Below are positions 1 to 64,000 of a stretch of DNA of 64,000 nucleotides, one piece after another. Location of the stretch: IMG/VR virus record IMGVR_UViG_3300004463_000226, positions 1 to 64,000 of that record; one strand, 5' to 3'. The position numbers and the translations under genes were made by a program. Under the pieces are notes generated by a model. It was not told the DNA's origin. It ran no database searches and saw nothing but the letters and a program-made list of their open reading frames with translations. Numbering within the stretch: the stretch's first letter is position 1; each line of letters opens with the position of its first letter.

Positions 1-3000
1 AGATGCTAACAGTAAATTACCTGCGTCTATTACAGGAAATGCTGACGGTAATGCTGCTACCGCAACTAAATTATTGAATACCAGAACTTTTACTCTAACA
101 GGAGATGTTACAGGAAGCTTCACATTTGATGGTAGTGGTAATGTATCTTTTGCCACTACATATAAGGATTCTGGTGTAACAGCAGGTACTTATACGAAAG
201 TAACTGTAGATGCTAAAGGTACAGTTACTTCTGCAACAACCTTATCTGCTTCAGATATTCCTAACTTAGATGCTTCTAAAATTACTACAGGTACTATCGC
301 AGATGCTTTAATTAGTGGAACCTACACTGGCGTAAGTCTTAAACTAGGTACAACCACTAGTGTATTCAGTACACCAAGCACAGGAACACAAAACTCATCT
401 GCAAGAACAGTTTCACATTTAGCTGAATATAGGAACAGTGGATCGTCAGCAACTGGGGCGATTGTGTTTATTGCTCCGACTGGTACTGATGTAATAATGC
501 ATCGTCTAGAAATAGAAGGTATGTTATATGCGGGAGGAGCAGGATTTAAGCTTACAATCCAAGGATATAAAAATGCAGGTGCCTGGTCAAACACTAGTAA
601 GATATCTTCGGGTATCTCGAATATTCAAGTACGGTTCGGTGTTACTCCAGATGGAAAGAACTGTATTATACTGGGCGATGTTACCAGTACATGGAGTTAT
701 CCACATATATCCATAGTAAAAGCTATGTTCAGTCATAGTAACGCAACTGATGCTTACTGTGTTGGGTGGACAACTGCATTAGCAACTGATTTGAGCACAT
801 ATACGGCGGTAACTTCAGCTGTAGGTGAATCTACAAGTACTACAGTGGCAACAGCAGCAACCAAATTATCAACTGCTAGAACTGTTACTTTAACAGGAGC
901 TGTTACAGGTAACTTTAGTTTTGATGGTAATGGTGATGTATCTTTTGCTACTGCATATAAAGATTCAGGTGTAACAGCTGGAACATATCGTTCAGTTACA
1001 GTGGATGCTAAAGGTATGGTGACAGCAGGAACTAATCCAACTACATTAGCTGGATATGGTATCACAGATTCTATAACGAGATACACAACTAACGTTCAAG
1101 GACAAACATGGTCCAGAATACTTCAGTTGTCAGGTACTAGTACTTTAGGACATTCTTTTATTTTAAATCTTTCAGCTACTCGTGGAAGTGTTGTATATAA
1201 TGCAACATTTATGATTACAACATCTCATTATCGAACAGCTACCATTGTTCAAATAGGAAGCACGTCATATGCTACTAGCTTCAGTATTCGTGGTATAGTT
1301 AATGATTATGGTGATGGGTATATTGAGATATTGGACTCTTCTGCTGGTATATCGAATACATCTCAACAATCATTCTTTGTAACTGTTAGTAAAATAAGAG
1401 ATACAACTATAACACCTATTGCAACATTTACTGATGGAACTACTCTTCCTGCGAACCATGTTTCATCTAGTCAAATTACAACAGTTCCAGGGAGTTACAT
1501 CGTTGCTGACTTATCAGGTAATGCTGCTACAGCAACTAAATTAGCAACTGCTAGATCAATCACTCTCACAGGTGCAGTAACTGGATCAGTATCTTTTGAT
1601 GGTAGTGGTAACGTATCAATCACTACTGATTATAAAGATTCTGGTGTAACCGCTGGAACATATCGATCAGTTACTGTAGATGCTAAAGGTAATATTACTG
1701 CGGGTTCGAACCCAACGACATTATCAGGGTACGGTATAACAGATGCTGTTAATTCTTCTGAAGTTGTCACAACAGCTACGGCTAACAAATTGCTTAAGTT
1801 GGATTCCAATAGTAAATTACCTGCATCTATTACAGGAGATGCTGCTTCAGTTGGTGGTAATACAGTAAACGATGCATCGACAGGATCTACAATATTATGG
1901 ACATCTAATAAAATAAACACCGAATTACAGAAAGTTGTTCAAACAATTTCAGCAACACTACCAGCAACTTCTGGGTGGTATAGAATTGCACAATCCGCAG
2001 TGGGTATTGCTCGTAACAGTGCTAGATTTGAATTGGACTGGGCTGTAAGTGGACAACATGGTCAAGCAATCTTCAATGCTTCTATTATGTATTCACAGGG
2101 TGTTGAATTAAACCAGACATTATTCTCTACATTTGGTACATCGATAACAAGAGCACGTATTGTATATCATACAACATACACTGGAAACTATGCTTATCTA
2201 GAGGTATATAACTCGGCTGCTGTTGCATTAGTTGTTAATGTTCAAATGATGAGTACATTAGGATGGTCATTAGTCAACCCTAGTACAGTAGGATCTGTCC
2301 CAACAGGATATACTTCAAAAGAATTAATTTTCAACAAGGGTGTATCCACTACAGGACAGTTTAAATCGAATGTGGCGACAGGTACTGCGCCCTTTATTGT
2401 AGACTCTACTACAACAGTAGCTAACTTAAGTGCTGATTTACTTGATGGTCTGGATTCATTAGCATTCATTAAGGCTGATGGAACTGTAACTATGACAGGT
2501 GCCCACACTATCAATATTGCATCAAATCCTACAATAGGAGGAGATACCTTTGATAATGGGTGGCTTAAAGTAGGAACTTCTACTAATGGTATAACATTTG
2601 ATACAAATGAAATATATCAAACTGGTGCAGATTTAATCATTGGAACATTTGCAAGTGCTCCTGTTAACTATGGTAATATTATTTTTAGACCTCGTGCTGT
2701 TACTGCATTGACACTTGCTGATGATGGTCAAGCTACGTTTGCCAATAATGTATCATTAAGTAATAAACAATTATCAGGTGTAACAAATTTAAATGGTCAA
2801 TTTGGTACTATTGCTAGATCTATTGATGAGTGGTTGCGTTTCAATGATGACGGATCTCACACTAATGGGGTATATTTCGGTTCTAGTATTGTTAGAACAG
2901 ATGGTACTCTACAAGTAGGTAGCTCAGGTACAACAATGCAGGTAAACTCCACTACATTCACATATACTGGCGGATCGGCTGCGTTTAAGAAGTCAACTAA

Positions 3001-6000
3001 TGCCGTAACCGCTTTTCAGGTACAGAACTCATCAGGTGTAGGAGTATTTAATGTAGATACTACAAATACTAGGGTAGGTATTAACAATAACTCACCTAGT
3101 TATACTCTTGAAGTTGGTGGTATAATAGGTAACGATAACTATGTCATCTCTTATGTTGATGCTGCAAGTGGACATAACTTCTTAGGTTATCAATATGCAA
3201 CGAAGACAGCTATTACTCATTATAATTATTATGCAGGCACTCAACGGAATAATAAAACGTCTGATTCTATACGTTTAGATATGGCTAACATTACCGTTGA
3301 TAAGGTATATTATTACAATGGATCTACGTATACAGACGTTACAGTCAATGCTAAGACAGCCTTTGCGTCCACAGCATTTACAATGCTTGCTGCAACAACA
3401 AACTATCTATATTTCGGTGACGATTCTGCCACATTCAATGAATTATATGTTGATATTTCAACGGCAGGTGTCGGTGTAACATTAGCAGCTGAGTATTGGA
3501 ACGGAACAGCTTGGACTGCATTGACTATTACAGATGGAACTACTAATCTTAGTGTCGATGGTTGGATTTCTTGGTCTACTCCTGCTGGATGGACTAAAAA
3601 TGCTGTTTCTGATGCAACTACTAGATACTATATTCGATTAAAGACCACGACTACACCTTCAACCGTGCCTGTTGCTAACTATGCCAATATATCCCTATTT
3701 ACAGGAGATTTCTTAAACGCTAGGCATAATGGATCAATAATGGCACGTATAACAAATGTGGGTGATTTTGTAGGTAGGGTTTATACTTCAACAGTGGCTA
3801 CAGGAACAGCACCATTAACAGTTTCATCAACAACAGTAGTTACAAACTTAAATGCTGATAAACTTGATGGATATGATGCAACAGCTTTCGCTCAATTGTC
3901 GGGCGCTGCATTTACTGGTGGAGTATCTATGCCAAGCTCATCGAAGATTATAGGTGCTGGTACAGGATCTACTAACACAGCATGGTTAGGATTTTATGAA
4001 AGTAATGGAACGACCCGATTAGGTTGGGTTGGTGATGGATCAACAGGTAATGCTACAATGTCTCTAGCGTCTGATACTGGAGCTGTTGATTTAGTACCAG
4101 CAAGTGGATTTGATGCTACAGTAAACGGAAGTAAAATATGGACTGCGGCTAATGATGGAGCAGGAAGTACAATGGATGCTGATACTGTTGATGGTTACGA
4201 TACTAGTACTACAGCGGTAGCAAGTAAAATTCCAGTATATAATGCATCTGCACAATTAGTGGGTAGTATTACTGGTAATGCAGCAACGGCAACTAAATGG
4301 GCAACTTCTAGAACTGTTACATTAACTGGAGATGTTACAGGTAGTTTCTCTATTGATGGGTCAGGTAACGTATCATTTGCTACTACGTATAAAAACTCTG
4401 GTGTTACCGCTGGAACGTATACGAAAGTAACTGTCGACACTAAAGGTAATATTACTAGTGGAACTAGTTTAACAGCTACTGATATCACTACAGCATTAGG
4501 TTATACACCTTTAGATGATTCTGGCGATACAATGACAGGACAATTGTCTATCAACCGTACAGGTGGACAGATGATAAATCTTAAACAAAGTGATTATGCT
4601 TCTGGTCCATATAACTATATCGGTTTTGCTGATGATACTGGGTTATGGAAAGCATATGTTGGATATAACGCCGATAAAGATGGTAAATTTACAATTAATA
4701 ATAGCCTCGGAGATATAGTTTTTGCTTCTACTGGAGGATCTGTTCTTGTAAAACGACAAGCACTAAAAGTTACTAATGCTAGTGATGCATCTGTACTAAG
4801 TGTAGACGTTGTTAATAACAGAATTGGTATTAATATGGATGCACCAGCTTATGGATTTGATATGCGTGGCGGAACTATAAACAGTGATGGTCCTCATAGA
4901 TCATATATGACTACGACTTCAGATCATAACCTTATAGGTTTTAACTATGTACCAAGAACCACAATAACAGACTATAATTTGACTTTAGCGTCTCGTCAAA
5001 ATATTAAAACAAGTGCTGCTATAAATATGGATATGGCTAACCTAACTTGTGATAAAATATGGAGATATAGTGGAACTTATGAGGATGTAACAACATCAAT
5101 GAGATCATACGAATCTTCTATACTTGAGATATTTACAGCAACTTCGCATTATATGTATTTTGGGGATGCTGCTAAATTCTCAGAACTATATGTAGAAGTA
5201 TCTTATCCAGGTATGGGTGTGACATTGGTTGCTGAATACTGGAACGGTAGTGCATGGACATCTTTATCAATCACAGATGGAAGCACTAACATTACAGCTA
5301 GTGGATGGATTTCTTGGACCTCCCCTGCAAACTGGGCTATGAATGCTGTATCAGATGGTGTAAGCCGATATTATGTTCGTTTAAGATCAACGACAACACC
5401 ATCAACACCGCCAGATGTAACAACATTTAATATATCAGCATTTACTGGTAAATTTATTGCAATGGCAAACGGTAACTCTAGCCAAGCATATATTAACTAT
5501 GACGGCATGATATATGGAACATACTTCCGTTCAGATCCTAGTAGAAACTGGACAAGTAGCATGCGATATGGATTCGATTTGAATAACTCTGATATGATCG
5601 GCATTAACGCTTTATTCTTCAATGATGAATCTGCTGGAGATAGTGAAGCTATTCAGTTCCCTCATACAGGTATGTCAGGAAGCACTTCTGTATCTGACTA
5701 CGATAGTATCCGTGCATTAGATGGGAAATTCCTATTTAATAGTCAGGAAGTTGACTACATTGTAAGTAGTGGATCGAACGCCAATGGTTACTATATTAAG
5801 TATAATAGTGGTTTAATGATTTGCTGGGCTGATTTAAGTGTGGTTGCCAATACGTTAACATGGTCCAATTCAGCTATTGCTGGTGGAACTTATTATTATT
5901 GGGGATCTACATGGACATTCCCTGCAACATTTATAACAAGTAAGCACATTAGTGTACAAGCTTCTGGAGATTGTCCTATTAATGGTGTTGAGAGTCATCG

Positions 6001-6118
6001 AGCATATAATCCAACAGCTACTTCATGTAGCGTTGAACATGGTATATTATCAGCTTCTACTCCTTCAACAACAGGGACTCTCAGAAAGCAATACTTTGCT
6101 GTAGGATATTGGAAATAA
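1..6118 (+). CDS. Long tail fibre / receptor-binding protein, 5'-truncated by the window
   Basis: Frame is open from base 2 (DANSKLPASITGNADGNAATATKLL...), so 74 is not the true start. Thr/Gly/Ser-rich, with fibre repeats (GNAATATKL, SGVTAGTY.KVTVDAKG, PTTLAGYGITD, NADKLDG) and a typical fibre C-terminus (NGYYIKYNSGLMICW...WTFPATF...YFAVGYWK). Confidence 0.9.
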   Translation, partial: DANSKLPASITGNADGNAATATKLLNTRTFTLTGDVTGSFTFDGSGNVSFATTYKDSGVTAGTYTKVTVDAKGTVTSATTLSASDIPNLDASKITTGTIADALISGTYTGVSLKLGTTTSVFSTPSTGTQNSSARTVSHLAEYRNSGSSATGAIVFIAPTGTDVIMHRLEIEGMLYAGGAGFKLTIQGYKNAGAWSNTSKISSGISNIQVRFGVTPDGKNCIILGDVTSTWSYPHISIVKAMFSHSNATDAYCVGWTTALATDLSTYTAVTSAVGESTSTTVATAATKLSTARTVTLTGAVTGNFSFDGNGDVSFATAYKDSGVTAGTYRSVTVDAKGMVTAGTNPTTLAGYGITDSITRYTTNVQGQTWSRILQLSGTSTLGHSFILNLSATRGSVVYNATFMITTSHYRTATIVQIGSTSYATSFSIRGIVNDYGDGYIEILDSSAGISNTSQQSFFVTVSKIRDTTITPIATFTDGTTLPANHVSSSQITTVPGSYIVADLSGNAATATKLATARSITLTGAVTGSVSFDGSGNVSITTDYKDSGVTAGTYRSVTVDAKGNITAGSNPTTLSGYGITDAVNSSEVVTTATANKLLKLDSNSKLPASITGDAASVGGNTVNDASTGSTILWTSNKINTELQKVVQTISATLPATSGWYRIAQSAVGIARNSARFELDWAVSGQHGQAIFNASIMYSQGVELNQTLFSTFGTSITRARIVYHTTYTGNYAYLEVYNSAAVALVVNVQMMSTLGWSLVNPSTVGSVPTGYTSKELIFNKGVSTTGQFKSNVATGTAPFIVDSTTTVANLSADLLDGLDSLAFIKADGTVTMTGAHTINIASNPTIGGDTFDNGWLKVGTSTNGITFDTNEIYQTGADLIIGTFASAPVNYGNIIFRPRAVTALTLADDGQATFANNVSLSNKQLSGVTNLNGQFGTIARSIDEWLRFNDDGSHTNGVYFGSSIVRTDGTLQVGSSGTTMQVNSTTFTYTGGSAAFKKSTNAVTAFQVQNSSGVGVFNVDTTNTRVGINNNSPSYTLEVGGIIGNDNYVISYVDAASGHNFLGYQYATKTAITHYNYYAGTQRNNKTSDSIRLDMANITVDKVYYYNGSTYTDVTVNAKTAFASTAFTMLAATTNYLYFGDDSATFNELYVDISTAGVGVTLAAEYWNGTAWTALTITDGTTNLSVDGWISWSTPAGWTKNAVSDATTRYYIRLKTTTTPSTVPVANYANISLFTGDFLNARHNGSIMARITNVGDFVGRVYTSTVATGTAPLTVSSTTVVTNLNADKLDGYDATAFAQLSGAAFTGGVSMPSSSKIIGAGTGSTNTAWLGFYESNGTTRLGWVGDGSTGNATMSLASDTGAVDLVPASGFDATVNGSKIWTAANDGAGSTMDADTVDGYDTSTTAVASKIPVYNASAQLVGSITGNAATATKWATSRTVTLTGDVTGSFSIDGSGNVSFATTYKNSGVTAGTYTKVTVDTKGNITSGTSLTATDITTALGYTPLDDSGDTMTGQLSINRTGGQMINLKQSDYASGPYNYIGFADDTGLWKAYVGYNADKDGKFTINNSLGDIVFASTGGSVLVKRQALKVTNASDASVLSVDVVNNRIGINMDAPAYGFDMRGGTINSDGPHRSYMTTTSDHNLIGFNYVPRTTITDYNLTLASRQNIKTSAAINMDMANLTCDKIWRYSGTYEDVTTSMRSYESSILEIFTATSHYMYFGDAAKFSELYVEVSYPGMGVTLVAEYWNGSAWTSLSITDGSTNITASGWISWTSPANWAMNAVSDGVSRYYVRLRSTTTPSTPPDVTTFNISAFTGKFIAMANGNSSQAYINYDGMIYGTYFRSDPSRNWTSSMRYGFDLNNSDMIGINALFFNDESAGDSEAIQFPHTGMSGSTSVSDYDSIRALDGKFLFNSQEVDYIVSSGSNANGYYIKYNSGLMICWADLSVVANTLTWSNSAIAGGTYYYWGSTWTFPATFITSKHISVQASGDCPINGVESHRAYNPTATSCSVEHGILSASTPSTTGTLRKQYFAVGYWK

Positions 6119-6167
6119 TAGCATGGGTGGGGTATTAATTTATCCCACCTAAAAAGGAGGAACTAAA

Positions 6168-6446
6168 TTGATTAAAGTATTATATAGTCCACAGATCAAT
6201 ATAAAAGACTCCCTAAAATATAAATTTGAGGGAGATAAGGTAACAGCCACACTTAATGGAATGACTGACATCTTTGACTTTACAGGAATGCCTGATGGTG
6301 CGGTTGATTCAGTTGAAACAGTTTTGCCCATGGATGTCATTATTGAAGCTCAGAAAAAAGATGGTTTTTTATGGTTAACTCTATTGAAATTTATCCCTGA
6401 AAATGCTCCGCAATCTGATAGATTTCCTACATGGCAGGTGATTTAA
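6168..6446 (+). CDS. Small tail-fibre-associated protein (assembly chaperone-like)
   Basis: AGGAGG RBS with TTG start, directly after the fibre gene; RFP.W C-terminus typical of fibre-adjacent phage proteins. Confidence 0.6.
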   Translation: MIKVLYSPQINIKDSLKYKFEGDKVTATLNGMTDIFDFTGMPDGAVDSVETVLPMDVIIEAQKKDGFLWLTLLKFIPENAPQSDRFPTWQVI

Positions 6447-6447
6447 T

Positions 6448-6849
6448 ATGGGTAAAATTAACTGGAAATCAGCATCTTTCATGTTAGAAGAGAAAAGGAA
6501 ACAAAAAGTTGAGGAATTAGATCAAAAATGTACCACAACTATACTCAGTAGATTTTCTTGTGTTATCGCAGGTAAAACATATTATTTCTCCAATGATAAT
6601 GAAGCACAGAAAAACTTTGACAAAGCTGCTCGGGCTTTTGATAAAGGATTGACAAATTCATTGCCTTGGACAGCATATGATGGTGGTGGGCAAGTTACTA
6701 GGGTGACGATAAGCAAACTAGACTTTGAAACTCTATATTTAGCACATTTAATGCACATTCAAGATAATATTGCTAAATTCCGTGATACGCTGTTACCTAA
6801 AGTAATGGCTGCTAAGACAGAGGCTGATCTTAATACTATCCAATGGTAG
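6448..6849 (+). CDS. DUF4376-like tail fibre chaperone
   Basis: Ends AKTEADLNTIQW, a Tfa/DUF4376-type C-terminus; lies downstream of the fibre gene. Confidence 0.65.
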   Translation: MGKINWKSASFMLEEKRKQKVEELDQKCTTTILSRFSCVIAGKTYYFSNDNEAQKNFDKAARAFDKGLTNSLPWTAYDGGGQVTRVTISKLDFETLYLAHLMHIQDNIAKFRDTLLPKVMAAKTEADLNTIQW

Positions 6850-6860
6850 GGGATGTAATT

Positions 6861-7328
6861 ATGCTACAACAGTTTGATATTATATTGTATAAGGGTCAAT
6901 CTCTTATAGCCAAAACTATAAAAAATATATCAAACTCTAAATACAGTCACGTTGCACTGGTTTTGGATAGTCTCCATACATTAGAGTCTGATTACAAGAA
7001 TCCTGTTAATATCAGACACTTCTCTTACTTAAAAGGAAGTTATGATGTTTATGAGTTTATAACCCCCTTAACAAGAAAACAACGAGATGGAATACTCGAA
7101 TTCATTAGAGCAAATATCGGTAAAGGGTATGATTATCCATACATACTCACTAGGGGACTTAATATTCTATTTGGTACTAAGATTTATAATTCCCCTGACC
7201 GTTATAATTGTGATGAATTAATTGTAGATGCGTTCCGATCAGAAGGAATCGAATTGTTAACAGGAGATAAATTAATCCCTGAAACATTAACTCAGTCTAT
7301 TCATTATAGACTGAAAAAGAGTTGTTAA
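6861..7328 (+). CDS. Permuted papain-like amidase (YiiX/YebB-like, NlpC/P60 superfamily)
   Basis: DIILY...YSHVAL (His) precedes GKGYDY...YNCDEL (Cys), the circularly permuted dyad order; start at 6861 after a GGGG RBS. Confidence 0.8.
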   Translation: MLQQFDIILYKGQSLIAKTIKNISNSKYSHVALVLDSLHTLESDYKNPVNIRHFSYLKGSYDVYEFITPLTRKQRDGILEFIRANIGKGYDYPYILTRGLNILFGTKIYNSPDRYNCDELIVDAFRSEGIELLTGDKLIPETLTQSIHYRLKKSC

Positions 7329-7330
7329 AA

Positions 7331-7360
7331 TTAATCCCTACGTTTCTACGTAGGGATTAA
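7331..7360. terminator. Intrinsic terminator hairpin
   Basis: TTAATCCCTACG-TTTCTA-CGTAGGGATTAA perfect inverted repeat after the amidase gene. Confidence 0.75.
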
Positions 7361-7411
7361 ATTATGTATTTTTGAACTTTATATTAAAGAAGCTGAGAAG
7401 GAGGTAAATAT

Positions 7412-10054
7412 ATGATTGATGAGCAACTATTTAAAGAAGCTGAGAGTAACAGTACGTTTGATTTAGAAGCTCTAGAGAAATCACTGGCTGATATTAAGCA
7501 AACATCATTTAATTATCTATATGAATTTCAGAAGAACGCCGTCAACTATAAAAAATTTGACTTTACAATGTCTGATTTTCAATTAGATAAAAACACCAGT
7601 CGTACTCGAACAGCATCTTATCCAAAAAAATATGTTATTCATATACCAAGCAATTTCATATCCCAAAGAAAACGTTATATGTATAAGCAGTCAGCTCACT
7701 ATGGTAAAGAATTGAATGTATTCCAAGTGGCTAATGATCCTAATGTATTTACACGGGTTTATTTAGTATTCATTGATGGTAAATACTATGATACCATCAA
7801 TATCAGATGTAAAGAGAACGTTACTGAACTTATCTTAGATATTCAAGATACTAAGATAAATCCTACAGGCGTACCACAAACTCATTTTAACACCTTAGTA
7901 CAGAATAATGCTAAGGTTACTGTATTCTTTGTACCAAATGCAACATATGGTCTATACAATACGAACTACAATGTGATGAAATTGTATAAGAACCAGCTTG
8001 CATTGAGCAACTTAAATATCTCTGGTAACTTAACTACTCAGACTCAATATATTACATTCATTAACACAAATGACTTATTATTTTCATCTGTTATCACAGA
8101 TACATCAAACTCAACAGACATGCTAAGATTCTATGATAACAATCTGAGAGCATTTGATAGTAAGTACGTTCATTTGAATGTATTCGGGTTTAGAAATTTA
8201 CTAGATCAATACAATATTCCTGGGGCAACAAAGTTCTTTAAGATACCCCTCCAGGATATGCCAGTACCTGTTGAAAATTTAATGATTTTCACAAATGATG
8301 CTGATGGGAATAAAAAGTTTGCGCATGATATAAGTGTTGTCTTACACTATCCTAATATATATGAGATAGTGGGCAATACTACAAATGCAAATTTAACAAT
8401 CTATGCTTTCTATTTTGATGATAGTACTTCTCAAGGTCTAAAGTTCAATAATGACTTGGATTTATATCAGAAATTATTTGGAAGTGATGTTGGAAGGTAT
8501 ATTAATAACACAATACCTGATGTTGTTAAATCGTACCAACCAAGCTCATATAGTTATGATATCAATGACTTCCAATCGTCAATTGAGTATAACGATCATC
8601 TTAAGTATAAGATTGATAAGTTAAAAACTTGGATTACAGAAAATCCTGAAGTTCTTCGATTGTATCTTAACAATCAGATCAAGACTCCTACAGGATTTAT
8701 AATTGATGTTGCTCAAGTTAATCTCTCATCTAAACTTCGTAATAATAACTTTGCTGAAGTTGACTACGAATATGAGAAGAAAATATTCTCGGAACCGAGA
8801 TATTTATTTATTTTATCCAACGGTTCAACGGATTTATATTCTGACGTTCGTTTCTATATAGATGGATTGTTATATGTTCCTGATGAAACATATAAGGATT
8901 CTGGATATGAATATTACTATATCCCAACAGCAATAGTTAAGTCTAACTCTATTATAGAAGTTGAAAGATTTAGTGAAATTGAGTTTCAGAAGATGGTAAC
9001 TCTTAATTCACCATTAGATAAGGTCATATTAAATCCTCGTTCAGACTGGACTTTTAATGCAACTGATATATATATAGTAGATCCTACTGTAAATAAATTT
9101 ATTAGTAGGGACTCCTTTAAAGTTGTTATTACTAGAAATAACATTGATATTGAACTAGACTCTTCATCTCTAAAAAGTATAAAGGGACCTATTGGAATCC
9201 GTATCACAGATCCAGCACTACTAGCTAGACCTGTGTATGTATTCATACGACGTCATATATATTTTGATGTCAGGGATATTAAAGAGAACGACGATATTGG
9301 TACAGTTTTCTCTTTCAGGTCAAAAACTAATTTCGATGTTAAAAATGTACGGGTATTTAAAAATGGTAGATTCTTACCTAGTTCTCTATATGATATTGAC
9401 TTTGAAAATAAAGTCAATGGTATGAACTTCATAACCCCACTTATCCGTAAACAAATTGGAGATAAGTTTGTAGTCGATTGTACACCATACAAATACAAGA
9501 CAGTAACAGAGATAAATTCTATTGATCCTACTGGGTTTGTAAACTTAAGGGGTATAGTCGATAAACCATTTGATTTAAAATGGTACGATGTTTATCTGAA
9601 TGGTAGACGTCTAAACAAGAATCAGATTGAAATAGTCTCCCCTACTCTCATCTACATTAAGAATGTGACCAGTCTTAAACATTTCATTCTTATAGAAAAG
9701 GATAGGGATACTGAATATTTCAATATAGGTGCAGCAAAAACAATCAACGATACTCTATGGGATGATAATTCTGAGTTTAAAATAGCTCTGAATAATAGAC
9801 CAACAATATCTGATAGTGAAACAGATATTGTCACTGAGTTAGAGAATTCAATTGAGCTTGAAAAGATGAAGATGTTCCTTGTAATTATCGGTAGGGAGAA
9901 GTTAGTTAATCCTGATGAATTTCAAATAACAGAGGAAGATCAACAAAGATTTCCTAATATGTTTAATCCTGCTCAGGACTTCTTCTTTATTGATCCAGAT
10001 GAAAATTTTGCTGCTGTTAGTAGAATAAAAATATTTCCTGAATTTAAGTTATAA
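7412..10054 (+). CDS. Large virion structural protein (baseplate/tail, jumbo phage type)
   Basis: 880 aa with repeated beta motifs (VFIDG, FYIDG, VFKNG, VYLNG); late-type promoter variant and GGAGG RBS; tail module context. Confidence 0.6.
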   Translation: MIDEQLFKEAESNSTFDLEALEKSLADIKQTSFNYLYEFQKNAVNYKKFDFTMSDFQLDKNTSRTRTASYPKKYVIHIPSNFISQRKRYMYKQSAHYGKELNVFQVANDPNVFTRVYLVFIDGKYYDTINIRCKENVTELILDIQDTKINPTGVPQTHFNTLVQNNAKVTVFFVPNATYGLYNTNYNVMKLYKNQLALSNLNISGNLTTQTQYITFINTNDLLFSSVITDTSNSTDMLRFYDNNLRAFDSKYVHLNVFGFRNLLDQYNIPGATKFFKIPLQDMPVPVENLMIFTNDADGNKKFAHDISVVLHYPNIYEIVGNTTNANLTIYAFYFDDSTSQGLKFNNDLDLYQKLFGSDVGRYINNTIPDVVKSYQPSSYSYDINDFQSSIEYNDHLKYKIDKLKTWITENPEVLRLYLNNQIKTPTGFIIDVAQVNLSSKLRNNNFAEVDYEYEKKIFSEPRYLFILSNGSTDLYSDVRFYIDGLLYVPDETYKDSGYEYYYIPTAIVKSNSIIEVERFSEIEFQKMVTLNSPLDKVILNPRSDWTFNATDIYIVDPTVNKFISRDSFKVVITRNNIDIELDSSSLKSIKGPIGIRITDPALLARPVYVFIRRHIYFDVRDIKENDDIGTVFSFRSKTNFDVKNVRVFKNGRFLPSSLYDIDFENKVNGMNFITPLIRKQIGDKFVVDCTPYKYKTVTEINSIDPTGFVNLRGIVDKPFDLKWYDVYLNGRRLNKNQIEIVSPTLIYIKNVTSLKHFILIEKDRDTEYFNIGAAKTINDTLWDDNSEFKIALNNRPTISDSETDIVTELENSIELEKMKMFLVIIGREKLVNPDEFQITEEDQQRFPNMFNPAQDFFFIDPDENFAAVSRIKIFPEFKL

Positions 10055-10057
10055 AAG

Positions 10058-10081
10058 ACAGACCCTAGAAATAGGGTCTGT
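10058..10081 (+). terminator. Intrinsic terminator hairpin
   Basis: ACAGACCCTA-GAAA-TAGGGTCTGT followed by T. Confidence 0.7.
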
Positions 10082-10092
10082 TGAATTATTGT

Positions 10093-10104
10093 AACATTAT
10101 AATA
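10093..10104 (+). promoter_or_regulatory. Late-type phage promoter motif AACA-N6-TA (representative copy)
   Basis: AACA-TTATAA-TA just before an RBS. The same motif precedes genes at about 12256+, 16105-, 17468-, 26050-, 26437-, 29363-, 31724+, 44743-, 55584+ and 62079+, and matches the AR9 late consensus AACA-N6-TA/G. Confidence 0.7.
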
Positions 10105-10114
10105 AACAGAAGGA

Positions 10115-10774
10115 GTGAATAATATGACTACTGAATTAAACCGTTATGCCATAACGGCTCTATCTCGGAAAAACAAAGCATATGCTATTCCACATGAGAT
10201 TATGATTCATAAGGAAATCGGACAGATTTCCATCAAGACTCCAAATGGAGACATCATCTCAACAGATAGTTTGACTCGTGTACAAAACCATATTGAAAAT
10301 GTAACTAACCGTGCACGACTAGCAAACATCACAGGTGATTTATTTCTTATGGATCTTGACTTTGAATTACCTGAAGTTATTGATGAGAATGAGGACTTCT
10401 TAGGTAGTACTATCATACTAAAGGCTGCTCCTATCACATCAGGTGTAATGATTTCATTTGATATTGATGCGGTTCTTATGTCAGATAATGATAGTATAGT
10501 TGAGAGTGAGCCTATCTTAGAATTAGCTATAGATTTCAAAAGAACTCTACCAAATTCAACTATTGAACATAACCGATACAATATCTCTAAGAAGTTAAAC
10601 TCTGTGAATACAATGCGTATAGAACCAAGAGACTTCTTACCAATAACAGTGACAGATTACACTCCGTACTCATTAGTATTGGAAAGTGCAATGATTCACA
10701 GAGATTCGGCTGTATATGATGGTACTGTAACAATACGTAATATAATCCACAGCATTATAGTTGTAGCAGAATAG
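10115..10774 (+). CDS. Hypothetical virion-associated protein
   Basis: 219 aa ORF with RBS, under a late-type promoter in the tail module. Confidence 0.55.
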   Translation: MNNMTTELNRYAITALSRKNKAYAIPHEIMIHKEIGQISIKTPNGDIISTDSLTRVQNHIENVTNRARLANITGDLFLMDLDFELPEVIDENEDFLGSTIILKAAPITSGVMISFDIDAVLMSDNDSIVESEPILELAIDFKRTLPNSTIEHNRYNISKKLNSVNTMRIEPRDFLPITVTDYTPYSLVLESAMIHRDSAVYDGTVTIRNIIHSIIVVAE

Positions 10775-10786
10775 GTGGTGATAAAG

Positions 10787-11164
10787 ATGCCTCAATTAAA
10801 ATTTGTAAGAAACCTTAAAACAAATAATGCAAACATGTTTGACTTATTGGTGTCATTCGTATTCAGACGGGTAAACTTAGATATTTATCGTCCGCAGAAT
10901 ACTTACTATGAGAATAATACAATTATTATGCTTAATGCTACAACAGGTAAGTTTGAAGTTAAGCGTTGTATCGCTACATCTACAACAGGAGCATATAATG
11001 CAGCTGACTGGGTTACTGATAGCGTACAGGAATCAGCAAACAGTCAATTCATTGATACGTATACACAGTTATCAACAACTCAACCGTCCAATACATTAAA
11101 CCGTATTTGGTTACATCAAGTTAAAACACGGGGTCAAATTGATCCTGACACATTCTTATCATAA
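10787..11164 (+). CDS. Hypothetical tail-associated protein
   Basis: ORF with GGTGG RBS before MPQLKF; operonic. Confidence 0.5.
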   Translation: MPQLKFVRNLKTNNANMFDLLVSFVFRRVNLDIYRPQNTYYENNTIIMLNATTGKFEVKRCIATSTTGAYNAADWVTDSVQESANSQFIDTYTQLSTTQPSNTLNRIWLHQVKTRGQIDPDTFLS

Positions 11165-11177
11165 GGGGTGATAAATC

Positions 11178-11513
11178 ATGGCAATGACTAATACATTTGC
11201 TACGTTTATACGACAACGTCAAGAAGATGGTAGTTATATCATAGTATATCCTATCAATACTTCAGATGAAGTTTATGTGGATATAAATGCAAAACTGACT
11301 TTGACTTCTAAGATAAATACTATGGATGCGGCATTGACAAGTTCAAGAGCATCAATCATAGAAGATATGTTGTCTATGTTAGCAGCTATCTCACCTATGA
11401 TTAAAACTCCATTATTACTAAATCATGCATATGTAGATGATTTTAGTAATGAATCTAGTACGTCTATCAACGTTACTAAAGGAATAAGAATTCCTGGTAA
11501 AATTATTATATAA
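11178..11513 (+). CDS. Hypothetical tail-associated protein
   Basis: IVYPINTSDEV resembles fibre N-terminal P.T..D.V motifs; RBS present. Confidence 0.45.
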   Translation: MAMTNTFATFIRQRQEDGSYIIVYPINTSDEVYVDINAKLTLTSKINTMDAALTSSRASIIEDMLSMLAAISPMIKTPLLLNHAYVDDFSNESSTSINVTKGIRIPGKIII

Positions 11514-11528
11514 AAGGGGGTTGATTAC

Positions 11529-12212
11529 ATGCCTAAGGTTATTCATAATAATCCCCTGATTAACCGTTCAGGGACATCTGCTAGACAGGTTTTATTTCAA
11601 CTTAACTTTAATGCATATGATGCAGTTTCTGCATCTGGTACTATAACTTTTAAAGTGTCAGCTAATGAAGACTTTTCAGGCTCTTCAACAGTTACACCAA
11701 CAACATTCTATTACAGAACTACATCGAATGGAACATGGACTTCTGTTGCTGGTAACACTGTGACACTGGCTCAACAAGCATATTATTTAAGGGCTGATTT
11801 AACTGCGTTAGCGTCTGAAACAAAGCAGTATGTAAAAGTTATCTTTACTGTGGGTGGAGTAGCATATGAATCTTCGGCTATTCTATTTACTAACTTAACA
11901 GAAATAGAGTTTAACATGCAGAATCCTATTGTTACAGGAACTGTTAAACCTACTAAAGTTAAGGTAATGGATAGCATCAAGGCAACATATTCATCACCTT
12001 ATACAATTAAGGTAGAAGTATGTAACAATGCTAATGATGCAAGTCCAACATGGGAAAACGCTACAACTAAATATCTTGATGGTGATTTCTATGACTTCAC
12101 AAATAATACAAAAACAGCTTCTAACTGGGCTATTGGAGTTAAGTATTATATTAAAAAAAATAATGCTGCCGATAGCATAGAAATAACAGATTTATACATT
12201 GCATTTTTTTGA
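11529..12212 (+). CDS. Tail-associated beta-sandwich protein
   Basis: C-terminal VEVCNNANDASPTWE...FTNNTKTASNWAIGV motif seen in Firmicutes phage tail proteins; followed by a hairpin at 12219-12241 and a T-run. Confidence 0.55.
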   Translation: MPKVIHNNPLINRSGTSARQVLFQLNFNAYDAVSASGTITFKVSANEDFSGSSTVTPTTFYYRTTSNGTWTSVAGNTVTLAQQAYYLRADLTALASETKQYVKVIFTVGGVAYESSAILFTNLTEIEFNMQNPIVTGTVKPTKVKVMDSIKATYSSPYTIKVEVCNNANDASPTWENATTKYLDGDFYDFTNNTKTASNWAIGVKYYIKKNNAADSIEITDLYIAFF

Positions 12213-12296
12213 TATACTGGGTGGGATTTTATATCCCACCCTATTTTTATTGTCAACAGTATAGTAATTAAATTATAAAGGAGGAGAGAGATTGAC

Positions 12297-13355
12297 ATGT
12301 TGGGGAAACTAAAAGACAACATCAGGAACTGCCCCATGTATACTATTCCTTTAGTGATCTTCATATTACTATTGACAGCCGTAATAAATATTTACATCAC
12401 AAAGACAAATAGTGATCAATTAGATAACTATAAGGATACTGTACGGGAGCAACATTCGGAGGAAGAATGGAATCAAATATCCTCCATTATCAATCTGTCA
12501 TTTGTCGCATCTAAGCAGAATTCCAAGTTTTTAGCACAAAAAGTCGAGGTAGGATTACTCAAAGAGTATAAAGACATCGAAGTACTTCAACAAGAATTTG
12601 AGCAGGATATGTTCAGCATCAGATTCTATGATGTACTTAAGAAAAACCTTCTTTTACAGAATAGCTCAGCAAGTTCCCTATATCCAGTACCTTATAATAC
12701 AATGGTTGGTATGGAATCAGGAATCATTGGTCTATTCTCTAATGAAGCCACAACTAAGATTAAATATCCCCTAGATGAAGACCGTGTAAGCTGGGAAAGC
12801 TACATTGTTAGAAACCCTAACCCTCAGTTAGCTAAAGCTGCTGTGAAAGCGATTAAACAACGTGAAGATAGTCTAATCTTCGTCCAAAGTGAAGCAACTG
12901 AGGACGGACAATTGGAAAAAAATGGATTATTGACTATCAACACTTTGAAGAGGGCTTATTTAAAGTATGGAGTTGAAGGACTCGCATACTATAGTTTATT
13001 GTCACCGTCATACATTACAGAAAATGGTGATATTTTTAACACGGATGACAGGACATTCATGAAGCAAAACCCTAACTATAAGTTAATTTTAGTTCAAACT
13101 ATTTCACTAGCCGATGTATTGAGTAAGTATGAGAATACTATTCTTACTAGTGAAAAAAATTCAGAGTATAATAATGATTTCTTAACCGAGTTTGATCGGT
13201 TTAAGAACATTCAATCAATTATATGGTCATTCCTACTATTCGTAATATGTATAGCATTAATTAATATCTACAATACAGGCGAATATATAGGAAGAAAAAC
13301 TGATGAAGAACATCTCAAAACAGAAGGTGATGATATCAGACAAAAAAAAGAGTGA
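12297..13355 (+). CDS. Membrane protein with two TM helices flanking a large extracytoplasmic domain
   Basis: Hydrophobic segments IPLVIFILLLTAVINIYI and IIWSFLLFVICIALINIY; late-type promoter and GGAGG RBS. Confidence 0.7.
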   Translation: MLGKLKDNIRNCPMYTIPLVIFILLLTAVINIYITKTNSDQLDNYKDTVREQHSEEEWNQISSIINLSFVASKQNSKFLAQKVEVGLLKEYKDIEVLQQEFEQDMFSIRFYDVLKKNLLLQNSSASSLYPVPYNTMVGMESGIIGLFSNEATTKIKYPLDEDRVSWESYIVRNPNPQLAKAAVKAIKQREDSLIFVQSEATEDGQLEKNGLLTINTLKRAYLKYGVEGLAYYSLLSPSYITENGDIFNTDDRTFMKQNPNYKLILVQTISLADVLSKYENTILTSEKNSEYNNDFLTEFDRFKNIQSIIWSFLLFVICIALINIYNTGEYIGRKTDEEHLKTEGDDIRQKKE

Positions 13356-13373
13356 GGGAGGACAGTTGAACCC

Positions 13374-13868
13374 ATGTTGCCGCTAATGCAAGTTACGTCA
13401 GAAATGACCTTGAGTTTATTAATTTATCTTACTATAGGCACCCTACCGTTAACCTACTCAGCATTGTCAGATATGGCGATAACTTTCTTATTCTATTTCA
13501 TTATCGGTTCTTTTGGAGCATTCTTAAAGGACTTATATGAAACTATGACTAAGAAGAATGAAAGGATACGGTTGGGTGAAGTAATAATCGGTGGAGCATG
13601 TTCAACGTTTATTTGTTATGGTCTTCAAGACACATGGTTAGAGGGGTTGAGTATTAACCTCATTGTCCTCATTACGTTCATTTGCGGTATTTTAGGTTTT
13701 GAGCTTTTCGGCAACTTGACTACCATGACTAGACTTAAGCGAACCATAAATGCTGCTATCGAACTTAAAAAAATGCATGTAACATACAATGACCCAAATA
13801 GAGTAGCAAATGATGATGAACAAAAAAAGCCAGCAAGGCGTACAAGAAAAAAAACAGAAGAAGAATGA
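13374..13868 (+). CDS. Multi-TM holin-like membrane protein
   Basis: Three to four TM segments and a basic/charged C-terminal tail, at the end of the late module. Confidence 0.5.
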   Translation: MLPLMQVTSEMTLSLLIYLTIGTLPLTYSALSDMAITFLFYFIIGSFGAFLKDLYETMTKKNERIRLGEVIIGGACSTFICYGLQDTWLEGLSINLIVLITFICGILGFELFGNLTTMTRLKRTINAAIELKKMHVTYNDPNRVANDDEQKKPARRTRKKTEEE

Positions 13869-13887
13869 GTATGGTTTCCATACTCAT
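13865..13887. terminator. Bidirectional terminator between convergent genes
   Basis: ATGAGTATGG-TTT-CCATACTCAT flanked by A-rich and T-rich runs. Confidence 0.7.
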
Positions 13888-16028
13888 CCTTTTTTGCTTC
13901 GTAAACTTATCTTTGGTATACCTCTAAATTTATAGTTTCTTATAGCTTCATTCATGAAATGCTCATGTACATTGAAGTCGTTTCTTTTCTGTAGTATCTC
14001 ATAGTTACCTTTCAAATTCATCACATATGTATTTACTGAATCATTGAAATAGTTCTTTAAGATATCGAAAAGTTTATTAACAACTTCACTATCTGCAACA
14101 GGAACCATAATCTCAACCCGTCTATCTAAGTTTCTAGTCAGTAAGTCTGCACTAGAAATATAAATATTCGGATCTCCATTATTGTAGAAATAATATATCC
14201 TACTATGCTCTAAATATCTACCTATTATACTTCTTATTCTTATATTTTTATTAATAGGTTTCATAGAGCAAATTCCTCTGACAATAATATTAATCTGAAC
14301 ACCTCTTTCAGATGCTATATATAACTTCCGTATAATTCCCATATCTGATAAGGAATTGAGCTTTAATGTAATTGCTCCTTTCTTTCCTTTCTCAACATTA
14401 TTAATCTCTCGATCAATTAAATCATACAGTTTAGTACGAATGTTATAAGGAGAATAACAAACCTTAGATATTTCATCTCTAGGATCAGAGTAACCTGATA
14501 AGATATTAAAGATTGTAATAATATCTTCTCCAATTTTATTATTGGATGTAAAGAATGATAAGTCTGTATAAATACGTGCAGTCTTATCATTGTAGTTACC
14601 TGTTCCTACATGACAATATATTTTGAGTCCTGATTTCTTCTTAGATCTTCGTACAACAGCAATGAATTTACAGTGGGTTTTTAGCTCCTCTAATCCATAA
14701 ATTATTTTACATCCTGCTAGACGAAGTTTCTCAACTAGAGATATATTTCTATCTTCATCGAATCTAGCTTTAATCTCTAATAGAACATTTACCTGTTTTC
14801 CTTTTCTTGCTGCATTACATAAAGCCTCAACAATTGGAGAATCAGATGATGATACACGATATAGTGTCTGCTTGATAGCTAATACATCTTTATCTTGTGC
14901 AGCATGTTCTAGAAACTTTACTACAGGTTCAAATGATTCATATGGATGATGTAACAGAATATCGTTGTTATCAATAGCTGTAAACATATCATGCTCACCC
15001 ATAAGTTCTTCTGGATACTGTGGTTCAAATGATTCATATTCATATAAACCACTACGAATTGGCATACCTGATAAGAAAGATAAATCGACAATTGTACTTA
15101 CCTTATAAACATTTTTCTTATTCATGTCAAACATCTTTACTAACAACTTCAATAGTTGCTTTGGAATATCTGCACTAATATCCATGAAGATAGGATTACT
15201 ATTTTCACGTCGTTTTAAAGTCTGTCTCATACGGTCAATGATATATACATCCTTATTTGGATCTAATTCTATATCAGCTTCACGTACGATTCTCATACAA
15301 CCTCGATATATTATTTCTTTATTAATAAACACTCTATGGAGATTATTGAATATTATCTCCTCCAACAGAATATACTTTCTCTCCTCACTATCTTCTGATT
15401 CAATCTCATAAATTCTGTCTATACCTATATCTATAGGTATAATAGACACAACATTGTGATTTGGATTTCTCTTATCTTCTATACCAGCAATTATACTTAA
15501 CTGCTTAGAATGAATTAAGGGAAAATCCTTTGTAGTATCAAAAGTGATTGGAGTTATTAATGGATAAATTTGTCTAGTGAATAGCTTATCAACCTGAGAT
15601 TGTTCCTTCACTGTTAAGTCATGATACTTACATATAGAGATATTATTTTTCTCTAGTTTCTTTCGTATCTTGACATAACATTCTTCTTGGAGATATTTGA
15701 ATTTAACTATCTCCTTGAATAGTGCAGTATACTCATCCTCAGGTGTTAGACCAGAAATATCCATTACATAGCTTTCGTCGTATAACTTCTTTAACACAGA
15801 TGCAAATCGAACCATAATGAATTCATCAAGATTTGAGGCTGTAATTCCTAAGAATTTTAAACGCTCAAGTAACGGAACTTCATCTCTTATTGCTTGATGA
15901 AGAACACGTTTGTTGAATTCCATCCAACTCAATTCCCTATTGATATAGAAGTCTGGGTTGTTATAAATCGAGTTAAGCTCGTTTCGTTCTAAGTTGTATA
16001 TGTCTGCGATGTTCAATGTAGTATTCAT
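13884..16028 (-). CDS. ppk1: Polyphosphate kinase 1
   Basis: NRELSWMEFNKRVL, SNLDEF, HHPYESF, IKQTLYR, EIKARFDE, KTHCK (phospho-His), HVGTGNYN, GRYLEHSRIY and SADLLTRNLDRRVE are all present. Likely start 16028. Confidence 0.96.
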   Translation of the reverse strand: MNTTLNIADIYNLERNELNSIYNNPDFYINRELSWMEFNKRVLHQAIRDEVPLLERLKFLGITASNLDEFIMVRFASVLKKLYDESYVMDISGLTPEDEYTALFKEIVKFKYLQEECYVKIRKKLEKNNISICKYHDLTVKEQSQVDKLFTRQIYPLITPITFDTTKDFPLIHSKQLSIIAGIEDKRNPNHNVVSIIPIDIGIDRIYEIESEDSEERKYILLEEIIFNNLHRVFINKEIIYRGCMRIVREADIELDPNKDVYIIDRMRQTLKRRENSNPIFMDISADIPKQLLKLLVKMFDMNKKNVYKVSTIVDLSFLSGMPIRSGLYEYESFEPQYPEELMGEHDMFTAIDNNDILLHHPYESFEPVVKFLEHAAQDKDVLAIKQTLYRVSSSDSPIVEALCNAARKGKQVNVLLEIKARFDEDRNISLVEKLRLAGCKIIYGLEELKTHCKFIAVVRRSKKKSGLKIYCHVGTGNYNDKTARIYTDLSFFTSNNKIGEDIITIFNILSGYSDPRDEISKVCYSPYNIRTKLYDLIDREINNVEKGKKGAITLKLNSLSDMGIIRKLYIASERGVQINIIVRGICSMKPINKNIRIRSIIGRYLEHSRIYYFYNNGDPNIYISSADLLTRNLDRRVEIMVPVADSEVVNKLFDILKNYFNDSVNTYVMNLKGNYEILQKRNDFNVHEHFMNEAIRNYKFRGIPKISLRSKKG

Positions 16029-16163
16029 CTTGAACCCCCATATGAATTTATTCACTGTTATAATATATAAATAAAAAGGTCATTCCTATGTTGAATACCC
16101 CTTCTAACTAAATGTTATATGATGAATAAAAAGACATGTAATGGGAGTTGCCCATTACATGCA

Positions 16164-17456
16164 TTATTTTTCTTCTTCAAAATCCAACAAGTCTGATACC
16201 AATGTATTGATATACAGCATATTGACATAAATAACCATACGATATGTGGATGTGGTATTAATTACTTTTGTTGTCAATATAAAATTCTCATAATCTACAG
16301 AATACTGATCTAATTGCTCAGATAACTGCTCATTATCTTTATATACGAAAACACGAACAGCCATATCATATGGTAATCCTTTTTCTTTCTGATACGCAAG
16401 AGTTTTCTGTAGAGATTTATTTAACAACGGAGTAAAATCCAATTCATCAGGACCGTTGAATGTTTCAACCTTATAAAAAGGAGATGAATACATAACCCAT
16501 CCAGGAGGAGTTTCTTGAGTAAATAAATCTACAAGTGTATATGTGGGCTTTACTGTACTAGCATCTTCATATGTTAGATTAACATCTGTCTCAAAAGATA
16601 CCTTTTCAAAAACTGAAGGTTCTGACGCAAATAAGAAGTATAACCCTGCTGTAGTAAACTCAGTTTCAATTGTAAAACTAATTGAATATACATCATCAAC
16701 AAAACCCTTCTTAGAACCATCATCTATAGATAGATTAGTAACAACAGCATCTATCTGTGTTGGATAGTATCTAAAGAATTCATCTGTACCTGATGAGTTT
16801 CTTAGTTTATACGTTATTGGATAAATTGATACTCCGTTTAGATAATCAATAAAATCTTTAGTATTATTGATATCTATCTCTGCTACCTTGGCTACAAGAT
16901 CCATTATTGTCTTAGGAACATTACTCTCTAGTGCTGTATTTATGAAGAAAGGTACATCCTGACGAAGCATATTTTTGAAATACAGTGCTCTATTGAATTG
17001 CTCCATTTGGGACTCTACGATAATAGTTACATCAAAATTCATCTTTATCCTGTTCATTAGGTAATCCATATGAATACCTTTAACAGGATCTTTTATGAAT
17101 GGTTGTAAGTTACCTGCGTCCCTAGTGTGAAAATTATCTGACATATGAGTTGTCAGATATGTCTTGCTCAAAAATGTATCGTCATTATTAAGATCTAATC
17201 TCGGACGCACAATCAACATAGGTTTATTCTTTTTGATAAACTCTTTATTAGTATTATCAAAAATATTAAAGTGACGATATGCTATTGTCGATGCAATATT
17301 GACAGTCTTAAAGTAATTAGAAGGAAATAGCCTCTTTAAATACTCTGTGATAAAAGCTGTCACATTACCATACGTATGTGCTTGTGATGATGGCATCGAG
17401 ATATAGTCATAATCAGGAATACTATTCTCTAAATCAAACATTATATACACCTCCAC
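16164..17456 (-). CDS. Conserved jumbo-phage structural protein (putative)
   Basis: 430 aa; late-type promoter at about 17468 and GGAGG RBS; probable start 17441. Confidence 0.5.
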   Translation of the reverse strand: MEVYIMFDLENSIPDYDYISMPSSQAHTYGNVTAFITEYLKRLFPSNYFKTVNIASTIAYRHFNIFDNTNKEFIKKNKPMLIVRPRLDLNNDDTFLSKTYLTTHMSDNFHTRDAGNLQPFIKDPVKGIHMDYLMNRIKMNFDVTIIVESQMEQFNRALYFKNMLRQDVPFFINTALESNVPKTIMDLVAKVAEIDINNTKDFIDYLNGVSIYPITYKLRNSSGTDEFFRYYPTQIDAVVTNLSIDDGSKKGFVDDVYSISFTIETEFTTAGLYFLFASEPSVFEKVSFETDVNLTYEDASTVKPTYTLVDLFTQETPPGWVMYSSPFYKVETFNGPDELDFTPLLNKSLQKTLAYQKEKGLPYDMAVRVFVYKDNEQLSEQLDQYSVDYENFILTTKVINTTSTYRMVIYVNMLYINTLVSDLLDFEEEK

Positions 17457-17518
17457 GTTAAATACTTATATACTTGTTTTTACAAAAAAAGAAGAGGTAT
17501 AACCTCTTCTCCTTATTC

Positions 17519-18016
17519 TTATAGATCTAGATTAATATACATAGGACCTTCTTCTTCCTCGTCCTCTTCAGACTCTTCGTCTATGTCGTCATCCTGATCA
17601 TCAAGAAATTGCATATATTCATCGTAACGATTTTCAATTGGATTATCTGTTTCTTCCCTAAGTCTGTCTTCAGCCTGACAAGCTTCGAGAATCTTACCCA
17701 CATCAAATTGATCAGTTACGTCATCACTAACATAAAAATCTTCATCTGATAATGCTAACACATGATATTCTCCATCATAAAAATCAAGTTTAAATTCATC
17801 AGTTGACCATTCAGCATCATCAATAAATATATCCTCTTTAGTTCTAAAGCAATACTCAGTCTCAGGTACAGTAGCTCCTTCAATTTTCCAATATACTTCT
17901 GCTATTTCAGTAATACAAACTGGCAGAGTAGCTCTCTTTTCAGCTTCCTCTAGTGTTAGGTCATGTTCTTCCATTAACCATTTAACTCTAGTAAGCGGCT
18001 CATATTTATATGTCAT
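17519..18016 (-). CDS. Highly acidic hypothetical protein
   Basis: D/E-rich throughout, with a DDQDDDIDEESEEDEEEE tail; AAGGAG RBS. Confidence 0.7.
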   Translation of the reverse strand: MTYKYEPLTRVKWLMEEHDLTLEEAEKRATLPVCITEIAEVYWKIEGATVPETEYCFRTKEDIFIDDAEWSTDEFKLDFYDGEYHVLALSDEDFYVSDDVTDQFDVGKILEACQAEDRLREETDNPIENRYDEYMQFLDDQDDDIDEESEEDEEEEGPMYINLDL

Positions 18017-18089
18017 TATATTTTTCTCCTTTATAATAAAATAATAATGGATAATATAACCACTAGGCTATATTATCCATTTTTTATAC

Positions 18090-18311
18090 TTAACTGTATT
18101 GTAGAGTCTCTAAACTTGAAACTCCGATTGTGCTTAACTTAGATGTATCTATAACAACCCCATCATAATAATATCCTCCTGGTGGAATCTGGCTGTTATA
18201 GTTACGATATACATAATCTGCTAAGATAGCTGTCGCCATGTCAGCATCATGTGCTTCAATTCTAACTGTTTCCACAGGATCTTTTAATAACGAAATAACT
18301 CCAATAAACAT
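18090..18311 (-). CDS. Hypothetical protein
   Basis: ORF with GGGG RBS, followed by a hairpin near 18047-18081. Confidence 0.55.
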   Translation of the reverse strand: MFIGVISLLKDPVETVRIEAHDADMATAILADYVYRNYNSQIPPGGYYYDGVVIDTSKLSTIGVSSLETLQYS

Positions 18312-18335
18312 TCTTATTATCTTCCCCTTTATGTA

Positions 18336-18788
18336 TCAGAGCGGTTTAATTTCAGCGCCATATTTTTCAAATACATCTTTAACACCTTCAATGGAAATAA
18401 GCTCTTTGAAAAATGCTGCTGCCTTTTCATACATGTCTTCAGTAGGAGTTCCCATTGCAATTGGTAAACTAAACTGTGTATCCATTGCATGAATAACTAA
18501 TCTAGGAGCATTTATTTTAAGTCCTGTATCAGTACTTAATCTAAGATCTCCTTCTGTAGTAAAATTAACCGAAGTAATTTTACCAACCATAGGCGGCTCA
18601 TATTGAGCGTTGATATTATTCATCTTTCTAATGTCATTAATTGCAGCCAACACCTCGCCATAATTTCTAGCTTGATGGATTAAGATAAATTCAGTAAGAT
18701 TAAGTTTACGTTTTAAAACAGCTGCCATATGTGTAGCAGCAGATTCTTTGTCCATTCTTAATGATTGATCTTTATTAATTGATTCCAT
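18336..18788 (-). CDS. Hypothetical protein, paralog of 18811-19038
   Basis: N-terminal ~65 aa align with the upstream neighbour. Confidence 0.65.
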   Translation of the reverse strand: MESINKDQSLRMDKESAATHMAAVLKRKLNLTEFILIHQARNYGEVLAAINDIRKMNNINAQYEPPMVGKITSVNFTTEGDLRLSTDTGLKINAPRLVIHAMDTQFSLPIAMGTPTEDMYEKAAAFFKELISIEGVKDVFEKYGAEIKPL

Positions 18789-18810
18789 GGTTTCTCTCCC
18801 CCTGATTATT

Positions 18811-19038
18811 TTATTTGATTAATCCATTGTGTTTTGGTAGCTCAAATTGCGGCTCAACTGAATTCAATTCCATAATTTTATTAACTGCTAAACCAACCTC
18901 ATAATGTGACGCTGCTTGGTTTATGGTATTTAATTCACTGAGATTAATAGAGCGTTCCAGAATTTTTTCCACATGAGTACGAGCATCTTCCTTAGCTTGT
19001 TGCAAAGTCTTGGATTGTGTATTGTTAATATTTTCCAT
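18811..19038 (-). CDS. Hypothetical protein, paralog of 18336-18788
   Basis: GGAGG RBS; ME.IN..QS...KE.A.TH...L.R..NL.E...I.QA pattern shared with the neighbour. Confidence 0.65.
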   Translation of the reverse strand: MENINNTQSKTLQQAKEDARTHVEKILERSINLSELNTINQAASHYEVGLAVNKIMELNSVEPQFELPKHNGLIK

Positions 19039-19111
19039 TATAGTTCCCTCCCAATAAATGTTGGTGTTTTGGTATATGAAATGCTCCTGAAGAACTCAGG
19101 AGCATTCCTTT

Positions 19112-20527
19112 TTAGATGTTGTTAAACTCATATAATCCAATCATCTGGTCTTTCAATAAGTTGAAGTCATCATTGAACAAACCATCATTACGTGATACAT
19201 ACATATTCTTTCTTGGATTATATGTCTTATCATATGCTTTGGCTTGCTTCTTAGTCTTCAACGAGATGATATTAAGGATATCGCCGTCAAAGTCAGCATT
19301 CAATACTCGCAAGATTTGAATAGGTAATGACATCGTATAGTTGTCATCATATTCTCTTGGAATATCTACAATCTTCATTAGCAACATTGAACCATAGTTG
19401 ATGGTAGGATTTCGGTTAATCATTATCTTTGGTTTACGTTTCTTAACCAGATAAGCCATGATTTCATATATCTTAGCATCAAACTTGATTGTTGCTTTGT
19501 ACCAATCTTCATGAGCATTATTATGAGTAGTATTATTCATCTTAGCTAGATGAGCAATAATCTCATACTTATACAATTCCAGAAATGCCAGATATCCTAA
19601 GCGTACTTCATCTGCTCTTAGATACGGATCTGGAATTATTACGTTACGTGCTGAGAAGTTTATTCGACCACCTAGGATTTGGTCTTTAATATGACCATCC
19701 TTTTGGTTTATTTGTGAGAATATCAATTGCCATAAATCATTGACATTCTTCTGAATAGCTGACAAGATTGTTGGTTCATCCATTCTAGCACGTTTACTTC
19801 TAGGTCTGGCTTCAATCCTATTCTTTGTATTCAGTAACTGACTATCAGAGAAGATAACATTATACTTTCTATCAATGTTATTGAAGAAGAATGTTTCTCC
19901 TCTGAATGATACTGGACGAAGAACTGATGAGTATACAGGTATACAAGATGCGAATACTTTATCGCGATCTTTTCGTACATCTGTAATCAACTCATGCTTA
20001 TTCTTTTTCTTCTGCCAATAGTAATCAAGGATTTCATCGAATCGTTCCTTAAACTCAATCAAACCTATACCACGGAATGGATTTGATTTACTGGACTTAT
20101 CTTTGATATGCCCATCACGAGTCATTTCTTTCTCGATTTCGATGATTTCAATAAATTGCTTATCGCCAATGATCGACTTAAGCATTCTGTAAAACTGAGG
20201 CTGGATAATGAAGTGGTTATGTAACCTGATCCAGCCAAATATTCTCAAGTCAACATCACGGAACTTTACTTCAGTGTTACATACGGAACACACTTCTCCT
20301 TCATAAACACGACCTTTGAGTTCTTTACATTTACAAGCATATCTCTCAGCAAATGCATCTTCATCTTCCCAGTCAGTAGCAAATAAAGGAGAATGTATAC
20401 CATACATGGCTTTTTCTTCCTTAGCTTTAAAAGCTTTTTCTTTTACTTCAAAGCCTCTCCCTGTAATAATATCTTTCCTATATTCCTCATCCCAGTTAAG
20501 TTTCTCTAAATATACTTCTCTCCCCAA
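19112..20527 (-). CDS. Phage multisubunit RNA polymerase beta' N-terminal part (catalytic), probably non-virion RNAP
   Basis: Zn-binding CKC...CSVC, FGWIRL, GGRINFSARNVI.PDP, INRNPT and NADFDGD catalytic motif; lies downstream of an early-type motif at 20977. Confidence 0.93.
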   Translation of the reverse strand: MGREVYLEKLNWDEEYRKDIITGRGFEVKEKAFKAKEEKAMYGIHSPLFATDWEDEDAFAERYACKCKELKGRVYEGEVCSVCNTEVKFRDVDLRIFGWIRLHNHFIIQPQFYRMLKSIIGDKQFIEIIEIEKEMTRDGHIKDKSSKSNPFRGIGLIEFKERFDEILDYYWQKKKNKHELITDVRKDRDKVFASCIPVYSSVLRPVSFRGETFFFNNIDRKYNVIFSDSQLLNTKNRIEARPRSKRARMDEPTILSAIQKNVNDLWQLIFSQINQKDGHIKDQILGGRINFSARNVIIPDPYLRADEVRLGYLAFLELYKYEIIAHLAKMNNTTHNNAHEDWYKATIKFDAKIYEIMAYLVKKRKPKIMINRNPTINYGSMLLMKIVDIPREYDDNYTMSLPIQILRVLNADFDGDILNIISLKTKKQAKAYDKTYNPRKNMYVSRNDGLFNDDFNLLKDQMIGLYEFNNI

Positions 20528-20542
20528 AATGACTTCCTCCTA

Positions 20543-20887
20543 TTAGAAATCTTTTCTAACAAAATCTGTTAGAGAAATAATATCTCTTTTGCCAACCTCG
20601 TCTATTTTATCTTCGATAGTGACGTCATTATCATCAAAATCAAGTGCTCGAATATCCTTGGCAGTAATCTCGCCATCAGTATAATCGTCAATGAGCTGAA
20701 GGATTCTCTGTAATTGTAATTCAGCTTCATCCATATCATCACAATTATTCATGATATTAACAATGCTATCACGAATGATTGCTAGGAAAGCATGGCTTCC
20801 TTTTATATGTGTTTTCTCTGCTTCCTTGAGCCCTCGAAGGTATTCCTTTCTCATATCGGCTCTAATTGCTGATTCACTCTTTGCCAT
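20543..20887 (-). CDS. Hypothetical protein co-transcribed with RNAP beta'-N
   Basis: GGAGG RBS before MAKSES (20887); the longer ORF-track start at 20956 has no RBS. Confidence 0.6.
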   Translation of the reverse strand: MAKSESAIRADMRKEYLRGLKEAEKTHIKGSHAFLAIIRDSIVNIMNNCDDMDEAELQLQRILQLIDDYTDGEITAKDIRALDFDDNDVTIEDKIDEVGKRDIISLTDFVRKDF

Positions 20888-20976
20888 AATACAACCTCCA
20901 TTAAATTTTTTTGTATTTCTTCCTATATATAGGTTGGTGAACAAATACTTTTTCATTAATATTCATCCACGTAAAT

Positions 20977-20986
20977 ATAATATATA
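20977..20986 (-). promoter_or_regulatory. Early-type phage promoter motif TATATATTAT (representative of 13 copies)
   Basis: Exact 10-mer upstream of, and co-oriented with, genes at 16060, 20977, 22358, 28385, 34919, 41364, 46245, 48493, 49463, 51570, 55303, 62026 (all -) and 63331 (+). Resembles phiKZ/AR9-type TATATTA(C/T) early promoters. Confidence 0.8.
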
Positions 20987-21043
20987 CTTCAAAAAAATAT
21001 AAAAAAAATAGAACCCGCTAAGGTTCTATTTTCTTCTTAATGA

Positions 21044-22291
21044 TTATTGTAACTTGTTAAGATTTCCGTTACGATCCATTCTGAACTTAAGATTTCTAAT
21101 GTCGTTTGCTATCTCAACAGATGCAGATTGTTCATTCATCATTTCTTGAACTTTATTCATGATCTGCATAACTTCACTATAACGTTTTTCTAATGCTTCA
21201 TAATCTTCCTCTAAATCTCTAAGACGAGTATTCAAACGTTTGTTTTGACCTCTAAGAGACTCATTCTCTTTACGAAGATCAGTACGCTCTGAAATCATGT
21301 TAGAGATATTATCAAGGAAGTTATTTAAGTTATCAGTTTCCTGAGCCTCAATAGATTTCTTAGGAACATCTTCCATTGAATCTAATGAGTTGCCGACAAC
21401 TACTTCAACCTTAGGTAGTTTATCTCCGTCAGTATCAACACCAATTTTCTCTAATGCCGTTTTACGTCCATTATCTTTTACAAGATTTAAGAAAGGATCT
21501 TCATTATCATCTATTTTAGGAATTGGAGAAGGTCTTTCAAAGATTTTAGGCATTTCATCTCCTTTATAATTAGGTTTCACTTCAGGTCTCATTAAATCTA
21601 ACAAGCTTTCAGCAGGTTCAAATGGTATAGATGACTTAATAATATATCTTTTATCATCAGAAACATCTTCACCAAAATCTGAAACTTCTTCTGCTGCAAT
21701 TACTGATAATTCTGTTACAGGTGTTTCTTCAGTCACAGTTTTATTCTTAATACCAAATACCTTTTCAACATCAACAGGAATACCTTCGTTCTCAACTTCT
21801 TCAATAGCCTGTTGGATATGTTGTGGTTTAATAATCGCTGCTTTATCCTCAACTTTAACTACATTATCTTTGTTGAAAGAAGCACGGATCGCACGAACTT
21901 GTTCATACTCTTCGGTGTATCTTTCTTTTACAGCAGAAGTCCAACGAGCACCAATAGCTCCGATAGATCTATTAGGAAATAACTGACTCATTAAGATATA
22001 GGCATCAGTAAGATTTTGTCCCTTGGATAAAGAGTCTTTAACACATTCCCATAACATTTCATCCTCTTCATTCGTCCAACCTAAACGCTTAGGTTCACGA
22101 ATTTCAGGATGGTTAGGTTTAATAACATTTGTCCAACGATAAGCAATTGCTCCTTCGGTTCTTCCTGCCATAGTCTTAGCAAGTTCACGGTAGCAATCTG
22201 AGAAAGGTTTATCTGCTTTTGCATAAAGCTCAATTGCATCCAAAATCATTTTGTCCTCTTTAGGTGTCCAACTCTTGCCATGTTTACTCAT
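21044..22291 (-). CDS. RsfA/YlbO-family (Myb/SANT-like) transcription regulator with a duplicated DNA-binding domain
   Basis: Two WT..ED...R(T/S).GAI..RW repeats, a C-terminal coiled coil, and the RsfA-family terminal motif FRMDRNGNL. Confidence 0.8.
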   Translation of the reverse strand: MSKHGKSWTPKEDKMILDAIELYAKADKPFSDCYRELAKTMAGRTEGAIAYRWTNVIKPNHPEIREPKRLGWTNEEDEMLWECVKDSLSKGQNLTDAYILMSQLFPNRSIGAIGARWTSAVKERYTEEYEQVRAIRASFNKDNVVKVEDKAAIIKPQHIQQAIEEVENEGIPVDVEKVFGIKNKTVTEETPVTELSVIAAEEVSDFGEDVSDDKRYIIKSSIPFEPAESLLDLMRPEVKPNYKGDEMPKIFERPSPIPKIDDNEDPFLNLVKDNGRKTALEKIGVDTDGDKLPKVEVVVGNSLDSMEDVPKKSIEAQETDNLNNFLDNISNMISERTDLRKENESLRGQNKRLNTRLRDLEEDYEALEKRYSEVMQIMNKVQEMMNEQSASVEIANDIRNLKFRMDRNGNLNKLQ

Positions 22292-22353
22292 GAATAATAT
22301 CTCCTTTACGTATACAATTATTATTGATTTTTGAATATATCATCTATATCCAC

Positions 22354-22869
22354 TTATATAATATATAACTCTTCTTTGTGAAATTGCGATTTTCTCTTAT
22401 ATTCACAAAAGTAGTATACTATACCAACTTTCTTACATTCCTTACCTTTTTGTCTAGATTGCAATTCCCACTCATCCCACTTGATATCAGGGAAGAATGT
22501 ATCACCTATAAATGATTCATATATCTTTGTGATATACATCTTCTCGACATATGGTAAGAATAGTTTATATATTTCTTCTCCTCCAAAGATATATACTCTT
22601 TCATCTTTAGTAGCTTCAAGTACTTCTTCAACAGAATGAAATATTTCACAATTTTTAGCGGTATAATCTATGTTCCGAGTAAGAATAATATTACGTCTAT
22701 TGGGAAGTGCTTTCCCAATAGACTCAAAGTTTCTTCTACCCATAACAATAGTACCACCGCTTGTTGTAACCTTCACATGTTGCAGATCTTCTGGAAGATC
22801 CCACGGAAGATTATTTTTATAACCAATTACTTGATTATGATCAAATGCAACAATTAGTGATAATGGCAT
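22354..22869 (-). CDS. dfrA: Dihydrofolate reductase
   Basis: LIVA...IG..N.LPW.LPEDL, MGRRNFESIGKALPNRRNIILT, IFGG..IY, GDTFFP. Confidence 0.97.
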   Translation of the reverse strand: MPLSLIVAFDHNQVIGYKNNLPWDLPEDLQHVKVTTSGGTIVMGRRNFESIGKALPNRRNIILTRNIDYTAKNCEIFHSVEEVLEATKDERVYIFGGEEIYKLFLPYVEKMYITKIYESFIGDTFFPDIKWDEWELQSRQKGKECKKVGIVYYFCEYKRKSQFHKEELYII

Positions 22870-22870
22870 T

Positions 22871-23887
22871 TTAATTCTCCTTTAATACTTCTAGTTGCTC
22901 ACCCACAGACTTCTTCCAGTCAATTCGTAGATTATCCTCATAAAAGTGGTGTGTTATTAGTGTAGGGAATTCACTTCCTGAGGCAGACCGATGTCCGCCG
23001 CCACCAAATAAACGTTTAGAAATTTCACCTACATGTATATGGTCTTTTACTGTACGATATGAAACCTTACCAGCGCCCATGTTTACAATAACAACAAAAT
23101 CAATATCAGGATTATTTTTACACAGGGTGTTACCTAGAATTGAATGATGCTGTTCAGCATATACTACCCCAACATTATATACTGTAGCACCATCGTTTAC
23201 GATAGTTTTGAACATCTGTTTTTCCTTGTGCTCAATAAAACGCTGCTCACGCTTAGCTTCAGTATCGACTAAATATCTTTCATTTGTTGATAATACTGGA
23301 TCAAGGTCATTAGTGAATCTTTCAATAAAATCATCATGTCCAATAATCCACATTAGATCACTTAACATTTTAGGATGCTGTATACCTAGCTTATTCCAGT
23401 CCCATGTATCATACAGACGAACCACCTCAGCAAATTTACCAAGATCTCCTTTTTCAGATGGTGTTAATACAGGATTTGGATTAACAAGTAAACGCATCAT
23501 TTCACTAGTGCCGCTTGTTTTAGTACCGAAGCAAGTAGAAAATACACTAGCCCATTCATACTCATTCAACCAAGATGCTGTTTCATGATGATCGATTAGA
23601 TTTAAAGTAACTCCTGTGCGGCTACAGAAATAATCTAGCATTTCAGCTGTATCAGGTTGAACTGAAATATCCGTAATAAGGATTCTTTCGAATGGAAAGA
23701 CTTCATCTGTTGGATTACCGTCTTCATCAACATACTTAGAAAGAAACTCTTTAATTTTGTTATCAATATTATCATATCCACAAATATGATGTAAAGTGAA
23801 CTGGAAAATGTTCTTTGCCATTGTAATACATCCAATACCATCTAAATCATTATGACTAAAATGTACAACTTCTTCTAAAACCTTCAT
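22871..23887 (-). CDS. DHH/DHHA1 phosphoesterase (nanoRNase NrnB-like)
   Basis: SHNDLDG, ITDIS, IDHH, YDTWDW, VSYR, GGGH..ASG. Confidence 0.9.
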   Translation of the reverse strand: MKVLEEVVHFSHNDLDGIGCITMAKNIFQFTLHHICGYDNIDNKIKEFLSKYVDEDGNPTDEVFPFERILITDISVQPDTAEMLDYFCSRTGVTLNLIDHHETASWLNEYEWASVFSTCFGTKTSGTSEMMRLLVNPNPVLTPSEKGDLGKFAEVVRLYDTWDWNKLGIQHPKMLSDLMWIIGHDDFIERFTNDLDPVLSTNERYLVDTEAKREQRFIEHKEKQMFKTIVNDGATVYNVGVVYAEQHHSILGNTLCKNNPDIDFVVIVNMGAGKVSYRTVKDHIHVGEISKRLFGGGGHRSASGSEFPTLITHHFYEDNLRIDWKKSVGEQLEVLKEN

Positions 23888-23986
23888 TTGGTTTCTCCTC
23901 CAATATAAATATTTTTTCTATCTATATAATTATGTTAAAAGGCAAATAAAAATACACTAATACTTAAGTATTAGTGTATTCTGTAA

Positions 23987-24316
23987 TCATTTTCTATTAA
24001 GGACATTTAATCCTTGTTCAATTCCAGCAGCAACTTCATCTTCGGAAACTTTAATTCCTTTAGTTGCTAAGATTTGAACCGCTTTCTCAATAGCCCAGTC
24101 ACGTTTAACTCGTCCTTGAGAACCTTTCATTTCAACTTCAGCATAAGCAATCACACTATCAATTACATGATTGATAACTGGAAGTTGATTTTTCTTCTTA
24201 AGTTGGTCAAGAAACTTATAGGCTTTTGCTATTAATGCACTTACAGCAGCGCCCACTAAAATCGTGATAACTTCAGAAGCTAGTTGAGTTACAAGACTCA
24301 TAAGATGTTCTTGCAT
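23987..24316 (-). CDS. Phage holin, LL-H-like
   Basis: Single N-terminal TM, then V.YAE...G..K...A.E......GI.VS..E...IE pattern; late-type promoter upstream; hairpin at 23951-23980 downstream. Confidence 0.65.
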   Translation of the reverse strand: MQEHLMSLVTQLASEVITILVGAAVSALIAKAYKFLDQLKKKNQLPVINHVIDSVIAYAEVEMKGSQGRVKRDWAIEKAVQILATKGIKVSEDEVAAGIEQGLNVLNRK

Positions 24317-24348
24317 GTTGATCTCTCCTTCTCAATATTATAGTAATA

Positions 24349-24804
24349 CTATAATATTGTTATATTCACATGATAGTATTGTAGCATTTCACGGAGAGAT
24401 CTAAATTTAGTTTCATTGATAATGCTACATTCTTTTTTACTTATTTGCTCTAGACCTGATACATACTCTAGGTATTTAAATTTACCTTTAATATAGTACA
24501 TTGAACATGGAGTATTATCTAGGTCTATTTTACTAGGATCTTTTATAATTAGTGTGACTTGTTTAACCTTATCATCTTTTGGATCATCGCTGTTCTCACT
24601 GTGAGTCACACCTATTTCAACATATTTATCATCCCACGGCACACCAAAACAAGCAGCGAAACTTTCTACAGAAGATGCAAATACAACTTCACCTAAATGA
24701 GGATATGCGTATGCAATCTTTGGAGTTATTGCTGGTATATTCTGAATTGGTGAGGCATGATATAAATACTTAGTACGATAGATGTTAAGAGAACTGAATA
24801 TCAT
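24349..24804 (-). CDS. Hypothetical protein, possible ADP-ribosyltransferase fold
   Basis: LYHAS....I.P ... VFAS ... late Glu arrangement resembles H-Y/F-E ART core strands. Confidence 0.35.
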   Translation of the reverse strand: MIFSSLNIYRTKYLYHASPIQNIPAITPKIAYAYPHLGEVVFASSVESFAACFGVPWDDKYVEIGVTHSENSDDPKDDKVKQVTLIIKDPSKIDLDNTPCSMYYIKGKFKYLEYVSGLEQISKKECSIINETKFRSLREMLQYYHVNITIL

Positions 24805-24814
24805 TAAATCCCTC

Positions 24815-26023
24815 CTAAATAGTTATTTGGTCTTGTTTTATATGTGATAGTCTAGATGAAGTATCATGAAATTTCTTCATTGATAAGTTCAAAAGCGTAG
24901 AAGATACGCGAGCTCCTGTAAGACCAATATTATCAATTTCAAGTTTTTCATACATTAATCCAGCACATACACGACACATCTTTTTACCAACACAATACAT
25001 CGGAGAACGTAGTTTAATCTCTCTACCTACATAGTTCTTGATATTATCTTCTTTTAATAAGACTATCTTACCATTATCAACCGCATGACGATATAAGAAG
25101 TCTTTTACTGCACTTGGCGGTATAACCGTTTTTAACGTACCCTTAGTTCCACAATCAGAACCCTTTTTATCCAACTGAACTGCTTGTAGAGCAGCAATGA
25201 TCTGTTTACTGAAATAACCAGATGTTGCTGTTCCGATTGCTTTTGGATAAGAACCTGTGATAACAGCATTGCCGAATAAAGGAATATCTTCTTTACGAAT
25301 ACCTTCCATATAGTTTGATTCTACTACATCAAACTCTCCTGTGATAGGGTTAAAGATAGGACCTTTCATAACACTGATTGTTTTAAAGTTATTTCCAAAA
25401 GATCCACGAGCACCAGATCTATATAAGTCAAGTCCATGATCATTCTTCAATTCTTCTTCTGCTTGCTTGAGAAGCTTCTTCTCAATATTAACAGCAGCAA
25501 TAACATCACCATTTTTGATACGTTCATGGTTTTCTTTTAATAACTTATTACGTTCTTTTACAACAGAAGGTAACGGTTTTAATGTACCCATTGTAAATGA
25601 TCCGCTAATTACTGAGTGGAACTGCATTGATAACCATTGTGTGCGATTAAGATAACTAGCCATAACTTCTACTGTAATTTGGTCTAGTAGTAACGCACTA
25701 GATAAACGATCCTCAATGGCTCCTAAAGCTCCACTGTTAATAGGAGTATTCACATATCCCAACACCTGAGATAACTCACGTTCTACGATAAGTTTATTAT
25801 AAATAAATAAACCTGCATTTGTAGTTACCTTCTCAGTATTAATATATTCCCCTTTTTCTAATACAAATTCGTCACTCGTTTTCATTCGGCTAGGAATAAC
25901 TTTAACCTTACCATTCTCTACTTTAGAACGGTCACCGAATATATTAACAAGTAACTCAAAGGTAACATCCTCTGGTTTTAGACCGAGAAGATACTTCTTC
26001 TCATTATCAGGTAATTTACCCAC
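24815..26023 (-). CDS. Phage RNA polymerase beta' C-terminal part, probably virion RNAP
   Basis: SGARGS, SNYMEG, TATSGY (bridge helix), DCGT, LRSPMYC, CRVCAG, NIG and MKKFH (trigger loop). GTG start at 26023, below a late-type promoter at 26050-26061. Confidence 0.9.
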   Translation of the reverse strand: MGKLPDNEKKYLLGLKPEDVTFELLVNIFGDRSKVENGKVKVIPSRMKTSDEFVLEKGEYINTEKVTTNAGLFIYNKLIVERELSQVLGYVNTPINSGALGAIEDRLSSALLLDQITVEVMASYLNRTQWLSMQFHSVISGSFTMGTLKPLPSVVKERNKLLKENHERIKNGDVIAAVNIEKKLLKQAEEELKNDHGLDLYRSGARGSFGNNFKTISVMKGPIFNPITGEFDVVESNYMEGIRKEDIPLFGNAVITGSYPKAIGTATSGYFSKQIIAALQAVQLDKKGSDCGTKGTLKTVIPPSAVKDFLYRHAVDNGKIVLLKEDNIKNYVGREIKLRSPMYCVGKKMCRVCAGLMYEKLEIDNIGLTGARVSSTLLNLSMKKFHDTSSRLSHIKQDQITI

Positions 26024-26087
26024 GTAATTCACCACTTTCCTTATAGTATTAATAAATTGTTGTAGAAAGAAAAAAATAAAGAAGAGA

Positions 26088-26423
26088 CTAAATGTCCCTT
26101 CCATCTAGTATAGTACGACCATACAACTTCAAAAACTCTAGGAACGTACAATTTCTTATTGGCTTTACATCAACGTACCCTAGAATATCATACTTCAAAC
26201 CATAACCCATTCTTCCTATGAAAGAATCTACATCATGTAAACAAATAATACCTTCTTTTCCATTGGGTAAATCTATTCTTATTTTCTCAACAAGGATATC
26301 ATTCTTATGCATTCCTCCACGAGCTTGAAAATATATATCAGTTATAAATCCATTTTTCTTTCTTAAATATAGATTCAATAATTTAAATAAGTTCCTCCGA
26401 TAAAATTTAAAAGTTTCTAACAT
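26088..26423 (-). CDS. Hypothetical protein
   Basis: AGGAGG RBS; late-type motif at about 26437. Confidence 0.6.
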   Translation of the reverse strand: MLETFKFYRRNLFKLLNLYLRKKNGFITDIYFQARGGMHKNDILVEKIRIDLPNGKEGIICLHDVDSFIGRMGYGLKYDILGYVDVKPIRNCTFLEFLKLYGRTILDGRDI

Positions 26424-26636
26424 ACTACCCCTCCTTAATAGACTGTTTTAAATATAAAAAAAGAAAAAAAATACAAGGATTCATTTTCTAGCCCCTGTAT
26501 TTTATTTTTATAATAAACTATTAAATTCATTCTATTATTCGCTCCTTTTTTATATTTAAAACTATTCTAGTTTAGTCAAATGTAAGAAAGAAAGATATTA
26601 TTATTTAATTGATTAATATATTAAGATTGATTAGTG

Positions 26637-26708
26637 TTATCTTTGTTTTAACATGGTTTCTAGTACTCGATGTAAAGCTTTATGTGTGTTTAGCCTGGTT
26701 GGTGGCAT
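26637..26708 (-). CDS. Small ORF, 23 aa (MPPTRLNTHKALHRVLETMLKQR)
   Basis: AGGAGGGG RBS upstream; below the ORF-track cutoff. Confidence 0.4.
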   Translation of the reverse strand: MPPTRLNTHKALHRVLETMLKQR

Positions 26709-26735
26709 TAACTCTTACCCCTCCTTTTTTAATTA

Positions 26736-26840
26736 TTACTCTTCGTCGTCAAGTAAACCGATCAATTGACAGAACTCTAATGCGCTCTCAATCTCAGCAA
26801 CTTCTTCATCACTGATATCATATGGATCGAACATCAACAT
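26736..26840 (-). CDS. Small acidic ORF, 34 aa (MLMFDPYDISDEEVAEIESALEFCQLIGLLDDEE)
   Basis: AAAGGAGGTGAGG RBS; co-oriented with the operon. Confidence 0.6.
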   Translation of the reverse strand: MLMFDPYDISDEEVAEIESALEFCQLIGLLDDEE

Positions 26841-26865
26841 ATTCCTCACCTCCTTTCAATTATTC

Positions 26866-27159
26866 TTAAAGTCTATATAAGAATATATCTGGATGATGGA
26901 TGTTACCTAACTTGAAGTTACTAATAATCATGTAAATATCTTTACTGCGTATAGCAATATACATTAACGAATACAAGATGATATCTCTATTAATCTTAAA
27001 TGTTACAGGTTGTACAGTTACTGTTGCTACTACATGTTTGCTTGGAGTCACAATGTTAAACTCAAATCCACATGATACTAGATAAGCCAGTAAACTAAAG
27101 TTCATAATGAACGCAACCACGATCACAATAAGATGAATGGATAGCACTTGTATATTCAC
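26866..27159 (-). CDS. Hypothetical membrane protein
   Basis: Hydrophobic N-terminus; AAGGA RBS. Confidence 0.5.
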   Translation of the reverse strand: MNIQVLSIHLIVIVVAFIMNFSLLAYLVSCGFEFNIVTPSKHVVATVTVQPVTFKINRDIILYSLMYIAIRSKDIYMIISNFKLGNIHHPDIFLYRL

Positions 27160-27182
27160 ATCCTTTCAACCAATTATTTTTA

Positions 27183-27557
27183 TTATCGTAAAACTAATGA
27201 GAAGAACTTAACACGCATCTGATTGTTTTCTTCAAGAATTTGATTTTCCCTTGTCTTTCCTTTCTCATATCGGCGCAGCATTTTTTCTTCCAACTTTTCA
27301 TGCGCACGTTCGACTTTTTCTTTGAACGTTATGCCTAAGATACGTTGATACCAATTCGGCGGAGTTACATTTATTTGCTGGCAATCAATATACGGACGAT
27401 AGAAATTACCCATGTGTTTACGAGTGGACATTACAACAATCGCAACTTCATTTACATAATCAACAGTAGCATCTACTTCCAATGAAATCCCAAGATCAAC
27501 AAACTCCTTAACCTTAGAAACTTTGTCTACTAACCAACCCGTGAATGTTTTAATCAT
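27183..27557 (-). CDS. Hypothetical protein
   Basis: AGGAGG RBS. Confidence 0.65.
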   Translation of the reverse strand: MIKTFTGWLVDKVSKVKEFVDLGISLEVDATVDYVNEVAIVVMSTRKHMGNFYRPYIDCQQINVTPPNWYQRILGITFKEKVERAHEKLEEKMLRRYEKGKTRENQILEENNQMRVKFFSLVLR

Positions 27558-27655
27558 ATTAATTTCCTCCTATACATTTTATTGGATCATACAAAATGTG
27601 TAAGGTCTGGAAGATCTATATGAATAATTATCAAGGTTTCTCCTCTCGGTTAATA

Positions 27656-28270
27656 TTACATTGCAGAAGATGCTGTTTCTCCGATTCCAGCTAAAAGCTC
27701 ATTAAGTTCATCAAAGAATGTTTCATTTATTGTAACCATTACGCCAGTGTCGTTAAACGCACCATAATAACTTAATAACATACGAAGGTTAACTCTAGAC
27801 GCCCTATCAACCAAATTATAGATCTCGTCTACCATTTCTAATGAAATATTTTCCTCCTTTGTATTAATGATGAATCTATATTTGAATCCTTTATCCAACC
27901 ATGTATGCATTGTAATTTTAAATGGTTGGCGTAATTTTGGCTTCACCTCGATTTTAAATTTAGGTTGCCCAAGACTAGTCTTTAGGCGATTATATAAGTT
28001 CCTCACCTCCTTAGATGATCTAATTAATGGTTGCACGAATATTTCAGAGATCATATACATACCTGGCTCAGAAATGTCTTTTGTATATACTTCTTTACCA
28101 GTATCATTATATCTTTTAACCATCAATTTACCAGTGAAATCCTTTGTAAACATAACCGTACCTGCTTCCAATGCAATATTCTCTTGTGGAAATATTCTAG
28201 AATTTTTTCCATTTGTCCTATTGAATAAAGATCCATTACTAGTCACGAATACAAATAAATTTTTGTCCAT
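27656..28270 (-). CDS. Hypothetical protein, first gene of an early-type operon
   Basis: 204 aa ORF below the early motif at 28385. Confidence 0.65.
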   Translation of the reverse strand: MDKNLFVFVTSNGSLFNRTNGKNSRIFPQENIALEAGTVMFTKDFTGKLMVKRYNDTGKEVYTKDISEPGMYMISEIFVQPLIRSSKEVRNLYNRLKTSLGQPKFKIEVKPKLRQPFKITMHTWLDKGFKYRFIINTKEENISLEMVDEIYNLVDRASRVNLRMLLSYYGAFNDTGVMVTINETFFDELNELLAGIGETASSAM

Positions 28271-28473
28271 AAAATCTCGGATGTCCCGTTTTCTCCCCTT
28301 ATCCCCTAATTCTGATGACTGACTAAGTTGTACGGTTAATCCTTTAAGCCCCCTTTTAATATAATTTTTATGTTATTTACCTTTATAATATATAATAAAA
28401 TAAGCCGATTTTACGGTTTTTTACACAGAACGCAGAAAATAGGACTATAGCGTATTTGCTATAGTCCTACCTA

Positions 28474-29334
28474 TTATGATGTATAAACACGGTATAATAC
28501 TGTCAAATCCTTAGATAAAGACAGCATTTCGTTATTAATGTTAAGTTTAGAGAATAATTTCACCTGTTTATAGTCAAATGTACCATCATCAAGCTGAGCT
28601 TTGATTCCTGTACATAAACCGATAGTGTTGACACGAGTTTGTTCAACATTACCGTTTAATTCGAACCATTCACGGCAATCATCTTTGCTAACTTTAAGGT
28701 TTAGCTCAATAAATGTCTCAATTGGTTCTGTGCGTGTTGTATTATGAACTCCTGATTCTACTGAAGATCCGTCAGCATCCCCAATAGCATCCTTCCATAA
28801 TACTTTAATCTGTGGAGTAGTTTCGAATGCTTTCAGGTAATAAGATGTTTTACCTGTAACATTATCTCTCTTCTTAAACCAGTATTTTGTAGCATCAGTT
28901 GAACTTAATGCTTGGTCAGTTACACGGAATGGAATCATGCTCATGATTTCACGTTCATAGAACTTAACATCCTTAACTGATGTAATAGTATCACCTGATC
29001 CGCCGATACCTACACCGAATAAACATACGATATTATCCTTAGGGTAAATATCAGTGATGTTTGTACCTGTAGTGGCAATACCCATGATATTATTTAAATA
29101 GTCAACTGTTAGTGGTGATGGTACACCGAATAGCTTTTCAAGAACAAATAATGCTCCACCTAAAACAATACTGTTCTCTGTTTCAAATAAAGTTTCACCT
29201 AACTGTGTAATACCATTCCGATCTACATATGGGTCATATCCTCCAATAATCTGAGTACGGAACCCAGGCTTAGCCATCGTTAGATCTAGAGTATCCATTG
29301 GGTTTAAGTGATCTTGTAAATTAATTACACTCAT
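28474..29334 (-). CDS. Putative baseplate/tail structural protein
   Basis: FGVGIGG..., FR, E.GL-like beta strands and a terminal ..YRVY typical of fibre-collar/baseplate proteins; late-type promoter; terminator at 28440-28469. Confidence 0.55.
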   Translation of the reverse strand: MSVINLQDHLNPMDTLDLTMAKPGFRTQIIGGYDPYVDRNGITQLGETLFETENSIVLGGALFVLEKLFGVPSPLTVDYLNNIMGIATTGTNITDIYPKDNIVCLFGVGIGGSGDTITSVKDVKFYEREIMSMIPFRVTDQALSSTDATKYWFKKRDNVTGKTSYYLKAFETTPQIKVLWKDAIGDADGSSVESGVHNTTRTEPIETFIELNLKVSKDDCREWFELNGNVEQTRVNTIGLCTGIKAQLDDGTFDYKQVKLFSKLNINNEMLSLSKDLTVLYRVYTS

Positions 29335-29378
29335 TTATGACACTTCCTTTCAATGTTCTGCTTAATAGAATGTTTTTA

Positions 29379-31700
29379 CTATTGCTCTCTAATCAAACGA
29401 ATTGTATCTCTCAATACAGGTTTAGCCATAGTTTTATCTTTATACTTCATCTTAGAGCTAATAGATTTAAATTCCTGTATTAAAGAGTCTCTCAATTCCT
29501 CTTTGTGAGTAATTTTTGTAGTAATCTTTTTACCGACAAATCTATACATCATGTTCAATGTATTTTCATTAAAACCTAGAGTCTTAGATATTAACTCTAC
29601 ATCATGTATCATCTTTATCATATTATAATGACGACTATTCATCAGATAAAGAATATTGAATGATGAAAGATCTGTTGTATATGACTTAAAAAATCTAACT
29701 AAAGTCATAACTGCATTGAGCATTACGTTATTAGAATCATTTACTACGTAAAGATATTGGAGATCTTTTATAGCTCCATTTATTCTATATAGAATATGAT
29801 CTATGTGCTCAATTATATCATTTTCATCAACAGTCTCTACGAATGTTGATAGTAATGGATCATCATCCTCTAAATATTCAAGGAAGGTTGTAGCAATAGT
29901 ACCATCTTGTTTTTGAAATAATGCTTCTTGATGTTGTGTAACCATAAGAGTATCATGTAATTTTTTATATGCATGATATTCTTCAATATTCTGAGTATTA
30001 CCTAACCTTTCGACAATAAAATCATTAAGTTGTCTTATATTTGAAAACATTGAATTTATTTCGCTAATATCATCTATTTTCAAATCAAGAATCCATGATA
30101 ACATACGTTTGTCTAAATTAGGATTATTATTGATTTCATTCTTAATTAGAGTGAAATCTGCATAAAAATTAAATCCCATTACAGATAATATCTGTGTCGG
30201 TGATGATATTATATTACCTACCATTTTATTCTTCTTAGATATCAATGCACACATAAGTACAACAACGTTAAAGATAGGAATTTCCCGTTTATCAAACAGT
30301 TTAGGTAACTGTATAGTTACTGTACCTAGTTCATCTTTCTTATCAATTAACATTCTGAATATATAAGCCACTTCGAATAACATCTCAGTCATCTTATACA
30401 TAATATTCATATTGAGATACTTTGTCTCGACATAGTTATATTCAGAATCATAGAGAACCTTTTGTAATTCTTCGTCCTCATCCCACCAGAATGGATCGTT
30501 CTGAACTACCTGTTCATAAGTTAGCTTATTATTAATATCAGCGAGAGCTAGTGCAATATTTCTCTCACGAAGTTCTACCGTTTGGAAATATAACTCATAC
30601 ATAGCCTCATTATCTGGCACAGTAACAGTATCTCCATTGTCATCGATAATGGTCTTCGTTGCAAATATAGGACTATCATTGGAATCCATACGATGTTCTT
30701 TGATAAGGAAATACTTAAATATCTGGATGCGTTCGAATCCTAATATGTTACAAATATCATAGAGAACTTTATCCGTTGATTTGTAATGAAGTAAACTATT
30801 CATATTACGAACCAATGCTCTTTGATAATCTATGGGAAGATCTGCAATAAATGGTACATTATATGATTCCATAAGCATCTTAATAGAACCTAGGTCATAG
30901 AAGTCCCTTTGAATACCATTTTTAAATGAATTTGTTATCATACGTTGGATAGTCATGACCATAATCATCATTGCAATAAAATTATCATACAGGTCATATC
31001 TAGCAGAGAAGTCTTTATTATGAATAACAGTCATAAAGTATTCTCGACATTGTTCGTACATATTATTGAACTCATCGTAAAATGTCTCTGATACGTCTTT
31101 TGTCATTGCTAGGATAGCAAAGTTCCTAGAAGTTCTAGCTCGAAGAATATCTACCTTATTAGTACCTAAATAGTTAAGATACTTCTTAGAAGGATATTTC
31201 GCTCGAAGCTCATCCAGATATCCACGTTTCTCTAACCTAAGAATAGCTTCTTCATCTAATTGATGTACTGCTAGATCAGGATCTAAACCCAATAAAGTAT
31301 ATGTCTCGGGATCTAAAAAAACAAAATCTAAATCCTCATTATCAGGTAATCCTTGAAGAGATCTATAATAGTTATTAGTCTCCTCATAAGCACTTATAAT
31401 AAGTTTCCGTTGCTCAAGTACAATAGCTTCCCTAAACTCAATTGGTATTAGATCTTTACGAGTTGCATATAATTGGGCTAACTGTGTGTCTAGAATACCA
31501 GCATTGATTATTGCAAGTGGATTAAAGGTTTGATAAGTATGGAAAGTATCTTCCATATTTCTTGCAGATATGTATCTATCTGCATTCCTAAGGGAATCCA
31601 TGGTTTCGTTCTGTTTAGCCTTCTTTTCATATTTAATAACGACTGTATTCATAACTGTTCGCAAGTCGTTAAAAAATGTATCTAAAAAATACATGGACAC
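29379..31700 (-). CDS. Large putative structural (baseplate wedge-like) protein
   Basis: 773 aa with YEETNNYYRSL.GLP and LLHYKST..V..I..ILG motifs; adjacent to another structural gene. Confidence 0.5.
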   Translation of the reverse strand: MSMYFLDTFFNDLRTVMNTVVIKYEKKAKQNETMDSLRNADRYISARNMEDTFHTYQTFNPLAIINAGILDTQLAQLYATRKDLIPIEFREAIVLEQRKLIISAYEETNNYYRSLQGLPDNEDLDFVFLDPETYTLLGLDPDLAVHQLDEEAILRLEKRGYLDELRAKYPSKKYLNYLGTNKVDILRARTSRNFAILAMTKDVSETFYDEFNNMYEQCREYFMTVIHNKDFSARYDLYDNFIAMMIMVMTIQRMITNSFKNGIQRDFYDLGSIKMLMESYNVPFIADLPIDYQRALVRNMNSLLHYKSTDKVLYDICNILGFERIQIFKYFLIKEHRMDSNDSPIFATKTIIDDNGDTVTVPDNEAMYELYFQTVELRERNIALALADINNKLTYEQVVQNDPFWWDEDEELQKVLYDSEYNYVETKYLNMNIMYKMTEMLFEVAYIFRMLIDKKDELGTVTIQLPKLFDKREIPIFNVVVLMCALISKKNKMVGNIISSPTQILSVMGFNFYADFTLIKNEINNNPNLDKRMLSWILDLKIDDISEINSMFSNIRQLNDFIVERLGNTQNIEEYHAYKKLHDTLMVTQHQEALFQKQDGTIATTFLEYLEDDDPLLSTFVETVDENDIIEHIDHILYRINGAIKDLQYLYVVNDSNNVMLNAVMTLVRFFKSYTTDLSSFNILYLMNSRHYNMIKMIHDVELISKTLGFNENTLNMMYRFVGKKITTKITHKEELRDSLIQEFKSISSKMKYKDKTMAKPVLRDTIRLIREQ

Positions 31701-31777
31701 ATCTCCTTTCTCCGTACGGGAATAACATTATATTAAATAAATGTAGTAAAAATAAAACTGAAGGAGAGGTAATTGCT

Positions 31778-32437
31778 ATGTCACAGTTACTTAATATTGA
31801 TTTTAAGAAACCCAATAAGAATCCAACTATGGATGCTGAGACAAGTGAGTTTGAGTTACCATTCTATAAAGATGTTGAGTATTTTTCTAATATCGACAAC
31901 TTTGTAGGATTTATTAAGGCTGTTGAGCGTACTGTGCGCACGTCTAACTACTATTCTCGTTATATTGCATATATTAAAGAGGATATAGGATTAAAGAGAT
32001 GTCAAGTACTATCTAACATTGAGGAAGAAGATGAACAGGACAAGTTATTGGAGATGCACCATGGTCCAATCCTAACTTTATTCGATTACGCTGCTATTAT
32101 CACAGATTATCTACTAGCAAAGGATAAAAAAATAACAACCTTCTCAGTAGCTAATATTTTAATCCAAGAACACTATGATAATAATATCCAAGTTGTTATG
32201 TTATCCAAAACAGTACATGAACAAGTGCATGAGAATAACATTTTCCTTAACTTGAAACAGGCTTTTGGGAATCTTGACGCATTCTTAAAGAAATACCGTG
32301 AAGGTGTTCACCCTGAGCAAGTTAATAAAATCAATAAATATATTGAAGCGTCTATTAAGTATGACAGTTTTGATAAAGATGTATTGAAGTTATCGGGTTT
32401 TGTTAAAAAGTGGAAAAAAGATCACGATGAAGAATAA
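31778..32437 (+). CDS. HNH-like (His-Me finger) protein, paralog of 43927-44595
   Basis: C...EMHHGP...V.LS.TVHEQVH. True start is MSQLL at 31778 (GAGGT RBS), below a late-type motif at 31724. Confidence 0.6.
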   Translation: MSQLLNIDFKKPNKNPTMDAETSEFELPFYKDVEYFSNIDNFVGFIKAVERTVRTSNYYSRYIAYIKEDIGLKRCQVLSNIEEEDEQDKLLEMHHGPILTLFDYAAIITDYLLAKDKKITTFSVANILIQEHYDNNIQVVMLSKTVHEQVHENNIFLNLKQAFGNLDAFLKKYREGVHPEQVNKINKYIEASIKYDSFDKDVLKLSGFVKKWKKDHDEE

Positions 32438-32461
32438 TTAATTACTAGGAGGGCAACTAAA

Positions 32462-32851
32462 ATGAACTATCAATTACTATTTATTATAGCTTTATTATAT
32501 GTATCGACAATGGCTTTTGGATTTTTCTTCTTAAGACCAAGGAAGGAGAAGGAACAGTTAGTTCCTTCTAACTCCTATCCAGAACTGATGGGTATCCTCG
32601 AAGCAACCATTCAGAGAGAAATAGAGTATAAACATAACATGGATTATAAATTAAAGGATATAAGGATTATTTATGATTTTCAGAAGGATTTAAAGGAACT
32701 CACTGACAAGGTGATGAATTCTTTGGCTCCTTCTTTCCTTGAAGAGTTAGCATTCTATCATTCAAGGAAATATATCATCACTCATGTGACTAGATATATT
32801 CAAAATTTCCTTATTGAATACACGAGACAAAACAAAATAAAGACTAAGTAG
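32462..32851 (+). CDS. Membrane-anchored hypothetical protein
   Basis: N-terminal TM; GGAGG RBS; bidirectional hairpin at 32836-32877. Confidence 0.65.
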   Translation: MNYQLLFIIALLYVSTMAFGFFFLRPRKEKEQLVPSNSYPELMGILEATIQREIEYKHNMDYKLKDIRIIYDFQKDLKELTDKVMNSLAPSFLEELAFYHSRKYIITHVTRYIQNFLIEYTRQNKIKTK

Positions 32852-32880
32852 ACGATGATATCTACTTAGTCTTTATTCTT

Positions 32881-33123
32881 TTACTCTTCATACAATTCGT
32901 AAGTGCTTTCAAACACATGTGGCTTACAAGGGTAACGTTCGCCATCTAATCCTGTGATAACGTAATCATCTTCATCAATAAATGCTTTACCCTGATGAGT
33001 ATTAATATATGGTTTTACAGGATGATTGCTTCTTTCATCAAAGATTTTCTCGAATCCATCCTCCATACCTCTCTCATAAACTTCAGCTTTAATAGGAAAC
33101 CGCTTCTTTACATATAAAGGCAT
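32881..33123 (-). CDS. Conserved small phage protein (GE.YPCKP..F..TY family)
   Basis: YVKK..PI.A...I.T..G....DYVITG.DGERYPCKPHVFESTYE. Confidence 0.7.
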   Translation of the reverse strand: MPLYVKKRFPIKAEVYERGMEDGFEKIFDERSNHPVKPYINTHQGKAFIDEDDYVITGLDGERYPCKPHVFESTYELYEE

Positions 33124-33136
33124 AATTTTACCTCCT

Positions 33137-33409
33137 TTAATATATAATTTTTTGAAGTTCTTCTAGGCTGTTAGCTGAATAACATGAAACAATGTAAATT
33201 GTATTCGAGTGTTTATGAACAAGCTCATCATCATATGTCTTACACCAATAATCTAATTTAGGTATAAAATTTGCAGTTTCATTAATAATAACTTCATCTT
33301 TGGGAAATCCTTCCATTCTTACAACAATAGCAAAAAATTTAAAATCTTTCACTAGAGCAGCCTTGACATGCTCTGTTAAAAGCTGTTTCCTAGTCTTTCT
33401 TTCAGACAT
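33137..33409 (-). CDS. Conserved Bacillus phage hypothetical protein
   Basis: True start MSERK (GGAGG RBS); EVIIN...NF..KLDY...YD..L motif. Confidence 0.6.
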   Translation of the reverse strand: MSERKTRKQLLTEHVKAALVKDFKFFAIVVRMEGFPKDEVIINETANFIPKLDYWCKTYDDELVHKHSNTIYIVSCYSANSLEELQKIIY

Positions 33410-33420
33410 GGTAATTCCTC

Positions 33421-33825
33421 CTATATATAATATGATACTGCTAATGAAATAATAAGAATACGAAGTAAATGGAATGTTTGATCTATTTCTATGAGTACAA
33501 AAAACGGTAACTCTTCGATAACAAACCATTTATTACGCATAATTTTCTCTTCAAAAAATGTCTTCCACCAAATAACAGGCTTTCTAGTATCGACAATCAT
33601 ATGCTCAACAAATGTACCTAGAAATATGATTGCTGCTACGGTGTAGCTGACCAAAGGTACTACAAAACAAAAAGTAACTAATGAATATATTAGGCAATGT
33701 CTAAACCGATGTTTAAATGATTTGGCTTTGTTTGCTGCATCAGCATCAGATTGAAGAGGATAGTCCCCTATCTTATGTGCAACAAATTGAACTATAAATA
33801 ATGCACAAAAATGTAATAAGTCCAT
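33421..33825 (-). CDS. DUF3307-family membrane protein
   Basis: AH..GDY.LQ, H...Y, H..VD and DQ.FH motifs with TM helices. Confidence 0.8.
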   Translation of the reverse strand: MDLLHFCALFIVQFVAHKIGDYPLQSDADAANKAKSFKHRFRHCLIYSLVTFCFVVPLVSYTVAAIIFLGTFVEHMIVDTRKPVIWWKTFFEEKIMRNKWFVIEELPFFVLIEIDQTFHLLRILIISLAVSYYI

Positions 33826-33933
33826 TAAAATTTCCTCCCCATGATTCTTGGTAATTTTGGTTTCTTTATTTCCTTAATACATCCACAATCTTTATTAATA
33901 TGTGGAGTTTCGAGTTTAATAATCCTTCTTGGT

Positions 33934-34272
33934 TCAATACGTTTCTTTAGCAAATTCAATCACCAACTGGATGATAGATGCAATACCTGCAATAGCTAAT
34001 GTAACAATTATAAGGTTCTGTGGGTCTATGTAGTAGATAAATGCTACGATTAAGGCACACCAAAATCCCATACACCAATGACAACTGAGTAGATATCCTA
34101 TTCTACCTTTAGGAATAAGATAAATTTCACCTGATGCTGTTATGGTATTCGTATCTTCCCTGAAAAATGGAGCTCTTAGCCCATCAAAAGCAGCGTCAAA
34201 CATAAATAGACGCATTAATCTGAAAGTAGCTAGAGACATAATAATTAAATCTGTAATAGTATAATAATGCAT
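33934..34272 (-). CDS. DUF1360-family membrane protein (sporulation protein YjcA-like)
   Basis: LATFRL.RL...D..F..LR.PF, G.LLSCHWCMGFW and LAIAG motifs. Confidence 0.8.
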   Translation of the reverse strand: MHYYTITDLIIMSLATFRLMRLFMFDAAFDGLRAPFFREDTNTITASGEIYLIPKGRIGYLLSCHWCMGFWCALIVAFIYYIDPQNLIIVTLAIAGIASIIQLVIEFAKETY

Positions 34273-34337
34273 GTTTCTCCCTCCTTTTTATATTAACTGT
34301 TTCCGTGATAATAAAAAACAAAAAAATAAACCTAGAC

Positions 34338-34436
34338 TTAATGTCTAGGTTTACCTTTCTCTTGTATTATAATATCATATAACCATGTTAAAGCTCCAGC
34401 CATTATTAAACAGAAGACAACTTTATTCCAGTCCAT
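34338..34436 (-). CDS. Small membrane peptide, 32 aa (MDWNKVVFCLIMAGALTWLYDIIIQEKGKPRH)
   Basis: GGGGT RBS; single hydrophobic helix; stop codon lies in a terminator hairpin at 34328-34353. Confidence 0.45.
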   Translation of the reverse strand: MDWNKVVFCLIMAGALTWLYDIIIQEKGKPRH

Positions 34437-34478
34437 TAACAATCTACCCCATTACCTTTTTTAAATGAAGCAGCTAAC

Positions 34479-34877
34479 TTATTCTTGAATAAGTTTCGGC
34501 GTGTGAGCACCAAATCCGATTTCTCTATCTGGATCATGTTCTTTTTTCTTTTTCTTCTTGAGATGATCAACGGCTTCTTTGACAACATTCCCAACCATCT
34601 CCCTTTCTATGTTAAAATTAGCGATCTTAAGTTTTAACTCTGGTGTAAATACCGTAACACGGAAATCACCTTCAAGTAGTTCATATACTCTATGTTTATG
34701 TACTACATCTTCGGTGGGAGGAATACCTGGTATCCCACGATTTTTTAATATAGTATAGAAATCACCATAGAAATTCATCTTCACTGATAAATCACTTGAT
34801 TCTACGTATAATACATCTTCGGTGAGAATAGTTGATTCCCCTACTACATATCCTGATACCTTGTTGAATTTACTCAT
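34479..34877 (-). CDS. Hypothetical protein (early)
   Basis: Early motif at 34919, leader box and GGAGGT RBS before MSKFN. Confidence 0.65.
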   Translation of the reverse strand: MSKFNKVSGYVVGESTILTEDVLYVESSDLSVKMNFYGDFYTILKNRGIPGIPPTEDVVHKHRVYELLEGDFRVTVFTPELKLKIANFNIEREMVGNVVKEAVDHLKKKKKKEHDPDREIGFGAHTPKLIQE

Positions 34878-34942
34878 AATAATTACCTCCAAATAAATTT
34901 ATTATTGATTACCTATTTATAATATATAATTAGTACCACTGA

Positions 34943-35701
34943 CTATACTAAAATAGAAATCAGTGGTACTACGTAGTTCATATAATTATAAGAGATATCA
35001 ATATTATTCTTTTCCTTAGTATATTGGAGTCCAACCTTCTCACCAAATAATCTTTCATGAATTTTAAATAATGATTGAGTATTCAGTTCCCTATAGTAGC
35101 CGATATTTAACTCTTTGTTTTTATAATAATAAGCAAAGTCTTTTATTAATTCTATAACTTTCTTTCTATCAGCTATCTCATTCATCTTAAAGAAGTTATA
35201 TAAGAAGTCTAGCATATACTCTTTATGCAGTTCTAACAAATCATCACCGATACCCTTAACATCAATAGTATCCTTATTATAGTAGAACTCATAGTTGTTA
35301 AGATAATAATATGAAGTATATATATTCTTTTCAGCAAAGAGTATATTATCAAACTCTAATTCAAAGCACCGCTTAGTTGTTATAATAGCGTCTTTCTTAA
35401 CAGATAATATATGGTCATCTTCTATATTATTATTTTCAAAAAACCATTTACGAACTTCCATGAATTTTTCATTGAGCTTCTTGACGAGAGTTCTATCTTG
35501 TCTTTGATACATTCCTATCTGAATTTGTCTTTGTTTCTTTCCCAGAGTTTCGAGATATCTTATCTTATCATCATCTAGAAGTTTATATTTCTTCATAATA
35601 TTAAATCCAGCGGATTGGATATCGTACTCAATTATTTCATTAGCGATTATGTACTCTACATCCTTATTGAGATAACTATGTTTCTTATACAATGTTGACA
35701 T
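34943..35701 (-). CDS. Small protein resembling a family B DNA polymerase palm domain
   Basis: IEYDIQSAG (motif A-like D..S) and SVKKDAII (motif C-like Asp) at a suitable spacing; only 252 aa. Confidence 0.4.
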   Translation of the reverse strand: MSTLYKKHSYLNKDVEYIIANEIIEYDIQSAGFNIMKKYKLLDDDKIRYLETLGKKQRQIQIGMYQRQDRTLVKKLNEKFMEVRKWFFENNNIEDDHILSVKKDAIITTKRCFELEFDNILFAEKNIYTSYYYLNNYEFYYNKDTIDVKGIGDDLLELHKEYMLDFLYNFFKMNEIADRKKVIELIKDFAYYYKNKELNIGYYRELNTQSLFKIHERLFGEKVGLQYTKEKNNIDISYNYMNYVVPLISILV

Positions 35702-36086
35702 ATTTTCTATCCCTTGACATATATAATGATTTTAGCACTGTCAACGAAATATGATATATTGCATATCTGGCTATGTCTAGGTTATTAGCATCTTTACCAT
35801 ATTTCTTTTTTACCCTAGCAAGGTCTATGTCATTAAATTTAGTAGATGATATTACAAGGTCAATCAGCATTTCAATTATCTCAGTATCATCATAATTAAC
35901 AAAATAATTATTAGCAAATATAGTAGCATATACATCTACGTGCTCTTCAGTCATCTCAACACAATTTGGTGATATGTCTCTACTAGAAAATTCCTTTACT
36001 GATAAGAATCTTGGATCTTGACCGATAGATGATTTAATAGTGTAACAAAAACTTCTCCAATATTCATAGTGTCCTACTATATTCAT
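35685..36086 (-). CDS. Hypothetical protein
   Basis: AGGAGGAG RBS before MNIVG. Confidence 0.6.
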   Translation of the reverse strand: MNIVGHYEYWRSFCYTIKSSIGQDPRFLSVKEFSSRDISPNCVEMTEEHVDVYATIFANNYFVNYDDTEIIEMLIDLVISSTKFNDIDLARVKKKYGKDANNLDIARYAIYHISLTVLKSLYMSRDRKYVNIV

Positions 36087-36131
36087 ATTTTTCTCCTCCT
36101 GTTGCAAAAAGGGTAGACTTATGTCTACCCT

Positions 36132-36560
36132 TTATTCTGAATATGTTTCATTCAATTCTCTATATATTACATCAGCAAAATCTTCTTGATCATCGCCGAA
36201 TATAATCTTGAAATCTGTTATTCCTGAGTCAACAATTCTACTATACTGCTCTTGTCTAGCTTCAGTACCAATACTCAGTGGTCTAACTGGTTTCTCTCTA
36301 TAAACCCATTCAATTTGATCATCATCTTCTATGGATGGGAACGCTTCTAAGTCCATCCACCAGTCATTTCCTACAACTTTTAAATCTGATGGTACTGCTA
36401 CAAGTCCTGCAAACCCAGCATCTAAGTTCTCTTCATCTTCAGCCATTGCACTGAACTCGTCCCAGGTTAACTCAATATCCTCTGTACCAATCCATACTAC
36501 ATCACTTACATCTTTACCATTGTCTGCTAATACATCTAATGTGTGTTCTAAGAAGTTCAT
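36132..36560 (-). CDS. Acidic conserved phage protein
   Basis: MNFL..T..VL..NGK...DV.WIG...DL.VVG.DWW pattern seen in many phages; terminator at 36110-36131. Confidence 0.65.
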   Translation of the reverse strand: MNFLEHTLDVLADNGKDVSDVVWIGTEDIELTWDEFSAMAEDEENLDAGFAGLVAVPSDLKVVGNDWWMDLEAFPSIEDDDQIEWVYREKPVRPLSIGTEARQEQYSRIVDSGITDFKIIFGDDQEDFADVIYRELNETYSE

Positions 36561-36607
36561 ATTAACACCCCTAGTAAATTATTTTTTTACTCAAGCAACA
36601 TTATATT

Positions 36608-36706
36608 GAGGGAGCATGGTCCTTCGTCCACAGGCATCCGACAATGTTTTTTCTACGGTTGATAAGTGTATAGTGTAGGAGCTATACACTTATCTTATAG
36701 TTTTTT
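36608..36706 (+). ncRNA. Candidate ~100-nt small RNA, antisense to the flanking operon
   Basis: AACA-TTATAT-TG at 36597, 5' hairpin GAGGGA/TCCTTC, and a 13-bp terminator (36661-36694) with a T-run. Confidence 0.5.
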
Positions 36707-36762
36707 CAAAAATTACTTTTAACAAAAAAATATGACTCTAGGGATTCCCTAGAGTCATTTTA

Positions 36763-37059
36763 TTACCCAATATCTTCAAATATCAATCGTTTGATTCTTA
36801 ACTTATTAACATCAGCATCTTTAATTGTTTTGAATCGGCTTTTTCCGTTTTCATCAAATAACCCTTGAAGAAACATCTTAGCGTTATCTTTATCTAAGAA
36901 AACAGTGTCGCCAACATGACCTGTCCATAGAATAGTCATTTTCTTAGGATCTGGTTCAGGTTTCATAAGATAAGCGTTATTTGTATCTTCATGAAACTTG
37001 ATATTGAGAAACAATACTTTCTTACCTAAGTCTAACATAATCACAAATTGATCGAACAT
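36763..37059 (-). CDS. Hypothetical protein
   Basis: GGGGG RBS; terminator at 36732-36758. Confidence 0.6.
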   Translation of the reverse strand: MFDQFVIMLDLGKKVLFLNIKFHEDTNNAYLMKPEPDPKKMTILWTGHVGDTVFLDKDNAKMFLQGLFDENGKSRFKTIKDADVNKLRIKRLIFEDIG

Positions 37060-37083
37060 TTCATTTCCCCCAATATTATATTA

Positions 37084-37743
37084 TTAAGCTAAGAGCTTCT
37101 TAAGAAGCTGCTTAGCCATTTTTTCAGTGCCTAAATCTTTGTCAATCTTAACTCCTCTAGCTTTAGCTAGTTGTTTCATACCTTTCTTACCGAGCTTCTT
37201 AAGCTCTTTAAGATATCTTTCTTTATTACTTTCTGTATCTAATCTCACACCCTGACGTTCAGCTTTCTCAAACTTCTTAGCTAAGATCTTTTTAATCTCA
37301 TCTTTATTCTTAACCTTCAAAGCTTTATCAGGGTCTTTCATATACTTCTTATATGAATATGTCTTGAGCTTAAATACCGCTTCAATATATTCGCAAAGCA
37401 TTGATATGTACTCCAGCTCATCTTCTGAATGGGAGCATATTAAAACTATTTTCATATCTTTCTCCACTGCCGCCTTAACAATGATTGCAAGCAATGCTTC
37501 ATTGTCTGGTGTCTGTAGATAGCTTAGATATTGTCTTTTATACTCCTTCATATTATTCTCAAGAAACTGTGCAATGATCTTAGGAGTTGGCATTAAGCTG
37601 CTAATAGCTTTTACATTCTTGAATTTATCTTTTGTTGTAATGTAATCACTAATCAAGACAAACTCATACTTCATAGGATCTTCCACTTCTTGAATAAACT
37701 TATTTAAAAATTTCTTTGAATCCATACTAATAACTACACCCAT
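37084..37743 (-). CDS. Hypothetical protein with basic C-terminal helical (SAP/Rho-N-like) tail
   Basis: Lys-rich LKKLGKKGMKQLAKARGVKI C-terminus; AAGGAG RBS and leader box. Confidence 0.6.
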   Translation of the reverse strand: MGVVISMDSKKFLNKFIQEVEDPMKYEFVLISDYITTKDKFKNVKAISSLMPTPKIIAQFLENNMKEYKRQYLSYLQTPDNEALLAIIVKAAVEKDMKIVLICSHSEDELEYISMLCEYIEAVFKLKTYSYKKYMKDPDKALKVKNKDEIKKILAKKFEKAERQGVRLDTESNKERYLKELKKLGKKGMKQLAKARGVKIDKDLGTEKMAKQLLKKLLA

Positions 37744-37814
37744 TTTGCCGCTCTCCTTTAAATACTTATTATTGATTAGCTAGGTAGAGAGATAACCCTC
37801 TACCTAGAAATATC

Positions 37815-39602
37815 TCATCTCCAGTCTCTATTACCTCGACGTGGATCTTCATCTTCTTCTTCAAGATGCATAAACTCTTCAGATAGCTGCTTAACACGGT
37901 CTTCATCAATGATCTCACCGTCAGTAGGCTCAATATCACCTTCTAACTCTCTACGAAGACGTTCAGCTTCATCTTCATTGTTAACTTTCACTTTAACAGT
38001 ATTTTCAATCTCGATATTATCATCTACCCTGATTGTATTACTGTATACTACTTCAGAATCATGTTCATTATCATCGAAATCTTGACCGTTGTTAGCATCC
38101 ATAATTGCATGCAGAGCTAAATCAGATTCACTAAGACCGTCTGTGAAATCTGAAGGATCAATTGATGCTGTTGCCATTAATGGAGATCTGAATGAAACTT
38201 CCATTGGATCAATAAATGCTTCAACTAACCCGTCACCATCTACGTCGCCAACAGTAACTTCAGTAACTACTTCAGAAGAATCATTTGCTTCCATGATGCT
38301 TACATAAGGATCTTCTTCTGAATGTTCAGAAACAATCTCCTTAACATCTTCTTCTACTTCTTCAATCAGTTCTGCCGCACTAACAATAGTATCGGCTACA
38401 CCTTCAGTACCTAATGCAAGATCAATTAACATAGCACCCATAGGTAGCTCATCATCCTTGGCAGGAATATCACCATCAGTATCACCATATGTTTTAGTGA
38501 TAATACGCATATGGGTTTCCTCAGTTTCAGTCTTCTTGTCAACCTCAATGATGTTAGTTTTCACTAGAGTAGATTCGGCTTCAGTGACTGCTTCCTCCTC
38601 TTTAATTTCCTCAATAGCATCTTTAAAAGATGATAATTCTTGATCATCATCGTCTTCATCAACAGGCTCAACATATTGAGGAGCTGCTTGAAGATCAATA
38701 CCTTTCATAGCTTCAAGCATTGCTAGTGTTTCATCGAATGCTTCATCTTGCGTTTCTTTATCAATAAAAGTTTCTTCTTCATACTTTCTTCTCATAGCTT
38801 TTACCTCCTTAGGATTTACATGTATAGTATTGTAAGGATACTCTAGTTTTTCTTCTTCTGGTTGCTCGGTGTCGTCTTCATCATCCCTAAACTCTTGTTC
38901 GGGTTTAGTGAGTTTATAAGCAAACTCCTTAGCAATCATGTTCTCATGTCTTTCTTGCTCCATCGTAATCTTTCTGCGAACATCCATAGCCGAATATTTC
39001 TTACGACACATAGGGCAATATAAGTTATGGAAGTCCTCATCATAATCTAAGATGGATTGATCTTGGGAACATAGTAACTCATCTCCTTGTACTCTATAGA
39101 TGTATGCAAAATCAAGAATTACTAAATCTCCATTATCACGATAACCCCAGTTGGTAAAGTTCTTCTTAACTGTTCCAACATCTCCAAGAAGATAACTAGT
39201 AGCGAGTTCAGCTAACACTTCCCTCAAATCTTCTTTTCTTTCATCAAACTCTTCCCTAGAGATAACAGTTACGTATTCACAAACTGATAGTAATTCGTTT
39301 GTTTCATATGTTTTAATAACATAAGGTTGTAATTCTTGTGATAATGTGAACTCATTGAGATTGTCCTGTAGACCCCATTTGTCTAGGGCAATCTTAAATA
39401 CATAGTTGTCAATGAGTATAGCTAGGCGGTTAGTACCTGGACCTAGCTCTGTATAATTAATACCATAAGCATTGAGGGTGTCTAGCATAGCAGACACCTT
39501 CATGTTATTGTCAGATATTACTACGTTCTTACATACCTTGTATAAGGCATCTAGAACTTCAGGTCTAAAATATTGATGAATACGACTTCTAATTCTAACC
39601 AT
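37815..39602 (-). CDS. Protein-kinase-like domain + Zn ribbon + long acidic tail
   Basis: ELGPGTNR (Gly loop), VFKIA (Lys), NLNE (alphaC Glu), LGDV...NWG (catalytic D/N), ILDFAY (DFG-like), C..D...CPMC. Confidence 0.7.
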   Translation of the reverse strand: MVRIRSRIHQYFRPEVLDALYKVCKNVVISDNNMKVSAMLDTLNAYGINYTELGPGTNRLAILIDNYVFKIALDKWGLQDNLNEFTLSQELQPYVIKTYETNELLSVCEYVTVISREEFDERKEDLREVLAELATSYLLGDVGTVKKNFTNWGYRDNGDLVILDFAYIYRVQGDELLCSQDQSILDYDEDFHNLYCPMCRKKYSAMDVRRKITMEQERHENMIAKEFAYKLTKPEQEFRDDEDDTEQPEEEKLEYPYNTIHVNPKEVKAMRRKYEEETFIDKETQDEAFDETLAMLEAMKGIDLQAAPQYVEPVDEDDDDQELSSFKDAIEEIKEEEAVTEAESTLVKTNIIEVDKKTETEETHMRIITKTYGDTDGDIPAKDDELPMGAMLIDLALGTEGVADTIVSAAELIEEVEEDVKEIVSEHSEEDPYVSIMEANDSSEVVTEVTVGDVDGDGLVEAFIDPMEVSFRSPLMATASIDPSDFTDGLSESDLALHAIMDANNGQDFDDNEHDSEVVYSNTIRVDDNIEIENTVKVKVNNEDEAERLRRELEGDIEPTDGEIIDEDRVKQLSEEFMHLEEEDEDPRRGNRDWR

Positions 39603-39625
39603 GAGCCACCTCTTATTAAATTATA

Positions 39626-40315
39626 TTATAACCCTACCCTTTGTGCTCTATGCAGTAGATCTAATTTAACTTTAGATCCGATTCTTTTTCTAATATACTC
39701 TTTAACATACATATCTGAAACATGAGTATCTATTCCATAATGCATAACGGATAATACAAATCTACGTGCATATCTAATAATCATATCAATGAACTCAGGA
39801 GTCATGATCTTATAATTGTAGAACTCACATATAGCGTTAGTGTACCTACTAATAAGATCAAATAATTCACGAGTATCTTTGTCTTCTGGGTATTGTTTAG
39901 CAAGCTCTGCAATTTCTTCTTGTTGTTCACGGGTCATCTTTTTGAGACCTTTCAAAGGTGGATTTACTCCTTCAGGAATAAATACATCCTCTACAAAAAT
40001 ATAACGATATTGAAGCTTCTTATATATCATAACATCTATAAGCTTTTTCATCGCTGGAATAGATTTATCTTCCCCTCCTTTATAATTATATACAAGAACC
40101 TGTATTAGTTTAGCACGAATATCCATATAAAGGTGGAAAGACAAAGCATCTTCAAGTACATCGAACTTTATAAGACTGTCCATTTCACGTAAACGATCTT
40201 TTGTATAAGCGTATAGTATTGTAAGATCTTCACGCCAAGGAGCACGGTACGCATCCACACGACTTTGTTTTCGAATTTCCATTTCACACTGTTCTTTTTC
40301 AGTTCTCTTTGTCAT
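39626..40315 (-). CDS. Hypothetical protein
   Basis: GGAGG RBS; operonic. Confidence 0.65.
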   Translation of the reverse strand: MTKRTEKEQCEMEIRKQSRVDAYRAPWREDLTILYAYTKDRLREMDSLIKFDVLEDALSFHLYMDIRAKLIQVLVYNYKGGEDKSIPAMKKLIDVMIYKKLQYRYIFVEDVFIPEGVNPPLKGLKKMTREQQEEIAELAKQYPEDKDTRELFDLISRYTNAICEFYNYKIMTPEFIDMIIRYARRFVLSVMHYGIDTHVSDMYVKEYIRKRIGSKVKLDLLHRAQRVGL

Positions 40316-40346
40316 TTTTGGCTTCCTCCAATAGAAATTATATTTT

Positions 40347-41327
40347 TTAGCCTCGCATTATATTAGCTGCTGTAAAGTTTGACATCTCTTCCTGATATGA
40401 ACCAAAGCTATCATGGTCATTATCCATACCCAGAGATATAAAGAATGCATCCCCAGCAGCATCCATCATCTTAGTTTTATCTTCGTCCTTATCTTTATTC
40501 TTCTTAGTTTGAGCTTTAAGAACTTTAGTCATACGCTTACTTAAACCTTTCTCTTTCATAAGCTTAACAGAGTTCCATCCACGCTCACCAAGATCTTGAT
40601 AAATACGTAAATCTTCAACAGTCTGACGATCCATATAGTTACCACGATAATAGATGATATCATCATCTTCTGTAGTATCTCTGACCATCTCATCGTATTT
40701 ACCATTAGCTATAGCTGTTACACTGATAGAGGCAACTTCCTCCTCTTCTTCCTCACGTTGTATAGAGTTCTTAGTTGCAAAATATTCTTCAAGGAAATCA
40801 ATGTTATCAATCTCCTTAACCTTATTGATACTGACTCGGTTGAAATGTCCTTTCTTGATTAACTTCTTAGCAATCTTATCCTCTTCCATGTCAGTATCAG
40901 CAACGATTTCTTCTTCTCCAGTCAAATCTTCTTCAAGGGCATCAAGAGTATCCTCTAGATTATCATAGTTAATCTTATTGATATTAATACTACTAACCAT
41001 GATTCCCTTCTTAAGAAGCATCTTATTATGCGGTGTATTCTTCATCCTTGGTTTAGCTGGAATGAAATCATCAATCGCATCATTATCAATCTTGATCTTT
41101 AGTAATTGTGGACTACCGTGTTTTACTGCAAGCATTGCCATATACTCATTATATATAGCAAGAGCAGCCATATAGTCTGCAATACTTTTATAACGCCGTC
41201 TTATTCTACGAGCTTCTTTCTCCAGTTCAGACGATGGTTCATCTTCAGTTCGATGATAATTATCTCCGAAGTCTGTAACATAAACTGTCTGTAGAAGTAA
41301 GACCTCTTCTCCCAACGAAATACGCAT
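40347..41327 (-). CDS. Hypothetical protein (early)
   Basis: Early motif at 41364; AGGAGGT RBS before MRISLG. Confidence 0.65.
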   Translation of the reverse strand: MRISLGEEVLLLQTVYVTDFGDNYHRTEDEPSSELEKEARRIRRRYKSIADYMAALAIYNEYMAMLAVKHGSPQLLKIKIDNDAIDDFIPAKPRMKNTPHNKMLLKKGIMVSSININKINYDNLEDTLDALEEDLTGEEEIVADTDMEEDKIAKKLIKKGHFNRVSINKVKEIDNIDFLEEYFATKNSIQREEEEEEVASISVTAIANGKYDEMVRDTTEDDDIIYYRGNYMDRQTVEDLRIYQDLGERGWNSVKLMKEKGLSKRMTKVLKAQTKKNKDKDEDKTKMMDAAGDAFFISLGMDNDHDSFGSYQEEMSNFTAANIMRG

Positions 41328-41435
41328 TGATTTACCTCCTAGCATTTATTCTTCTACCTCTATATAATATATACTTTTAATTCATAATGAAAATTGTTAA
41401 CACAATGAATCTCTCACTGTGTTAACAATCGTAAA

Positions 41436-42716
41436 TTAATTCTTACTTACTCTATCAAGCACCAACTTAGACCAATCATCTAATTGGTGTCTGAAACTAT
41501 CGTACATCATGAAATCTAAGAGCTTGATATTATGCTTATTCTCTTCACCTGAAGATAGTTTGTAGAACAGACCTGTGCAATCAGGTACTTTAAATTCAAA
41601 GACTACTCCAAAATGCTCTAGTCCTACATGGTTCTTTCTATCGTTGATGAGGAACTTAGGTGTAATGTCAAAAGTAAGTTCGCCATCATATTTAACTTCC
41701 TCTCTAAACTCACGTTCAAGATTTCTAGAAAGGAATTCTAGCTGTGACGTAATATAAGCTTCTGGTCCAAAATCAACATGTCCTTGAACCATGGTGTATT
41801 TATTTTGTATGCGGTTTTCAGAGCTACCATTAGTATCAAGTAAGATAACTCTGTTTCCATCAGTAATATATGCTGCAACAACCAACTGCTTATATTCAGG
41901 ATTGTATTCAAGATGCTTTCTCTTCATATATGTAAATCTACTATCCTCAGGGAAAGACATTGTATTTGAGAAATATACCTGGTTACTAAATTCATTTGGA
42001 TATGCTGCAATACCGTCAACATCATTAAGCTCTGTAAGAAGAAGTCTAAATTCATCAGAATGAAACCAACTATTCATTCTTGACTTGAATGCGATAACAT
42101 ATTCATCATACTTTGGATCTGTGAGTTTCTTTGTTATTTCTTCACGAATCACAAAGTGCTCATCTGAATTTATAGGGTAGTTATACAATTCTACCTTCAA
42201 CTCATCCAAAGACATTGAAGCAAAACTAGATATTTTACTTACAGTAATGTCTGGTTCAATGACATTTACAGCAACTGCTTTATTAGATATGTCCTCGGAT
42301 TGAACAGAAGCATCCATTAGAGATGCTGTAAACCCAGATACATCAAATTTCCTTTGTTTATCAAGAAGCATTTCATTTATCTTGGATACTGATTCCAATA
42401 CTTTCGGATCAGGATTAGTTAGTGCTTCATGTACAGTTTCAGGATTCAAACCTAAACCCTTGATTATTGTATCAAACATGCCTTCAACGCCATTAAGTAA
42501 ACCATTTTTATTAACATCATTAGATGTTCTTAGTTCTAATATACGTTCATTGAATAGTGCCAGTGGCTGCACTATTTCAGGATCAGATAAAATCCTCTCG
42601 AACAATTCTTGATCATAAGAGTTTAATTTTCTCAACATAGAGCCTAGCATTGATCTCATTGTTGTTTCAACCAATTTCATTTCTGCTCCAGTTTCCATTA
42701 GATTTTCATTTTCCAT
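41436..42716 (-). CDS. Nudix-fold hydrolase with N-terminal extension
   Basis: YKQLVV..YI, QGHVD...LEREFREEV Nudix box, HFGVVF, DWS; paralog of 60718-61515. Confidence 0.75.
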   Translation of the reverse strand: MENENLMETGAEMKLVETTMRSMLGSMLRKLNSYDQELFERILSDPEIVQPLALFNERILELRTSNDVNKNGLLNGVEGMFDTIIKGLGLNPETVHEALTNPDPKVLESVSKINEMLLDKQRKFDVSGFTASLMDASVQSEDISNKAVAVNVIEPDITVSKISSFASMSLDELKVELYNYPINSDEHFVIREEITKKLTDPKYDEYVIAFKSRMNSWFHSDEFRLLLTELNDVDGIAAYPNEFSNQVYFSNTMSFPEDSRFTYMKRKHLEYNPEYKQLVVAAYITDGNRVILLDTNGSSENRIQNKYTMVQGHVDFGPEAYITSQLEFLSRNLEREFREEVKYDGELTFDITPKFLINDRKNHVGLEHFGVVFEFKVPDCTGLFYKLSSGEENKHNIKLLDFMMYDSFRHQLDDWSKLVLDRVSKN

Positions 42717-43430
42717 TTAAATTTCCTCCTTTAATCTATCTAACATACTGTTCTGGGGCTTTTTACTTTTCACATAGACGCCATATCCCTCTTGAATTGC
42801 TTTATCACATAAAGCATTCTGTAGATAAATAAATAGAAACTGGTCTTTAGTGAGTTTAACCTTATTAAACTTCTCGAACTTCTTCTTCAAATCATCTACA
42901 TTCTTTTTAGCTATGTGTGAGTTAATGTGGAAGAAACTAACTGTATGACCAGCGTTACGTATCTTAGTGAGAAATTTAAAAGCCCTTTTAAATTCTTCCT
43001 GATGCATAACTGGTTGCTTAGTGCTTGATATAAACACACCTTTTTTAGCAGTACGTATCCAGTTATATATCCATTTAGTTAATGACATATAGCAAAGCAT
43101 TGAATCTGTGTAAAGCTTTATATTAACATTCTTAAGAACCCCGCCTTCAACGTATAACCAAGTATGCTCTAATGCATTTGCAATTGCATTGATTTCAGCA
43201 AACTGATTACTACCTCTGCGATATGTAAGATTCTTGTGGACAAGTTCTTTCTTATCATTGAAAAACCTAAATGAACTTATAGACAGATATTTCCGTCTAA
43301 CTTCATCTTCTGGATCTTTCTCCTCATCTTTTTTCTCATCCTCATTTTCTTTCTTAGGAAGCTCATCATCAAATGAGCCTCCGTCAGTAAATAGTAATAT
43401 TTCTTTAGTTAAATGCATATATTCACCCAT
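42717..43430 (-). CDS. rnhA: Ribonuclease HI
   Basis: LFTDGGS, NQFAEI.A, LYTDS, W...W, HINSH and N..CD give the DEDD catalytic set. Confidence 0.9.
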   Translation of the reverse strand: MGEYMHLTKEILLFTDGGSFDDELPKKENEDEKKDEEKDPEDEVRRKYLSISSFRFFNDKKELVHKNLTYRRGSNQFAEINAIANALEHTWLYVEGGVLKNVNIKLYTDSMLCYMSLTKWIYNWIRTAKKGVFISSTKQPVMHQEEFKRAFKFLTKIRNAGHTVSFFHINSHIAKKNVDDLKKKFEKFNKVKLTKDQFLFIYLQNALCDKAIQEGYGVYVKSKKPQNSMLDRLKEEI

Positions 43431-43434
43431 ATTA

Positions 43435-43758
43435 TCACCCTACCCGAAGAATACTGTGAGTATTTCCATCTTTGAATATTGCAGACCATACTTCAATTTT
43501 ACTACTATAATCATATGGTCTAGTTCCAGGATCTGTTTCAATTTTAACAAACATACCTTTATTTTTAAATACATCAGCAATGACAGTAATTATTTCAGGT
43601 GTTAATTGATCTCTGACAGCAAATGCTTGTTCTATTGCTGTGAAAAACATTGTAGGACCTTTCTTTCTCTTAATAATTGCCCCGTGTGCAGATTGTCTGT
43701 CACTTAATCCTTTGTGCGTAAACATATCTCTTACTGCATTTACTTTATTTACTCCCAT
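43435..43758 (-). CDS. Hypothetical protein
   Basis: GAGGA RBS; operonic. Confidence 0.6.
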   Translation of the reverse strand: MGVNKVNAVRDMFTHKGLSDRQSAHGAIIKRKKGPTMFFTAIEQAFAVRDQLTPEIITVIADVFKNKGMFVKIETDPGTRPYDYSSKIEVWSAIFKDGNTHSILRVG

Positions 43759-43926
43759 TTAATTCCTCTCCCTTTTTTGACAATTTAGTGTATAAAAAAC
43801 TTAAACTATAAATTAATAATCACACCCGTTGTGTGTTTATGTGGCTTTTGTCATTTAGTTGCCCTCCGTATTCGCAAGATAAAAACATATACTCTAGTTT
43901 ATTCTAGAGTATATGTTTTTAACGTT

Positions 43927-44595
43927 TTACTTTTCTATTACATCACTTAATGGTTGAGGGAAACTCATGCCATCTACTTCAAGATAAATATACTTTTTTT
44001 CTAGAATAGACGTATCTTGTGCAGCAACATCCTTAGACATTGATAATTTGATTTCTAGCATATCTAATAAATCTTGAGAAATATATGGTTCATATTCTTG
44101 TAAGAACTCAATGAACTCTCCTTTTACAGATTGTAAAGGTATGAATACTTTTCCCATATGAACAAGATCATGAACTGTAATTGATAGCGGAATCAATCCA
44201 ACCTTATTCTGGAAGTGAACTTTCATTACTTCTTCAGCAATTAAAATAGGATTGAGCTTTTGCTCATTCTGTATCCACTTCTCTAATATAATTTGAGTAA
44301 TATCAAATAAAGTGAATGGTTCATGATGGATCTCAATAGAAACTTTTGCTCCATCTTTCTTGGTAATGTTGTTAAAGTATGAGCACTGAGTCATGTCTAT
44401 ATATTTACGTAGGAACGCAATATATTCCTTGTACTCCATAGAACTGCGAACAGTTTGCTCAATCTTTTTAATAAACTTGACTTTATCCCTGTCAGTTAGA
44501 ATATTGATATGTGGTTCTATCTTAGGGACATCTTTAATCTTGACTGTCTCGAACAATGAGTCGTTTTTGTAATTTTCTAGATCGGGTAACCTCAT
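43927..44595 (-). CDS. HNH-like protein, paralog of 31778-32437
   Basis: FIK.IE.TVR.S.EY..YI, C, EIHHEPFTLFD, V.L..LS.TVHDLVH; terminator at 43881-43920. Confidence 0.6.
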   Translation of the reverse strand: MRLPDLENYKNDSLFETVKIKDVPKIEPHINILTDRDKVKFIKKIEQTVRSSMEYKEYIAFLRKYIDMTQCSYFNNITKKDGAKVSIEIHHEPFTLFDITQIILEKWIQNEQKLNPILIAEEVMKVHFQNKVGLIPLSITVHDLVHMGKVFIPLQSVKGEFIEFLQEYEPYISQDLLDMLEIKLSMSKDVAAQDTSILEKKYIYLEVDGMSFPQPLSDVIEK

Positions 44596-44722
44596 TGTAT
44601 TTCACCTCTCTTTCTTTAGAATGTTCAGTTTCCCAAATAAAATATGACAATGACCCTGGCTTATGGGGATTAAAAATACCCGTGACAGCCGCTTTGATAT
44701 GGTAATCTAAACTACGTATCAC
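44534..44722 (-). CDS. Small ORF overlapping the start of the HNH-like gene
   Basis: GAGGTG RBS with GTG start, directly below a late-type motif at about 44743. Confidence 0.35.
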   Translation of the reverse strand: MIRSLDYHIKAAVTGIFNPHKPGSLSYFIWETEHSKEREVKYNEVTRSRKLQKRLIVRDSQD

Positions 44723-44754
44723 TATATCACCTCACTTATTTATTTAAACTATTG

Positions 44755-45204
44755 TTATTTCAGTGCAAATAATAAGTCGATGATACTATCCATATTAAAG
44801 TAGTCTTCGACAAATACACATGACTCTGGTGTAGTTAAATCCTCTTCCATTCGGTTAAATAGAGAAAATAATTTACTTACTATTATCTTCTCTTCAATAC
44901 TAAGTTTAACAAATTCCAATTCATTTAATAATTCTTTAGTAGACTCCATGATATTTCTTAGTCTATCTCTTCCTATAATAGATAGATCCATTAAATCTTG
45001 CTCACAGAGAACCTTCCCGTAATGATCATATACAGACAACTCCATTATATGGAAATCATTACTAGTCTTAAACTGCTCGCTTAATATTCGAGGGTCTACT
45101 TCTTGTACAGAGTACTTGTTGGGTCTTTCTTTTAAGAAACGCTTTAAGATTTTTTTCTCTTCTGTATATCCTACAAACTTGTCACGTCTGAATATGAGAT
45201 ACAT
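44755..45204 (-). CDS. Hypothetical protein, paralog family A
   Basis: Shares an N-terminal beta-hairpin/helix and an LNE..F.K....E...V helix with 45492-45971 and 50146-50664. Confidence 0.65.
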   Translation of the reverse strand: MYLIFRRDKFVGYTEEKKILKRFLKERPNKYSVQEVDPRILSEQFKTSNDFHIMELSVYDHYGKVLCEQDLMDLSIIGRDRLRNIMESTKELLNELEFVKLSIEEKIIVSKLFSLFNRMEEDLTTPESCVFVEDYFNMDSIIDLLFALK

Positions 45205-45219
45205 GAATATTTCACTTCC

Positions 45220-45489
45220 TTAAGGTATGAATAACTTCATTTTCCCTGATATCAAATAGCTATAGTCATATTGCTGTACTCGATAATTAGTGGCATCTTT
45301 TAGCCCAAACTCAACAGTTACAGTTCCTTGATTGGCATTACTGTAGACAATAACACCTAACTCTTCTTTACCATTGTCCTCAATAGTAACAAACTTTCCT
45401 GATAGATTATAATAAAAATATTGACCTAATTGAAGAAGCTCTTCGTGGATCTGTTTAGCTCTTAATAATTTTTCCCCAAGGTCTTTCAT
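45220..45489 (-). CDS. Hypothetical protein (SH3/KOW-like beta barrel possible)
   Basis: GKFVTI...GVIV...VTVEF strand pattern. Confidence 0.55.
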   Translation of the reverse strand: MKDLGEKLLRAKQIHEELLQLGQYFYYNLSGKFVTIEDNGKEELGVIVYSNANQGTVTVEFGLKDATNYRVQQYDYSYLISGKMKLFIP

Positions 45490-45491
45490 CT

Positions 45492-45971
45492 CTATCTCTC
45501 CTCTTTATATAATTCCTTTAAAACATCAATAATAAATTCTTCTGGATTGAAGAATTTATAATGAGGATCTTGCTCACAAGTATACTCTTCATAAATATTC
45601 TCTGTCATCATAGCTATCTCTCTGAGAAAAGGAACTACTACATCTAATTCATCATCTTTAAACTTAATAAATTTGATTTCATTTAGCATTACTGTGAGCA
45701 TATCTATTATTTCTAAATATAACTCATAACACTTAGTATGGACATCATCTTCCTCAAACTCAAATAAATAGACTCCCTGATATTCAAATATATCAGTACC
45801 TGAAAGATACAAATCCCTCTTACCTTTTTCATCAAAGAACTTTTCCTTAAACTTCTCAACAAAAAGTGGTTGGAAGTATCTTCTCTGTTTAACGATTCCT
45901 TCAGCCATATGCTTAAAGGTGGTGTGTCCCATGAACTTACCTTTTCTATTATATAAGACGTATATTGCCAT
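45492..45971 (-). CDS. Hypothetical protein, paralog family A
   Basis: See 44755-45204. Confidence 0.65.
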   Translation of the reverse strand: MAIYVLYNRKGKFMGHTTFKHMAEGIVKQRRYFQPLFVEKFKEKFFDEKGKRDLYLSGTDIFEYQGVYLFEFEEDDVHTKCYELYLEIIDMLTVMLNEIKFIKFKDDELDVVVPFLREIAMMTENIYEEYTCEQDPHYKFFNPEEFIIDVLKELYKEER

Positions 45972-46213
45972 TATTGACGCAACCCACTTTTCTCATATAG
46001 TTTCTTAAGTTTAATCACCTTCTTTAAATCATCTTCATCCTCAGCTTTCTTCATCTTCTTAACTTTACTCTTAAGTATACTTAAAGCATGTTTTCTAAGG
46101 TCTTCATTCTGTGAACTAAGCTTTAGATGCTCAGAATGCTTCTCCCATTGTTTGAGAGCACCATCAATATTATTGACATATCTTTCAACTACATGAGCTT
46201 CTGATTTTTTCAT
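45971..46213 (-). CDS. Basic helical hypothetical protein (early)
   Basis: Early motif at 46245; AGGAGG RBS. Confidence 0.65.
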   Translation of the reverse strand: MKKSEAHVVERYVNNIDGALKQWEKHSEHLKLSSQNEDLRKHALSILKSKVKKMKKAEDEDDLKKVIKLKKLYEKSGLRQ

Positions 46214-46286
46214 GTGCCATTCCTCCTATCTGTTTATCACACTTATAATATATAAATATAAAAAAAATAAGGGTAAAGCTTTACCC

Positions 46287-47255
46287 TTATATATCCCTTA
46301 CGTCTTTAATAAATGCAAGTTCTGGTCTACTTAGTGGGAATGATAAGTACCCGCCAGAAGATTTATATATTGGTCGGAACTCTCCACTAAGGTTAGTAAC
46401 TGCATAGAAGATATTGCCTTTATCTGTAACTACTTGACGAATCATTGAGTGAGCTACATCTTCATCCAGATATGATTTAGCAATATAACTATCAATATCC
46501 CATTTGTGTAATGGTGTTAATTCTTTACCGTCAACGAATATAACATTTGAAGTTCTGAACTTCTTAGAGAAGAATACTCGGAATAATCCTCCATTAGTAA
46601 CTTCACCATCAACAAGTCTTGCTTTAGAGTTAGCATTAAGGATTAACTTCTTGCCATTATTGAAGAAACTTTCAACCTCATTCTTTTCATTACGCTCAAA
46701 TAAACGTAATGAAACTAATCTGTTGGGGTTAAAGCAATACTTAGGGATCAACTGTTCAACCATTTCACAATCAAATACTTCTATAGCATGATGAACTGCA
46801 CCGAATAACTGAAATGGTATTGTATCAATAGATGAGAATTTATATAAAGCTACAACTTCCATCATATCCATTCCCATTGTCCCTTGAGGCTGAACATTAG
46901 TTACTTGGAATACTACGAATTTAATAGGATCATAGTATTTATCAAACGGTAGCTTGTATCCATATACTATATAGTTACCTTGATCCACATAAATCTTAGA
47001 AAGATGGAATGGCTGGAATCCGTCACGTTCACAATCATTTGTAGCAATAGCAAACGGTTTAGTGCCATCAAATCTTGTCATTAAATGAATTTCTCTATTT
47101 CTATAAAGATACTCTTTGAAGTAAGTGTTTAGAGATCCTTTATAAATACCTCGTTCAATAACACCAGCGATCATATACTTAATTCCCACTTTTACATCAC
47201 ATGGTTTAGTTTGATCAGTTGCCATTAACTTGTCTTGTGTCTCGAATAGTAACAT
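46287..47255 (-). CDS. Hypothetical protein
   Basis: GGGGGT RBS before MLLFET; the ORF-track start at 47312 runs through the upstream terminator (47290-47309). Confidence 0.65.
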   Translation of the reverse strand: MLLFETQDKLMATDQTKPCDVKVGIKYMIAGVIERGIYKGSLNTYFKEYLYRNREIHLMTRFDGTKPFAIATNDCERDGFQPFHLSKIYVDQGNYIVYGYKLPFDKYYDPIKFVVFQVTNVQPQGTMGMDMMEVVALYKFSSIDTIPFQLFGAVHHAIEVFDCEMVEQLIPKYCFNPNRLVSLRLFERNEKNEVESFFNNGKKLILNANSKARLVDGEVTNGGLFRVFFSKKFRTSNVIFVDGKELTPLHKWDIDSYIAKSYLDEDVAHSMIRQVVTDKGNIFYAVTNLSGEFRPIYKSSGGYLSFPLSRPELAFIKDVRDI

Positions 47256-47315
47256 ATTTATACCCCCAGTAAATTTATCAAATAAAATAGGACTAGCATA
47301 TGCTAGTCCCATGTA

Positions 47316-48041
47316 TTACGCAATGTTTTCAAAAGCTTTAAAGTTAGTCCGTAGAAAATCCACTATCGTTTCATGGATTGTATCTATAGGTAACATTTCA
47401 CCATTAGGTGTACATTCAATACGATGCCAGCCGCAGTACTTAATAACACGGTCTCTGACACCATATACATCTTTTAGATGGTCAATATTTTCATGAATAT
47501 CTTCCATCGGTTTACCTTCATATCGCTTCATAATATTAGATACAGATATTTCAGGTTTTACATCCAAGTAGAACACTGCATCTGGATGAGGTAATCCTAA
47601 GTCAATATACTCAAGTTCCTCAATCCATTGAATATAACCTTCAATGTTATTCTTGTTAGTGAGGTTACCTGCTTGGTGAAGAATATTTGAAGTAGTATAT
47701 CTGTCACAGATTACATGTGTTCCTTCTTTGAGATGTTCAATGAGGGATTTACCGCTATACACCTGCTCAATAAATGATGAAACACGGTCAACAGCATAAA
47801 ACGATGATATCTGTTTAATATATTGGATATTGTCTTCCTGATGATACATGTTCTTAAACTGTCCGTCCAAGTATTTCCTAACAAGAACTGAAGATTCATT
47901 AGCATAGTTAGGAAATGATACAATAATAACAGGGATATTAGAAGCCTCTAGTCTTCTATATAACTTTATCGCCTGTGTATTTTTACCACTACCATCTAGC
48001 CCTTCAATGCCAATAACTCTTCCTGAATATCCTAGTGTCAT
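47316..48041 (-). CDS. tmk: Thymidylate (dTMP) kinase
   Basis: IEGLDGSGK.TQ P-loop, FP.Y, YAVDR, CDRY..SN, P.PD.VFYLD. Confidence 0.92.
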   Translation of the reverse strand: MTLGYSGRVIGIEGLDGSGKNTQAIKLYRRLEASNIPVIIVSFPNYANESSVLVRKYLDGQFKNMYHQEDNIQYIKQISSFYAVDRVSSFIEQVYSGKSLIEHLKEGTHVICDRYTTSNILHQAGNLTNKNNIEGYIQWIEELEYIDLGLPHPDAVFYLDVKPEISVSNIMKRYEGKPMEDIHENIDHLKDVYGVRDRVIKYCGWHRIECTPNGEMLPIDTIHETIVDFLRTNFKAFENIA

Positions 48042-48129
48042 GTTTATACAACTCCTTCTTTTTCTACTATTAAATAGTTAGGCTAGAAATAAAAAATAAA
48101 AAGGAGATGGGAATCCATCTCCTTGGTTA

Positions 48130-48456
48130 TTATAGAGAAAATACTTCAGCGTTGTATCTTGACTCAGCGTATTCAATACCTTCAGGATCATAAATAGTAA
48201 CAGCTATACCACGCATAATTTCACACTTCCAAAGATACACGCGGACGTTAATGATATCTCCGTTATGGTTCATTGCACCACAATCAACAATAGCCTTATC
48301 CCTCTTACCTTCTTTAATCTCATTATATGTCAGGATAGTATTAAAATTATCACATCTAACCATATCATGACCAAAAAATGTTTCTAAGAATCCGTGAGCA
48401 TATACTCCTTCCAATAAAGCTGCATCTCTAGTAGTGTCGTAATTGTAAATCATTTC
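48130..48456 (-). CDS. Hypothetical protein (early)
   Basis: The early motif at 48493 and the leader box lie inside the ORF-track N-terminus, so the true start follows the GGAGG RBS. Confidence 0.6.
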   Translation of the reverse strand, partial: EMIYNYDTTRDAALLEGVYAHGFLETFFGHDMVRCDNFNTILTYNEIKEGKRDKAIVDCGAMNHNGDIINVRVYLWKCEIMRGIAVTIYDPEGIEYAESRYNAEVFSL

Positions 48457-48509
48457 CATTCCTCCAAACAAATTATTATTGATTACACGTTTATAATATA
48501 TAAATGGCA

Positions 48510-48914
48510 TTACTGATTATACGATTCCCTTGAGGTATATATTTCATAGCGGGAACGTAGAAACCTTTCTTTTATAGGAGGATCAATGGTAAGGGCTGTT
48601 GACAATACATAAATATCATCTCTTTTTATTAACTTAGTAAATTCAGCCAAATACTGTCTAGATTTCCCTAGATCATCTAATATCTTAATAGTTACTTTAT
48701 CAAAGATATTTCCTTTGAGAAATAAATGGGTATTTTCATGAATATCAAAAAATAGGTTTTTATATATTGGAGCATTCTCACTAAATAGTACTAAGCCGTC
48801 TAATTCTATAGTCATCTCATAGTATGTATTTGGATCTGGTATTTCACGACACAAGCGAATTATTCCATGTTCAAATGGCTCATATCTATCTTTCTTCATT
48901 ACACTTGTTAACAT
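48510..48914 (-). CDS. Hypothetical protein
   Basis: AGGAGGGG RBS before MLTSV. Confidence 0.6.
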   Translation of the reverse strand: MLTSVMKKDRYEPFEHGIIRLCREIPDPNTYYEMTIELDGLVLFSENAPIYKNLFFDIHENTHLFLKGNIFDKVTIKILDDLGKSRQYLAEFTKLIKRDDIYVLSTALTIDPPIKERFLRSRYEIYTSRESYNQ

Positions 48915-48964
48915 GGTTTCCCCTCCTTTTAATAAAAAAATAAGCATCCGAAGATGCTCATTAG

Positions 48965-49423
48965 TTATCCATGTGAACGTTCATAATCACCAGTATATGT
49001 AAGTGGCTGACTCCATCTCCATTGGTTTATTGTTGAATACTGTCCATCGTTAATATCTACTATAATGAATGGAATATATTGATCATTGACTGTACAAGCG
49101 AGCACCAGATACATAGTCTGATCGTCTATTTTATATGGTCTAGTTTCCCTAAGAATGACAGTCTTTGTTTTTCTATCATATCCTTGACTTTCAATATACC
49201 TTAAAGGGAATGTAGGAATAAAGCCTTTATCTAATAGTGTTTTAAATAGATCTACTATTGTATCATATTTTGTATTAACTAACTCAATCTCATCGTCCAT
49301 CGTCAATATCTGCTGCGACTCAACTCCTTCAATAGTTGCTGGTGTTATAGGACAAAAGAAATATGAAAGTCGGTCTCCTTTCTCATACATTTCTAACATA
49401 GTTTTAAAGTTTTGAATAGGCAT
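48965..49423 (-). CDS. Hypothetical protein (early)
   Basis: Early motif at 49463; AGGAGG RBS. Confidence 0.65.
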   Translation of the reverse strand: MPIQNFKTMLEMYEKGDRLSYFFCPITPATIEGVESQQILTMDDEIELVNTKYDTIVDLFKTLLDKGFIPTFPLRYIESQGYDRKTKTVILRETRPYKIDDQTMYLVLACTVNDQYIPFIIVDINDGQYSTINQWRWSQPLTYTGDYERSHG

Positions 49424-49503
49424 ATTAAAGCCCTCCTTAGAATTATATTGTATTACCTATTTATAATATATACTTAAAAAGAATGACTATCCGAAGATAG
49501 TCA

Positions 49504-49761
49504 TTATATAGTTAGCTGATGTAGTGATTCCTTCTTAACCAGTTCATGCATTAACTCGACGATAAAATTCTTCGATGGACTGAATCCTAGAATGGTTTTG
49601 GCAGCTTCTTCATTATCTGGTTTCCATTGAAGATCGTCCATTTTAATATAGTGTAAATTAAAAGTTCGATGATAAAGATGCCATTTATCATCAATTGCAA
49701 CTTCGGAGATACATTTGTCTTCACAATCATTTACATATACTCTACGCCATTTAATATCCAT
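49504..49761 (-). CDS. Hypothetical protein
   Basis: GAGGTG RBS. Confidence 0.6.
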   Translation of the reverse strand: MDIKWRRVYVNDCEDKCISEVAIDDKWHLYHRTFNLHYIKMDDLQWKPDNEEAAKTILGFSPSKNFIVELMHELVKKESLHQLTI

Positions 49762-49770
49762 GTTTTCACC

Positions 49771-50139
49771 TCATGAAAATATCTTTTTCCAGAATGGTTT
49801 ATCATCTTCTTGTTTCCATTGATCAAGAATAGCCTGAGCCGATTCTTCAGTATGTGAATTCTGACTAAGTTTTTCTCCTAGTTTTTTATCAGTGTAACAG
49901 TTGAACTGATCGGTGTCAACATCATATGCTATTCTATAGATGTATAGGGTTTCACCAGCTAATACAATACTTTTCTTTTCCTTTAATTCAATTGATAGTT
50001 CTCTAGTTTCAAAAGGAATCCATTTACTCCATACACTTCGATTTATTTCATATACAAGACCACTTGCTCCATATGGAGCATTATATCTATCTGGTTTTAA
50101 TGTTATTACGTCCTCTTTACCAAAGAATACATATTTCAT
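49771..50139 (-). CDS. Hypothetical protein with a C-terminal amphipathic helix (KPFWKKIFS)
   Basis: AGGAG RBS. Confidence 0.6.
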   Translation of the reverse strand: MKYVFFGKEDVITLKPDRYNAPYGASGLVYEINRSVWSKWIPFETRELSIELKEKKSIVLAGETLYIYRIAYDVDTDQFNCYTDKKLGEKLSQNSHTEESAQAILDQWKQEDDKPFWKKIFS

Positions 50140-50145
50140 AAGTAT

Positions 50146-50664
50146 CTACTCCTTTAAGTTAATAAATAAGTACATTTTTTCTTTTACATCATGTAACTTA
50201 TCTCTGAACACATTAACAACATTTTTACTCTTGCTAATATATCCGATGAATTGCTTAAGGTTAATTACCTTTTTCAGTCTCTTTTTAGACCTAGCCGAGT
50301 GGAGTATCTCGTATGCTTCTAATAAGGTCTTTTTCTCTTTTTTCTTTAAATTATAGTCCTTAATATAGTGCTCTAGCTCAAGTAGTGTTGAGCTAATTCT
50401 TCCTCTTTCTTCTCCAATAATGTCTCTAACCATTTGTAATTCAACTCTTGTTAAAACCATATCTAGTTCATCATCATGCTCTAGATATAAGTCATCAAAA
50501 TCTACTAATAAACCATTAATGTGTTTCTCTTTCTTAATCTTGGAGCAGAAATACTCTTCTGTATCAAATTCCTTCTGTAACATATAGTTCTGAACATCTT
50601 TAGATGATTCACTAATAGCTACAACTTTCTGTGAACTGGTTTGTATAATGACAAATAGTTTCAT
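50146..50664 (-). CDS. Hypothetical protein, paralog family A
   Basis: GGAGG RBS before MKLFVII; same architecture as 44755 and 45492. Confidence 0.6.
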   Translation of the reverse strand: MKLFVIIQTSSQKVVAISESSKDVQNYMLQKEFDTEEYFCSKIKKEKHINGLLVDFDDLYLEHDDELDMVLTRVELQMVRDIIGEERGRISSTLLELEHYIKDYNLKKKEKKTLLEAYEILHSARSKKRLKKVINLKQFIGYISKSKNVVNVFRDKLHDVKEKMYLFINLKE

Positions 50665-50706
50665 ATTCCCATCCTCCAAAAAAATGAAGCTGAGTTTCAG
50701 CTTCAT

Positions 50707-51042
50707 TTATCTATGTGCTAATTTATCAGGATAAAGTTCTACAATCTCATTGTTGGGACGTAGAAACGCTTTTTTAATGTAATAGAACGTATATACTTCA
50801 TCATCTTTAAAGTCAGTCTTATATGTTGTATGTGCTGTAAACTCAATAGTTGTTCCATCTTTCTTACGGAACGTCACAACCATAAACTGATCATTGTTAG
50901 GCATGTCAGTATAGTATTGAAATGCCATATCCTCAGCAAGATGTTTCTTGTGTGGAATATTCATTGCTATCAGTACAGTAACTGAAATTAATGTAATTGT
51001 AGCTAGTATTCCGAATATAACCTTGTAAAATAAATTATTCAT
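50707..51042 (-). CDS. Membrane-anchored hypothetical protein
   Basis: N-terminal TM helix. Confidence 0.6.
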   Translation of the reverse strand: MNNLFYKVIFGILATITLISVTVLIAMNIPHKKHLAEDMAFQYYTDMPNNDQFMVVTFRKKDGTTIEFTAHTTYKTDFKDDEVYTFYYIKKAFLRPNNEIVELYPDKLAHR

Positions 51043-51074
51043 ATTGATTAACTCTCTCCCTTTTATGTCTTCAA

Positions 51075-51512
51075 TTATATGTTTGCGAGTGTTTTAAATT
51101 CTATATTGTAAGTAAGGGTATCTTTAAGATCTAAATTTAATCTAGTAATTCCTTCTTTTATATAAATTATAGGACATGCTTCTATTCCTTTATCATGTCG
51201 ATATACCCATACAAATAAAACATGGTCAAATCTCATTCGTCTTGTTGCTTTAGTTTTAGCATCTATTATCAGATACTCATCATCTAGTGCATAGTCTATA
51301 GTTTTATATTGACTATTGTTAATAATGAAGTGGTTCTCTGATAAATATTTTAAAAGATCTGTTATAGGTAAACCTTTATCAAGATCCCTAAATATTGAGT
51401 TAACTGATAATTGTCTTTTATGTATATCTGTAATATACATCACAGTTAATCCTATTTCCTTAGGATGTGGAAATTCCTCCCTGAATTTGAGTAAATTGTT
51501 TAACATTATCAT
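51075..51512 (-). CDS. Hypothetical protein (early)
   Basis: Early motif at 51570; GAGGT RBS. Confidence 0.6.
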   Translation of the reverse strand: MIMLNNLLKFREEFPHPKEIGLTVMYITDIHKRQLSVNSIFRDLDKGLPITDLLKYLSENHFIINNSQYKTIDYALDDEYLIIDAKTKATRRMRFDHVLFVWVYRHDKGIEACPIIYIKEGITRLNLDLKDTLTYNIEFKTLANI

Positions 51513-51589
51513 TTTTTACCTCTCCCTAATAAATATATTGGATACATAGCAGAACTATGTATCCAATATATAATATATAACTAAAATAA

Positions 51590-51732
51590 AAGAATAATCG
51601 GTCTAAGGGATTTGGACCAAATCAATGAGGGAAAACGGCGCGACTCATCGCAATCAATGTGTTCCACTAGTAAGAACACGAAAAGGTTTTATTCCCTGAT
51701 CGGTCCAGGAAATCCCAATAGTGTTATCTATT
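51590..51732 (-). ncRNA. Candidate ~140-nt structured RNA (long rod capped by a three-way junction)
   Basis: Nested stems GGGAUUU/AAAUCCC, GGACC/GGUCC, AUCA/UGAU, GGGAA/UUCCC and AAC/GUU enclose hairpins GUGUUC/GAACAC and GCGA/UCGC. AACT-N6-TA motif at 51732-51743; U-rich 3' end; no ORF. Confidence 0.65.
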
Positions 51733-51748
51733 AATTAATAGTTCAAAA

Positions 51749-52057
51749 TTATTTTCGTCTAAATGGTAATTTAAACTTCGGTCGAGTAGTCTTTGTAATG
51801 TACGGAATTAGCACATATACGATAACAATTATGCAAGGTAATATGATAAACCCAGCATTTATAATTAACTGAGCCACACCATATCCAAACTGGACTATAC
51901 CAAGTTCAGGTTCAATGAACACAAATGCAATTCCAATAATAACATTAAATATACCTTGTACAACTGTAACTCCAGCATATAATATAGTGGCACAGAATAA
52001 TGCAATTGACACATAACAAAGTAACTTCATCAATAATTTATCTCTAAATTTCTCCAT
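51749..52057 (-). CDS. Hypothetical membrane protein
   Basis: Two to three long hydrophobic segments. Confidence 0.65.
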   Translation of the reverse strand: MEKFRDKLLMKLLCYVSIALFCATILYAGVTVVQGIFNVIIGIAFVFIEPELGIVQFGYGVAQLIINAGFIILPCIIVIVYVLIPYITKTTRPKFKLPFRRK

Positions 52058-52063
52058 AATACA

Positions 52064-52552
52064 CTACTCCTTACCTTTACTTGGGAATAAATCAGGTCTT
52101 GCTCTTCTAGCAACTCTAGCCATAAGCATTTTTTGAATATCGTTAATAGCATTTGTAAATTCTTGTTGATCTAGTGGATGGGTCGGGTTCAGAGACATAT
52201 ATAAGTTATACATGTCAGAACTTAATTTAACAAGCTCTCCTTCAACTTCACGGGCATATATATCCTCCAATAGATCACATTTAGCAGCTTCATAATAATA
52301 TCCGTCCCTAGCATGAGATCCACACTTATCACATATGAAGATAGGGTCTCTCATTGAAATATTTCTTTCTTTATATACATAATGCTGTACTTCACCTCTT
52401 TCTTCAGACAACGTCATTCTTCTTTTACCTAAACAATTCTCATTGGAGCAAAACATTAGATAGTTACCTTCACTATCAAAACGATCGCCTCTTCCAATAG
52501 AATCAAATAAGTGAAGACCAAACAAATGACTCATATTATCGTCTATATTCAT
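52064..52552 (-). CDS. Zn-ribbon-containing hypothetical protein
   Basis: CSNENC...CDKCG plus a helical C-terminal HP.D..EF...I..IQ...AR domain. Confidence 0.6.
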   Translation of the reverse strand: MNIDDNMSHLFGLHLFDSIGRGDRFDSEGNYLMFCSNENCLGKRRMTLSEERGEVQHYVYKERNISMRDPIFICDKCGSHARDGYYYEAAKCDLLEDIYAREVEGELVKLSSDMYNLYMSLNPTHPLDQQEFTNAINDIQKMLMARVARRARPDLFPSKGKE

Positions 52553-52559
52553 AACAACA

Positions 52560-53102
52560 TCACTCCTTTAATAGTTTTATACATTGGTCTAACGATGCTC
52601 TTATTTCCTTCCTTATATTCTCTTGCTGTCTCGTACAAGCTCTTTTAATGGCTTTATAATCAATAACAGTTCTTTCATATAGACCAAAGAAATACTTGTA
52701 TTGTTTTATTACATCTTTTGATTGAAATCGTATTCTTATTATATTGGTTTTATCATTAGAGAAATCTATTATTTTGAAATCCACATAAAATATGTTCTCC
52801 CAGTCAGCATGAATACTGTCCCACTTAACTATACACGGATTTCTGTGTCTAATATTACCTGTAGCATAATTCTTATCTACCATTATAGCTAGTGAAGGTT
52901 CAAAATAATTTGTATCACCTTCAGTTATATCAACTGCTTGACTTGTATAAAATCTCCTGTTACTTTTTATTTCCAGAAATATCATTAGATTCACAAATGA
53001 AAATAAATCACTTACAATTGTATCCCTCATATTAAAACTATTGAATAGGTATCTTGTTTTTTCTATGTCCATAGGTTTTTTTAAAAAAGATGGTAGCTTC
53101 AC
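52560..53102 (-). CDS. Hypothetical protein
   Basis: GGAGG RBS, GTG start. Confidence 0.6.
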   Translation of the reverse strand: MKLPSFLKKPMDIEKTRYLFNSFNMRDTIVSDLFSFVNLMIFLEIKSNRRFYTSQAVDITEGDTNYFEPSLAIMVDKNYATGNIRHRNPCIVKWDSIHADWENIFYVDFKIIDFSNDKTNIIRIRFQSKDVIKQYKYFFGLYERTVIDYKAIKRACTRQQENIRKEIRASLDQCIKLLKE

Positions 53103-53209
53103 TTATTTCCCTCCAATGCAATGTATTCTTATAATAAAGTTAAGAGGATTATAAATACTTACTAAAAGACTTTAAATATAGACATAGGATTATTTTCCTA
53201 TGTCCGCCA

Positions 53210-53335
53210 GATAATATTATCTATTTTTCATTAAATAAATATATAATAACATTAATAAGTAAATAATACTATTAAATGTTATTATATATACTAATATTAT
53301 CTATTTATATAATCTCTATATATCTCATAAAAAAT
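53210..53335. other. Extremely AT-rich tract with a 15-bp inverted repeat (candidate DNA-unwinding element)
   Basis: ATATATAATAACATT (53239-53253) / AATGTTATTATATAT (53275-53289); ATTATCTATTT direct repeats at about 53216 and 53296. Confidence 0.5.
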
Positions 53336-53515
53336 CTCCAACATATATCTTTATATCCTTGCCCCCCCTATCCCCCCCATAACACCGTAAAAGGGTGCTA
53401 TGAGGAGAACAAGGTGTGTGTCTGGGATAAATAAAGATACGACGAATGAAAGTCCATCTTTTCATCAATGCGATATTTTTGTTGGGAGACAAATATATCT
53501 AAGTTTGACTAGATT
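53320..53515 (-). ncRNA. Candidate ~200-nt structured RNA with a 21-bp G-U-rich helix and a G7-AUA-G7 tract
   Basis: AACA-TTAAAG-TA at 53515-53526 (-). CCUUGUUCUCCUCAUAGCACC pairs fully with GGUGUUAUGGGGGGGAUAGGG only on the - strand (6 G-U pairs). Outer stems UAUCUUUAU/AUAAAGAUA and UCUCC(C)AACA/UGUUGGAGA. Confidence 0.7.
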
Positions 53516-53565
53516 ACTTTAATGTTCCCCATTAGTAAAAAATAATTGAACATTTTTTTGCTTAC

Positions 53566-53780
53566 AAAAACCCCTAATAGATCCAGCGAGGTCTATTAGG
53601 GAATTTTTGCATATGGGAAATGTGATAGAGCATGAGTACCAGTTTTTTATCTCCCAAGCAGTTAGATAAGAATTTGGTTCATGGTCATGGTTCTGAAACG
53701 TCCGCGTTTCAACAGTCTGTTTGATTTTAATATATGCCTTCTATACAGGGGCCTGGTAATACTTGGAAATATATCCAATT
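53566..53780 (-). ncRNA. Candidate ~215-nt multi-branched RNA with its own promoter and terminator
   Basis: AACA-TAATAG-TA at 53780-53791. Closing stem UACCAG/CUGGUA around three hairpins (including UGAAACG-CGGA-CGUUUCA and UUAUCU/AGAUAA). Terminator CCCUAAUAGA/UCUAUUAGGG plus a U-run; no ORF with an RBS. Confidence 0.65.
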
Positions 53781-53926
53781 ACTATTATGTTACTATAGTA
53801 ATTAAATAAAATTAAAAAAATAGACCTTGCCAATAAGCAAGGTCGAAATAATATAAAACATAGGAAGAAATAAATTTAAAATGGAGTTAAATCTATTACT
53901 TATCTTGTTTAATAATTAGTAACTTA

Positions 53927-54211
53927 TTATTTAGATTTCTTTATACAACCGTAATTATTACTAAACCCATTACCGTGCCAAGTTTCACTTACAACTCCCC
54001 ATTTACCACCCATTAATTTACACTTCTCTTTCTTTAATTCAATAATTTTGTTTTCATGTATAGCTAAAGGAATAAATGGTGCAAAGAAAGTAAATATTAA
54101 TACAATCATACCTATTGCACGAATATGTATATTTCTACCCATTAGAGCAATATACACTCCAATACCTGCGCTAATAAGTCCAAATATAAACCAAATTAAA
54201 AATGTTTTCAT
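53927..54211 (-). CDS. Small membrane protein
   Basis: Two TM helices and a C..MGG...Y.C tail. Confidence 0.6.
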   Translation of the reverse strand: MKTFLIWFIFGLISAGIGVYIALMGRNIHIRAIGMIVLIFTFFAPFIPLAIHENKIIELKKEKCKLMGGKWGVVSETWHGNGFSNNYGCIKKSK

Positions 54212-54256
54212 ATTATCATATCCTTTCTTAATACAAAAAATAAAAACCTTGTCGAA

Positions 54257-54703
54257 TTAACGACAAGGCGAAAAGATTTTGCGCTGAATCATTTTCATGA
54301 ATGCCAATATATCATCTTCTTTTACTTCAGTTTTAACTGTAATTTGTTTTCTGCTATTCATGAACTCTTCTCTACGTTTCATACGATCATTATGGCGTTT
54401 CTTGATGAAGTCAGGTGCATGTCTTTCCACCTTGGGATCTGTTATCGTTTGAATATTTAATACTCTTGGTTTTCTTCTAGTAAAAGCAGGCATTGTGTCT
54501 ATTTCTTTCATATTATATATCGGCTCTTCAATAACCTTTGTGATCACAATAGGTTCTTCAACTACTTCTACAGTTGTTACACCCATTACAAAATCAGCTT
54601 CAGCTTTAAGAGCCTCAGATTCACCTTGGAAGAATTTCTTTATGCTATCAGTATCAATCTTTGTTGTTGAAACTACTACATTTTTATTTTCGATAATTTT
54701 CAT
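54257..54703 (-). CDS. Hypothetical protein
   Basis: GGGAG RBS with a leader box at 54726. Confidence 0.6.
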   Translation of the reverse strand: MKIIENKNVVVSTTKIDTDSIKKFFQGESEALKAEADFVMGVTTVEVVEEPIVITKVIEEPIYNMKEIDTMPAFTRRKPRVLNIQTITDPKVERHAPDFIKKRHNDRMKRREEFMNSRKQITVKTEVKEDDILAFMKMIQRKIFSPCR

Positions 54704-54745
54704 TATCTATCACTCCCAATTTTTATTATTATTGATTAGTTGAAT

Positions 54746-55255
54746 CTATTTTATTTTCTTAGAGATTCTTGTCTTTTCCTTAGACACTGCCTCATTGAAA
54801 ATATTTACTAATTCTGGGAAGGATTGAAATGCAGCAACTATTGCTTGACCGTAAAGGAAATAGCAAAAGAAAGATATAGTCTCTCTACATAATTTATTAA
54901 AGAAGTCTTTAAATTCTCCTGTAAGTAAAGAATATGCCAATGCAAATATATTAGCCTCAACTTCAACACGTTGATATCTATACTTACGCATACCCCAATA
55001 ACTATCTTCATGATTGACATACTTGACATTTTTATATAGCCACATATTGCTTCTTTTATTTTGCCAAGCATGAAACATTTCATGAGAAAGTGTAGTTGAT
55101 CTACTATCCTTATAAACAAGAACCTGATCTATCATAGGAACATAGTAACCATTAGAAGATTCAGGTTTTCTAGTCTCAGGATCAAGGTACATGACACTCG
55201 TCTTAGACAATCTTAAAATCCTTCTTAAAATCTTTTCATGTGTTGTTAATTTCAT
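54746..55255 (-). CDS. Zincin-like metallopeptidase (HExxH)
   Basis: LSHEMFHAWQ...EVEAN; early motif at 55303. Confidence 0.65.
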   Translation of the reverse strand: MKLTTHEKILRRILRLSKTSVMYLDPETRKPESSNGYYVPMIDQVLVYKDSRSTTLSHEMFHAWQNKRSNMWLYKNVKYVNHEDSYWGMRKYRYQRVEVEANIFALAYSLLTGEFKDFFNKLCRETISFFCYFLYGQAIVAAFQSFPELVNIFNEAVSKEKTRISKKIK

Positions 55256-55365
55256 AATGCTTTACCCCCAAATTATTATTGATTATTATATTACTTACAA
55301 ATATAATATATACTTGACATTTTTCAAAAAACTAATTTTTTAAAATTTATCTTAAACATAAAATT

Positions 55366-55551
55366 AATGGGGTTATCCCCCAGGAGGCTTTAGATGACGT
55401 TCGGCAAAGACCACGCTCTACTGTATCAAAACCTTATTTTTACCCAATAGATTTAGTGGTACGGCTTCTAGATTGAGGGACCTTTTATATAAATGATTCT
55501 ATTCATCAGTATTCTTTATTCAGAAGAATGTTGATGAATAGAATTGTTTTT
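55366..55551 (+). ncRNA. Candidate fold-back RNA containing an 18-codon ORF with a sequestered RBS
   Basis: AACA-TAAAAT-TA at 55355. Nested pairs GGU..UCCC/GGGACC, GGAGGC/GCUUCU, ACCAC/GUGGU and UCUA/UAGA. AGGAGG precedes an ORF at 55394-55450. Long terminator hairpin at 55494-55548. Confidence 0.55.
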
Positions 55552-55624
55552 AATGTTCATAGATTATAACATTTTCGTTCACCAACATTCTATTAAATCA
55601 TATTAGAATAAGAGGTGAACGAAA

Positions 55625-58600
55625 TTGCTATCTGTTTCGGAGATACCACACTTAAGGGTATATAAGCAAAGAACTATACTTCCTTTTGATAAAAAGGTTC
55701 AAAGTATGTATGGAATGGTATTTATCAATAACAATTCAATTGAGTCTGCTATTGAGTTAATGAATAGTCAGGCTATTTCTTCAGCTGGTAAATATCATAT
55801 CTATTATCTAGATAACCTTTATTCAGGAAGATTATTCGGTAAATCATACCGAGAAGTATTAAATAAAGAACGTGAAGAAATTTACGCTGAAGTTGAATCA
55901 AAGGCAAAGTTTATTAAGACAGAGAAATCTCTTATCTCAGTTAATAGCCGTAACATGTATTTTGATCTTCAGCACCACAATGATATTTTCTTTAGATTAG
56001 GAAATAGAACGTCTTCCTATATTAAGAAAGTGAATGATTATGCTTCTTTCCTTAAAGATATTATTAATGACGAAAGATTCTCTAAGTATAAAGAGAAGAT
56101 TGTCGCCATTAATGTCGATACATGGGTATCACAAGTTAGGAAGGAAATGACTAAAGGTTCTAAATTAGATAATCCTATTATGATTATCTATTATGCTCTT
56201 ATCAAATCTCTAGAGGAGTTTAAATCAATTGGTAATATTGATATTATTCTATACTCTGGAAGTTCAATGGTAAGAGTGAATCCTTCATTATGTGACAAGA
56301 AGTCGTACTATTTATATCGCCAAGAGGTTTCTAAACTTCATACTTCTATTACATTAGAAGATGAAGCCACCATTGAAAAGCAAGTTGAGCTCGATGCTGT
56401 TTATCAAAAAGTAGCCAAGAATTTCTCAGAGCACTTTAACTTCACTGGCGATGATGAAGAAGAAGGAGATGAGGAAATTGAGGAGAAAGCTAAAGAACGT
56501 CTTGAAGAGATTGTTGAAGAGGAGCCTGAAGAAGGTGTTACTGGTAGGGAACTAGAGAAGGAACTTACAAACAAGCTAATCAATGACGAGAAACTTCTCA
56601 AAGATGTTTACTCATATACTCAAGAGAAAAAGACTGGAAATTCAGCTGTTTCTTCAAAGCGCGACCAGGAACTAAGAGATAAACAAAAACAAATTAAAAT
56701 TGAAAATATGACTATTGAGGATATTAGAAATATTAACTCTAAGACAGTTAAACTGGACAAAGTTGATGTTTCTACTAAGGTTAAAACGACTAATAAGAAT
56801 GTTACGACAATTCATTATCCTCATTTTGAAAAGTCATATAATGAGCATTTATTGAAGAAGGATATGATTGATGTATTAATGCATCTTAATGACAGTTCAA
56901 TTCCTGTATTTGTCCGCAATATTGATGTTGTTGATAGTTCAGACGAATTGAACCATAAGGAAACTTATACTGTCGACTTAGAAGATGCTAATCGTGTTCG
57001 CCACCGTTTAAAATTCGATATGCCTAAATTTACTGACGATAAGTTCATGTACCTAAATGGTAATAAGAAACTCATTGTCAAGCAGCTTTATATGAAACCT
57101 ATTGTCAAAAATGGTCCAGATGAAGTTCAGGTTGTAGGTAGCTACAATAAGATCTTTATTCGCCGTCATGGAGGAAAGGTTTCTGCTAAAATAGAAAGAT
57201 TTAAAAAGGCTGTCTTAAAAGAAATAAAAGGTGTTGTTGTTAAATATGGCAATAATATTTCTACAAATAATGATTTTAAGACTACTATTGAGTACGATGA
57301 AATTTCTAAAGACATTACTTATATTCGTATAGGAGTTACGGAGTTTTACTTTAACCAAGAAGAAGTTCAGAAGTTGGTCAAAGACCGTAAGATAAAAATA
57401 AGTGATGATGAAATGTGTATTGGATTTATTAATAAAAAAGATCCAATCACTGTTAAATACGATACTCAACGCGTTGGTCCAGATATGGATATTGTTGACT
57501 TCATATTGTCAGTCGGTAAAGGTGAACTAGTTACTAGTTTCGATGCTGCAACAACAGGTAAGAAGTTTATCTATAGCCGCGCAACGGTTATGTCTAAACA
57601 AATCCCATTAGTTTTACTATTAGGGTACTTTGAAGGATTGAGTTCTGTTTTACGTAAAGCAGGCATTAAACATTACTTCACAGATACACGTCCTAAATTA
57701 GATGTTAATCAAGGTTCTATACAATTTGCAAATGGACATCTAGTATTTGATAGATATCCTTTTGAAAACTCATTACTAATGAATGCTTTTGCTGATATTC
57801 CAACCAGAGCATTCAACTATGAGGATTTTGATGAAAGAGAAGTTTACCTATCTATTTTTGACGTTATGTTTAAACAACGTAACTTAGGTAACGCTCTCTT
57901 GAACTACTATGAATTTATGATTGATCCTATTATGAAAGAAGTATTAGAGGATCTGAACTATCCAACAGGATTCGTAGAAGTTATGTTATATGCAAACGCA
58001 TTATTAACAGATAACTCATTTATTCGTGAGACTGATATGAGTAACTATCGTGTTCGTTCTAATGAGTTAATTAATGCATATCTATATAAAGCAATTGCTG
58101 ATGCTTATGGTTCTTATCGTGCAACAGCTAATAACAATAACCCAGTTAAAATCTCTATTCCACAAGATGCGATTACTAAGAAACTATTAATGTCTCAAAC
58201 TGTTGAAGACTATAGTATTCTTAACCCTATTGTTGAATTGGAGAAATCTCGGGCTATTACTCCTAAAGGACATTCTGGTATGAACTTGGATGATGCCTAT
58301 ACACAGGATAAACGTGCATTCGATCCATCTATGATGGGTATTATGGCAATGTCAACATCTCCTGATGCTAACTGTGGTATCGTTCGTGAGTTAACTCTAG
58401 AACCTAATATATTAAGTCCACGGGGTTATATTGACATCAAGAATGACAAACTTAAAGAATTAACTGATGCTAACTTGTTCTCTGCGGCAGAATTATTATC
58501 TCCTCTCGGAGTTTCAAGGGACGATAGTATCCGTACAGCAATGGCAACTAAACAATCAAAACACATTATCCCTATCGAGAAATCTTCTCCAGTTCTAATC

Positions 58601-59773
58601 TCAAATGGAGCTGAACAGATTATACATTATCATTTATCTAATGACTTTACAGTTGTTGCAAAGTATGATGGTAAAGTAGTGGAAGTCAATGAAGATGCAG
58701 GGGTAATGATTGTAGAATACAGCGATCCTAAAGGTATCCCACAGCCAGGTGGTGGAAAGAAAACAATACTCCATCAAGCTGTCGATATTAGTCCTAGAGT
58801 AGTGAAAAACGGTGCGGGTGGATTCTTCTTAACAAACCAACTTACAAGTAACTATAAAGTTGGTCAGAAGTTTAAGAAGAGTGATATTATTGCATCTGAT
58901 AAGAAATTCTTCACTAACTCAGATATTCATGGAAACCGATTCAATATCGGATCATTGCAGAAAGTAGCATGTATGAGTACGTTTGCAACTTATGAGGATT
59001 CTACATTTATTACTAAGAAACTGAGTGAAGAGATGGCTTCAGACATCGTAATGCAGAAAGCAATTACATTAGGTAAGAATGCCAATGTTGACTTTATTGT
59101 CAAAGTAGGTGACCATATTTCTGTAGGTGATGAATTAATCCGTTTCGAGTCTTCATTCGAAGACGATTCACTTAATAAGTTCTTAACACATATTGGAGAT
59201 GAGTTAAAAGAGGATATCAAGTCTCTAGGTAAAACTCCGATTAAATCAAAGTATACTGGAGAAGTTGTTGATATCAAAATATACTCTACAGTAGATCTAG
59301 ATGAGCTATCTCCAACATTGAGAAAGCTTGTTAGTGCATATTATGCTCAAATTAATAAAAAGAAAAAGACTATCGAGAAATACGATAAGTCTAATGAAGT
59401 TCATAAACTAGGAGTTCTATTAAATGAGCCTACTAGTAAGATTGAAACTAAAGATGGTAAGGTTAAAGGTATGGAAGTTGGGGAAGGTGTATTAATTGAG
59501 TTCTATATCAGCCATAAAGACATTATGGGTGTTGGTGATAAATTAACATTCTTCACAGCCTTAAAATCTATCATCGGGGATGTTATCCCAGAAGGTTACG
59601 AACCATATTCTCAATTCCGTCCTGAAGAAGAGATATCTTCATTCATAGCACCTGGAGCTGTATTAGCACGTATGACACCATCTATCTTGTTAACAATGTT
59701 TGGTAATAAGGTATTGGTTGAGCTTAAACGCCAATTACAGGAAATATATACAGGTAAACCATGGAAACCGTAA
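55625..59773 (+). CDS. Phage RNA polymerase beta subunit (large N-terminal/middle part), probably virion RNAP
   Basis: FMYLNG...Q, TSPDANCGIVRELT (TPEG.N.G equivalent), DD..RTAMATKQSKH, YEDS, GDKL...K and ARMT motifs. About 450-aa N-terminal extension; late-type promoter at 55584; size similar to phiKZ gp178-type subunits. Confidence 0.92.
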   Translation: MLSVSEIPHLRVYKQRTILPFDKKVQSMYGMVFINNNSIESAIELMNSQAISSAGKYHIYYLDNLYSGRLFGKSYREVLNKEREEIYAEVESKAKFIKTEKSLISVNSRNMYFDLQHHNDIFFRLGNRTSSYIKKVNDYASFLKDIINDERFSKYKEKIVAINVDTWVSQVRKEMTKGSKLDNPIMIIYYALIKSLEEFKSIGNIDIILYSGSSMVRVNPSLCDKKSYYLYRQEVSKLHTSITLEDEATIEKQVELDAVYQKVAKNFSEHFNFTGDDEEEGDEEIEEKAKERLEEIVEEEPEEGVTGRELEKELTNKLINDEKLLKDVYSYTQEKKTGNSAVSSKRDQELRDKQKQIKIENMTIEDIRNINSKTVKLDKVDVSTKVKTTNKNVTTIHYPHFEKSYNEHLLKKDMIDVLMHLNDSSIPVFVRNIDVVDSSDELNHKETYTVDLEDANRVRHRLKFDMPKFTDDKFMYLNGNKKLIVKQLYMKPIVKNGPDEVQVVGSYNKIFIRRHGGKVSAKIERFKKAVLKEIKGVVVKYGNNISTNNDFKTTIEYDEISKDITYIRIGVTEFYFNQEEVQKLVKDRKIKISDDEMCIGFINKKDPITVKYDTQRVGPDMDIVDFILSVGKGELVTSFDAATTGKKFIYSRATVMSKQIPLVLLLGYFEGLSSVLRKAGIKHYFTDTRPKLDVNQGSIQFANGHLVFDRYPFENSLLMNAFADIPTRAFNYEDFDEREVYLSIFDVMFKQRNLGNALLNYYEFMIDPIMKEVLEDLNYPTGFVEVMLYANALLTDNSFIRETDMSNYRVRSNELINAYLYKAIADAYGSYRATANNNNPVKISIPQDAITKKLLMSQTVEDYSILNPIVELEKSRAITPKGHSGMNLDDAYTQDKRAFDPSMMGIMAMSTSPDANCGIVRELTLEPNILSPRGYIDIKNDKLKELTDANLFSAAELLSPLGVSRDDSIRTAMATKQSKHIIPIEKSSPVLISNGAEQIIHYHLSNDFTVVAKYDGKVVEVNEDAGVMIVEYSDPKGIPQPGGGKKTILHQAVDISPRVVKNGAGGFFLTNQLTSNYKVGQKFKKSDIIASDKKFFTNSDIHGNRFNIGSLQKVACMSTFATYEDSTFITKKLSEEMASDIVMQKAITLGKNANVDFIVKVGDHISVGDELIRFESSFEDDSLNKFLTHIGDELKEDIKSLGKTPIKSKYTGEVVDIKIYSTVDLDELSPTLRKLVSAYYAQINKKKKTIEKYDKSNEVHKLGVLLNEPTSKIETKDGKVKGMEVGEGVLIEFYISHKDIMGVGDKLTFFTALKSIIGDVIPEGYEPYSQFRPEEEISSFIAPGAVLARMTPSILLTMFGNKVLVELKRQLQEIYTGKPWKP

Positions 59774-59823
59774 AAATATAAAAAAATAAGAGGATATAGT
59801 GTCCTCTTATTTTTCTTTTTCTC

Positions 59824-60072
59824 TTAAAGGTGTTTAAACTCAATAGCAATAAGTTTATCTGGTTTAAAACATATTGTATTGAAATCCGTAATTGGTAAGT
59901 CAATAAATCCATATTTGTTTGGCTGAGTCATCGTTGTCTGTATAGTATTTTTTCTCTTTAAAGCTTCTGCTTCTTTAGTAGACCCTGCTGGTACAATGAT
60001 ATTATACTGTTTAATAATAGAATAGTCACCTTCAAAAACAAATTTAACTGTTAATACAAAACTTTCTGACAT
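59824..60072 (-). CDS. Hypothetical protein
   Basis: GGAGGT RBS; convergent terminator at 59785-59812. Confidence 0.6.
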   Translation of the reverse strand: MSESFVLTVKFVFEGDYSIIKQYNIIVPAGSTKEAEALKRKNTIQTTMTQPNKYGFIDLPITDFNTICFKPDKLIAIEFKHL

Positions 60073-60094
60073 ATTAATTACCTCCCGTTTCTAA

Positions 60095-60700
60095 TTAAGC
60101 TTTTGTAAAATATGTACTTCCCTCAGCATCATGCTCTTTAGCACAACTATCACATAAATCAAGATTCTTCATATCACCCCCTTTAATAAAAAGCCGTTGA
60201 GTAGCAGCGTCTTTTCTAAAACAACCATCACATAATACAACATCTTCATTGATTCTAGCCAACCATTTTACATCGACAATTTTATTACCGATATGATATT
60301 TTCCTTGAACAACATCAGCACCAGTTCCTTTATGTTGTTTTAATTCTTGTATCTCTATAGGAGATAAACCAACACGAGGCTCTTGTTCATAATTAAATGG
60401 ACCACATATGACTTCTAATTGTGTAATAGCCTCCTTCATAGAAACAAATCCAACTTTACCATCCATTAAAAATAACCATATAGGACGTGTACTAGTAACA
60501 ACCGCTAATTTATAAGCATCATCACTATCCACATAAATACAATGAGGGTATACTCCTTTCATGCCTTGATCTTCGATACCGTGTTCAGGATGATAAGATT
60601 TTAGACGCTGAGTTTTACCTTCAGCATCTACCCAATAGCGGCTACCTTTGGATGTTTCGAACGTTAATACTGGTTTGATATCTAAGTTTAAATTTTTCAT
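60095..60700 (-). CDS. Hypothetical protein with a C-terminal Zn finger
   Basis: FETSKGS.Y...G.T.R.K domain plus CDGC...LCDSC. Confidence 0.6.
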   Translation of the reverse strand: MKNLNLDIKPVLTFETSKGSRYWVDAEGKTQRLKSYHPEHGIEDQGMKGVYPHCIYVDSDDAYKLAVVTSTRPIWLFLMDGKVGFVSMKEAITQLEVICGPFNYEQEPRVGLSPIEIQELKQHKGTGADVVQGKYHIGNKIVDVKWLARINEDVVLCDGCFRKDAATQRLFIKGGDMKNLDLCDSCAKEHDAEGSTYFTKA

Positions 60701-60717
60701 TTTATTTATCCCCTTTA

Positions 60718-61500
60718 TTATAAGTATTTTTCGATTGCATGAAACCAGTGATGAGTATCTGATTTACCAAGTAATTTTTCTTTACCAGATATGAAAATAA
60801 CGTCATGTTTTTCAGGTTCGCCTGTTTTAAGTGTCTCAAATATACGCTCTGCATTATTAACTTGTATCTTATAAACAAATGCAGCATGAAATAGGTCATT
60901 AAACTTATTAAACGTATTAACAAAGCAAATAGGTTCTTTAGGAACAAATAGCTGTTTCTTATGCTTTATTTCTTCGTCAACCTCTTTCTGAATAGCTAAT
61001 CTAAGAATATCTATTTGACTGGTTTGATACGCATCAAGACTATAATCAACATGTCCACCAATCATTGTTATTGTACGATCTTCCTTCTTTCTCAGCACAA
61101 TATAGTCCTTACCATCAGTAATAAATGCGAATACACCAATTTGTTTCCAATTAAAATTGTACTCGGCTTCTTCACGCGAGATGAAACTAAATTGATCATC
61201 TTCAAAGAATGTTTTTGATGAGCTTATTGCATTTACCCTGAAAAAATCAGTTACTGAATCGTATCTACTTAAACTCTTAGCAGTTGTCATATCTGAAAAC
61301 TTATTAGGAACACACAAAACGAATTGACCAGGATATTTCTTTTCGATTTTCTTAGAAATAGCCTTACGAATCTTATGATGCTTATCACTACCAAACGGAT
61401 ATTTTTTTAACTTATTGATTAGCTCAGGTAACTGTGGACCTTCTGGTGCTTTAATTCCTTTACGAATTTCCTTGATTTTTTCTTTTGATTTATTTCCCAT
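60718..61500 (-). CDS. Nudix-fold hydrolase, paralog of 41436-42716
   Basis: WKQI, IGGHVD...IQKEVDEEI, FHAAFVY, GE..KH; start MGNK after GGAGGT. Confidence 0.75.
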   Translation of the reverse strand: MGNKSKEKIKEIRKGIKAPEGPQLPELINKLKKYPFGSDKHHKIRKAISKKIEKKYPGQFVLCVPNKFSDMTTAKSLSRYDSVTDFFRVNAISSSKTFFEDDQFSFISREEAEYNFNWKQIGVFAFITDGKDYIVLRKKEDRTITMIGGHVDYSLDAYQTSQIDILRLAIQKEVDEEIKHKKQLFVPKEPICFVNTFNKFNDLFHAAFVYKIQVNNAERIFETLKTGEPEKHDVIFISGKEKLLGKSDTHHWFHAIEKYL

Positions 61501-61563
61501 TTTTAAGACCTCCAATGTTTTATTACAAGAAAAATAAGGGCTGGAAGCTCCAACCCTTTTATA

Positions 61564-61968
61564 TTATTGAACAGCTTCTTCTTTTTTGATGCGGTGGAAA
61601 CAAGATACTCTATCTTTAGGAAACTCACGGGAACGTACATCTTTAATCAGTCCAGACACAGCTTCAACAATCAATCTCATTGGATCACGTTTAGTTGCTT
61701 TAGCAATCTTATACACACTACCGACATAAATTGTGACACTGTTAAGCTCTTTCAAAGTTTTACGACCAGTTTCAAGGTTTTCTGAGCAGCTACCATTAAA
61801 ACCAAAAGCAACAAGTCGCTCAGCATTTTCAACTTCACGAACAGCATAATGATTTGACTTAGCATTGATCTGAACAGCAGCATTATAAGTATCGAATACT
61901 TCTTTATCAGAATTTATCATTTGATGAGCTACCACTGCCATTTGTTTTAATTTTAAAGATTTGAACAT
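61564..61968 (-). CDS. Hypothetical protein (early)
   Basis: Early motif at 62026, leader box at 61987, AGGGGG RBS. Confidence 0.65.
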   Translation of the reverse strand: MFKSLKLKQMAVVAHQMINSDKEVFDTYNAAVQINAKSNHYAVREVENAERLVAFGFNGSCSENLETGRKTLKELNSVTIYVGSVYKIAKATKRDPMRLIVEAVSGLIKDVRSREFPKDRVSCFHRIKKEEAVQ

Positions 61969-62125
61969 AATTAATTCCCCCTAGGTTTATTATTGATTTT
62001 GAATATATTATTTATATTCACTATTATAATATATAGGTGATATTGCCGACTTTACGAATTAACATTTATTACCAGTAAAACAGTTATGTAAGAAATACAT
62101 ATCAATGAGAGGGGAACATACTAAA

Positions 62126-63073
62126 ATGGGTCAATTTGATAAAGAATGGAATAGGGTATTAGAGAATATTATGTTAAATGGAGTATGGCAGAAAGAAGAA
62201 CATGTCCGTGCTAAATGGGACGATGGTACTCCAGCTCCAGCTAAATTTGTTACAGGAGAAAAGATGGTATTTGATAATAGTGAAGCTCTAGTCCCAACGA
62301 CTAAAGAAATTAAACGTAAGAGTCCATTACGTGAACTAAAATGGATCTGGTTCCTTAAATCAAACGTGGTTCAGAAACTTCGTGATTTGGGAAGTAGTAT
62401 TTGGGATAAATGGGAAATTAAAGAAGGTGAATGGACAGGTACAATTGGTCCAGCTTACGGACATCAATTAGGTAAACAATGTAGGAAATTTCCAGTAGAA
62501 AAACTTCGCTGGGAACATCTACATCCTGAGCATGCTGTTGAGTTAAGACAAATGATAGAGGATGCTTTAGCACAAGGTTTTATTATTAAATATGTAATGC
62601 TGGATCAGGTAGACTTCCTCATCCAAGGTCTTCTTACTAACCCTGGTTCTCGCCGATATATTCTATCACTATGGGGTATTGAAGATCTTGACTACATGGC
62701 ACTAGAACCATGTGTATGGAAGACAGGGTGGCAATATGTTGATGGTAAAATTGATTTAATAACTGGTGTACGTTCAAATGATATCTGTGTAGGAAATCCT
62801 TTTAATGTGTTTCAATATCAGGTGTTATGGAATCTTATCTGTCAGGTAACAGGTCACACACCAGGGAAGATTCAATTTGATCTCGATAATCCACATATTT
62901 ATGACAGACACATTCCTGAGGCTATGAAACAGTTAGTGTATCCTCAAAAAACAGCTCCAAAACTTTGGATTAATCCTGATATTAAAAACTTTTATGACTT
63001 TAATCCAGATACTGATGTTAAATTGATTGACTATGAACACGGTCCAGACCGTTACTATGAGGTGGCTGAATAA
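62126..63073 (+). CDS. thyA: Thymidylate synthase (B. subtilis ThyA / phi3T ThyP3 type)
   Basis: M.QFDK, R.KW.DGTPA, IWD.W, IG.AYG.Q, SRR, ALEPCV (catalytic Cys), RSND...GNPFNVFQY, HIYDRH. Confidence 0.96.
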   Translation: MGQFDKEWNRVLENIMLNGVWQKEEHVRAKWDDGTPAPAKFVTGEKMVFDNSEALVPTTKEIKRKSPLRELKWIWFLKSNVVQKLRDLGSSIWDKWEIKEGEWTGTIGPAYGHQLGKQCRKFPVEKLRWEHLHPEHAVELRQMIEDALAQGFIIKYVMLDQVDFLIQGLLTNPGSRRYILSLWGIEDLDYMALEPCVWKTGWQYVDGKIDLITGVRSNDICVGNPFNVFQYQVLWNLICQVTGHTPGKIQFDLDNPHIYDRHIPEAMKQLVYPQKTAPKLWINPDIKNFYDFNPDTDVKLIDYEHGPDRYYEVAE

Positions 63074-63237
63074 TGAAATATATTCGTAGACTTATTCATA
63101 AGATGATTGTTGCATATTTATTAAAATCAGGTAAAACTTTCCACCACGGTAAGTATGAAGACGGTGGTCAGTATGTAGTATTAATGGATGAGTATCAATA
63201 TAACTTATTCACCAATTATGTAGATAACGGTTATTAA
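63073..63237 (+). CDS. Small hypothetical protein, 54 aa
   Basis: TAATG stop/start overlap with thyA; GAGGTGG RBS; terminator at 63242-63269. Confidence 0.6.
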   Translation: MKYIRRLIHKMIVAYLLKSGKTFHHGKYEDGGQYVVLMDEYQYNLFTNYVDNGY

Positions 63238-63380
63238 TTAAATAGAGTATAGGGAAACCTATACTCTATATTATTTGTTACTATAGGTGTAACAAATATG
63301 TAGAACGAATAAGTCAATTCATATATCGTTTATATATTATAAAGACGTGAATCAATAATAATTCATAGTCTATCAAGGAG

Positions 63381-63647
63381 GTGAACGATATGAAAGGTTT
63401 TAATTCTGATGAGTTCTGTATTGATGATGTTCTTTCTAACCTTAAAAAGTTCAAGAAGAAAGATAAAGGTAAGAAAAAGAAAGAAAGTCATGATGAAAAA
63501 GTAGCTAGAGAAGTTGGTGAACAGCTTAAAAAGAATAAGCGTAAAGCAGCTGATGATTTAGAGCGAGAAGCTCATGAAGATCTAATGCAATACCAACGTG
63601 AAAAAGCTATTGAAGATGGAGCAATGTATGTTAATATTCCGTTGTAA
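63381..63647 (+). CDS. Charged hypothetical protein (early)
   Basis: Early motif at 63331, leader box at 63350, AGGAGG RBS. Confidence 0.65.
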   Translation: MNDMKGFNSDEFCIDDVLSNLKKFKKKDKGKKKKESHDEKVAREVGEQLKKNKRKAADDLEREAHEDLMQYQREKAIEDGAMYVNIPL

Positions 63648-63718
63648 TAAATTATTACACGGTAAACTTTATAGTAATGGTATTAACCAATTTTACTTAA
63701 TATTAGGAGGAAACTAAA

Positions 63719-64000
63719 ATGGCACAATCTTTTACTGAAGTATTCGAGGAAATTAAATCTAATCTTACAACATCTAAAGCAGGTAAAACAGTTAAATCAT
63801 TCAACCGCAGTCAATTCGACAAGCTGGCTAAAGCTTATTTGAACTCTACTGACTATACAATTGAAGTAGCTGGCACTAAAGGCGGCGAATTAGTTAAAAC
63901 TACAATTGAGCCTGTAAAAGCATTCCGCGGTATGCTTAAACGTATCTTGATCGAGTTCGGTGTGGACAAGCAAGAAGCTGAAACAATTCTTGATTCTTCT
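63719..64000 (+). CDS. Hypothetical protein, 3'-truncated by the window (MAQSFTEVFEEIK...)
   Basis: AGGAGG RBS, AACT-N6-TA motif at about 63665, and a frame open to the window end. Confidence 0.7.
   Translation, partial: MAQSFTEVFEEIKSNLTTSKAGKTVKSFNRSQFDKLAKAYLNSTDYTIEVAGTKGGELVKTTIEPVKAFRGMLKRILIEFGVDKQEAETILDSS

What the first reader, a model, noticed from the sequence alone, without database searches (positions are those of the whole stretch)
13884..16116. Full-length phage-encoded polyphosphate kinase 1 under both phage promoter classes
Seen: all PPK1 catalytic motifs are intact, the base composition is phage-like, and both an early motif (16060) and a late motif (16105) lie upstream, so the gene is wired into phage transcription. 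To my knowledge PPK1 is an uncommon phage auxiliary gene. Inference: it mobilises host polyP for NTP supply, or makes polyP to alter stress, sporulation or Lon proteolysis. Two Nudix enzymes and a DHH phosphoesterase in the same window may form a broader phosphate/alarmone-manipulating set.
Basis: partly seen in the sequence, partly recalled or inferred. Interest (0 to 1): 0.6.

Follow-up and report, generated by a model that had tools for sequence, protein, structure and literature searches.

The report
Jumbo-phage polyphosphate kinase, early gene
A 234-kb soil phage related to Bacillus phage AR9 carries an intact polyphosphate kinase 1 gene behind an early phage promoter, and the gene turns out to be an old, strongly conserved feature of a whole uncultured group of such giant phages rather than a one-off capture.

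Summary
Window 13884-16028 (-) encodes a complete, orthodox PPK1 of 714 aa. It has all four Pfam domains, scores 735 bits against TIGR03705, and keeps the catalytic His.

The window is the start of a complete 234,335-bp IMG/VR jumbo phage from rhizosphere and soil metagenomes. The phage has AR9-type split RNA polymerase genes.

The early promoter is real. The site TTA-TATATTAT-N6-G (16070-16053) matches both the phage's own consensus and the published AR9 consensus, and it is conserved upstream of ppk1 in distant relatives.

The "late" motif AACA-N6-TA (16116-16105) is real genome-wide. At ppk1, however, it cannot be told from chance: its distance is atypical, it is not enriched in early-promoter regions, and relatives lack it.

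New result: ppk1 is a clade hallmark.
- 53 IMG/VR contigs carry it, and all 21 near-complete records also encode the phage RNAP.
- 11 of 11 near relatives found with the RNAP marker carry it.
- The position beside the AR9 g251 homologue is conserved.
- dN/dS is 0.01-0.17.
- The sequences form a virus-only branch that is at most 43% identical to any bacterium.

Cultured kin (AR9, PBS1, S6, phiR1-37) lack it. The direction of the reaction in vivo is unknown. The proposed Nudix/DHH "set" is not supported. Viral ppk1 is already listed in metagenome gene surveys.

The parts
13884..16028 (-). ppk1 coding sequence, 714 aa plus stop. ATG 16028 is the likely start; the upstream in-frame GTG at 16055 overlaps the predicted transcription start.
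   Evidence: ORF; translation; four PPK1 Pfam domains; TIGR03705 735 bits; E. coli PPK 1XDO E=7.5e-102; homologues of 704-713 aa.
16035..16039 (-). Shine-Dalgarno-like GGGGG, 6 nt before ATG 16028
   Evidence: Sequence read. AGGAGG/GGAG-type words are the most enriched upstream words genome-wide.
16053..16070 (-). Early (virion-RNAP type) promoter TTA-TATATTAT-aacagt-G. The predicted transcription start is G 16053, giving a 25-nt leader.
   Evidence: TATATTAT is 7-fold enriched upstream of genes. Consensus of 37 sites: TA before the motif in 86-94%, G at +7 in 81%. It matches the AR9 consensus AAATATATATTAT-(6N)-G+1 (PMC5312081) and an annotated AR9 early promoter. It is conserved 30-68 nt upstream of ppk1 in relatives.
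16105..16116 (-). Late-promoter-like word AACA-tttagt-TA. Its function at this site is doubtful.
   Evidence: The motif class is enriched 4.8-fold genome-wide. This copy is 76 nt from the ATG against a mode of 20-30 nt. PWM rank is 49 of 228. There is no excess over the antisense control in early-promoter regions. It is absent in relatives.
16134..16162 (-). Intrinsic terminator hairpin ending the upstream gene (AR9 g251 homologue). It insulates ppk1 from read-through.
   Evidence: 12-bp stem, 5 GC pairs, T run
13861..13891 (.). Bidirectional terminator hairpin at the ppk1 stop, shared with the convergent + strand gene 13374-13868
   Evidence: 14-bp stem on the - strand, 10-bp stem on the + strand, T runs on both
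16164..17456 (-). Conserved neighbour: homologue of AR9 g251 (phrog_21946, function unknown). It serves as the synteny anchor for ppk1.
   Evidence: It lies 1.2-3.8 kb upstream of ppk1 in more than 25 related loci.
19112..20527 (-). Jumbo-phage multisubunit RNA polymerase beta' fragment. It is used as the marker of the phage lineage.
   Evidence: phrog_2987; 31-34% identity to phiR1-37, BpSp, LPJP1, S6 and AR9/PBS1; homologue present in 21 of 21 near-complete PPK1-carrying IMG/VR records.

Best explanation
Shown:
- The gene encodes an orthodox, catalytically complete PPK1.
- It belongs to a complete 234-kb jumbo phage of the AR9/PBS1/phiR1-37 group, which has two multisubunit phage RNA polymerases.
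- It is a monocistronic unit bracketed by terminators.
- It is one member of a virus-only PPK1 branch that sits at a conserved genome position in this phage lineage and is under strong purifying selection.

Inferred:
- Transcription comes from an AR9-type early promoter read by the injected virion RNA polymerase. The enzyme would therefore appear in the first minutes of infection, independently of the host polymerase.
- The phage thereby takes control of the ATP-polyphosphate exchange in a (probably Bacillota) host.
- I think net polyP synthesis early in infection is the most likely role. It would bank phosphoryl groups and phosphorus while ATP is plentiful.
- The same reversible enzyme could return them as ATP, GTP or dNTPs when replication and packaging of a 234-kb genome raise ADP and NDP levels.

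Reasons for preferring synthesis:
- None of 31 related jumbo genomes carries PPK2, and none of 26 PPK1-carrying genomes carries PPX.
- PPK1 is absent from some Bacillota, such as B. subtilis. A host polyP store therefore cannot be taken for granted.
For: Identity and integrity. No residue is fixed differently between phage and bacterial PPK1s.

Phage context:
- Complete virus record.
- RNAP beta' fragment and g251 homologue shared with AR9, PBS1, S6, phiR1-37, BpSp and LPJP1.
- The ppk1 junctions with its neighbours are present in contigs of separate runs.

Early promoter; PMC5312081. It is conserved upstream of ppk1 in L002, L003 and L005, and in about 24 of 51 IMG/VR loci, down to 34-36% PPK1 identity. 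No sigma-70-like site lies in the 135-nt upstream spacer, and terminators lie on both sides.

Lineage conservation:
- More than 100 protein clusters at 44-78% identity, many on 200-270 kb contigs.
- 53 IMG/VR loci.
- 21 of 21 near-complete records have the phage RNAP.
- 11 of 11 near relatives found by the RNAP marker alone are PPK1-positive.
- PPK1 identity tracks RNAP identity, r=0.94, n=35.
- Synteny with the g251 homologue.
- 30 viral sequences lie on one side of a branch with SH-aLRT 99. 31 lie on one side in the best tree.
- The best bacterial identity is 42-43%.
- dN/dS is 0.014-0.17.

Direction:
- PPK1 prefers synthesis and PPK2 the reverse (PMC9520863 and PMC8776046 abstracts).
- No PPK2, no PPX and no NDK in these phages.
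- PPK1 is absent from B. subtilis and L. lactis in the control genomes.
Against: - No expression data exist. No RNA run holds this sequence.
- The promoter assignment rests on motif statistics and on analogy to AR9.
- The host is unknown.
- The direction of the reaction in vivo cannot be inferred from sequence. PPK1 is reversible, and M. tuberculosis PPK1 makes all NTPs and dNTPs from polyP (PMC3215733).
- Early ATP consumption for polyP looks costly for a phage.
- PPK1 is missing from some relatives at about 40% RNAP identity (G049 and G052) and from all cultured kin. It is therefore not essential to this type of phage.
Confidence: 0.5

Rival explanations
1. PolyP mobilisation. The early PPK1 runs mainly in reverse. 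It drains the host's polyP granules into ATP and GTP and, through its auxiliary NDP-kinase activity, into dNTPs. This would fuel transcription and replication in slow-growing, energy-poor soil cells.
For: - PPK1 is reversible, and M. tuberculosis PPK1 phosphorylates virtually all NDPs and dNDPs from polyP (PMC3215733).
- The phage has a dNMP-kinase-like gene (47316-48041) but no NDK.
- Early timing fits a start-up energy boost.
- The phage comes from rhizosphere and soil, where starved cells are expected (own knowledge).
Against: - PPK2, not PPK1, is the family biased towards NTP formation (PMC9520863). No related phage carries PPK2.
- This role needs a host polyP store, and PPK1 is absent from some Bacillota.
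- Nothing in the sequence separates phage from bacterial PPK1s.
Confidence: 0.3
2. Regulatory polyP. The phage makes polyP as a signal or effector rather than as a store. Examples are stimulating Lon-type proteolysis, condensing the host nucleoid, interfering with sporulation or stress programmes, or acting on the RNA degradosome.
For: - Early expression alongside host-takeover genes. In AR9 the equivalent locus holds small early genes of unknown function.
- From my own knowledge, not checked here except as noted: polyP is required for lytic growth of phages P1 and fd (Li, Rao and Kornberg 2007, cited in PMC2435150); polyP affects Lon, Hfq/nucleoid and B. cereus sporulation.
- NCBIfam names this subfamily 'RNA degradosome polyphosphate kinase'.
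Against: - No phage-encoded partner was found (Lon, a polyP-binding CHAD protein, or similar). No such search was made beyond PPX, PPK2 and NDK.
- The known effects come mostly from Proteobacteria.
- This cannot be separated from the storage model by sequence.
Confidence: 0.15
3. Passenger or artefact. The gene is a recent host capture without selected function, or bacterial DNA mis-assembled or mis-binned into a viral contig.
For: Many 'phage' PPK1 hits in GenBank are short, unannotated metagenome fragments. One close homologue is filed under a bacterial MAG on a 3.6-kb contig (P0020).
Against: - Codon usage and GC are fully phage-like.
- The gene has a phage early promoter and phage terminators.
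- The junctions are present in separate runs.
- The same position is kept in dozens of 200-290 kb phage genomes.
- dN/dS is 0.014-0.17.
- No bacterium exceeds 43% identity.
Confidence: 0.02

Closest known systems
Bacterial polyphosphate kinase 1 (E. coli PPK, PDB 1XDO/1XDP; TIGR03705)
   Same: - Same four-domain architecture and the same length class.
- The phospho-histidine and the second PLD-like histidine are conserved, as are the residues I recall as ATP-binding.
   Different: - At most 42-43% identical to any bacterial sequence found. It belongs to a virus-only branch.
- It is driven by a phage RNA-polymerase promoter instead of a host sigma promoter.
- There is no adjacent ppx, unlike the E. 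coli ppk-ppx operon (own knowledge for the operon; for the absence of ppx).
Virus-encoded ppk1/ppk2 reported as auxiliary metabolic genes in metagenome surveys (reservoir sediments PMC13188868; cold seeps PMC12106651; activated sludge, Li et al. 2025 Water Res, cited in PMC13188868 and not readable here)
   Same: A PPK gene on viral contigs, interpreted as viral influence on polyP and phosphorus cycling.
   Different: - In what I could read, those reports are gene lists across mixed viral contigs.
- Here the gene is tied to one phage lineage (AR9-type jumbo phages). It has a defined early promoter, a conserved locus, co-divergence with the phage RNAP and measured purifying selection.
- No paper in the searchable library combines 'polyphosphate kinase' with 'jumbo phage' or 'huge phages'.
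Vibrio phages vB_VcorM_GR7B and GR11A (cultured, about 200 kb, annotated polyphosphate kinase)
   Same: Cultured jumbo phages with a full-length PPK1 (32-33% identity), embedded among small hypothetical genes.
   Different: - No multisubunit phage RNAP was detected in GR7B, so it is a different phage lineage.
- The host is proteobacterial.
- This is probably an independent acquisition.
Bacillus phage AR9/PBS1 (Takahashivirus) and kin (S6, phiR1-37, BpSp, LPJP1)
   Same: - Split RNAP genes and the g251 homologue are shared.
- The early consensus TATATATTAT-N6-G and the late consensus AACA-N6-TA are nearly identical.
- The locus layout is the same: g251, early promoter, early cassette, convergent virion genes.
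   Different: - None of these cultured phages has PPK1. In AR9 the cassette holds small hypothetical genes.
- This phage also has ThyA, DHFR and a Tmk-like gene. Its DNA may therefore not be the dU-DNA of AR9 and PBS1.

Membership tests
Polyphosphate kinase 1 (PPK1) | Four-domain architecture: N-terminal, middle (head), C1 and C2 PLD-like domains | tested here: met
   PF13089 (37-141), PF02503 (151-329), PF17941 (356-524) and PF13090 (535-692), all far above the gathering scores.
Polyphosphate kinase 1 (PPK1) | Full-length match to the equivalog model TIGR03705 above its curated cut-off | tested here: met
   735 bits against a cut-off of 465.85, covering profile positions 2-672 of 673.
Polyphosphate kinase 1 (PPK1) | Autophosphorylated catalytic histidine (E. 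coli His435) and companion histidines (His454, His592) | tested here: met
   His452, His473 and His608 align with them in the 1XDO alignment. H452 and H608 are conserved in at least 61 of 62 sequences. All three are invariant in the 39-sequence alignment. The E. coli residue numbers come from my own knowledge.
Polyphosphate kinase 1 (PPK1) | ATP/phosphate-binding residues of the tunnel (E. coli N45, R375, S380, R405, Y468, F488, P507, R564, R621) | tested here: met
   The corresponding N66, R391, S397, R422, Y487, F507, P527, R584 and R637 are invariant or nearly so. The list of E. coli residues is recalled, not checked in a paper.
Polyphosphate kinase 1 (PPK1) | Catalyses ATP + polyP(n) <-> ADP + polyP(n+1) | not testable with these tools
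   Needs an enzyme assay.
AR9/phiKZ-type jumbo phages with multisubunit RNA polymerases | Split beta/beta' RNAP genes | tested here: met
   Window 19112-20527 matches phrog_2987. It is 31-34% identical to the beta' fragments of phiR1-37, BpSp, LPJP1, S6 and AR9/PBS1. Only this one fragment was examined.
AR9/phiKZ-type jumbo phages with multisubunit RNA polymerases | AT-rich early promoter consensus with a start 6 nt downstream, and the AR9 late consensus AACA-N6-TA/G | tested here: met
   Both are enriched in sense orientation upstream of genes. The consensus comes from PMC5312081.
AR9/phiKZ-type jumbo phages with multisubunit RNA polymerases | Deoxyuridine-containing DNA (AR9, PBS1, S6, phiR1-37) | not testable with these tools
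   Base modification is invisible in the sequence. The presence of ThyA, DHFR and a Tmk-like gene argues against a simple dU genome.
Continuously expressed AR9-type gene (tandem early + late promoters) | A functional late promoter in addition to the early one | tested here: inconclusive
   The word is present at 16116-16105. However, its distance is atypical, there is no enrichment over antisense in early-promoter regions (7 against 5), and it is not conserved in relatives.

The most novel reading that the evidence does not exclude
PPK1 was acquired once by the ancestor of a large, still uncultured, family-level group of AR9-related jumbo phages of soil and other habitats. It has been kept ever since as an early gene at a fixed locus. 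On this reading, phage-directed polyphosphate metabolism is an integral step of their infection programme: a viral phosphagen/phosphorus bank, or a polyP-based host take-over. It would not be an occasional accessory metabolic gene.
Probability: 0.35. Interest if true: 0.65.

Novelty: new member of a known kind. Interest (0 to 1): 0.5.

Why it matters
Polyphosphate is a central energy, phosphorus and stress polymer in bacteria. No phage has been shown experimentally to make or use it with its own enzyme.

This locus offers a concrete test case:
- an intact PPK1;
- a predictable early transcript;
- more than 100 natural sequence variants;
- PPK1-less cultured relatives (AR9, PBS1) into which the gene could be placed for comparison.

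It also shows that viral ppk1 hits in metagenome surveys are concentrated in one jumbo-phage lineage. That changes how such hits should be read in phosphorus-cycling studies.

Tried and rejected
- Single-protein scans of IMG/VR with PPK1 and with the RNAP fragment found nothing or only 2 loci. Alignments were needed.
- The 19-row RNAP alignment was too diverse to scan with.
It therefore gives a biased sample of distant phages. It was used only to show that some RNAP-bearing phages lack PPK1.
- PHROGs has no family for this protein.
- A Nudix-box regular expression over all ORFs found nothing. The Pfam NUDIX model hits only at 112.5 kb.
- No RNA-seq run holds the sequence, so expression and the transcription start could not be checked. 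Laying contigs only confirmed that the region is contiguous.
- The Water Research 2025 paper on viral PPKs is not held.
- A search for residues fixed differently in phage and bacterial PPK1s found none, so there is no sequence clue to a functional shift.
- PPK2, PPX and NDK were sought in the phage and its relatives, and all were absent.
- An AU test for a single viral clade was not needed, because the best tree already has it, though with weak support for the 31st row.
- One bacterial row (L101) was mis-extracted and gave a very long branch in the first tree. It was left out of the second tree.
- Structure prediction, complex prediction and the large representative-protein search were not used, because the family assignment was not in doubt.
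Full report
**What is there**

The only long ORF in the region runs 13884-16055 on the minus strand. Its product has the four PPK1 domains in order. It scores 735 bits against the PPK1 equivalog TIGR03705, whose cut-off is 466. It aligns end to end with E. coli PPK (1XDO, E=7.5e-102).

His452, His473 and His608 align with E. coli His435 (the phosphorylated histidine), His454 and His592. The residues I recall as lining the ATP site are invariant in a 39-sequence alignment. They are also among 50 columns conserved in at least 61 of 62 phage and bacterial sequences.

The first in-frame start, GTG 16055, overlaps the predicted transcription start. ATG 16028 is preceded by GGGGG at a 6-nt spacing. 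It gives 714 aa, in line with homologues of 704-713 aa.

**Whose gene it is**

The window is the first 64 kb of a 234,335-bp IMG/VR virus record rated 100% complete. The record has 33.7% GC and about 277 ORFs.

The phage carries a fragment of a multisubunit RNA polymerase beta' subunit. This fragment is 31-34% identical to those of phiR1-37, Bacillus phages BpSp and AR9/PBS1, Listeria phage LPJP1 and Staphylococcus phage S6 and its kin. It also carries a homologue of AR9 g251 directly upstream of ppk1.

ppk1 has 31.0% GC and a codon usage that correlates 0.91 with the rest of the genome. Contigs from separate rhizosphere runs, and a 95-99% variant from a 2024 soil run, span both ends of the gene. 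It is therefore not an assembly artefact.

The host is unknown. Three things point to Bacillota:
- strong AGGAGG-type ribosome-binding sites;
- the hosts of its cultured kin;
- the hosts of phages that share its NrnB-like gene.

**Promoters**

TATATTAT occurs 38 times in sense orientation within 100 nt upstream of genes, against 5.3 expected. Aligning 37 such sites gives TTA-TATATTAT-N6-G, with G at +7 in 81% of them. This is essentially the AR9 early consensus AAATATATATTAT-(6N)-G+1, where G is the start and the promoter is read by the injected virion polymerase (PMC5312081). An annotated AR9 early promoter has the same form.

The ppk1 site (16070-16053) fits every informative position. The same motif lies 30-68 nt upstream of ppk1 in the metagenomic relatives L002, L003 and L005. 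It is also there in about 24 of 51 IMG/VR loci, including lineages with only 34-36% PPK1 identity.

No sigma-70-like site lies in the upstream spacer. Terminator hairpins bracket the gene. ppk1 is thus a monocistronic early unit.

The AR9 late word AACA-N6-TA is also genuinely enriched in this genome: 65 sense copies against 13.5 expected and 16 antisense. It usually lies 20-30 nt before the ATG. The copy before ppk1 (16116-16105) is weaker evidence for four reasons:
- It is 76 nt away, where the observed counts are low (3 sites in the 70-79 nt bin against 25 in the 20-29 nt bin).
- Its flanks carry little information (rank 49 of 228).
- In the 35 early-promoter regions the sense word is no commoner than the antisense control (7 against 5).
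- Relatives lack it, with the exception of L018/L019.

I therefore accept the early promoter and leave the late one open.

**How widespread it is**

Among 50,697 GenBank phage records only 17 match PPK1, all below 41% identity. Apart from the Vibrio jumbo phages GR7B and GR11A, they are fragments or doubtful records. GR7B lacks the phage RNAP.

The large protein collection gives a different picture. It holds more than 100 clusters at 44-78% identity before the first named bacterium (Lacrimispora, 43%), and many of them lie on 200-270 kb contigs. Three such contigs show the same neighbourhood as the window.

A profile-guided scan of IMG/VR found 53 loci, mostly on 180-290 kb contigs. All 21 records that are at least 90% complete also encode the RNAP fragment. 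PPK1 identity tracks RNAP identity (r=0.94, n=35; the rows are related, so this is descriptive).

A scan with the RNAP marker alone, which is blind to ppk1, found 11 near relatives (57-69% RNAP identity). All 11 are PPK1-positive. At about 40% RNAP identity and beyond, the gene is patchy. Two near-complete genomes lack it, and so do the phiKZ-like records.

ppk1 lies 1.2-3.8 kb downstream of the g251 homologue in more than 25 loci, down to 35% PPK1 identity.

Across 185,579 species genomes the best bacterial match is 42% (Clostridium magnum, Lachnospiraceae). In a maximum-likelihood tree, 30 viral sequences sit on one side of a branch (SH-aLRT 99), opposite 29 bacteria from about ten phyla. 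Adding the 31st RNAP-phage sequence keeps one clade in the best tree, with weak support. A FastTree of 147 rows agrees.

Unsaturated pairs give dN/dS of 0.014-0.17.

Together these results indicate one old acquisition, vertical descent with some losses and one relocation, and continuing selection.

**What it does**

Sequence cannot give the direction of a reversible enzyme. I favour net synthesis early in infection, with later return of the phosphoryl groups, for these reasons:
- PPK1 is the synthesis-biased family and PPK2 the NTP-forming one (PMC9520863 and PMC8776046).
- No related phage has PPK2, PPX or NDK.
- PPK1 is missing from Bacillota such as B. subtilis (control genomes), so a host store is not guaranteed.

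The main rival is mobilisation of host polyP into ATP, GTP and dNTPs. It is biochemically sound (PMC3215733). A regulatory role for polyP is a third option.

I put about 0.5, 0.3 and 0.15 on these three. I put about 0.9 on the narrower statement that this is an active, selected, early-expressed phage PPK1.

**Side claims**

- The DHH-like gene (22871-23887; weak DHH and DHHA1 hits) is an NrnB-type nanoRNase. It is shared with AR9 and other PPK1-less Bacillota phages.
- No Nudix gene was detected in the window.
- There is therefore no evidence for a coordinated phosphate/alarmone module.

**Novelty**

Viral ppk1 and ppk2 are already listed in metagenome surveys (PMC13188868 and PMC12106651). 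A cultured Vibrio jumbo phage is annotated with the gene.

What I did not find described is the lineage-wide, early-promoter-linked, syntenic and purifying-selected PPK1 of AR9-related jumbo phages. I rate it a new member of a known kind, of moderate interest.

Noticed in passing
Relatives G005, G007, G008, G017, G031, G035 and G040 (homologues of window 19112-20527): In several related phages the RNAP beta' fragment gene is split into 2-5 separate pieces with intervening DNA. A GIY-YIG gene lies nearby in L003 and L004. This suggests introns, inteins or homing elements in the polymerase genes.
   Followed up: no
window 62105-63073 (+), 22354-22869 (-), 47316-48041 (-): The phage encodes a ThyA-family enzyme, DHFR and a thymidylate-kinase-like protein. 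Its cultured kin (AR9, PBS1, S6, phiR1-37) have dU-DNA. Even so, it keeps the AR9 late promoter word, which AR9 reads through template-strand uracils. The DNA may contain T or a modified pyrimidine.
   Followed up: partly
genome-wide; for example window 34926, 48500, 49470 and 63333, downstream of early promoters: Many early promoters are followed 8-25 nt downstream by a shared box resembling GTAATCAATAATAATT. This would be a conserved 5' leader element of early transcripts. The ppk1 leader has only a partial match.
   Followed up: no
window 22871-23887 (-): A DHH/DHHA1-like protein is an NrnB-type oligoribonuclease homologue. It is 37-39% identical to genes of Lysinibacillus and Bacillus phages and is also present in AR9. 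All phage hits with a named host infect Bacillota, which hints at the host phylum.
   Followed up: yes
G000 112547-112741 (+), outside the window: This is the only Pfam NUDIX match in the whole phage genome.
   Followed up: partly
window 16164-17456 (-): A 430-aa protein of unknown function (phrog_21946) is a core gene of the AR9, PBS1, S6, phiR1-37, BpSp and LPJP1 group (AR9 g251, annotated 'putative membrane protein'). It stays next to ppk1 across deep divergence.
   Followed up: partly
window 21044-22291 (-): A 415-aa protein has an N-terminal Myb-like DNA-binding domain and a long coiled coil. This is unusual for a phage. A TATATTAT motif lies 66 nt upstream.
   Followed up: no
window 2-6118 (+): An ORF of more than 2000 aa runs off the window start. 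It has repeated matches to tail-fibre and head-decoration (Ig-like) PHROGs.
   Followed up: no
window 18058/18069, 62004/62033; G000 106490/106519, 117972/117975, 188739/188771: Pairs of TATATTAT motifs face each other on opposite strands within about 10-30 nt. They are either divergent early promoters or palindromic promoter-proximal elements.
   Followed up: no
P0020: A PPK1 that is 65% identical to the phage protein is deposited as 'Brevinematia bacterium' MAG on a 3.6-kb contig. This is probably a jumbo-phage fragment binned into a bacterial MAG.
   Followed up: no

What the first reader, a model, noticed from the sequence alone, without database searches (positions are those of the whole stretch)
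21044..22367. Early-expressed RsfA-family sporulation regulator with a tandem-duplicated Myb-like domain
Seen: two Myb/SANT-like repeats (host RsfA/YlbO proteins have one), a long acidic linker, a coiled coil and the FRMDRNGNL end. It has an early motif and leader box upstream and its own terminator (21006-21031). Known: RsfA and YlbO regulate forespore/mother-cell transcription. Inference: the phage manipulates host sporulation, by blocking it or by promoting spore entrapment.
Basis: partly seen in the sequence, partly recalled or inferred. Interest (0 to 1): 0.6.

Follow-up and report, generated by a model that had tools for sequence, protein, structure and literature searches.

The report
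Phage RsfA-like regulator with two Myb domains
A 234-kb uncultured jumbo phage that brings its own RNA polymerases carries, behind a predicted early promoter, a very divergent copy of a bacterial sporulation regulator (RsfA/GerR type) with an extra DNA-binding repeat; phage copies of this regulator were already known, so it is a new variant and its target is still unproven.

Summary
Window 21044-22291 (-) is a 415-aa ORF with two Myb repeats, an acidic linker predicted to be disordered, a long helix modelled as a parallel dimer, and the C-terminal motif FRMDRNGNL. It has its own promoter-like motif, leader and terminator.

Family: residues 72-414 align end to end with bona fide RsfA proteins (hhalign 99.7%, E 3e-25). 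The protein scores 49 bits against the curated TIGR02894 cut-off of 126. It is a divergent homologue, not a curated member.

The extra N-terminal Myb is an old duplication (29% identity to repeat 2). It is shared by orthologues at the same locus in three related uncultured phages. Similar two- and three-Myb forms occur in phage-G-like contigs.

The upstream motif matches the experimentally defined AR9 early (virion RNA polymerase) promoter and is conserved upstream of two orthologues.

The gene is accessory and fast-evolving. It is absent from a complete relative and from AR9, BpSp, LPJP1 and Madawaska.

Sporulation manipulation remains an inference. A rival is control of the phage's own early genes through a "leader box" that co-occurs with the gene.

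Verdict: a new variant of a known kind, of moderate interest.

The parts
22351..22370 (-). Predicted early (virion-RNAP type) promoter: TTATATATTAT at 22368-22358, a 6-nt spacer, and G at 22351 as the predicted transcription start. It overlaps the last codons and stop of the upstream DHFR gene.
   Evidence: It matches 11 of 13 positions of the AR9 early consensus AAATATATATTAT-(6N)-G, with the spacer and G (PMC5312081). There are 36 TATATATTAT-N6-G sites genome-wide, nearly all 10-120 nt upstream of a gene on the same strand. The same motif stands upstream of the orthologues in L004 and L014.
22292..22350 (-). 5' leader of about 59 nt. It holds a weak inverted repeat (22351-22333), the leader box TCAATAATAA (22327-22318) and the Shine-Dalgarno AAAGGAG (22307-22301).
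   Evidence: Early motif plus box occurs 11 times in this genome and 0 times in the relative G001; reversed-pattern controls give 0. The box is conserved upstream of the orthologues. The RNA fold is no better than shuffles, z 0.01.
21044..22291 (-). CDS of 415 aa (P0001): a divergent RsfA-like Myb transcription factor.
22112..22276 (-). Myb repeat 1 (aa 6-60), the extra N-terminal repeat.
   Evidence: Pfam PF00249 matches aa 6-56 at 34.7 bits, over the cut-off. AF2 helices 10-25, 30-40 and 46-60 have pLDDT above 90. It aligns with R1 of P0004, P0005 and P0108.
21920..22084 (-). Myb repeat 2 (aa 70-124), the counterpart of the single Myb of RsfA/GerR. The conserved post-Myb helix follows (aa 126-153, nt 21833-21916).
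   Evidence: TIGR02894 positions 6-90 match aa 71-155. hhalign starts at aa 72, which aligns with RsfA residue 9. AF2.
21362..21832 (-). Acidic linker (aa 154-310), low-complexity and predicted disordered. It is about 110 residues longer than in the orthologues.
   Evidence: Net charge -16 and pI 4.5 over aa 136-310. pLDDT is below 50 for aa 184-308. The alignment shows the length difference.
21095..21361 (-). Long helix / coiled coil (aa 311-399), the predicted dimerisation module.
   Evidence: AF2 helix 311-399. TIGR02894 positions 92-158 match aa 322-388. The homodimer model scores 0.61 against a best control of 0.00, with in-register parallel contacts at 329-381.
21059..21085 (-). C-terminal signature FRMDRNGNL (aa 403-411), a small beta-hairpin in the model.
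   Evidence: The motif is found in 4 of 4 proteins above the RsfA cut-off and in the phage forms. G409 and L411 are invariant; M405, N408 and N410 are nearly so.
21001..21036 (-). Intrinsic terminator: a stem-loop with a GC core followed by a T-run. The next gene's own early motif follows at about 20985.

Best explanation
**What it is.** The gene encodes a phage-borne, very divergent homologue of the Bacillota sporulation regulators RsfA/GerR.

**Architecture.** Residues 72-415 correspond to a complete RsfA-type protein: a Myb helix-turn-helix, a post-Myb helix, a variable linker, a coiled coil and the FRMDRNGNL end. A second RsfA-type Myb repeat has been added at the N-terminus. The linker has expanded into an acidic segment of about 155 aa that is predicted to be disordered.

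**Predicted molecular behaviour.** The coiled coil pairs two chains in parallel. The working molecule would then carry four Myb repeats and read a longer or composite DNA site.

**Expression.** The gene is a stand-alone unit with its own promoter, leader and terminator. The promoter is of the class that the injected virion RNA polymerase reads in AR9, so the protein should appear within minutes of infection without host transcription.

**Most likely role (inferred, not shown).** It is an auxiliary, host-directed DNA-binding regulator. I think it occupies sites, or competes or pairs with the host's RsfA/GerR-type factors, and so biases stationary-phase or sporulation gene expression of a spore-forming host.

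**What is shown and what is inferred.**
- Shown: the architecture, the homology, the motif class, the synteny and the accessory status.
- Inferred: the timing of expression, dimerisation, DNA binding, the host and the target genes.
For: **Homology.**
- TIGR02894 gives E 5.7e-13 in two pieces, Myb and coil.
- hhalign of the phage clade against bona fide RsfA proteins gives 99.7%, E 3e-25. It aligns aa 72-414 with RsfA residues 9-264.
- The FRMDRNGNL signature is shared.

**Structure and dimer.** Two confident Myb folds plus one long helix. Dimer model 0.61 against 0.00.

**Early promoter class.**
- Consensus from PMC5312081, with the genome-wide distribution.
- The motif is conserved before the orthologues although the proteins are only 26-40% identical.
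- Other genes behind the motif encode DNA ligase, RNAP beta, gyrase A, PPK and a ThyA-like enzyme. No gene with a recognisable structural-protein domain was among those scanned.
- The gene lies two genes upstream of the non-virion RNAP beta' N-terminal subunit gene.

**Accessory, so not core phage regulation.**
- Absent from the complete relative G001, with a positive control on G000.
- Absent from AR9, BpSp, LPJP1 and Madawaska.
- It is the fastest-diverging gene of its neighbourhood: 26-32% identity against 86% for RNAP beta'.

**Link to spore-formers.** In 50,697 phage records, RsfA-like genes are found almost only in Bacillus phages. Published readings of such genes as sporulation modulators: PMC12484599. 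GerR and RsfA regulate sigma-E and sigma-F genes: PMC517825.
Against: - The protein is below the curated family cut-off (49 against 126 bits).
- The extra Myb and the altered recognition helices may give a DNA specificity unrelated to host RsfA.
- The host is unknown, and a PPK-based host search was uninformative.
- No other sporulation-type gene was found: no sigma factor and no SinI.
- Phages of this type transcribe independently of host RNAP, so a transcription factor might serve the phage polymerases instead (idea raised in PMC7824862).
- The leader box co-occurs with the gene.
- No expression data could be obtained.
Confidence: 0.45

Rival explanations
1. The protein is a regulator of the phage's own programme. 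It binds phage DNA, possibly the TCAATAATAA leader box just downstream of a subset of early promoters including its own. It would tune or shut off an early sub-regulon, working with the phage-encoded polymerases rather than with the host's.
For: - The early-motif-plus-box composite occurs 11 times in this genome and 0 times in the relative G001. G001 has as many early motifs (46 against 43) but lacks the gene.
- The box is conserved upstream of the orthologous genes in L004 and L014.
- The box often forms an imperfect CAAT-N4-ATTG inverted repeat.
- The phage has its own RNAPs and no sigma factor.
- Jumbo-phage transcription factors have been proposed to work with phage RNAPs (PMC7824862).
Against: - The co-occurrence rests on very few genomes and is confounded by relatedness.
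- The box is always on the coding strand, 10-35 nt before the ribosome site. That fits an RNA-level leader element or a copied promoter-leader cassette as well as it fits an operator.
- The gene is dispensable in close kin, which run a similar number of early promoter motifs without it.
- There is no evidence of binding.
Confidence: 0.27
2. The protein is a dominant-negative or decoy. Its conserved coiled coil and FRMDRNGNL end pair with the host's RsfA/GerR-type proteins, or with their partner. This would inactivate them or retarget them through the extra Myb repeat and acidic linker. It would not act mainly through its own DNA sites.
For: - The coil and C-terminal motif are the best-conserved parts between phage and host proteins.
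- The coil is predicted to dimerise in register.
- Long acidic disordered segments are common in decoys and in interaction hubs (own knowledge).
Against: - Both Myb repeats keep the invariant R-W of the recognition helix, and they fold confidently. That argues for retained DNA binding.
Confidence: 0.15
3. The gene is a drifting passenger: an acquired host-like gene under relaxed constraint, with no important role in infection.
For: - It diverges very fast.
- The linker length varies greatly, with protein lengths from 226 to 415 aa.
- It has been lost in relatives.
Against: - The 415-codon frame stays open in a 34% GC genome.
- The locus, the promoter and the leader are conserved in at least three other phages.
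- Key residues in both Myb repeats and the C-terminal motif are invariant.
Confidence: 0.08

Closest known systems
RsfA / GerR (YlbO) of Bacillus subtilis (NCBIfam TIGR02894, NF010534, NF010535)
   Same: - One RsfA-type Myb repeat with long W-to-W spacing (44-45 residues).
- The post-Myb helix, a variable linker and a coiled coil.
- The terminal F(K/R)MD(K/R)NGNL motif.
- The alignment runs end to end.
   Different: - An extra N-terminal Myb repeat.
- A linker of about 155 aa that is acidic and predicted disordered.
- A score far below the curated cut-off.
- It is encoded by a phage and sits behind a phage early promoter, not a sigma-F or sigma-E promoter.
- Its function is untested.
RsfA-like Myb regulators of Bacillus phage G and of Basilisk-like phages (PMC7824862, PMC12484599, PMC6145125)
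   Same: - They are phage-encoded homologues of the same host family.
- Phage G also has ORFs with two or three Myb repeats, and phage-G-like contigs carry the two- or three-Myb plus coil plus FKMDRNGNL form.
   Different: - Those phages have no multisubunit RNAP of their own.
- Sequence similarity to P0001 is too low for tblastn. The only hit is phage G gp379 at E 8e-3.
- The gene neighbourhood differs: AAA_3 - Myb - SIR2 there, DHFR - Myb - nvRNAP beta' here.
- I did not find this kind of gene reported for AR9-type phages. AR9, BpSp, LPJP1 and Madawaska lack it.
Eukaryotic R2R3-type Myb DNA-binding domains (c-Myb, B-Myb, Trichomonas Myb2/3)
   Same: Two adjacent three-helix Myb repeats joined by a short linker. 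They are the best PDB sequence and fold matches.
   Different: - Both phage repeats carry the RsfA-type insertion. The alignment to c-Myb needs a 6-7 residue gap in each repeat.
- The repeats resemble each other and RsfA. An internal duplication is therefore more likely than capture of a eukaryotic module.
- Foldseek E-values are only about 2e-3.
AR9 early (virion RNA polymerase) promoters
   Same: The core TATATATTAT, a 6-nt spacer and G as the start (PMC5312081). The number of sites per genome is similar: 36-46 here and in G001, 41 in AR9.
   Different: - The match is to sequence only, and no transcript mapping exists.
- The phage is only about 31-34% identical to AR9-type phages in RNAP beta'.
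- It carries DHFR and a thymidylate-synthase-like gene.

Membership tests
RsfA family transcriptional regulator (TIGR02894) | Whole-protein score at or above the curated cut-off (126.45 bits) | tested here: not met
   49.3 bits, E 5.7e-13. Bona fide members score 172-200 bits, and other two-Myb forms score 31-89 bits.
RsfA family transcriptional regulator (TIGR02894) | N-terminal Myb-like helix-turn-helix of the RsfA type, followed by the conserved basic or acidic helix | tested here: met
   Model positions 6-90 match aa 71-155. hhalign aligns from aa 72. R116 and W117 are invariant.
RsfA family transcriptional regulator (TIGR02894) | C-terminal coiled coil ending in F(K/R)MD(K/R)NGNL | tested here: met
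   Model positions 92-158 match aa 322-388. FRMDRNGNL lies at aa 403-411. hhalign runs to residue 414.
RsfA family transcriptional regulator (TIGR02894) | Single Myb repeat architecture | tested here: not met
   There are two repeats. The four proteins above the cut-off each have one.
RsfA family transcriptional regulator (TIGR02894) | Compartment-specific expression from sigma-F or sigma-E promoters, and control of sporulation genes | not testable with these tools
   The gene sits behind a phage early-type motif. No sigma-70-type promoter stands out upstream. The function needs experiments.
R2R3-type Myb DNA-binding domain | Two adjacent Myb repeats | tested here: met
   aa 7-123 align with c-Myb R2R3, E 4e-5. 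The top fold matches are tandem-Myb proteins.
R2R3-type Myb DNA-binding domain | Canonical repeat length with three regularly spaced tryptophans (18-19 residues apart) | tested here: not met
   The W-to-W span is 45 residues in both repeats, there is no central Trp, and each repeat needs a 6-7 residue gap against c-Myb.
AR9-type early (virion RNAP) promoter | Consensus AAATATATATTAT-(6N)-G upstream of the gene | tested here: met
   11 of 13 positions match, with the exact spacer and G at 22351. The motif is conserved in L004 and L014.
AR9-type early (virion RNAP) promoter | A transcript 5' end at the G within minutes of infection, independent of protein synthesis | not testable with these tools
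   No RNA data.

The most novel reading that the evidence does not exclude
A host developmental transcription factor has been domesticated as a specific regulator of a host-RNAP-independent phage programme. In this reading, the two-Myb RsfA-like dimer binds the TCAATAATAA leader box just downstream of about a dozen virion-RNAP promoters, its own included. It would thereby gate an early sub-regulon. This would be the first sequence-specific factor known to control multisubunit jumbo-phage polymerases.
Probability: 0.15. Interest if true: 0.7.

Novelty: new variant of a known kind. Interest (0 to 1): 0.4.

Why it matters
Phage copies of sporulation regulators are one route by which viruses may steer dormancy in spore-forming bacteria, but none of the RsfA-like ones has been tested.

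This copy is a clean test case for three reasons. It is a single, stand-alone early gene. It lies in a phage lineage that does not need host RNA polymerase. Close relatives exist both with and without it.

Either outcome would be informative:
- If it acts on the host, it shows that even polymerase-independent jumbo phages invest early in host developmental control.
- If it acts on the phage's own leader boxes, it would give the first handle on gene-specific regulation of jumbo-phage multisubunit polymerases.

The two-Myb plus coiled-coil architecture also predicts a four-repeat DNA reader, which is unusual for bacteria.

Tried and rejected
**Searches that gave nothing.**
- Megablast and tblastn of the gene against 50,697 phage records found no match at 1e-5. 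At 0.05 there were only coil or Myb fragments.
- The word-index protein search found nothing for the whole protein or for aa 1-160. I therefore ran the exhaustive search.
- A viral-contig scan with the protein found nothing.
- tblastn of P0006 against phages found nothing.
- Sample accessions are not mentioned in the paper library.
- The RsfA primary paper is not held.
- The window has no tRNA genes.

**Host and expression.**
- Host inference from the phage PPK gave only a 35% match to a Verrucomicrobia MAG, which is uninformative.
No reads were laid and no expression test was possible.

**Analyses that were inconclusive.**
- The tree of single Myb repeats is poorly resolved (4 of 23 branches supported). 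One clade of all R1 repeats is rejected (p-AU 0.021), mainly because P0020 duplicated independently. No order of events is claimed.
- The leader RNA hairpin is no more stable than shuffles, z 0.01. I rejected it as a structured element.
- Foldseek on the whole model gave only E of about 2e-3. The disordered half and the free orientation of the repeats inflate the rmsd.

**Readings rejected.**
- The AR9 hits to the family profile are coiled-coil matches, for example in glucosaminidase g025, and are not homologues.
- Capture of a eukaryotic R2R3 module is rejected on repeat length and on the RsfA-like signature in both repeats.
- No sigma factor or SinI gene is present in this genome.

**Housekeeping.** Only genetic code 11 was used.
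Full report
**1. What is there**

The window belongs to a 234,335-bp IMG/VR virus record with direct terminal repeats and 33.7% G+C. On the minus strand, 21044..22291 is a 415-codon ORF, kept as P0001. A Shine-Dalgarno AAAGGAG lies 9 nt before the ATG.

The neighbours on the same strand are, upstream, a DHH/DHHA1-like gene and DHFR. Downstream come a 137-aa ORF and the N-terminal half of an RNA polymerase beta' subunit. The best AR9 match of that subunit is g270, the non-virion RNAP beta' N-terminus. Identity to cultured phages is only 31-34%, the nearest being phiR1-37, BpSp, LPJP1, the Staphylococcus jumbo phages and AR9/PBS1. The element is therefore an uncultured, distant member of the jumbo phages that encode their own multisubunit polymerases.

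**2. The protein**

*Myb repeats.* Pfam Myb_DNA-binding passes its gathering score (34.7 against 24.4 bits), and Myb_DNA-bind_6 matches twice. Against PDB sequences, aa 7-123 align as one stretch with c-Myb/B-Myb R2R3, E 4e-5. The two repeats are 29% identical to each other without gaps, E 1e-10.

*Model.* I built an AlphaFold2 model from a 30-sequence family alignment. It gives these elements:
- two three-helix bundles (aa 10-60 and 74-124) at pLDDT above 90;
- a helix at aa 126-153;
- a low-confidence stretch at aa 184-308;
- one long helix at aa 311-399;
- a small hairpin over FRMDRNGNL.

*Linker.* aa 136-310 have net charge -16 and pI 4.5.

*Fold matches.* The top Foldseek matches are tandem-Myb proteins (c-Myb, Cef1/CDC5, Trichomonas Myb2/3, Rap1). 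E-values are weak, at about 2e-3.

*Dimer.* Two copies of aa 305-415 were modelled as a parallel, in-register dimer. The score was 0.61 and the best of three controls 0.00. The runs agree in at least 69% of contacts and partner pLDDT is at least 74. In the tool's calibration, 21 of 30 solved homomers and 0 of 23 monomers reached this mark. This supports dimerisation but does not show it.

**3. Is it RsfA family?**

NCBIfam TIGR02894 matches at E 5.7e-13 but only 49.3 bits, against a cut-off of 126.45. The match falls in two pieces: model positions 6-90 on aa 71-155, and positions 92-158 on aa 322-388.

The word-index search was blank, so I ran the exhaustive search over 1.84 billion representatives. 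It gave 98 hits at E of 1e-3 or better and only 12 at 1e-10 or better.

Among the hits are single-Myb proteins that pass the curated cut-off: P0032, P0038, P0044 and P0059, at 172-200 bits. There is also a set with two Myb repeats (three in P0008), a coil and the same C-terminal motif: P0004, P0005, P0006, P0008, P0010, P0011, P0015, P0016 and P0020.

A profile of the phage clade against a profile of bona fide RsfA proteins gives 99.7% probability and E 3e-25. It aligns aa 72-414 with RsfA residues 9-264, which is a whole RsfA protein.

Both repeats have the long RsfA-type Trp-to-Trp span of 45 residues, against about 39 in c-Myb, so each needs a 6-7 residue gap against c-Myb. Repeat 1 is thus best read as an old internal duplication added in front of a complete RsfA-like protein, and not as a captured eukaryotic module. 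A tree of single repeats is too weak to order the events. It shows at least one independent duplication, in P0020.

**4. Relatives and context**

P0004 lies on 45-60 kb contigs with the same gene order: holin, DHHA1, DHFR, Myb. P0005 sits between DHFR and an RNAP beta' gene. P0003 is cut by the contig end. Read through as P0108, it also has both repeats, and it is followed by a small ORF and RNAP beta'.

Identity to these orthologues is only 26-40%. In the closest locus, L004, the neighbouring RNAP beta' is 86% identical, orf429 83%, DHFR 60% and DHH 56%. The linker accounts for most of the length range, 226 to 415 aa.

A complete 218-kb relative, G001, has RNAP beta' 69% identical but no match to the family profile. 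The same search hits G000 at E 2.6e-45. AR9, BpSp, LPJP1 and Madawaska have no Myb match either. The AR9 hits are coiled-coil matches in unrelated genes. The gene is therefore accessory and fast-evolving.

A second group (P0006, P0008, P0010, P0011) lies in an AAA_3 - Myb - SIR2 - DUF2201 neighbourhood. Its DUF2201 protein is 49% identical to phage G gp576. Phage G itself gives 13 profile hits, including ORFs with two or three Myb repeats.

**5. Promoter, leader and terminator**

The published AR9 early consensus, read by the injected virion polymerase, is AAATATATATTAT-(6N)-G (PMC5312081). Here TTATATATTAT (22368-22358), six bases and G (22351) stand 59 nt before the ATG. They overlap the stop codon of DHFR.

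The genome has 44 copies of TATATATTAT, against about 7.5 expected. Of these, 36 are followed by N6-G. Almost all are intergenic and point at a gene start 10-120 nt away.

Genes behind the motif with a recognisable function encode DNA ligase, an RNAP beta subunit, gyrase A, polyphosphate kinase and a thymidylate-synthase-like enzyme. The rest are small proteins of unknown function. The motif, spacer and G are conserved upstream of the orthologues in L004 and L014, and the motif is common in L010, L011 and G001.

A terminator-like stem with a T-run at 21036-21001 closes the unit, and the next gene has its own early motif. "Early-expressed" is thus a well-founded prediction, not an observation.

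**6. The leader box**

TCAATAATAA (22327-22318) recurs. The 9-mer is seen 41 times against about 11.5 expected. About 18 copies lie 10-35 nt before a ribosome site on the coding strand, and 11 of them are behind an early motif. The orthologues in L004 and L014 have it too.

G001 lacks the gene. It has 46 early motifs but no box in any leader, and only 9 copies genome-wide. This co-occurrence is the only hint that the protein might act on phage DNA. It rests on few, related genomes, and the strict strand bias would also fit an RNA-level element. The leader hairpin is not thermodynamically significant.

**7. Function**

GerR is a sigma-E-dependent negative regulator, 52% similar to RsfA, and RsfA regulates sigma-F-controlled genes (PMC517825).

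Phage RsfA-like genes are already described. Phage G has an expansion of them (PMC7824862). The phage G paper proposes that they repress stationary phase or spore formation (PMC12484599). Basilisk-like phages have gp22 (PMC6145125).

A bacterial RsfA finds such genes in 17 of 50,697 phage records, 16 of them from Bacillus phages.

I favour a host-directed auxiliary regulator (about 0.45) for these reasons:
- the gene is dispensable in close kin;
- it evolves fast;
- it keeps the family's C-terminal module;
- it is predicted to be made early.

Regulation of the phage's own early genes (about 0.27), a decoy or dominant-negative role (about 0.15) and a drifting passenger (about 0.08) remain open.

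From memory, and not checked here: PBS1-type phages are reported to persist in spores. That would make sporulation control relevant to this lineage.

**8. Verdict**

This is a new variant of a known kind, because the two-Myb RsfA-like form has not, as far as I could find, been reported in a polymerase-encoding jumbo phage. Interest is moderate.

Noticed in passing
window 22366(-), 62034(-); genome G000 104276(+), 106489(+), 205850(+), 207668(+): About six copies of a roughly 60-nt promoter-leader cassette. Most hold an early motif (absent at the 104276 and 207668 copies), an AT-rich inverted repeat (for example GTGAATATA...TATATTCAC), the TCAATAATAA box and a G-rich ribosome site. They look like a duplicated regulatory module placed in front of unrelated small genes.
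   Followed up: partly
window 13884-16055 (-): A full-length polyphosphate kinase 1 (four PPK domains) behind an early motif. A copy 65% identical is in the relative G001 (locus L011). The best cellular match found was only 35%, to a Verrucomicrobia MAG. It is an unusual auxiliary metabolic gene for a phage.
   Followed up: partly
window 22354-22869 (-) and 62105-63073 (+): DHFR and a thymidylate-synthase-family gene, the latter with an upstream near-match to the early motif that lacks the G start. This suggests thymine or a modified pyrimidine in the DNA, rather than the uracil DNA of AR9/PBS1.
   Followed up: no
L004/L005 3519-3641 (+): The closest related phage contig encodes a 40-aa SinI-domain protein. 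SinI is the antagonist of the Bacillus biofilm and sporulation regulator SinR. This is a second candidate for control of host development. No SinI match was found in this genome.
   Followed up: partly
L004 11296-13389; L014 2207-4279: A 690-697 aa ORF with no Pfam hit, preceded by a long non-coding stretch. It is inserted between the Myb gene and the orf137 homologue in two relatives and is absent at this position in the window.
   Followed up: no
L006 10001-11029 (P0008); phage G NC_023719 57025-57432, 292518-293252, 397786-398283: RsfA-like proteins with three Myb repeats, and phage G ORFs with two or three Myb repeats. The repeat number in this family is plastic in jumbo phages. The conserved neighbourhood in the phage-G-like group is AAA_3 (MoxR-like) - Myb - SIR2 - DUF2201.
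   Followed up: partly
window 20543-20956 (-): The 137-aa ORF between the Myb gene and the RNAP beta' gene has its own early motif (20985) and no family match. It is conserved in position, at 36% identity, in the relatives. Like the Myb gene, it evolves fast.
   Followed up: no
MT362618.1 (Microcystis phage MaeS) 52999-53271: A bacterial RsfA Myb domain finds a 35% identical stretch in a cyanophage record, the only non-Bacillus phage hit. It may be an unrelated Myb or SANT protein.
   Followed up: no

What the first reader, a model, noticed from the sequence alone, without database searches (positions are those of the whole stretch)
22318..63361. Conserved 12-nt leader box AATCAATAATAA between early promoters and RBSs
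Seen: exact copies on the coding strand at 22318, 34899, 37766, 48473, 54726, 55273, 61987 (-) and 63350 (+), all shortly upstream of an RBS. Six lie 8-30 nt downstream of a TATATATTAT motif; two (37766, 54726) lie inside operons with no adjacent motif. The variable spacing from the promoter argues for an RNA-level element. Inference: a translational enhancer, processing site, antitermination box or repressor site defining an early regulon that includes the RsfA-like regulator and the HExxH protease.
Basis: seen in the sequence. Interest (0 to 1): 0.6.

Follow-up and report, generated by a model that had tools for sequence, protein, structure and literature searches.

The report
Early-gene leader box, jumbo phage
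A 12-letter sequence sits, always on the coding strand, in the untranslated leader of about twenty early genes of an uncultured giant soil phage related to Bacillus phage AR9; it is a real, phage-specific signal, most likely read in the mRNA next to the ribosome-binding site, but its exact job is untested.

Summary
AATCAATAATAA occurs 9 times in the window (0.18 expected) and 21 times in the 234-kb genome. Seventeen copies lie on the sense strand within 40 nt upstream of a start codon. Four lie inside genes and none is antisense.

The genome is an AR9/PBS1-like jumbo phage with its own multisubunit RNA polymerases. TATATATTAT-N6-G is the early promoter mapped experimentally in AR9, and AACA-N6-TA, the AR9 late promoter, is also strongly enriched here. 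By the AR9 start rule the box lies in the transcribed leader. It starts at +3 or +4, or follows a short inverted repeat at the start site, or sits between cistrons of early operons. It is 0-23 nt from the Shine-Dalgarno sequence.

The box is not part of the promoter and is absent from 64 late leaders. It is predicted to be unstructured, shows no special pairing to Bacillus 16S rRNA and has no antisense partner in the phage. Downstream proteins are unrelated ORFans.

Relatives share the promoter but lack the box; their early leaders are merely A/U-rich.

Best reading: an mRNA-level leader element that sets translation or stability of an early-gene subset. Whether a specific factor binds it is open. 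The closest analogues are the start-associated sequences of Cluster K mycobacteriophages and the undescribed early-UTR motif of AR9.

The parts
22318..22329 (-). Box copy; starts at about +23 of the predicted early transcript, 3 nt after the start-site inverted repeat. SD is 12 nt downstream; ATG at 22291 opens the 415-aa Myb-domain protein.
22333..22351 (-). Inverted repeat or weak 5'-terminal hairpin that begins at the predicted transcription start.
22358..22367 (-). Early (virion RNA polymerase type) promoter core TATATATTAT.
30124..30135 (-). Exact copy inside a 771-aa ORF with a virion-structural-protein match. It is on the sense strand and codes I-N-N. No SD or start follows; probably not a leader element.
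34899..34910 (-). Box copy at +3 of the predicted early transcript (start G at 34912). SD is 8 nt downstream; ATG at 34877 (132 aa, ORFan).
34919..34928 (-). Early promoter core.
37766..37777 (-). Intercistronic box copy inside an early operon that starts at the promoter near 41371. It lies 2 nt after a strong hairpin. SD is 8 nt downstream; ATG at 37743 (219 aa).
37780..37807 (-). 12-bp hairpin (whole fold -20.8 kcal/mol, z -3.0) with no T run, directly upstream of the box.
   Evidence: not listed among the terminator-like sites
48473..48484 (-). Box copy at +3 (start G at 48486). SD is 7 nt downstream; ATG at 48453 (107 aa, ORFan).
48493..48502 (-). Early promoter core.
54726..54737 (-). Intercistronic box copy, second gene of the operon. 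No promoter and no hairpin nearby. SD is 9 nt downstream; ATG at 54703 (148 aa).
55273..55284 (-). Box copy at about +13. SD is 3 nt downstream; ATG at 55255 (169 aa, HEMFH motif, no family match).
55303..55312 (-). Early promoter core.
61987..61998 (-). Box copy at about +22, 2 nt after the start-site inverted repeat. SD is 5 nt downstream; ATG at 61968 (134 aa, ORFan).
62001..62019 (-). Inverted repeat or weak 5'-terminal hairpin that begins at the predicted transcription start.
62026..62035 (-). Early promoter core.
63331..63340 (+). Early promoter core. A late-type AACA-N6-TA motif also lies 88 nt upstream of the ATG.
63350..63361 (+). Box copy at +4 (start G at 63347). SD is 14 nt downstream; ATG at 63390 (85 aa, ORFan).

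Best explanation
The box is a genuine cis element of the early transcription programme of an AR9-like jumbo phage, and it acts in the mRNA rather than in the DNA. Early genes are transcribed by the injected virion RNA polymerase from TATATATTAT-N6-G promoters. In about 40% of those transcripts, and in four internal cistrons of early operons, the leader carries AAUCAAUAAUAA as a G-free, unpaired stretch just 5' of the Shine-Dalgarno sequence. Often it sits 2-5 nt after the RNA's 5' end or after a hairpin. I take it to be a positive leader module. In this reading it is a single-stranded landing or standby site that raises translation initiation, and thereby ribosome protection of the 5' end, for a set of small early takeover genes competing with host mRNAs. 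Shown: its existence, strandedness, position, early-only distribution, independence from promoter and SD, lack of predicted structure, and lineage specificity. Inferred: the transcription start (by the AR9 rule), RNA-level action and the direction of the effect.
For: Enrichment and strand bias: 17 leader-sense copies against 0 antisense and 0 in other intergenic DNA; shuffled leaders give 0.03. Identity of the phage and its promoters: RNA polymerase beta-like and beta'-like genes are present. The early promoter equals the mapped AR9 promoter. AACA-N6-TA occurs 65 times in upstream regions against 6.7 expected. In all 13 promoter-linked copies the box lies downstream of the predicted start, at +3 to about +28. 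The box stays near the SD when extra sequence is inserted at the 5' end, and it recurs before internal cistrons that have no promoter. No position from +2 to +24 carries information when early promoters are aligned on the start site, so the box is not a promoter element. None of 64 late leaders has the box, and the core AATCAA is in 16 of 40 early leaders against 1 of 77 late leaders. Leaders fold weakly (-2 to -7 kcal/mol, z about 0) and the box is mostly unpaired. The box is exact while its flanks are at background identity (0.33-0.35) among 11 independent contexts, and the downstream proteins are unrelated. Early leaders of the relatives PBS1, LPJP1 and S6 are A/U-rich with AAUAA-type repeats in the same place, in S6 after 5' hairpins. 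The AR9 study also reports an unexplained motif in early 5' UTRs.
Against: There are no RNA data for this phage; only metagenomic DNA runs hold it. A purely compositional enhancer does not explain why 17 copies are exact, only 4 differ by one edit, and no enrichment remains at two edits, nor why one C is invariant. That sharpness suggests a sequence-specific partner, yet none was found. There is no special 16S pairing, no anti-box in the phage, and no phage Hfq, RegA, RegB, S1 or cold-shock domain. Most early genes lack the box, so it is not required for early expression. Close relatives that could show conservation at orthologous leaders are not in the collections searched.
Confidence: 0.4

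Rival explanations
1. The box is the RNA recognition site of a sequence-specific trans-acting factor, either a phage or host protein or a host small RNA. That factor would co-ordinately repress or destabilise these roughly 20 early mRNAs once their products are no longer wanted, a post-transcriptional early shut-off in the manner of T4 RegA.
For: The definition of the box is very sharp: 17 exact copies, 4 at one edit, none enriched at two edits, and an invariant C. It is restricted to early leaders. It lies close to the SD, so a bound factor could block the 30S subunit. It is lineage-specific, as expected if it co-evolves with a phage factor. Its 3' eight bases match AAYAAYAA, the E. coli Hfq aptamer motif.
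Against: The distance to the SD varies from 0 to 23 nt, which is awkward for steric repression. No recognisable RNA-binding regulator is encoded. No complementary RNA exists in the phage. Hfq specificity in the likely Bacillota host is, from my memory of the literature, different from that of E. coli. Twelve exact bases is long for a single-stranded-RNA-binding protein.
Confidence: 0.25
2. The box acts at the DNA or transcription level. It could be an asymmetric operator for a phage regulator, or a pause or antitermination signal for the virion RNA polymerase, comparable to lambda boxA/nut.
For: It lies just downstream of early start sites. Six copies sit beside an inverted repeat that overlaps the start site and could be an operator. 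A Myb-domain DNA-binding protein belongs to the box set.
Against: The box is never upstream of or across a promoter and is always on the sense strand. Four copies have no promoter within 260 nt. Two follow terminator-like hairpins with T runs rather than preceding them, and a third follows a hairpin without a T run. Two operons each carry two copies. The box is not palindromic. Its spacing from the promoter ranges from 8 to 28 nt.
Confidence: 0.12
3. The box is an endoribonuclease cleavage site that trims 5' hairpins or separates cistrons of early polycistronic RNAs.
For: Eleven of the 17 leader copies lie 2-5 nt after the predicted RNA 5' end or after a hairpin (five at +3 or +4, six after the start-site repeat), and two more lie 2-5 nt after an intercistronic hairpin; these distances were counted by eye from the printed contexts. 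The box is single-stranded and A/U-rich, as many RNase Y or E type sites are.
Against: Cleaving 3 nt from a primary 5' end serves no obvious purpose. No phage nuclease of a known kind such as RegB was found. No 5'-end data exist.
Confidence: 0.08
4. The box has no function of its own. It would be a hitch-hiking piece of promoter-leader cassettes that spread and homogenise by recombination, like the PeSL cassettes of T4-type phages.
For: Four loci (61987, 104274, 205887, 207666) share a nearly identical stretch running from promoter through repeat, box and SD, about 75 nt by my count from the printed contexts, in front of unrelated ORFans. Smaller families exist at 22318/106524, 55273/177964 and 34899/48473. 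Metagenome contigs of one leader lay on another leader, which shows the length of the shared stretch.
Against: Seven copies share nothing but the 12-mer, including the promoter-less intercistronic ones, and flank identity among family representatives is at background. A neutral remnant would decay, but near-variants are rare. In a soil relative of roughly 93-97% identity, the leader orthologous to 48473 still matches the reference through promoter and box with only two differences, while its flanks carry substitutions and a 2-nt insertion.
Confidence: 0.1

Closest known systems
Early 5'-UTR motif of Bacillus phage AR9 (Lavysh et al. 2017, PMC5312081, Fig. S3; function stated as unknown)
   Same: Both belong to the same phage group and share the early promoter (TATATATTAT-N6-G), the late promoter (AACA-N6-TA) and short early leaders of about 26-40 nt. 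In both, a motif is confined to early leaders.
   Different: The AR9 figure is not held as text, so its motif could not be read. In PBS1, a phage of the same group with the same promoter motif that I used as a stand-in for AR9 early leaders, those leaders start G-A-A/U-UAAA and contain no repeated exact 12-mer. The exact box occurs once in PBS1, a chance level.
Start-associated sequences (SAS and extended SAS) of Cluster K mycobacteriophages (Pope et al. 2011, PMC3203893)
   Same: Both are asymmetric repeats of 12-13 bp with 11-19 copies per genome. Both have one orientation, lie just upstream of start codons of non-structural genes from unrelated families, and are absent from the host. In both, part of the copies have an adjacent upstream inverted repeat, and the function is unknown but a role in translation initiation is suspected.
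   Different: SAS contains the Shine-Dalgarno core and lies 3-7 bp from the start codon. The box lies upstream of a separate SD and 12-38 nt from the start. The sequences and the host phyla are unrelated. SAS is conserved across a phage cluster, whereas the box is so far seen in a single lineage.
PeSL (promoter-early stem-loop) cassettes of T4-type phages (PMC2839356, PMC4122927)
   Same: Both are short conserved early-promoter and stem-loop cassettes that flank small ORFans in variable early regions. The repeat-bearing leaders here look like such cassettes.
   Different: PeSLs are terminator-plus-promoter units defined by their role in recombination between related genomes. Here the invariant part is a 12-mer in the transcribed leader that also occurs without promoter or stem-loop. 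Recombination could not be tested for lack of close relatives.
Hfq distal-face motif AAYAAYAA / (ARN)n (Lorenz et al. 2010, PMC2887942)
   Same: The last eight bases of the box, AAUAAUAA, match the motif exactly, and both lie in single-stranded leader RNA.
   Different: The motif was defined for E. coli Hfq. The host here is probably a Bacillota member. The first four bases, AAUC, are just as invariant but are not part of that motif. No phage Hfq was found.
rRNA-complementary translational enhancers (T7 gene 10 'epsilon' type; recalled from memory)
   Same: Both are short A/U-rich sequences upstream of the SD of highly expressed phage genes.
   Different: The box pairs with Bacillus 16S rRNA no better than 22-31% of shuffled boxes do.

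Membership tests
AR9-type early (virion RNA polymerase) transcription unit | Promoter TATATATTAT followed after 6 nt by the G (rarely A) start | tested here: met
   Thirteen of the 17 leader copies have it. Eleven carry the exact decamer, and 104274 and 207666 carry ACATATTAT. The rule comes from AR9 dRNA-seq and primer extension.
AR9-type early (virion RNA polymerase) transcription unit | The genome encodes phage multisubunit RNA polymerase subunits and uses a separate late promoter AACA-N6-TA | tested here: met
   Two beta-like genes and one beta'-like gene are present. AACA-N6-TA occurs 65 times against 6.7 expected in upstream regions. Sigma-70-like sites are not enriched, 42 against 45.
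AR9-type early (virion RNA polymerase) transcription unit | Transcripts appear early and independently of protein synthesis | not testable with these tools
   No RNA run holds this phage.
Cluster K start-associated sequence (SAS) | Asymmetric repeat in one orientation upstream of the starts of non-structural genes | tested here: met
   Seventeen sense and 0 antisense copies, all in early leaders.
Cluster K start-associated sequence (SAS) | Occupies the ribosome-binding-site position (contains AGGAG, 3-7 bp from the start); consensus GGGATAGGAGCCC | tested here: not met
   The box has no G. A separate SD follows 0-23 nt later and the start lies 12-38 nt away.
T4-type PeSL cassette | Conserved early promoter plus stem-loop unit repeated between unrelated small ORFs | tested here: inconclusive
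   This holds for 6 of the 17 copies. The others have the 12-mer alone.
T4-type PeSL cassette | Marks the end points of insertions, deletions or replacements between closely related genomes | not testable with these tools
   The nearest genomes found have 41-44% RNA polymerase identity.
Hfq (ARN)n / AAYAAYAA site | The sequence matches AAYAAYAA in unpaired RNA | tested here: met
   Box positions 5-12 are AAUAAUAA and are unpaired in predicted folds.
Hfq (ARN)n / AAYAAYAA site | An Hfq of that specificity is present and binds the site | not testable with these tools
   The host is unknown and no phage Hfq was found.
rRNA-complementary enhancer (epsilon type) | Complementarity to 16S rRNA beyond chance | tested here: not met
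   The best duplex is -5.4 kcal/mol, and 22-31% of shuffled boxes do as well, on three Bacillus 16S genes. The host genus is only presumed.
lambda-type nut/boxA antitermination site | One site per operon, downstream of the promoter and upstream of the terminators it overrides, with no link to start codons | tested here: not met
   Two operons each carry two copies. Two copies follow terminator-like hairpins with T runs. All copies lie within 23 nt of an SD.
T4 RegA / RegB target | A phage RegA or RegB homologue is present; the target overlaps the start codon (RegA) or is GGAG (RegB) | tested here: not met
   Six-frame searches with PF01818 and PF10715 found no match. The box overlaps neither the SD nor the start codon.
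Any curated RNA family (Rfam 15) | A match at gathering score | tested here: not met
   There were 0 matches in the window.

The most novel reading that the evidence does not exclude
The box is an address tag on early mRNAs. A so-far unrecognised sequence-specific factor would read the exact 12-mer and gather about 20 virion-polymerase transcripts into one post-transcriptional regulon, for example for privileged translation right after injection or for timed shut-off. The factor could be a virion-delivered or early phage protein among the many ORFans, or a host small RNA. That would be a new layer of gene control in AR9-like jumbo phages.
Probability: 0.25. Interest if true: 0.7.

Novelty: new variant of a known kind. 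Interest (0 to 1): 0.45.

Why it matters
Jumbo phages of the AR9/phiKZ kind run their own transcription, but almost nothing is known about how their early mRNAs are translated, protected or switched off. This phage offers an unusually clean handle. It has an exact 12-mer, separate from both promoter and Shine-Dalgarno sequence, in roughly 40% of early leaders and in none of the late ones.

If the box is a translational or stability module, it is a ready-made part for expression in Bacillota. It would also hint at what the unexplained AR9 early-UTR motif and the A/U-rich early leaders of Staphylococcus and Listeria jumbo phages do. If it is read by a specific factor, it defines a post-transcriptional regulon of host-takeover ORFans.

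The practical limits are that the phage is uncultured and its host unknown. Tests would therefore need synthetic leaders in a surrogate host or a cultured relative.

Tried and rejected
- **Late or middle promoter.** Rejected. The late motif AACA-N6-TA is separately enriched and differs from the box. In two leaders the box abuts the SD directly.
- **Initially transcribed part of the early promoter.** Rejected. Logos anchored on the start site carry no information after +1 in this phage or in four relatives.
- **Pairing with 16S rRNA.** No better than shuffled boxes.
- **Phage-encoded antisense or anti-box RNA.** No complement exists even with G-U pairs allowed. Antisense promoter motifs over the boxes are at chance level, 4 against about 5 expected.
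- **Conserved RNA structure involving the box.** None was found: z-scores are about 0 and there is no Rfam match. The start-site inverted repeat is weak and shows no covariation.
- **Phage homologues of Hfq, RegA, RegB, S1 or cold-shock domain.** None found.
- **A host-wide signal.** Bacillaceae genomes carry about 1 copy per Mb, close to the reversed-pattern control, against 90 per Mb in the phage.
- **Paralogy of the downstream genes as the cause of leader similarity.** No blastp hit at E 1e-3.
- **Close relatives for comparing orthologous leaders.**
  - The phage database gave no megablast hit.
  - IMG/VR and metagenome contigs gave only 41-44% RNA polymerase relatives.
  - The two IMG/VR contigs that matched a promoter-plus-box pattern are unrelated chance hits.
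- **RNA evidence.** No RNA run exists. Contigs from four metagenomes gave little variation over the boxes.
- **A G3/G4 early leader with a one-mismatch box at +1.** Its gene has no homologue at the box loci here.

Full report
**What the window is.** The window is the first 64 kb of a single-contig virus record. The record is 234,335 bp long with 33.7% G+C and direct terminal repeats, and it is estimated to be complete. It is held by many rhizosphere metagenome runs and one soil metagenome run, and by no RNA run.

The 1382-aa protein at 55625-59773 is an RNA polymerase beta-like subunit. Its best relatives, at 31-39% identity, are in Bacillus phages PBS1 and Goe21, Listeria phage LPJP1, Staphylococcus jumbo phages and Yersinia phiR1-37. 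A second beta-like gene near 197-198 kb and a beta'-like gene at 19112-20527 are also present. The phage is therefore an uncultured member of the AR9/PBS1-like jumbo phages, which carry their own multisubunit RNA polymerases. The nearest genomes in IMG/VR and in metagenome contigs have only 41-44% identity in this protein.

**The observation.** AATCAATAATAA occurs 9 times in the window against 0.18 expected. The ninth, at 30124, lies inside a gene. The genome holds 21 exact copies.

With a simple gene call (starts corrected), the 21 copies distribute as follows:

| Location | Exact copies |
|---|---|
| Sense strand, 60-nt zone upstream of a start codon (11.4 kb in all) | 17 |
| Antisense of that zone | 0 |
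| Other intergenic DNA | 0 |
| Coding sequence, sense | 4 |
| Coding sequence, antisense | 0 |

Shuffled leaders give 0.03 copies. Four more leader-sense sites differ by one edit: an inserted T (two sites), an inserted A, and a T-to-A change. At two edits there is no enrichment, 16 sense against 15 antisense. Among upstream regions, the box is one of only four enriched signals, together with the early promoter, the Shine-Dalgarno sequence and a gapped motif.

**The promoters.** In AR9, dRNA-seq and primer extension mapped 41 early promoters with the consensus AAATATATATTAT-(6N)-G+1. They are used by the injected virion polymerase. The same work mapped late promoters AACA-(6N)-T-A/G, used by the non-virion polymerase (PMC5312081).

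Both motifs are present here. TATATATTAT occurs 44 times in the genome, mostly 30-60 nt upstream of starts. AACA-N6-TA is the most enriched gapped motif, 65 against 6.7 expected, and typically sits 20-35 nt upstream of starts. Sigma-70-like sites are not enriched.

**Where the box sits in the transcript.** By that rule the 17 leader copies fall into four arrangements.

- Five begin at +3 or +4: 34899, 48473, 63350, 103568 and 223207. Three of the one-edit variants also begin at +3.
- Six follow a 7-9 bp A/T-rich inverted repeat that starts exactly at +1, with 2-5 nt between repeat and box: 22318, 61987, 104274, 106524, 205887 and 207666.
- Two follow a shared 11-13 nt stretch: 55273 and 177964.
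- Four lie between cistrons of early operons, with no early or late promoter motif within 260 nt.
  - 37766 lies 2 nt after a strong hairpin that has no T run.
  - 104858 and 184239 follow terminator-like hairpins with T runs.
  - 54726 has no hairpin nearby.

The Shine-Dalgarno sequence follows 0-23 nt after the box and the start codon 12-38 nt after it.

**What the box is not.**

- It is not part of the early promoter. When all early promoters are aligned on the start site, positions +2 to +24 carry almost no information, both here and in PBS1, LPJP1, S6 and the metagenomic relative G003.
- It is not the late promoter, which has a different sequence. None of the 64 late leaders carries the box. 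The core AATCAA is in 16 of 40 early leaders but in 1 of 77 late leaders.
- It is not a structured RNA. The leaders fold weakly with z-scores near 0, the box is mostly unpaired, and no Rfam family matches.
- It does not pair with Bacillus 16S rRNA better than shuffled boxes do.
- It has no complement elsewhere in the phage, even with G-U pairs allowed, and antisense promoters over it are at chance level.
- It is not a general Bacillaceae signal: those genomes have about 1 copy per Mb against 90 per Mb here.
- The proteins downstream are unrelated to one another and nearly all are ORFans. The exceptions are a Myb-domain protein and a weak M78-peptidase-like match outside the window.

**Selection or copying?** Some leaders are clearly copies of one cassette. 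Four loci share the whole stretch from promoter to start codon, and three smaller pairs exist. This resembles the PeSL cassettes of T4-type phages.

Seven copies, however, share only the 12-mer. Among 11 representatives of independent contexts, the 12 nt on either side are 33-35% identical, which is background, while the box is identical by selection of exact matches. The scarcity of near-variants argues that each base matters.

One soil metagenome holds a relative of roughly 93-97% identity, estimated from differences per aligned contig. Its counterpart of the 48473 leader still matches the reference through promoter and box with two differences. Its flanks carry three substitutions upstream, and a 2-nt insertion plus a substitution downstream. 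Its counterpart of the 104858 leader has a 2-nt deletion at the 3' edge of the box. This evidence is thin.

**Relatives.** PBS1, LPJP1, S6 and the two 260-kb metagenomic relatives all use TATATATTAT-N6-G. They have the exact box only 1-4 times per genome, at or near chance. None has a comparable repeated 12-mer in its leaders.

Their early leaders are nevertheless alike in kind. PBS1 leaders begin G-A-A/U-UAAA. LPJP1 leaders begin G-U-AAUAAAAUAAA. S6 leaders begin with diverse 5'-terminal hairpins followed by an AAUAAA-type stretch and the SD. The AR9 paper mentions an unexplained motif in early 5' UTRs, but the figure is not held as text. The box therefore looks like a sharpened, lineage-specific version of a family-wide A/U-rich early leader.

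**Mechanism.** The strict sense orientation points to action in the mRNA. So do the position, always inside the predicted transcript, the coupling to the Shine-Dalgarno sequence rather than to the promoter, the recurrence before internal cistrons, and the lack of dyad symmetry.

I favour a positive leader module (confidence 0.4). In this reading the box is an unpaired, G-free landing site beside the SD that raises initiation. In Firmicutes, where 5'-proximal ribosome binding and 5' hairpins are known stabilisers (general knowledge of B. subtilis mRNA decay, not tested here), it would also protect the 5' end.

The sharpness of the motif is the main argument for the chief rival, a site for a sequence-specific regulator (0.25), for which no candidate could be identified. 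DNA-level or antitermination roles (0.12), an RNase site (0.08) and a functionless cassette remnant (0.1) fit fewer of the facts.

**Comparison with known systems.** The nearest analogue in form is the start-associated sequence of Cluster K mycobacteriophages. It is an oriented 13-bp repeat before non-structural genes, partly accompanied by an upstream inverted repeat, and its function is still unknown. That element contains the SD itself, so the box is an analogue and not a member. The last eight bases of the box equal the E. coli Hfq aptamer motif AAYAAYAA. This is a lead only.

**Verdict.** The box is a real, early-specific element that is separate from promoter and SD and peculiar to this lineage. 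It belongs to a known but unexplained kind, the phage leader or start-associated repeats, so I rate it a new variant of a known kind with moderate interest.

Noticed in passing
whole genome; in the window e.g. 55583-55594 (+) upstream of the RNA polymerase beta-like gene, and 63290-63301 (+): AACA-N6-TA, the AR9 late (non-virion polymerase) promoter, is the most enriched gapped motif upstream of genes: 65 against 6.7 expected, usually 20-35 nt from the start. So the AR9 two-polymerase promoter grammar is conserved in this distant 33.7% G+C relative.
   Followed up: partly
window 22333-22351 (-) and 62001-62019 (-); genome 104246-104271, 106497-106521, 205858-205884, 207633-207660: Six early promoters have an A/T-rich inverted repeat (GTGAATATA-N5-TATATTCAC type) that starts exactly at the predicted +1. 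As RNA it is a weak 5'-terminal hairpin (-2.5 kcal/mol, no covariation). As DNA it could be an operator over the start site.
   Followed up: partly
Staphylococcus phage S6 (loci L050-L063), early leaders: Most predicted early transcripts of S6 begin at +1 with stable hairpins whose sequences differ from leader to leader. An AAUAAA-type stretch and the SD follow. This looks like a family habit of 5'-terminal stem-loops on early mRNAs.
   Followed up: no
window 30124-30135 (-); genome 152482, 175531, 229049: Four exact box copies lie inside genes, all on the sense strand, against 0.15 expected from codon shuffling. Three encode I-N-N in Asn-rich stretches. They may reflect local amino-acid bias or may be functional; this is undecided.
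   Followed up: partly
window 62105-63073 (+): A thymidylate-synthase-family gene (Pfam E 4e-57) has its best bacterial relatives in Bacillus haynesii and B. paralicheniformis (45-46%), which hints at the host. AR9 and PBS1 have deoxyuridine DNA and AR9 late promoter recognition uses template-strand dU, so a ThyA-like enzyme here raises the question of which base this phage carries: T, hydroxymethyl-U or U.
   Followed up: no
window 54746-55255 (-): A 169-aa early ORFan with an HEMFH motif at residue 58 has no Pfam or PHROG match. Calling it a protease rests on the motif alone.
   Followed up: partly
window 48466-48477 (+), antisense of the 48473 leader: The reverse complement of the box's 3' end plus the following TTTGTT forms AACAAATTATTA, a late-promoter-like motif that would start an antisense RNA inside the box. 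Antisense motifs over the boxes are at chance overall, so this is probably coincidence.
   Followed up: partly
window 21044-22291 (-): A box-linked 415-aa protein has an N-terminal Myb-like DNA-binding domain (Pfam 34.7 bits) and a coiled-coil C-terminal half. It is a candidate early regulator.
   Followed up: no
locus L083 (genome 101501-107400), run X12: A 2024 soil metagenome holds a relative of roughly 93-97% identity in short contigs. It is the only sign of a close relative and a possible source for comparing orthologous leaders.
   Followed up: partly
window 33000-42000: Terminator-like hairpins with T runs are enriched (10 against 2.3 expected) although the phage uses its own polymerases. 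Sigma-70-like promoters are not enriched (42 against 45).
   Followed up: no
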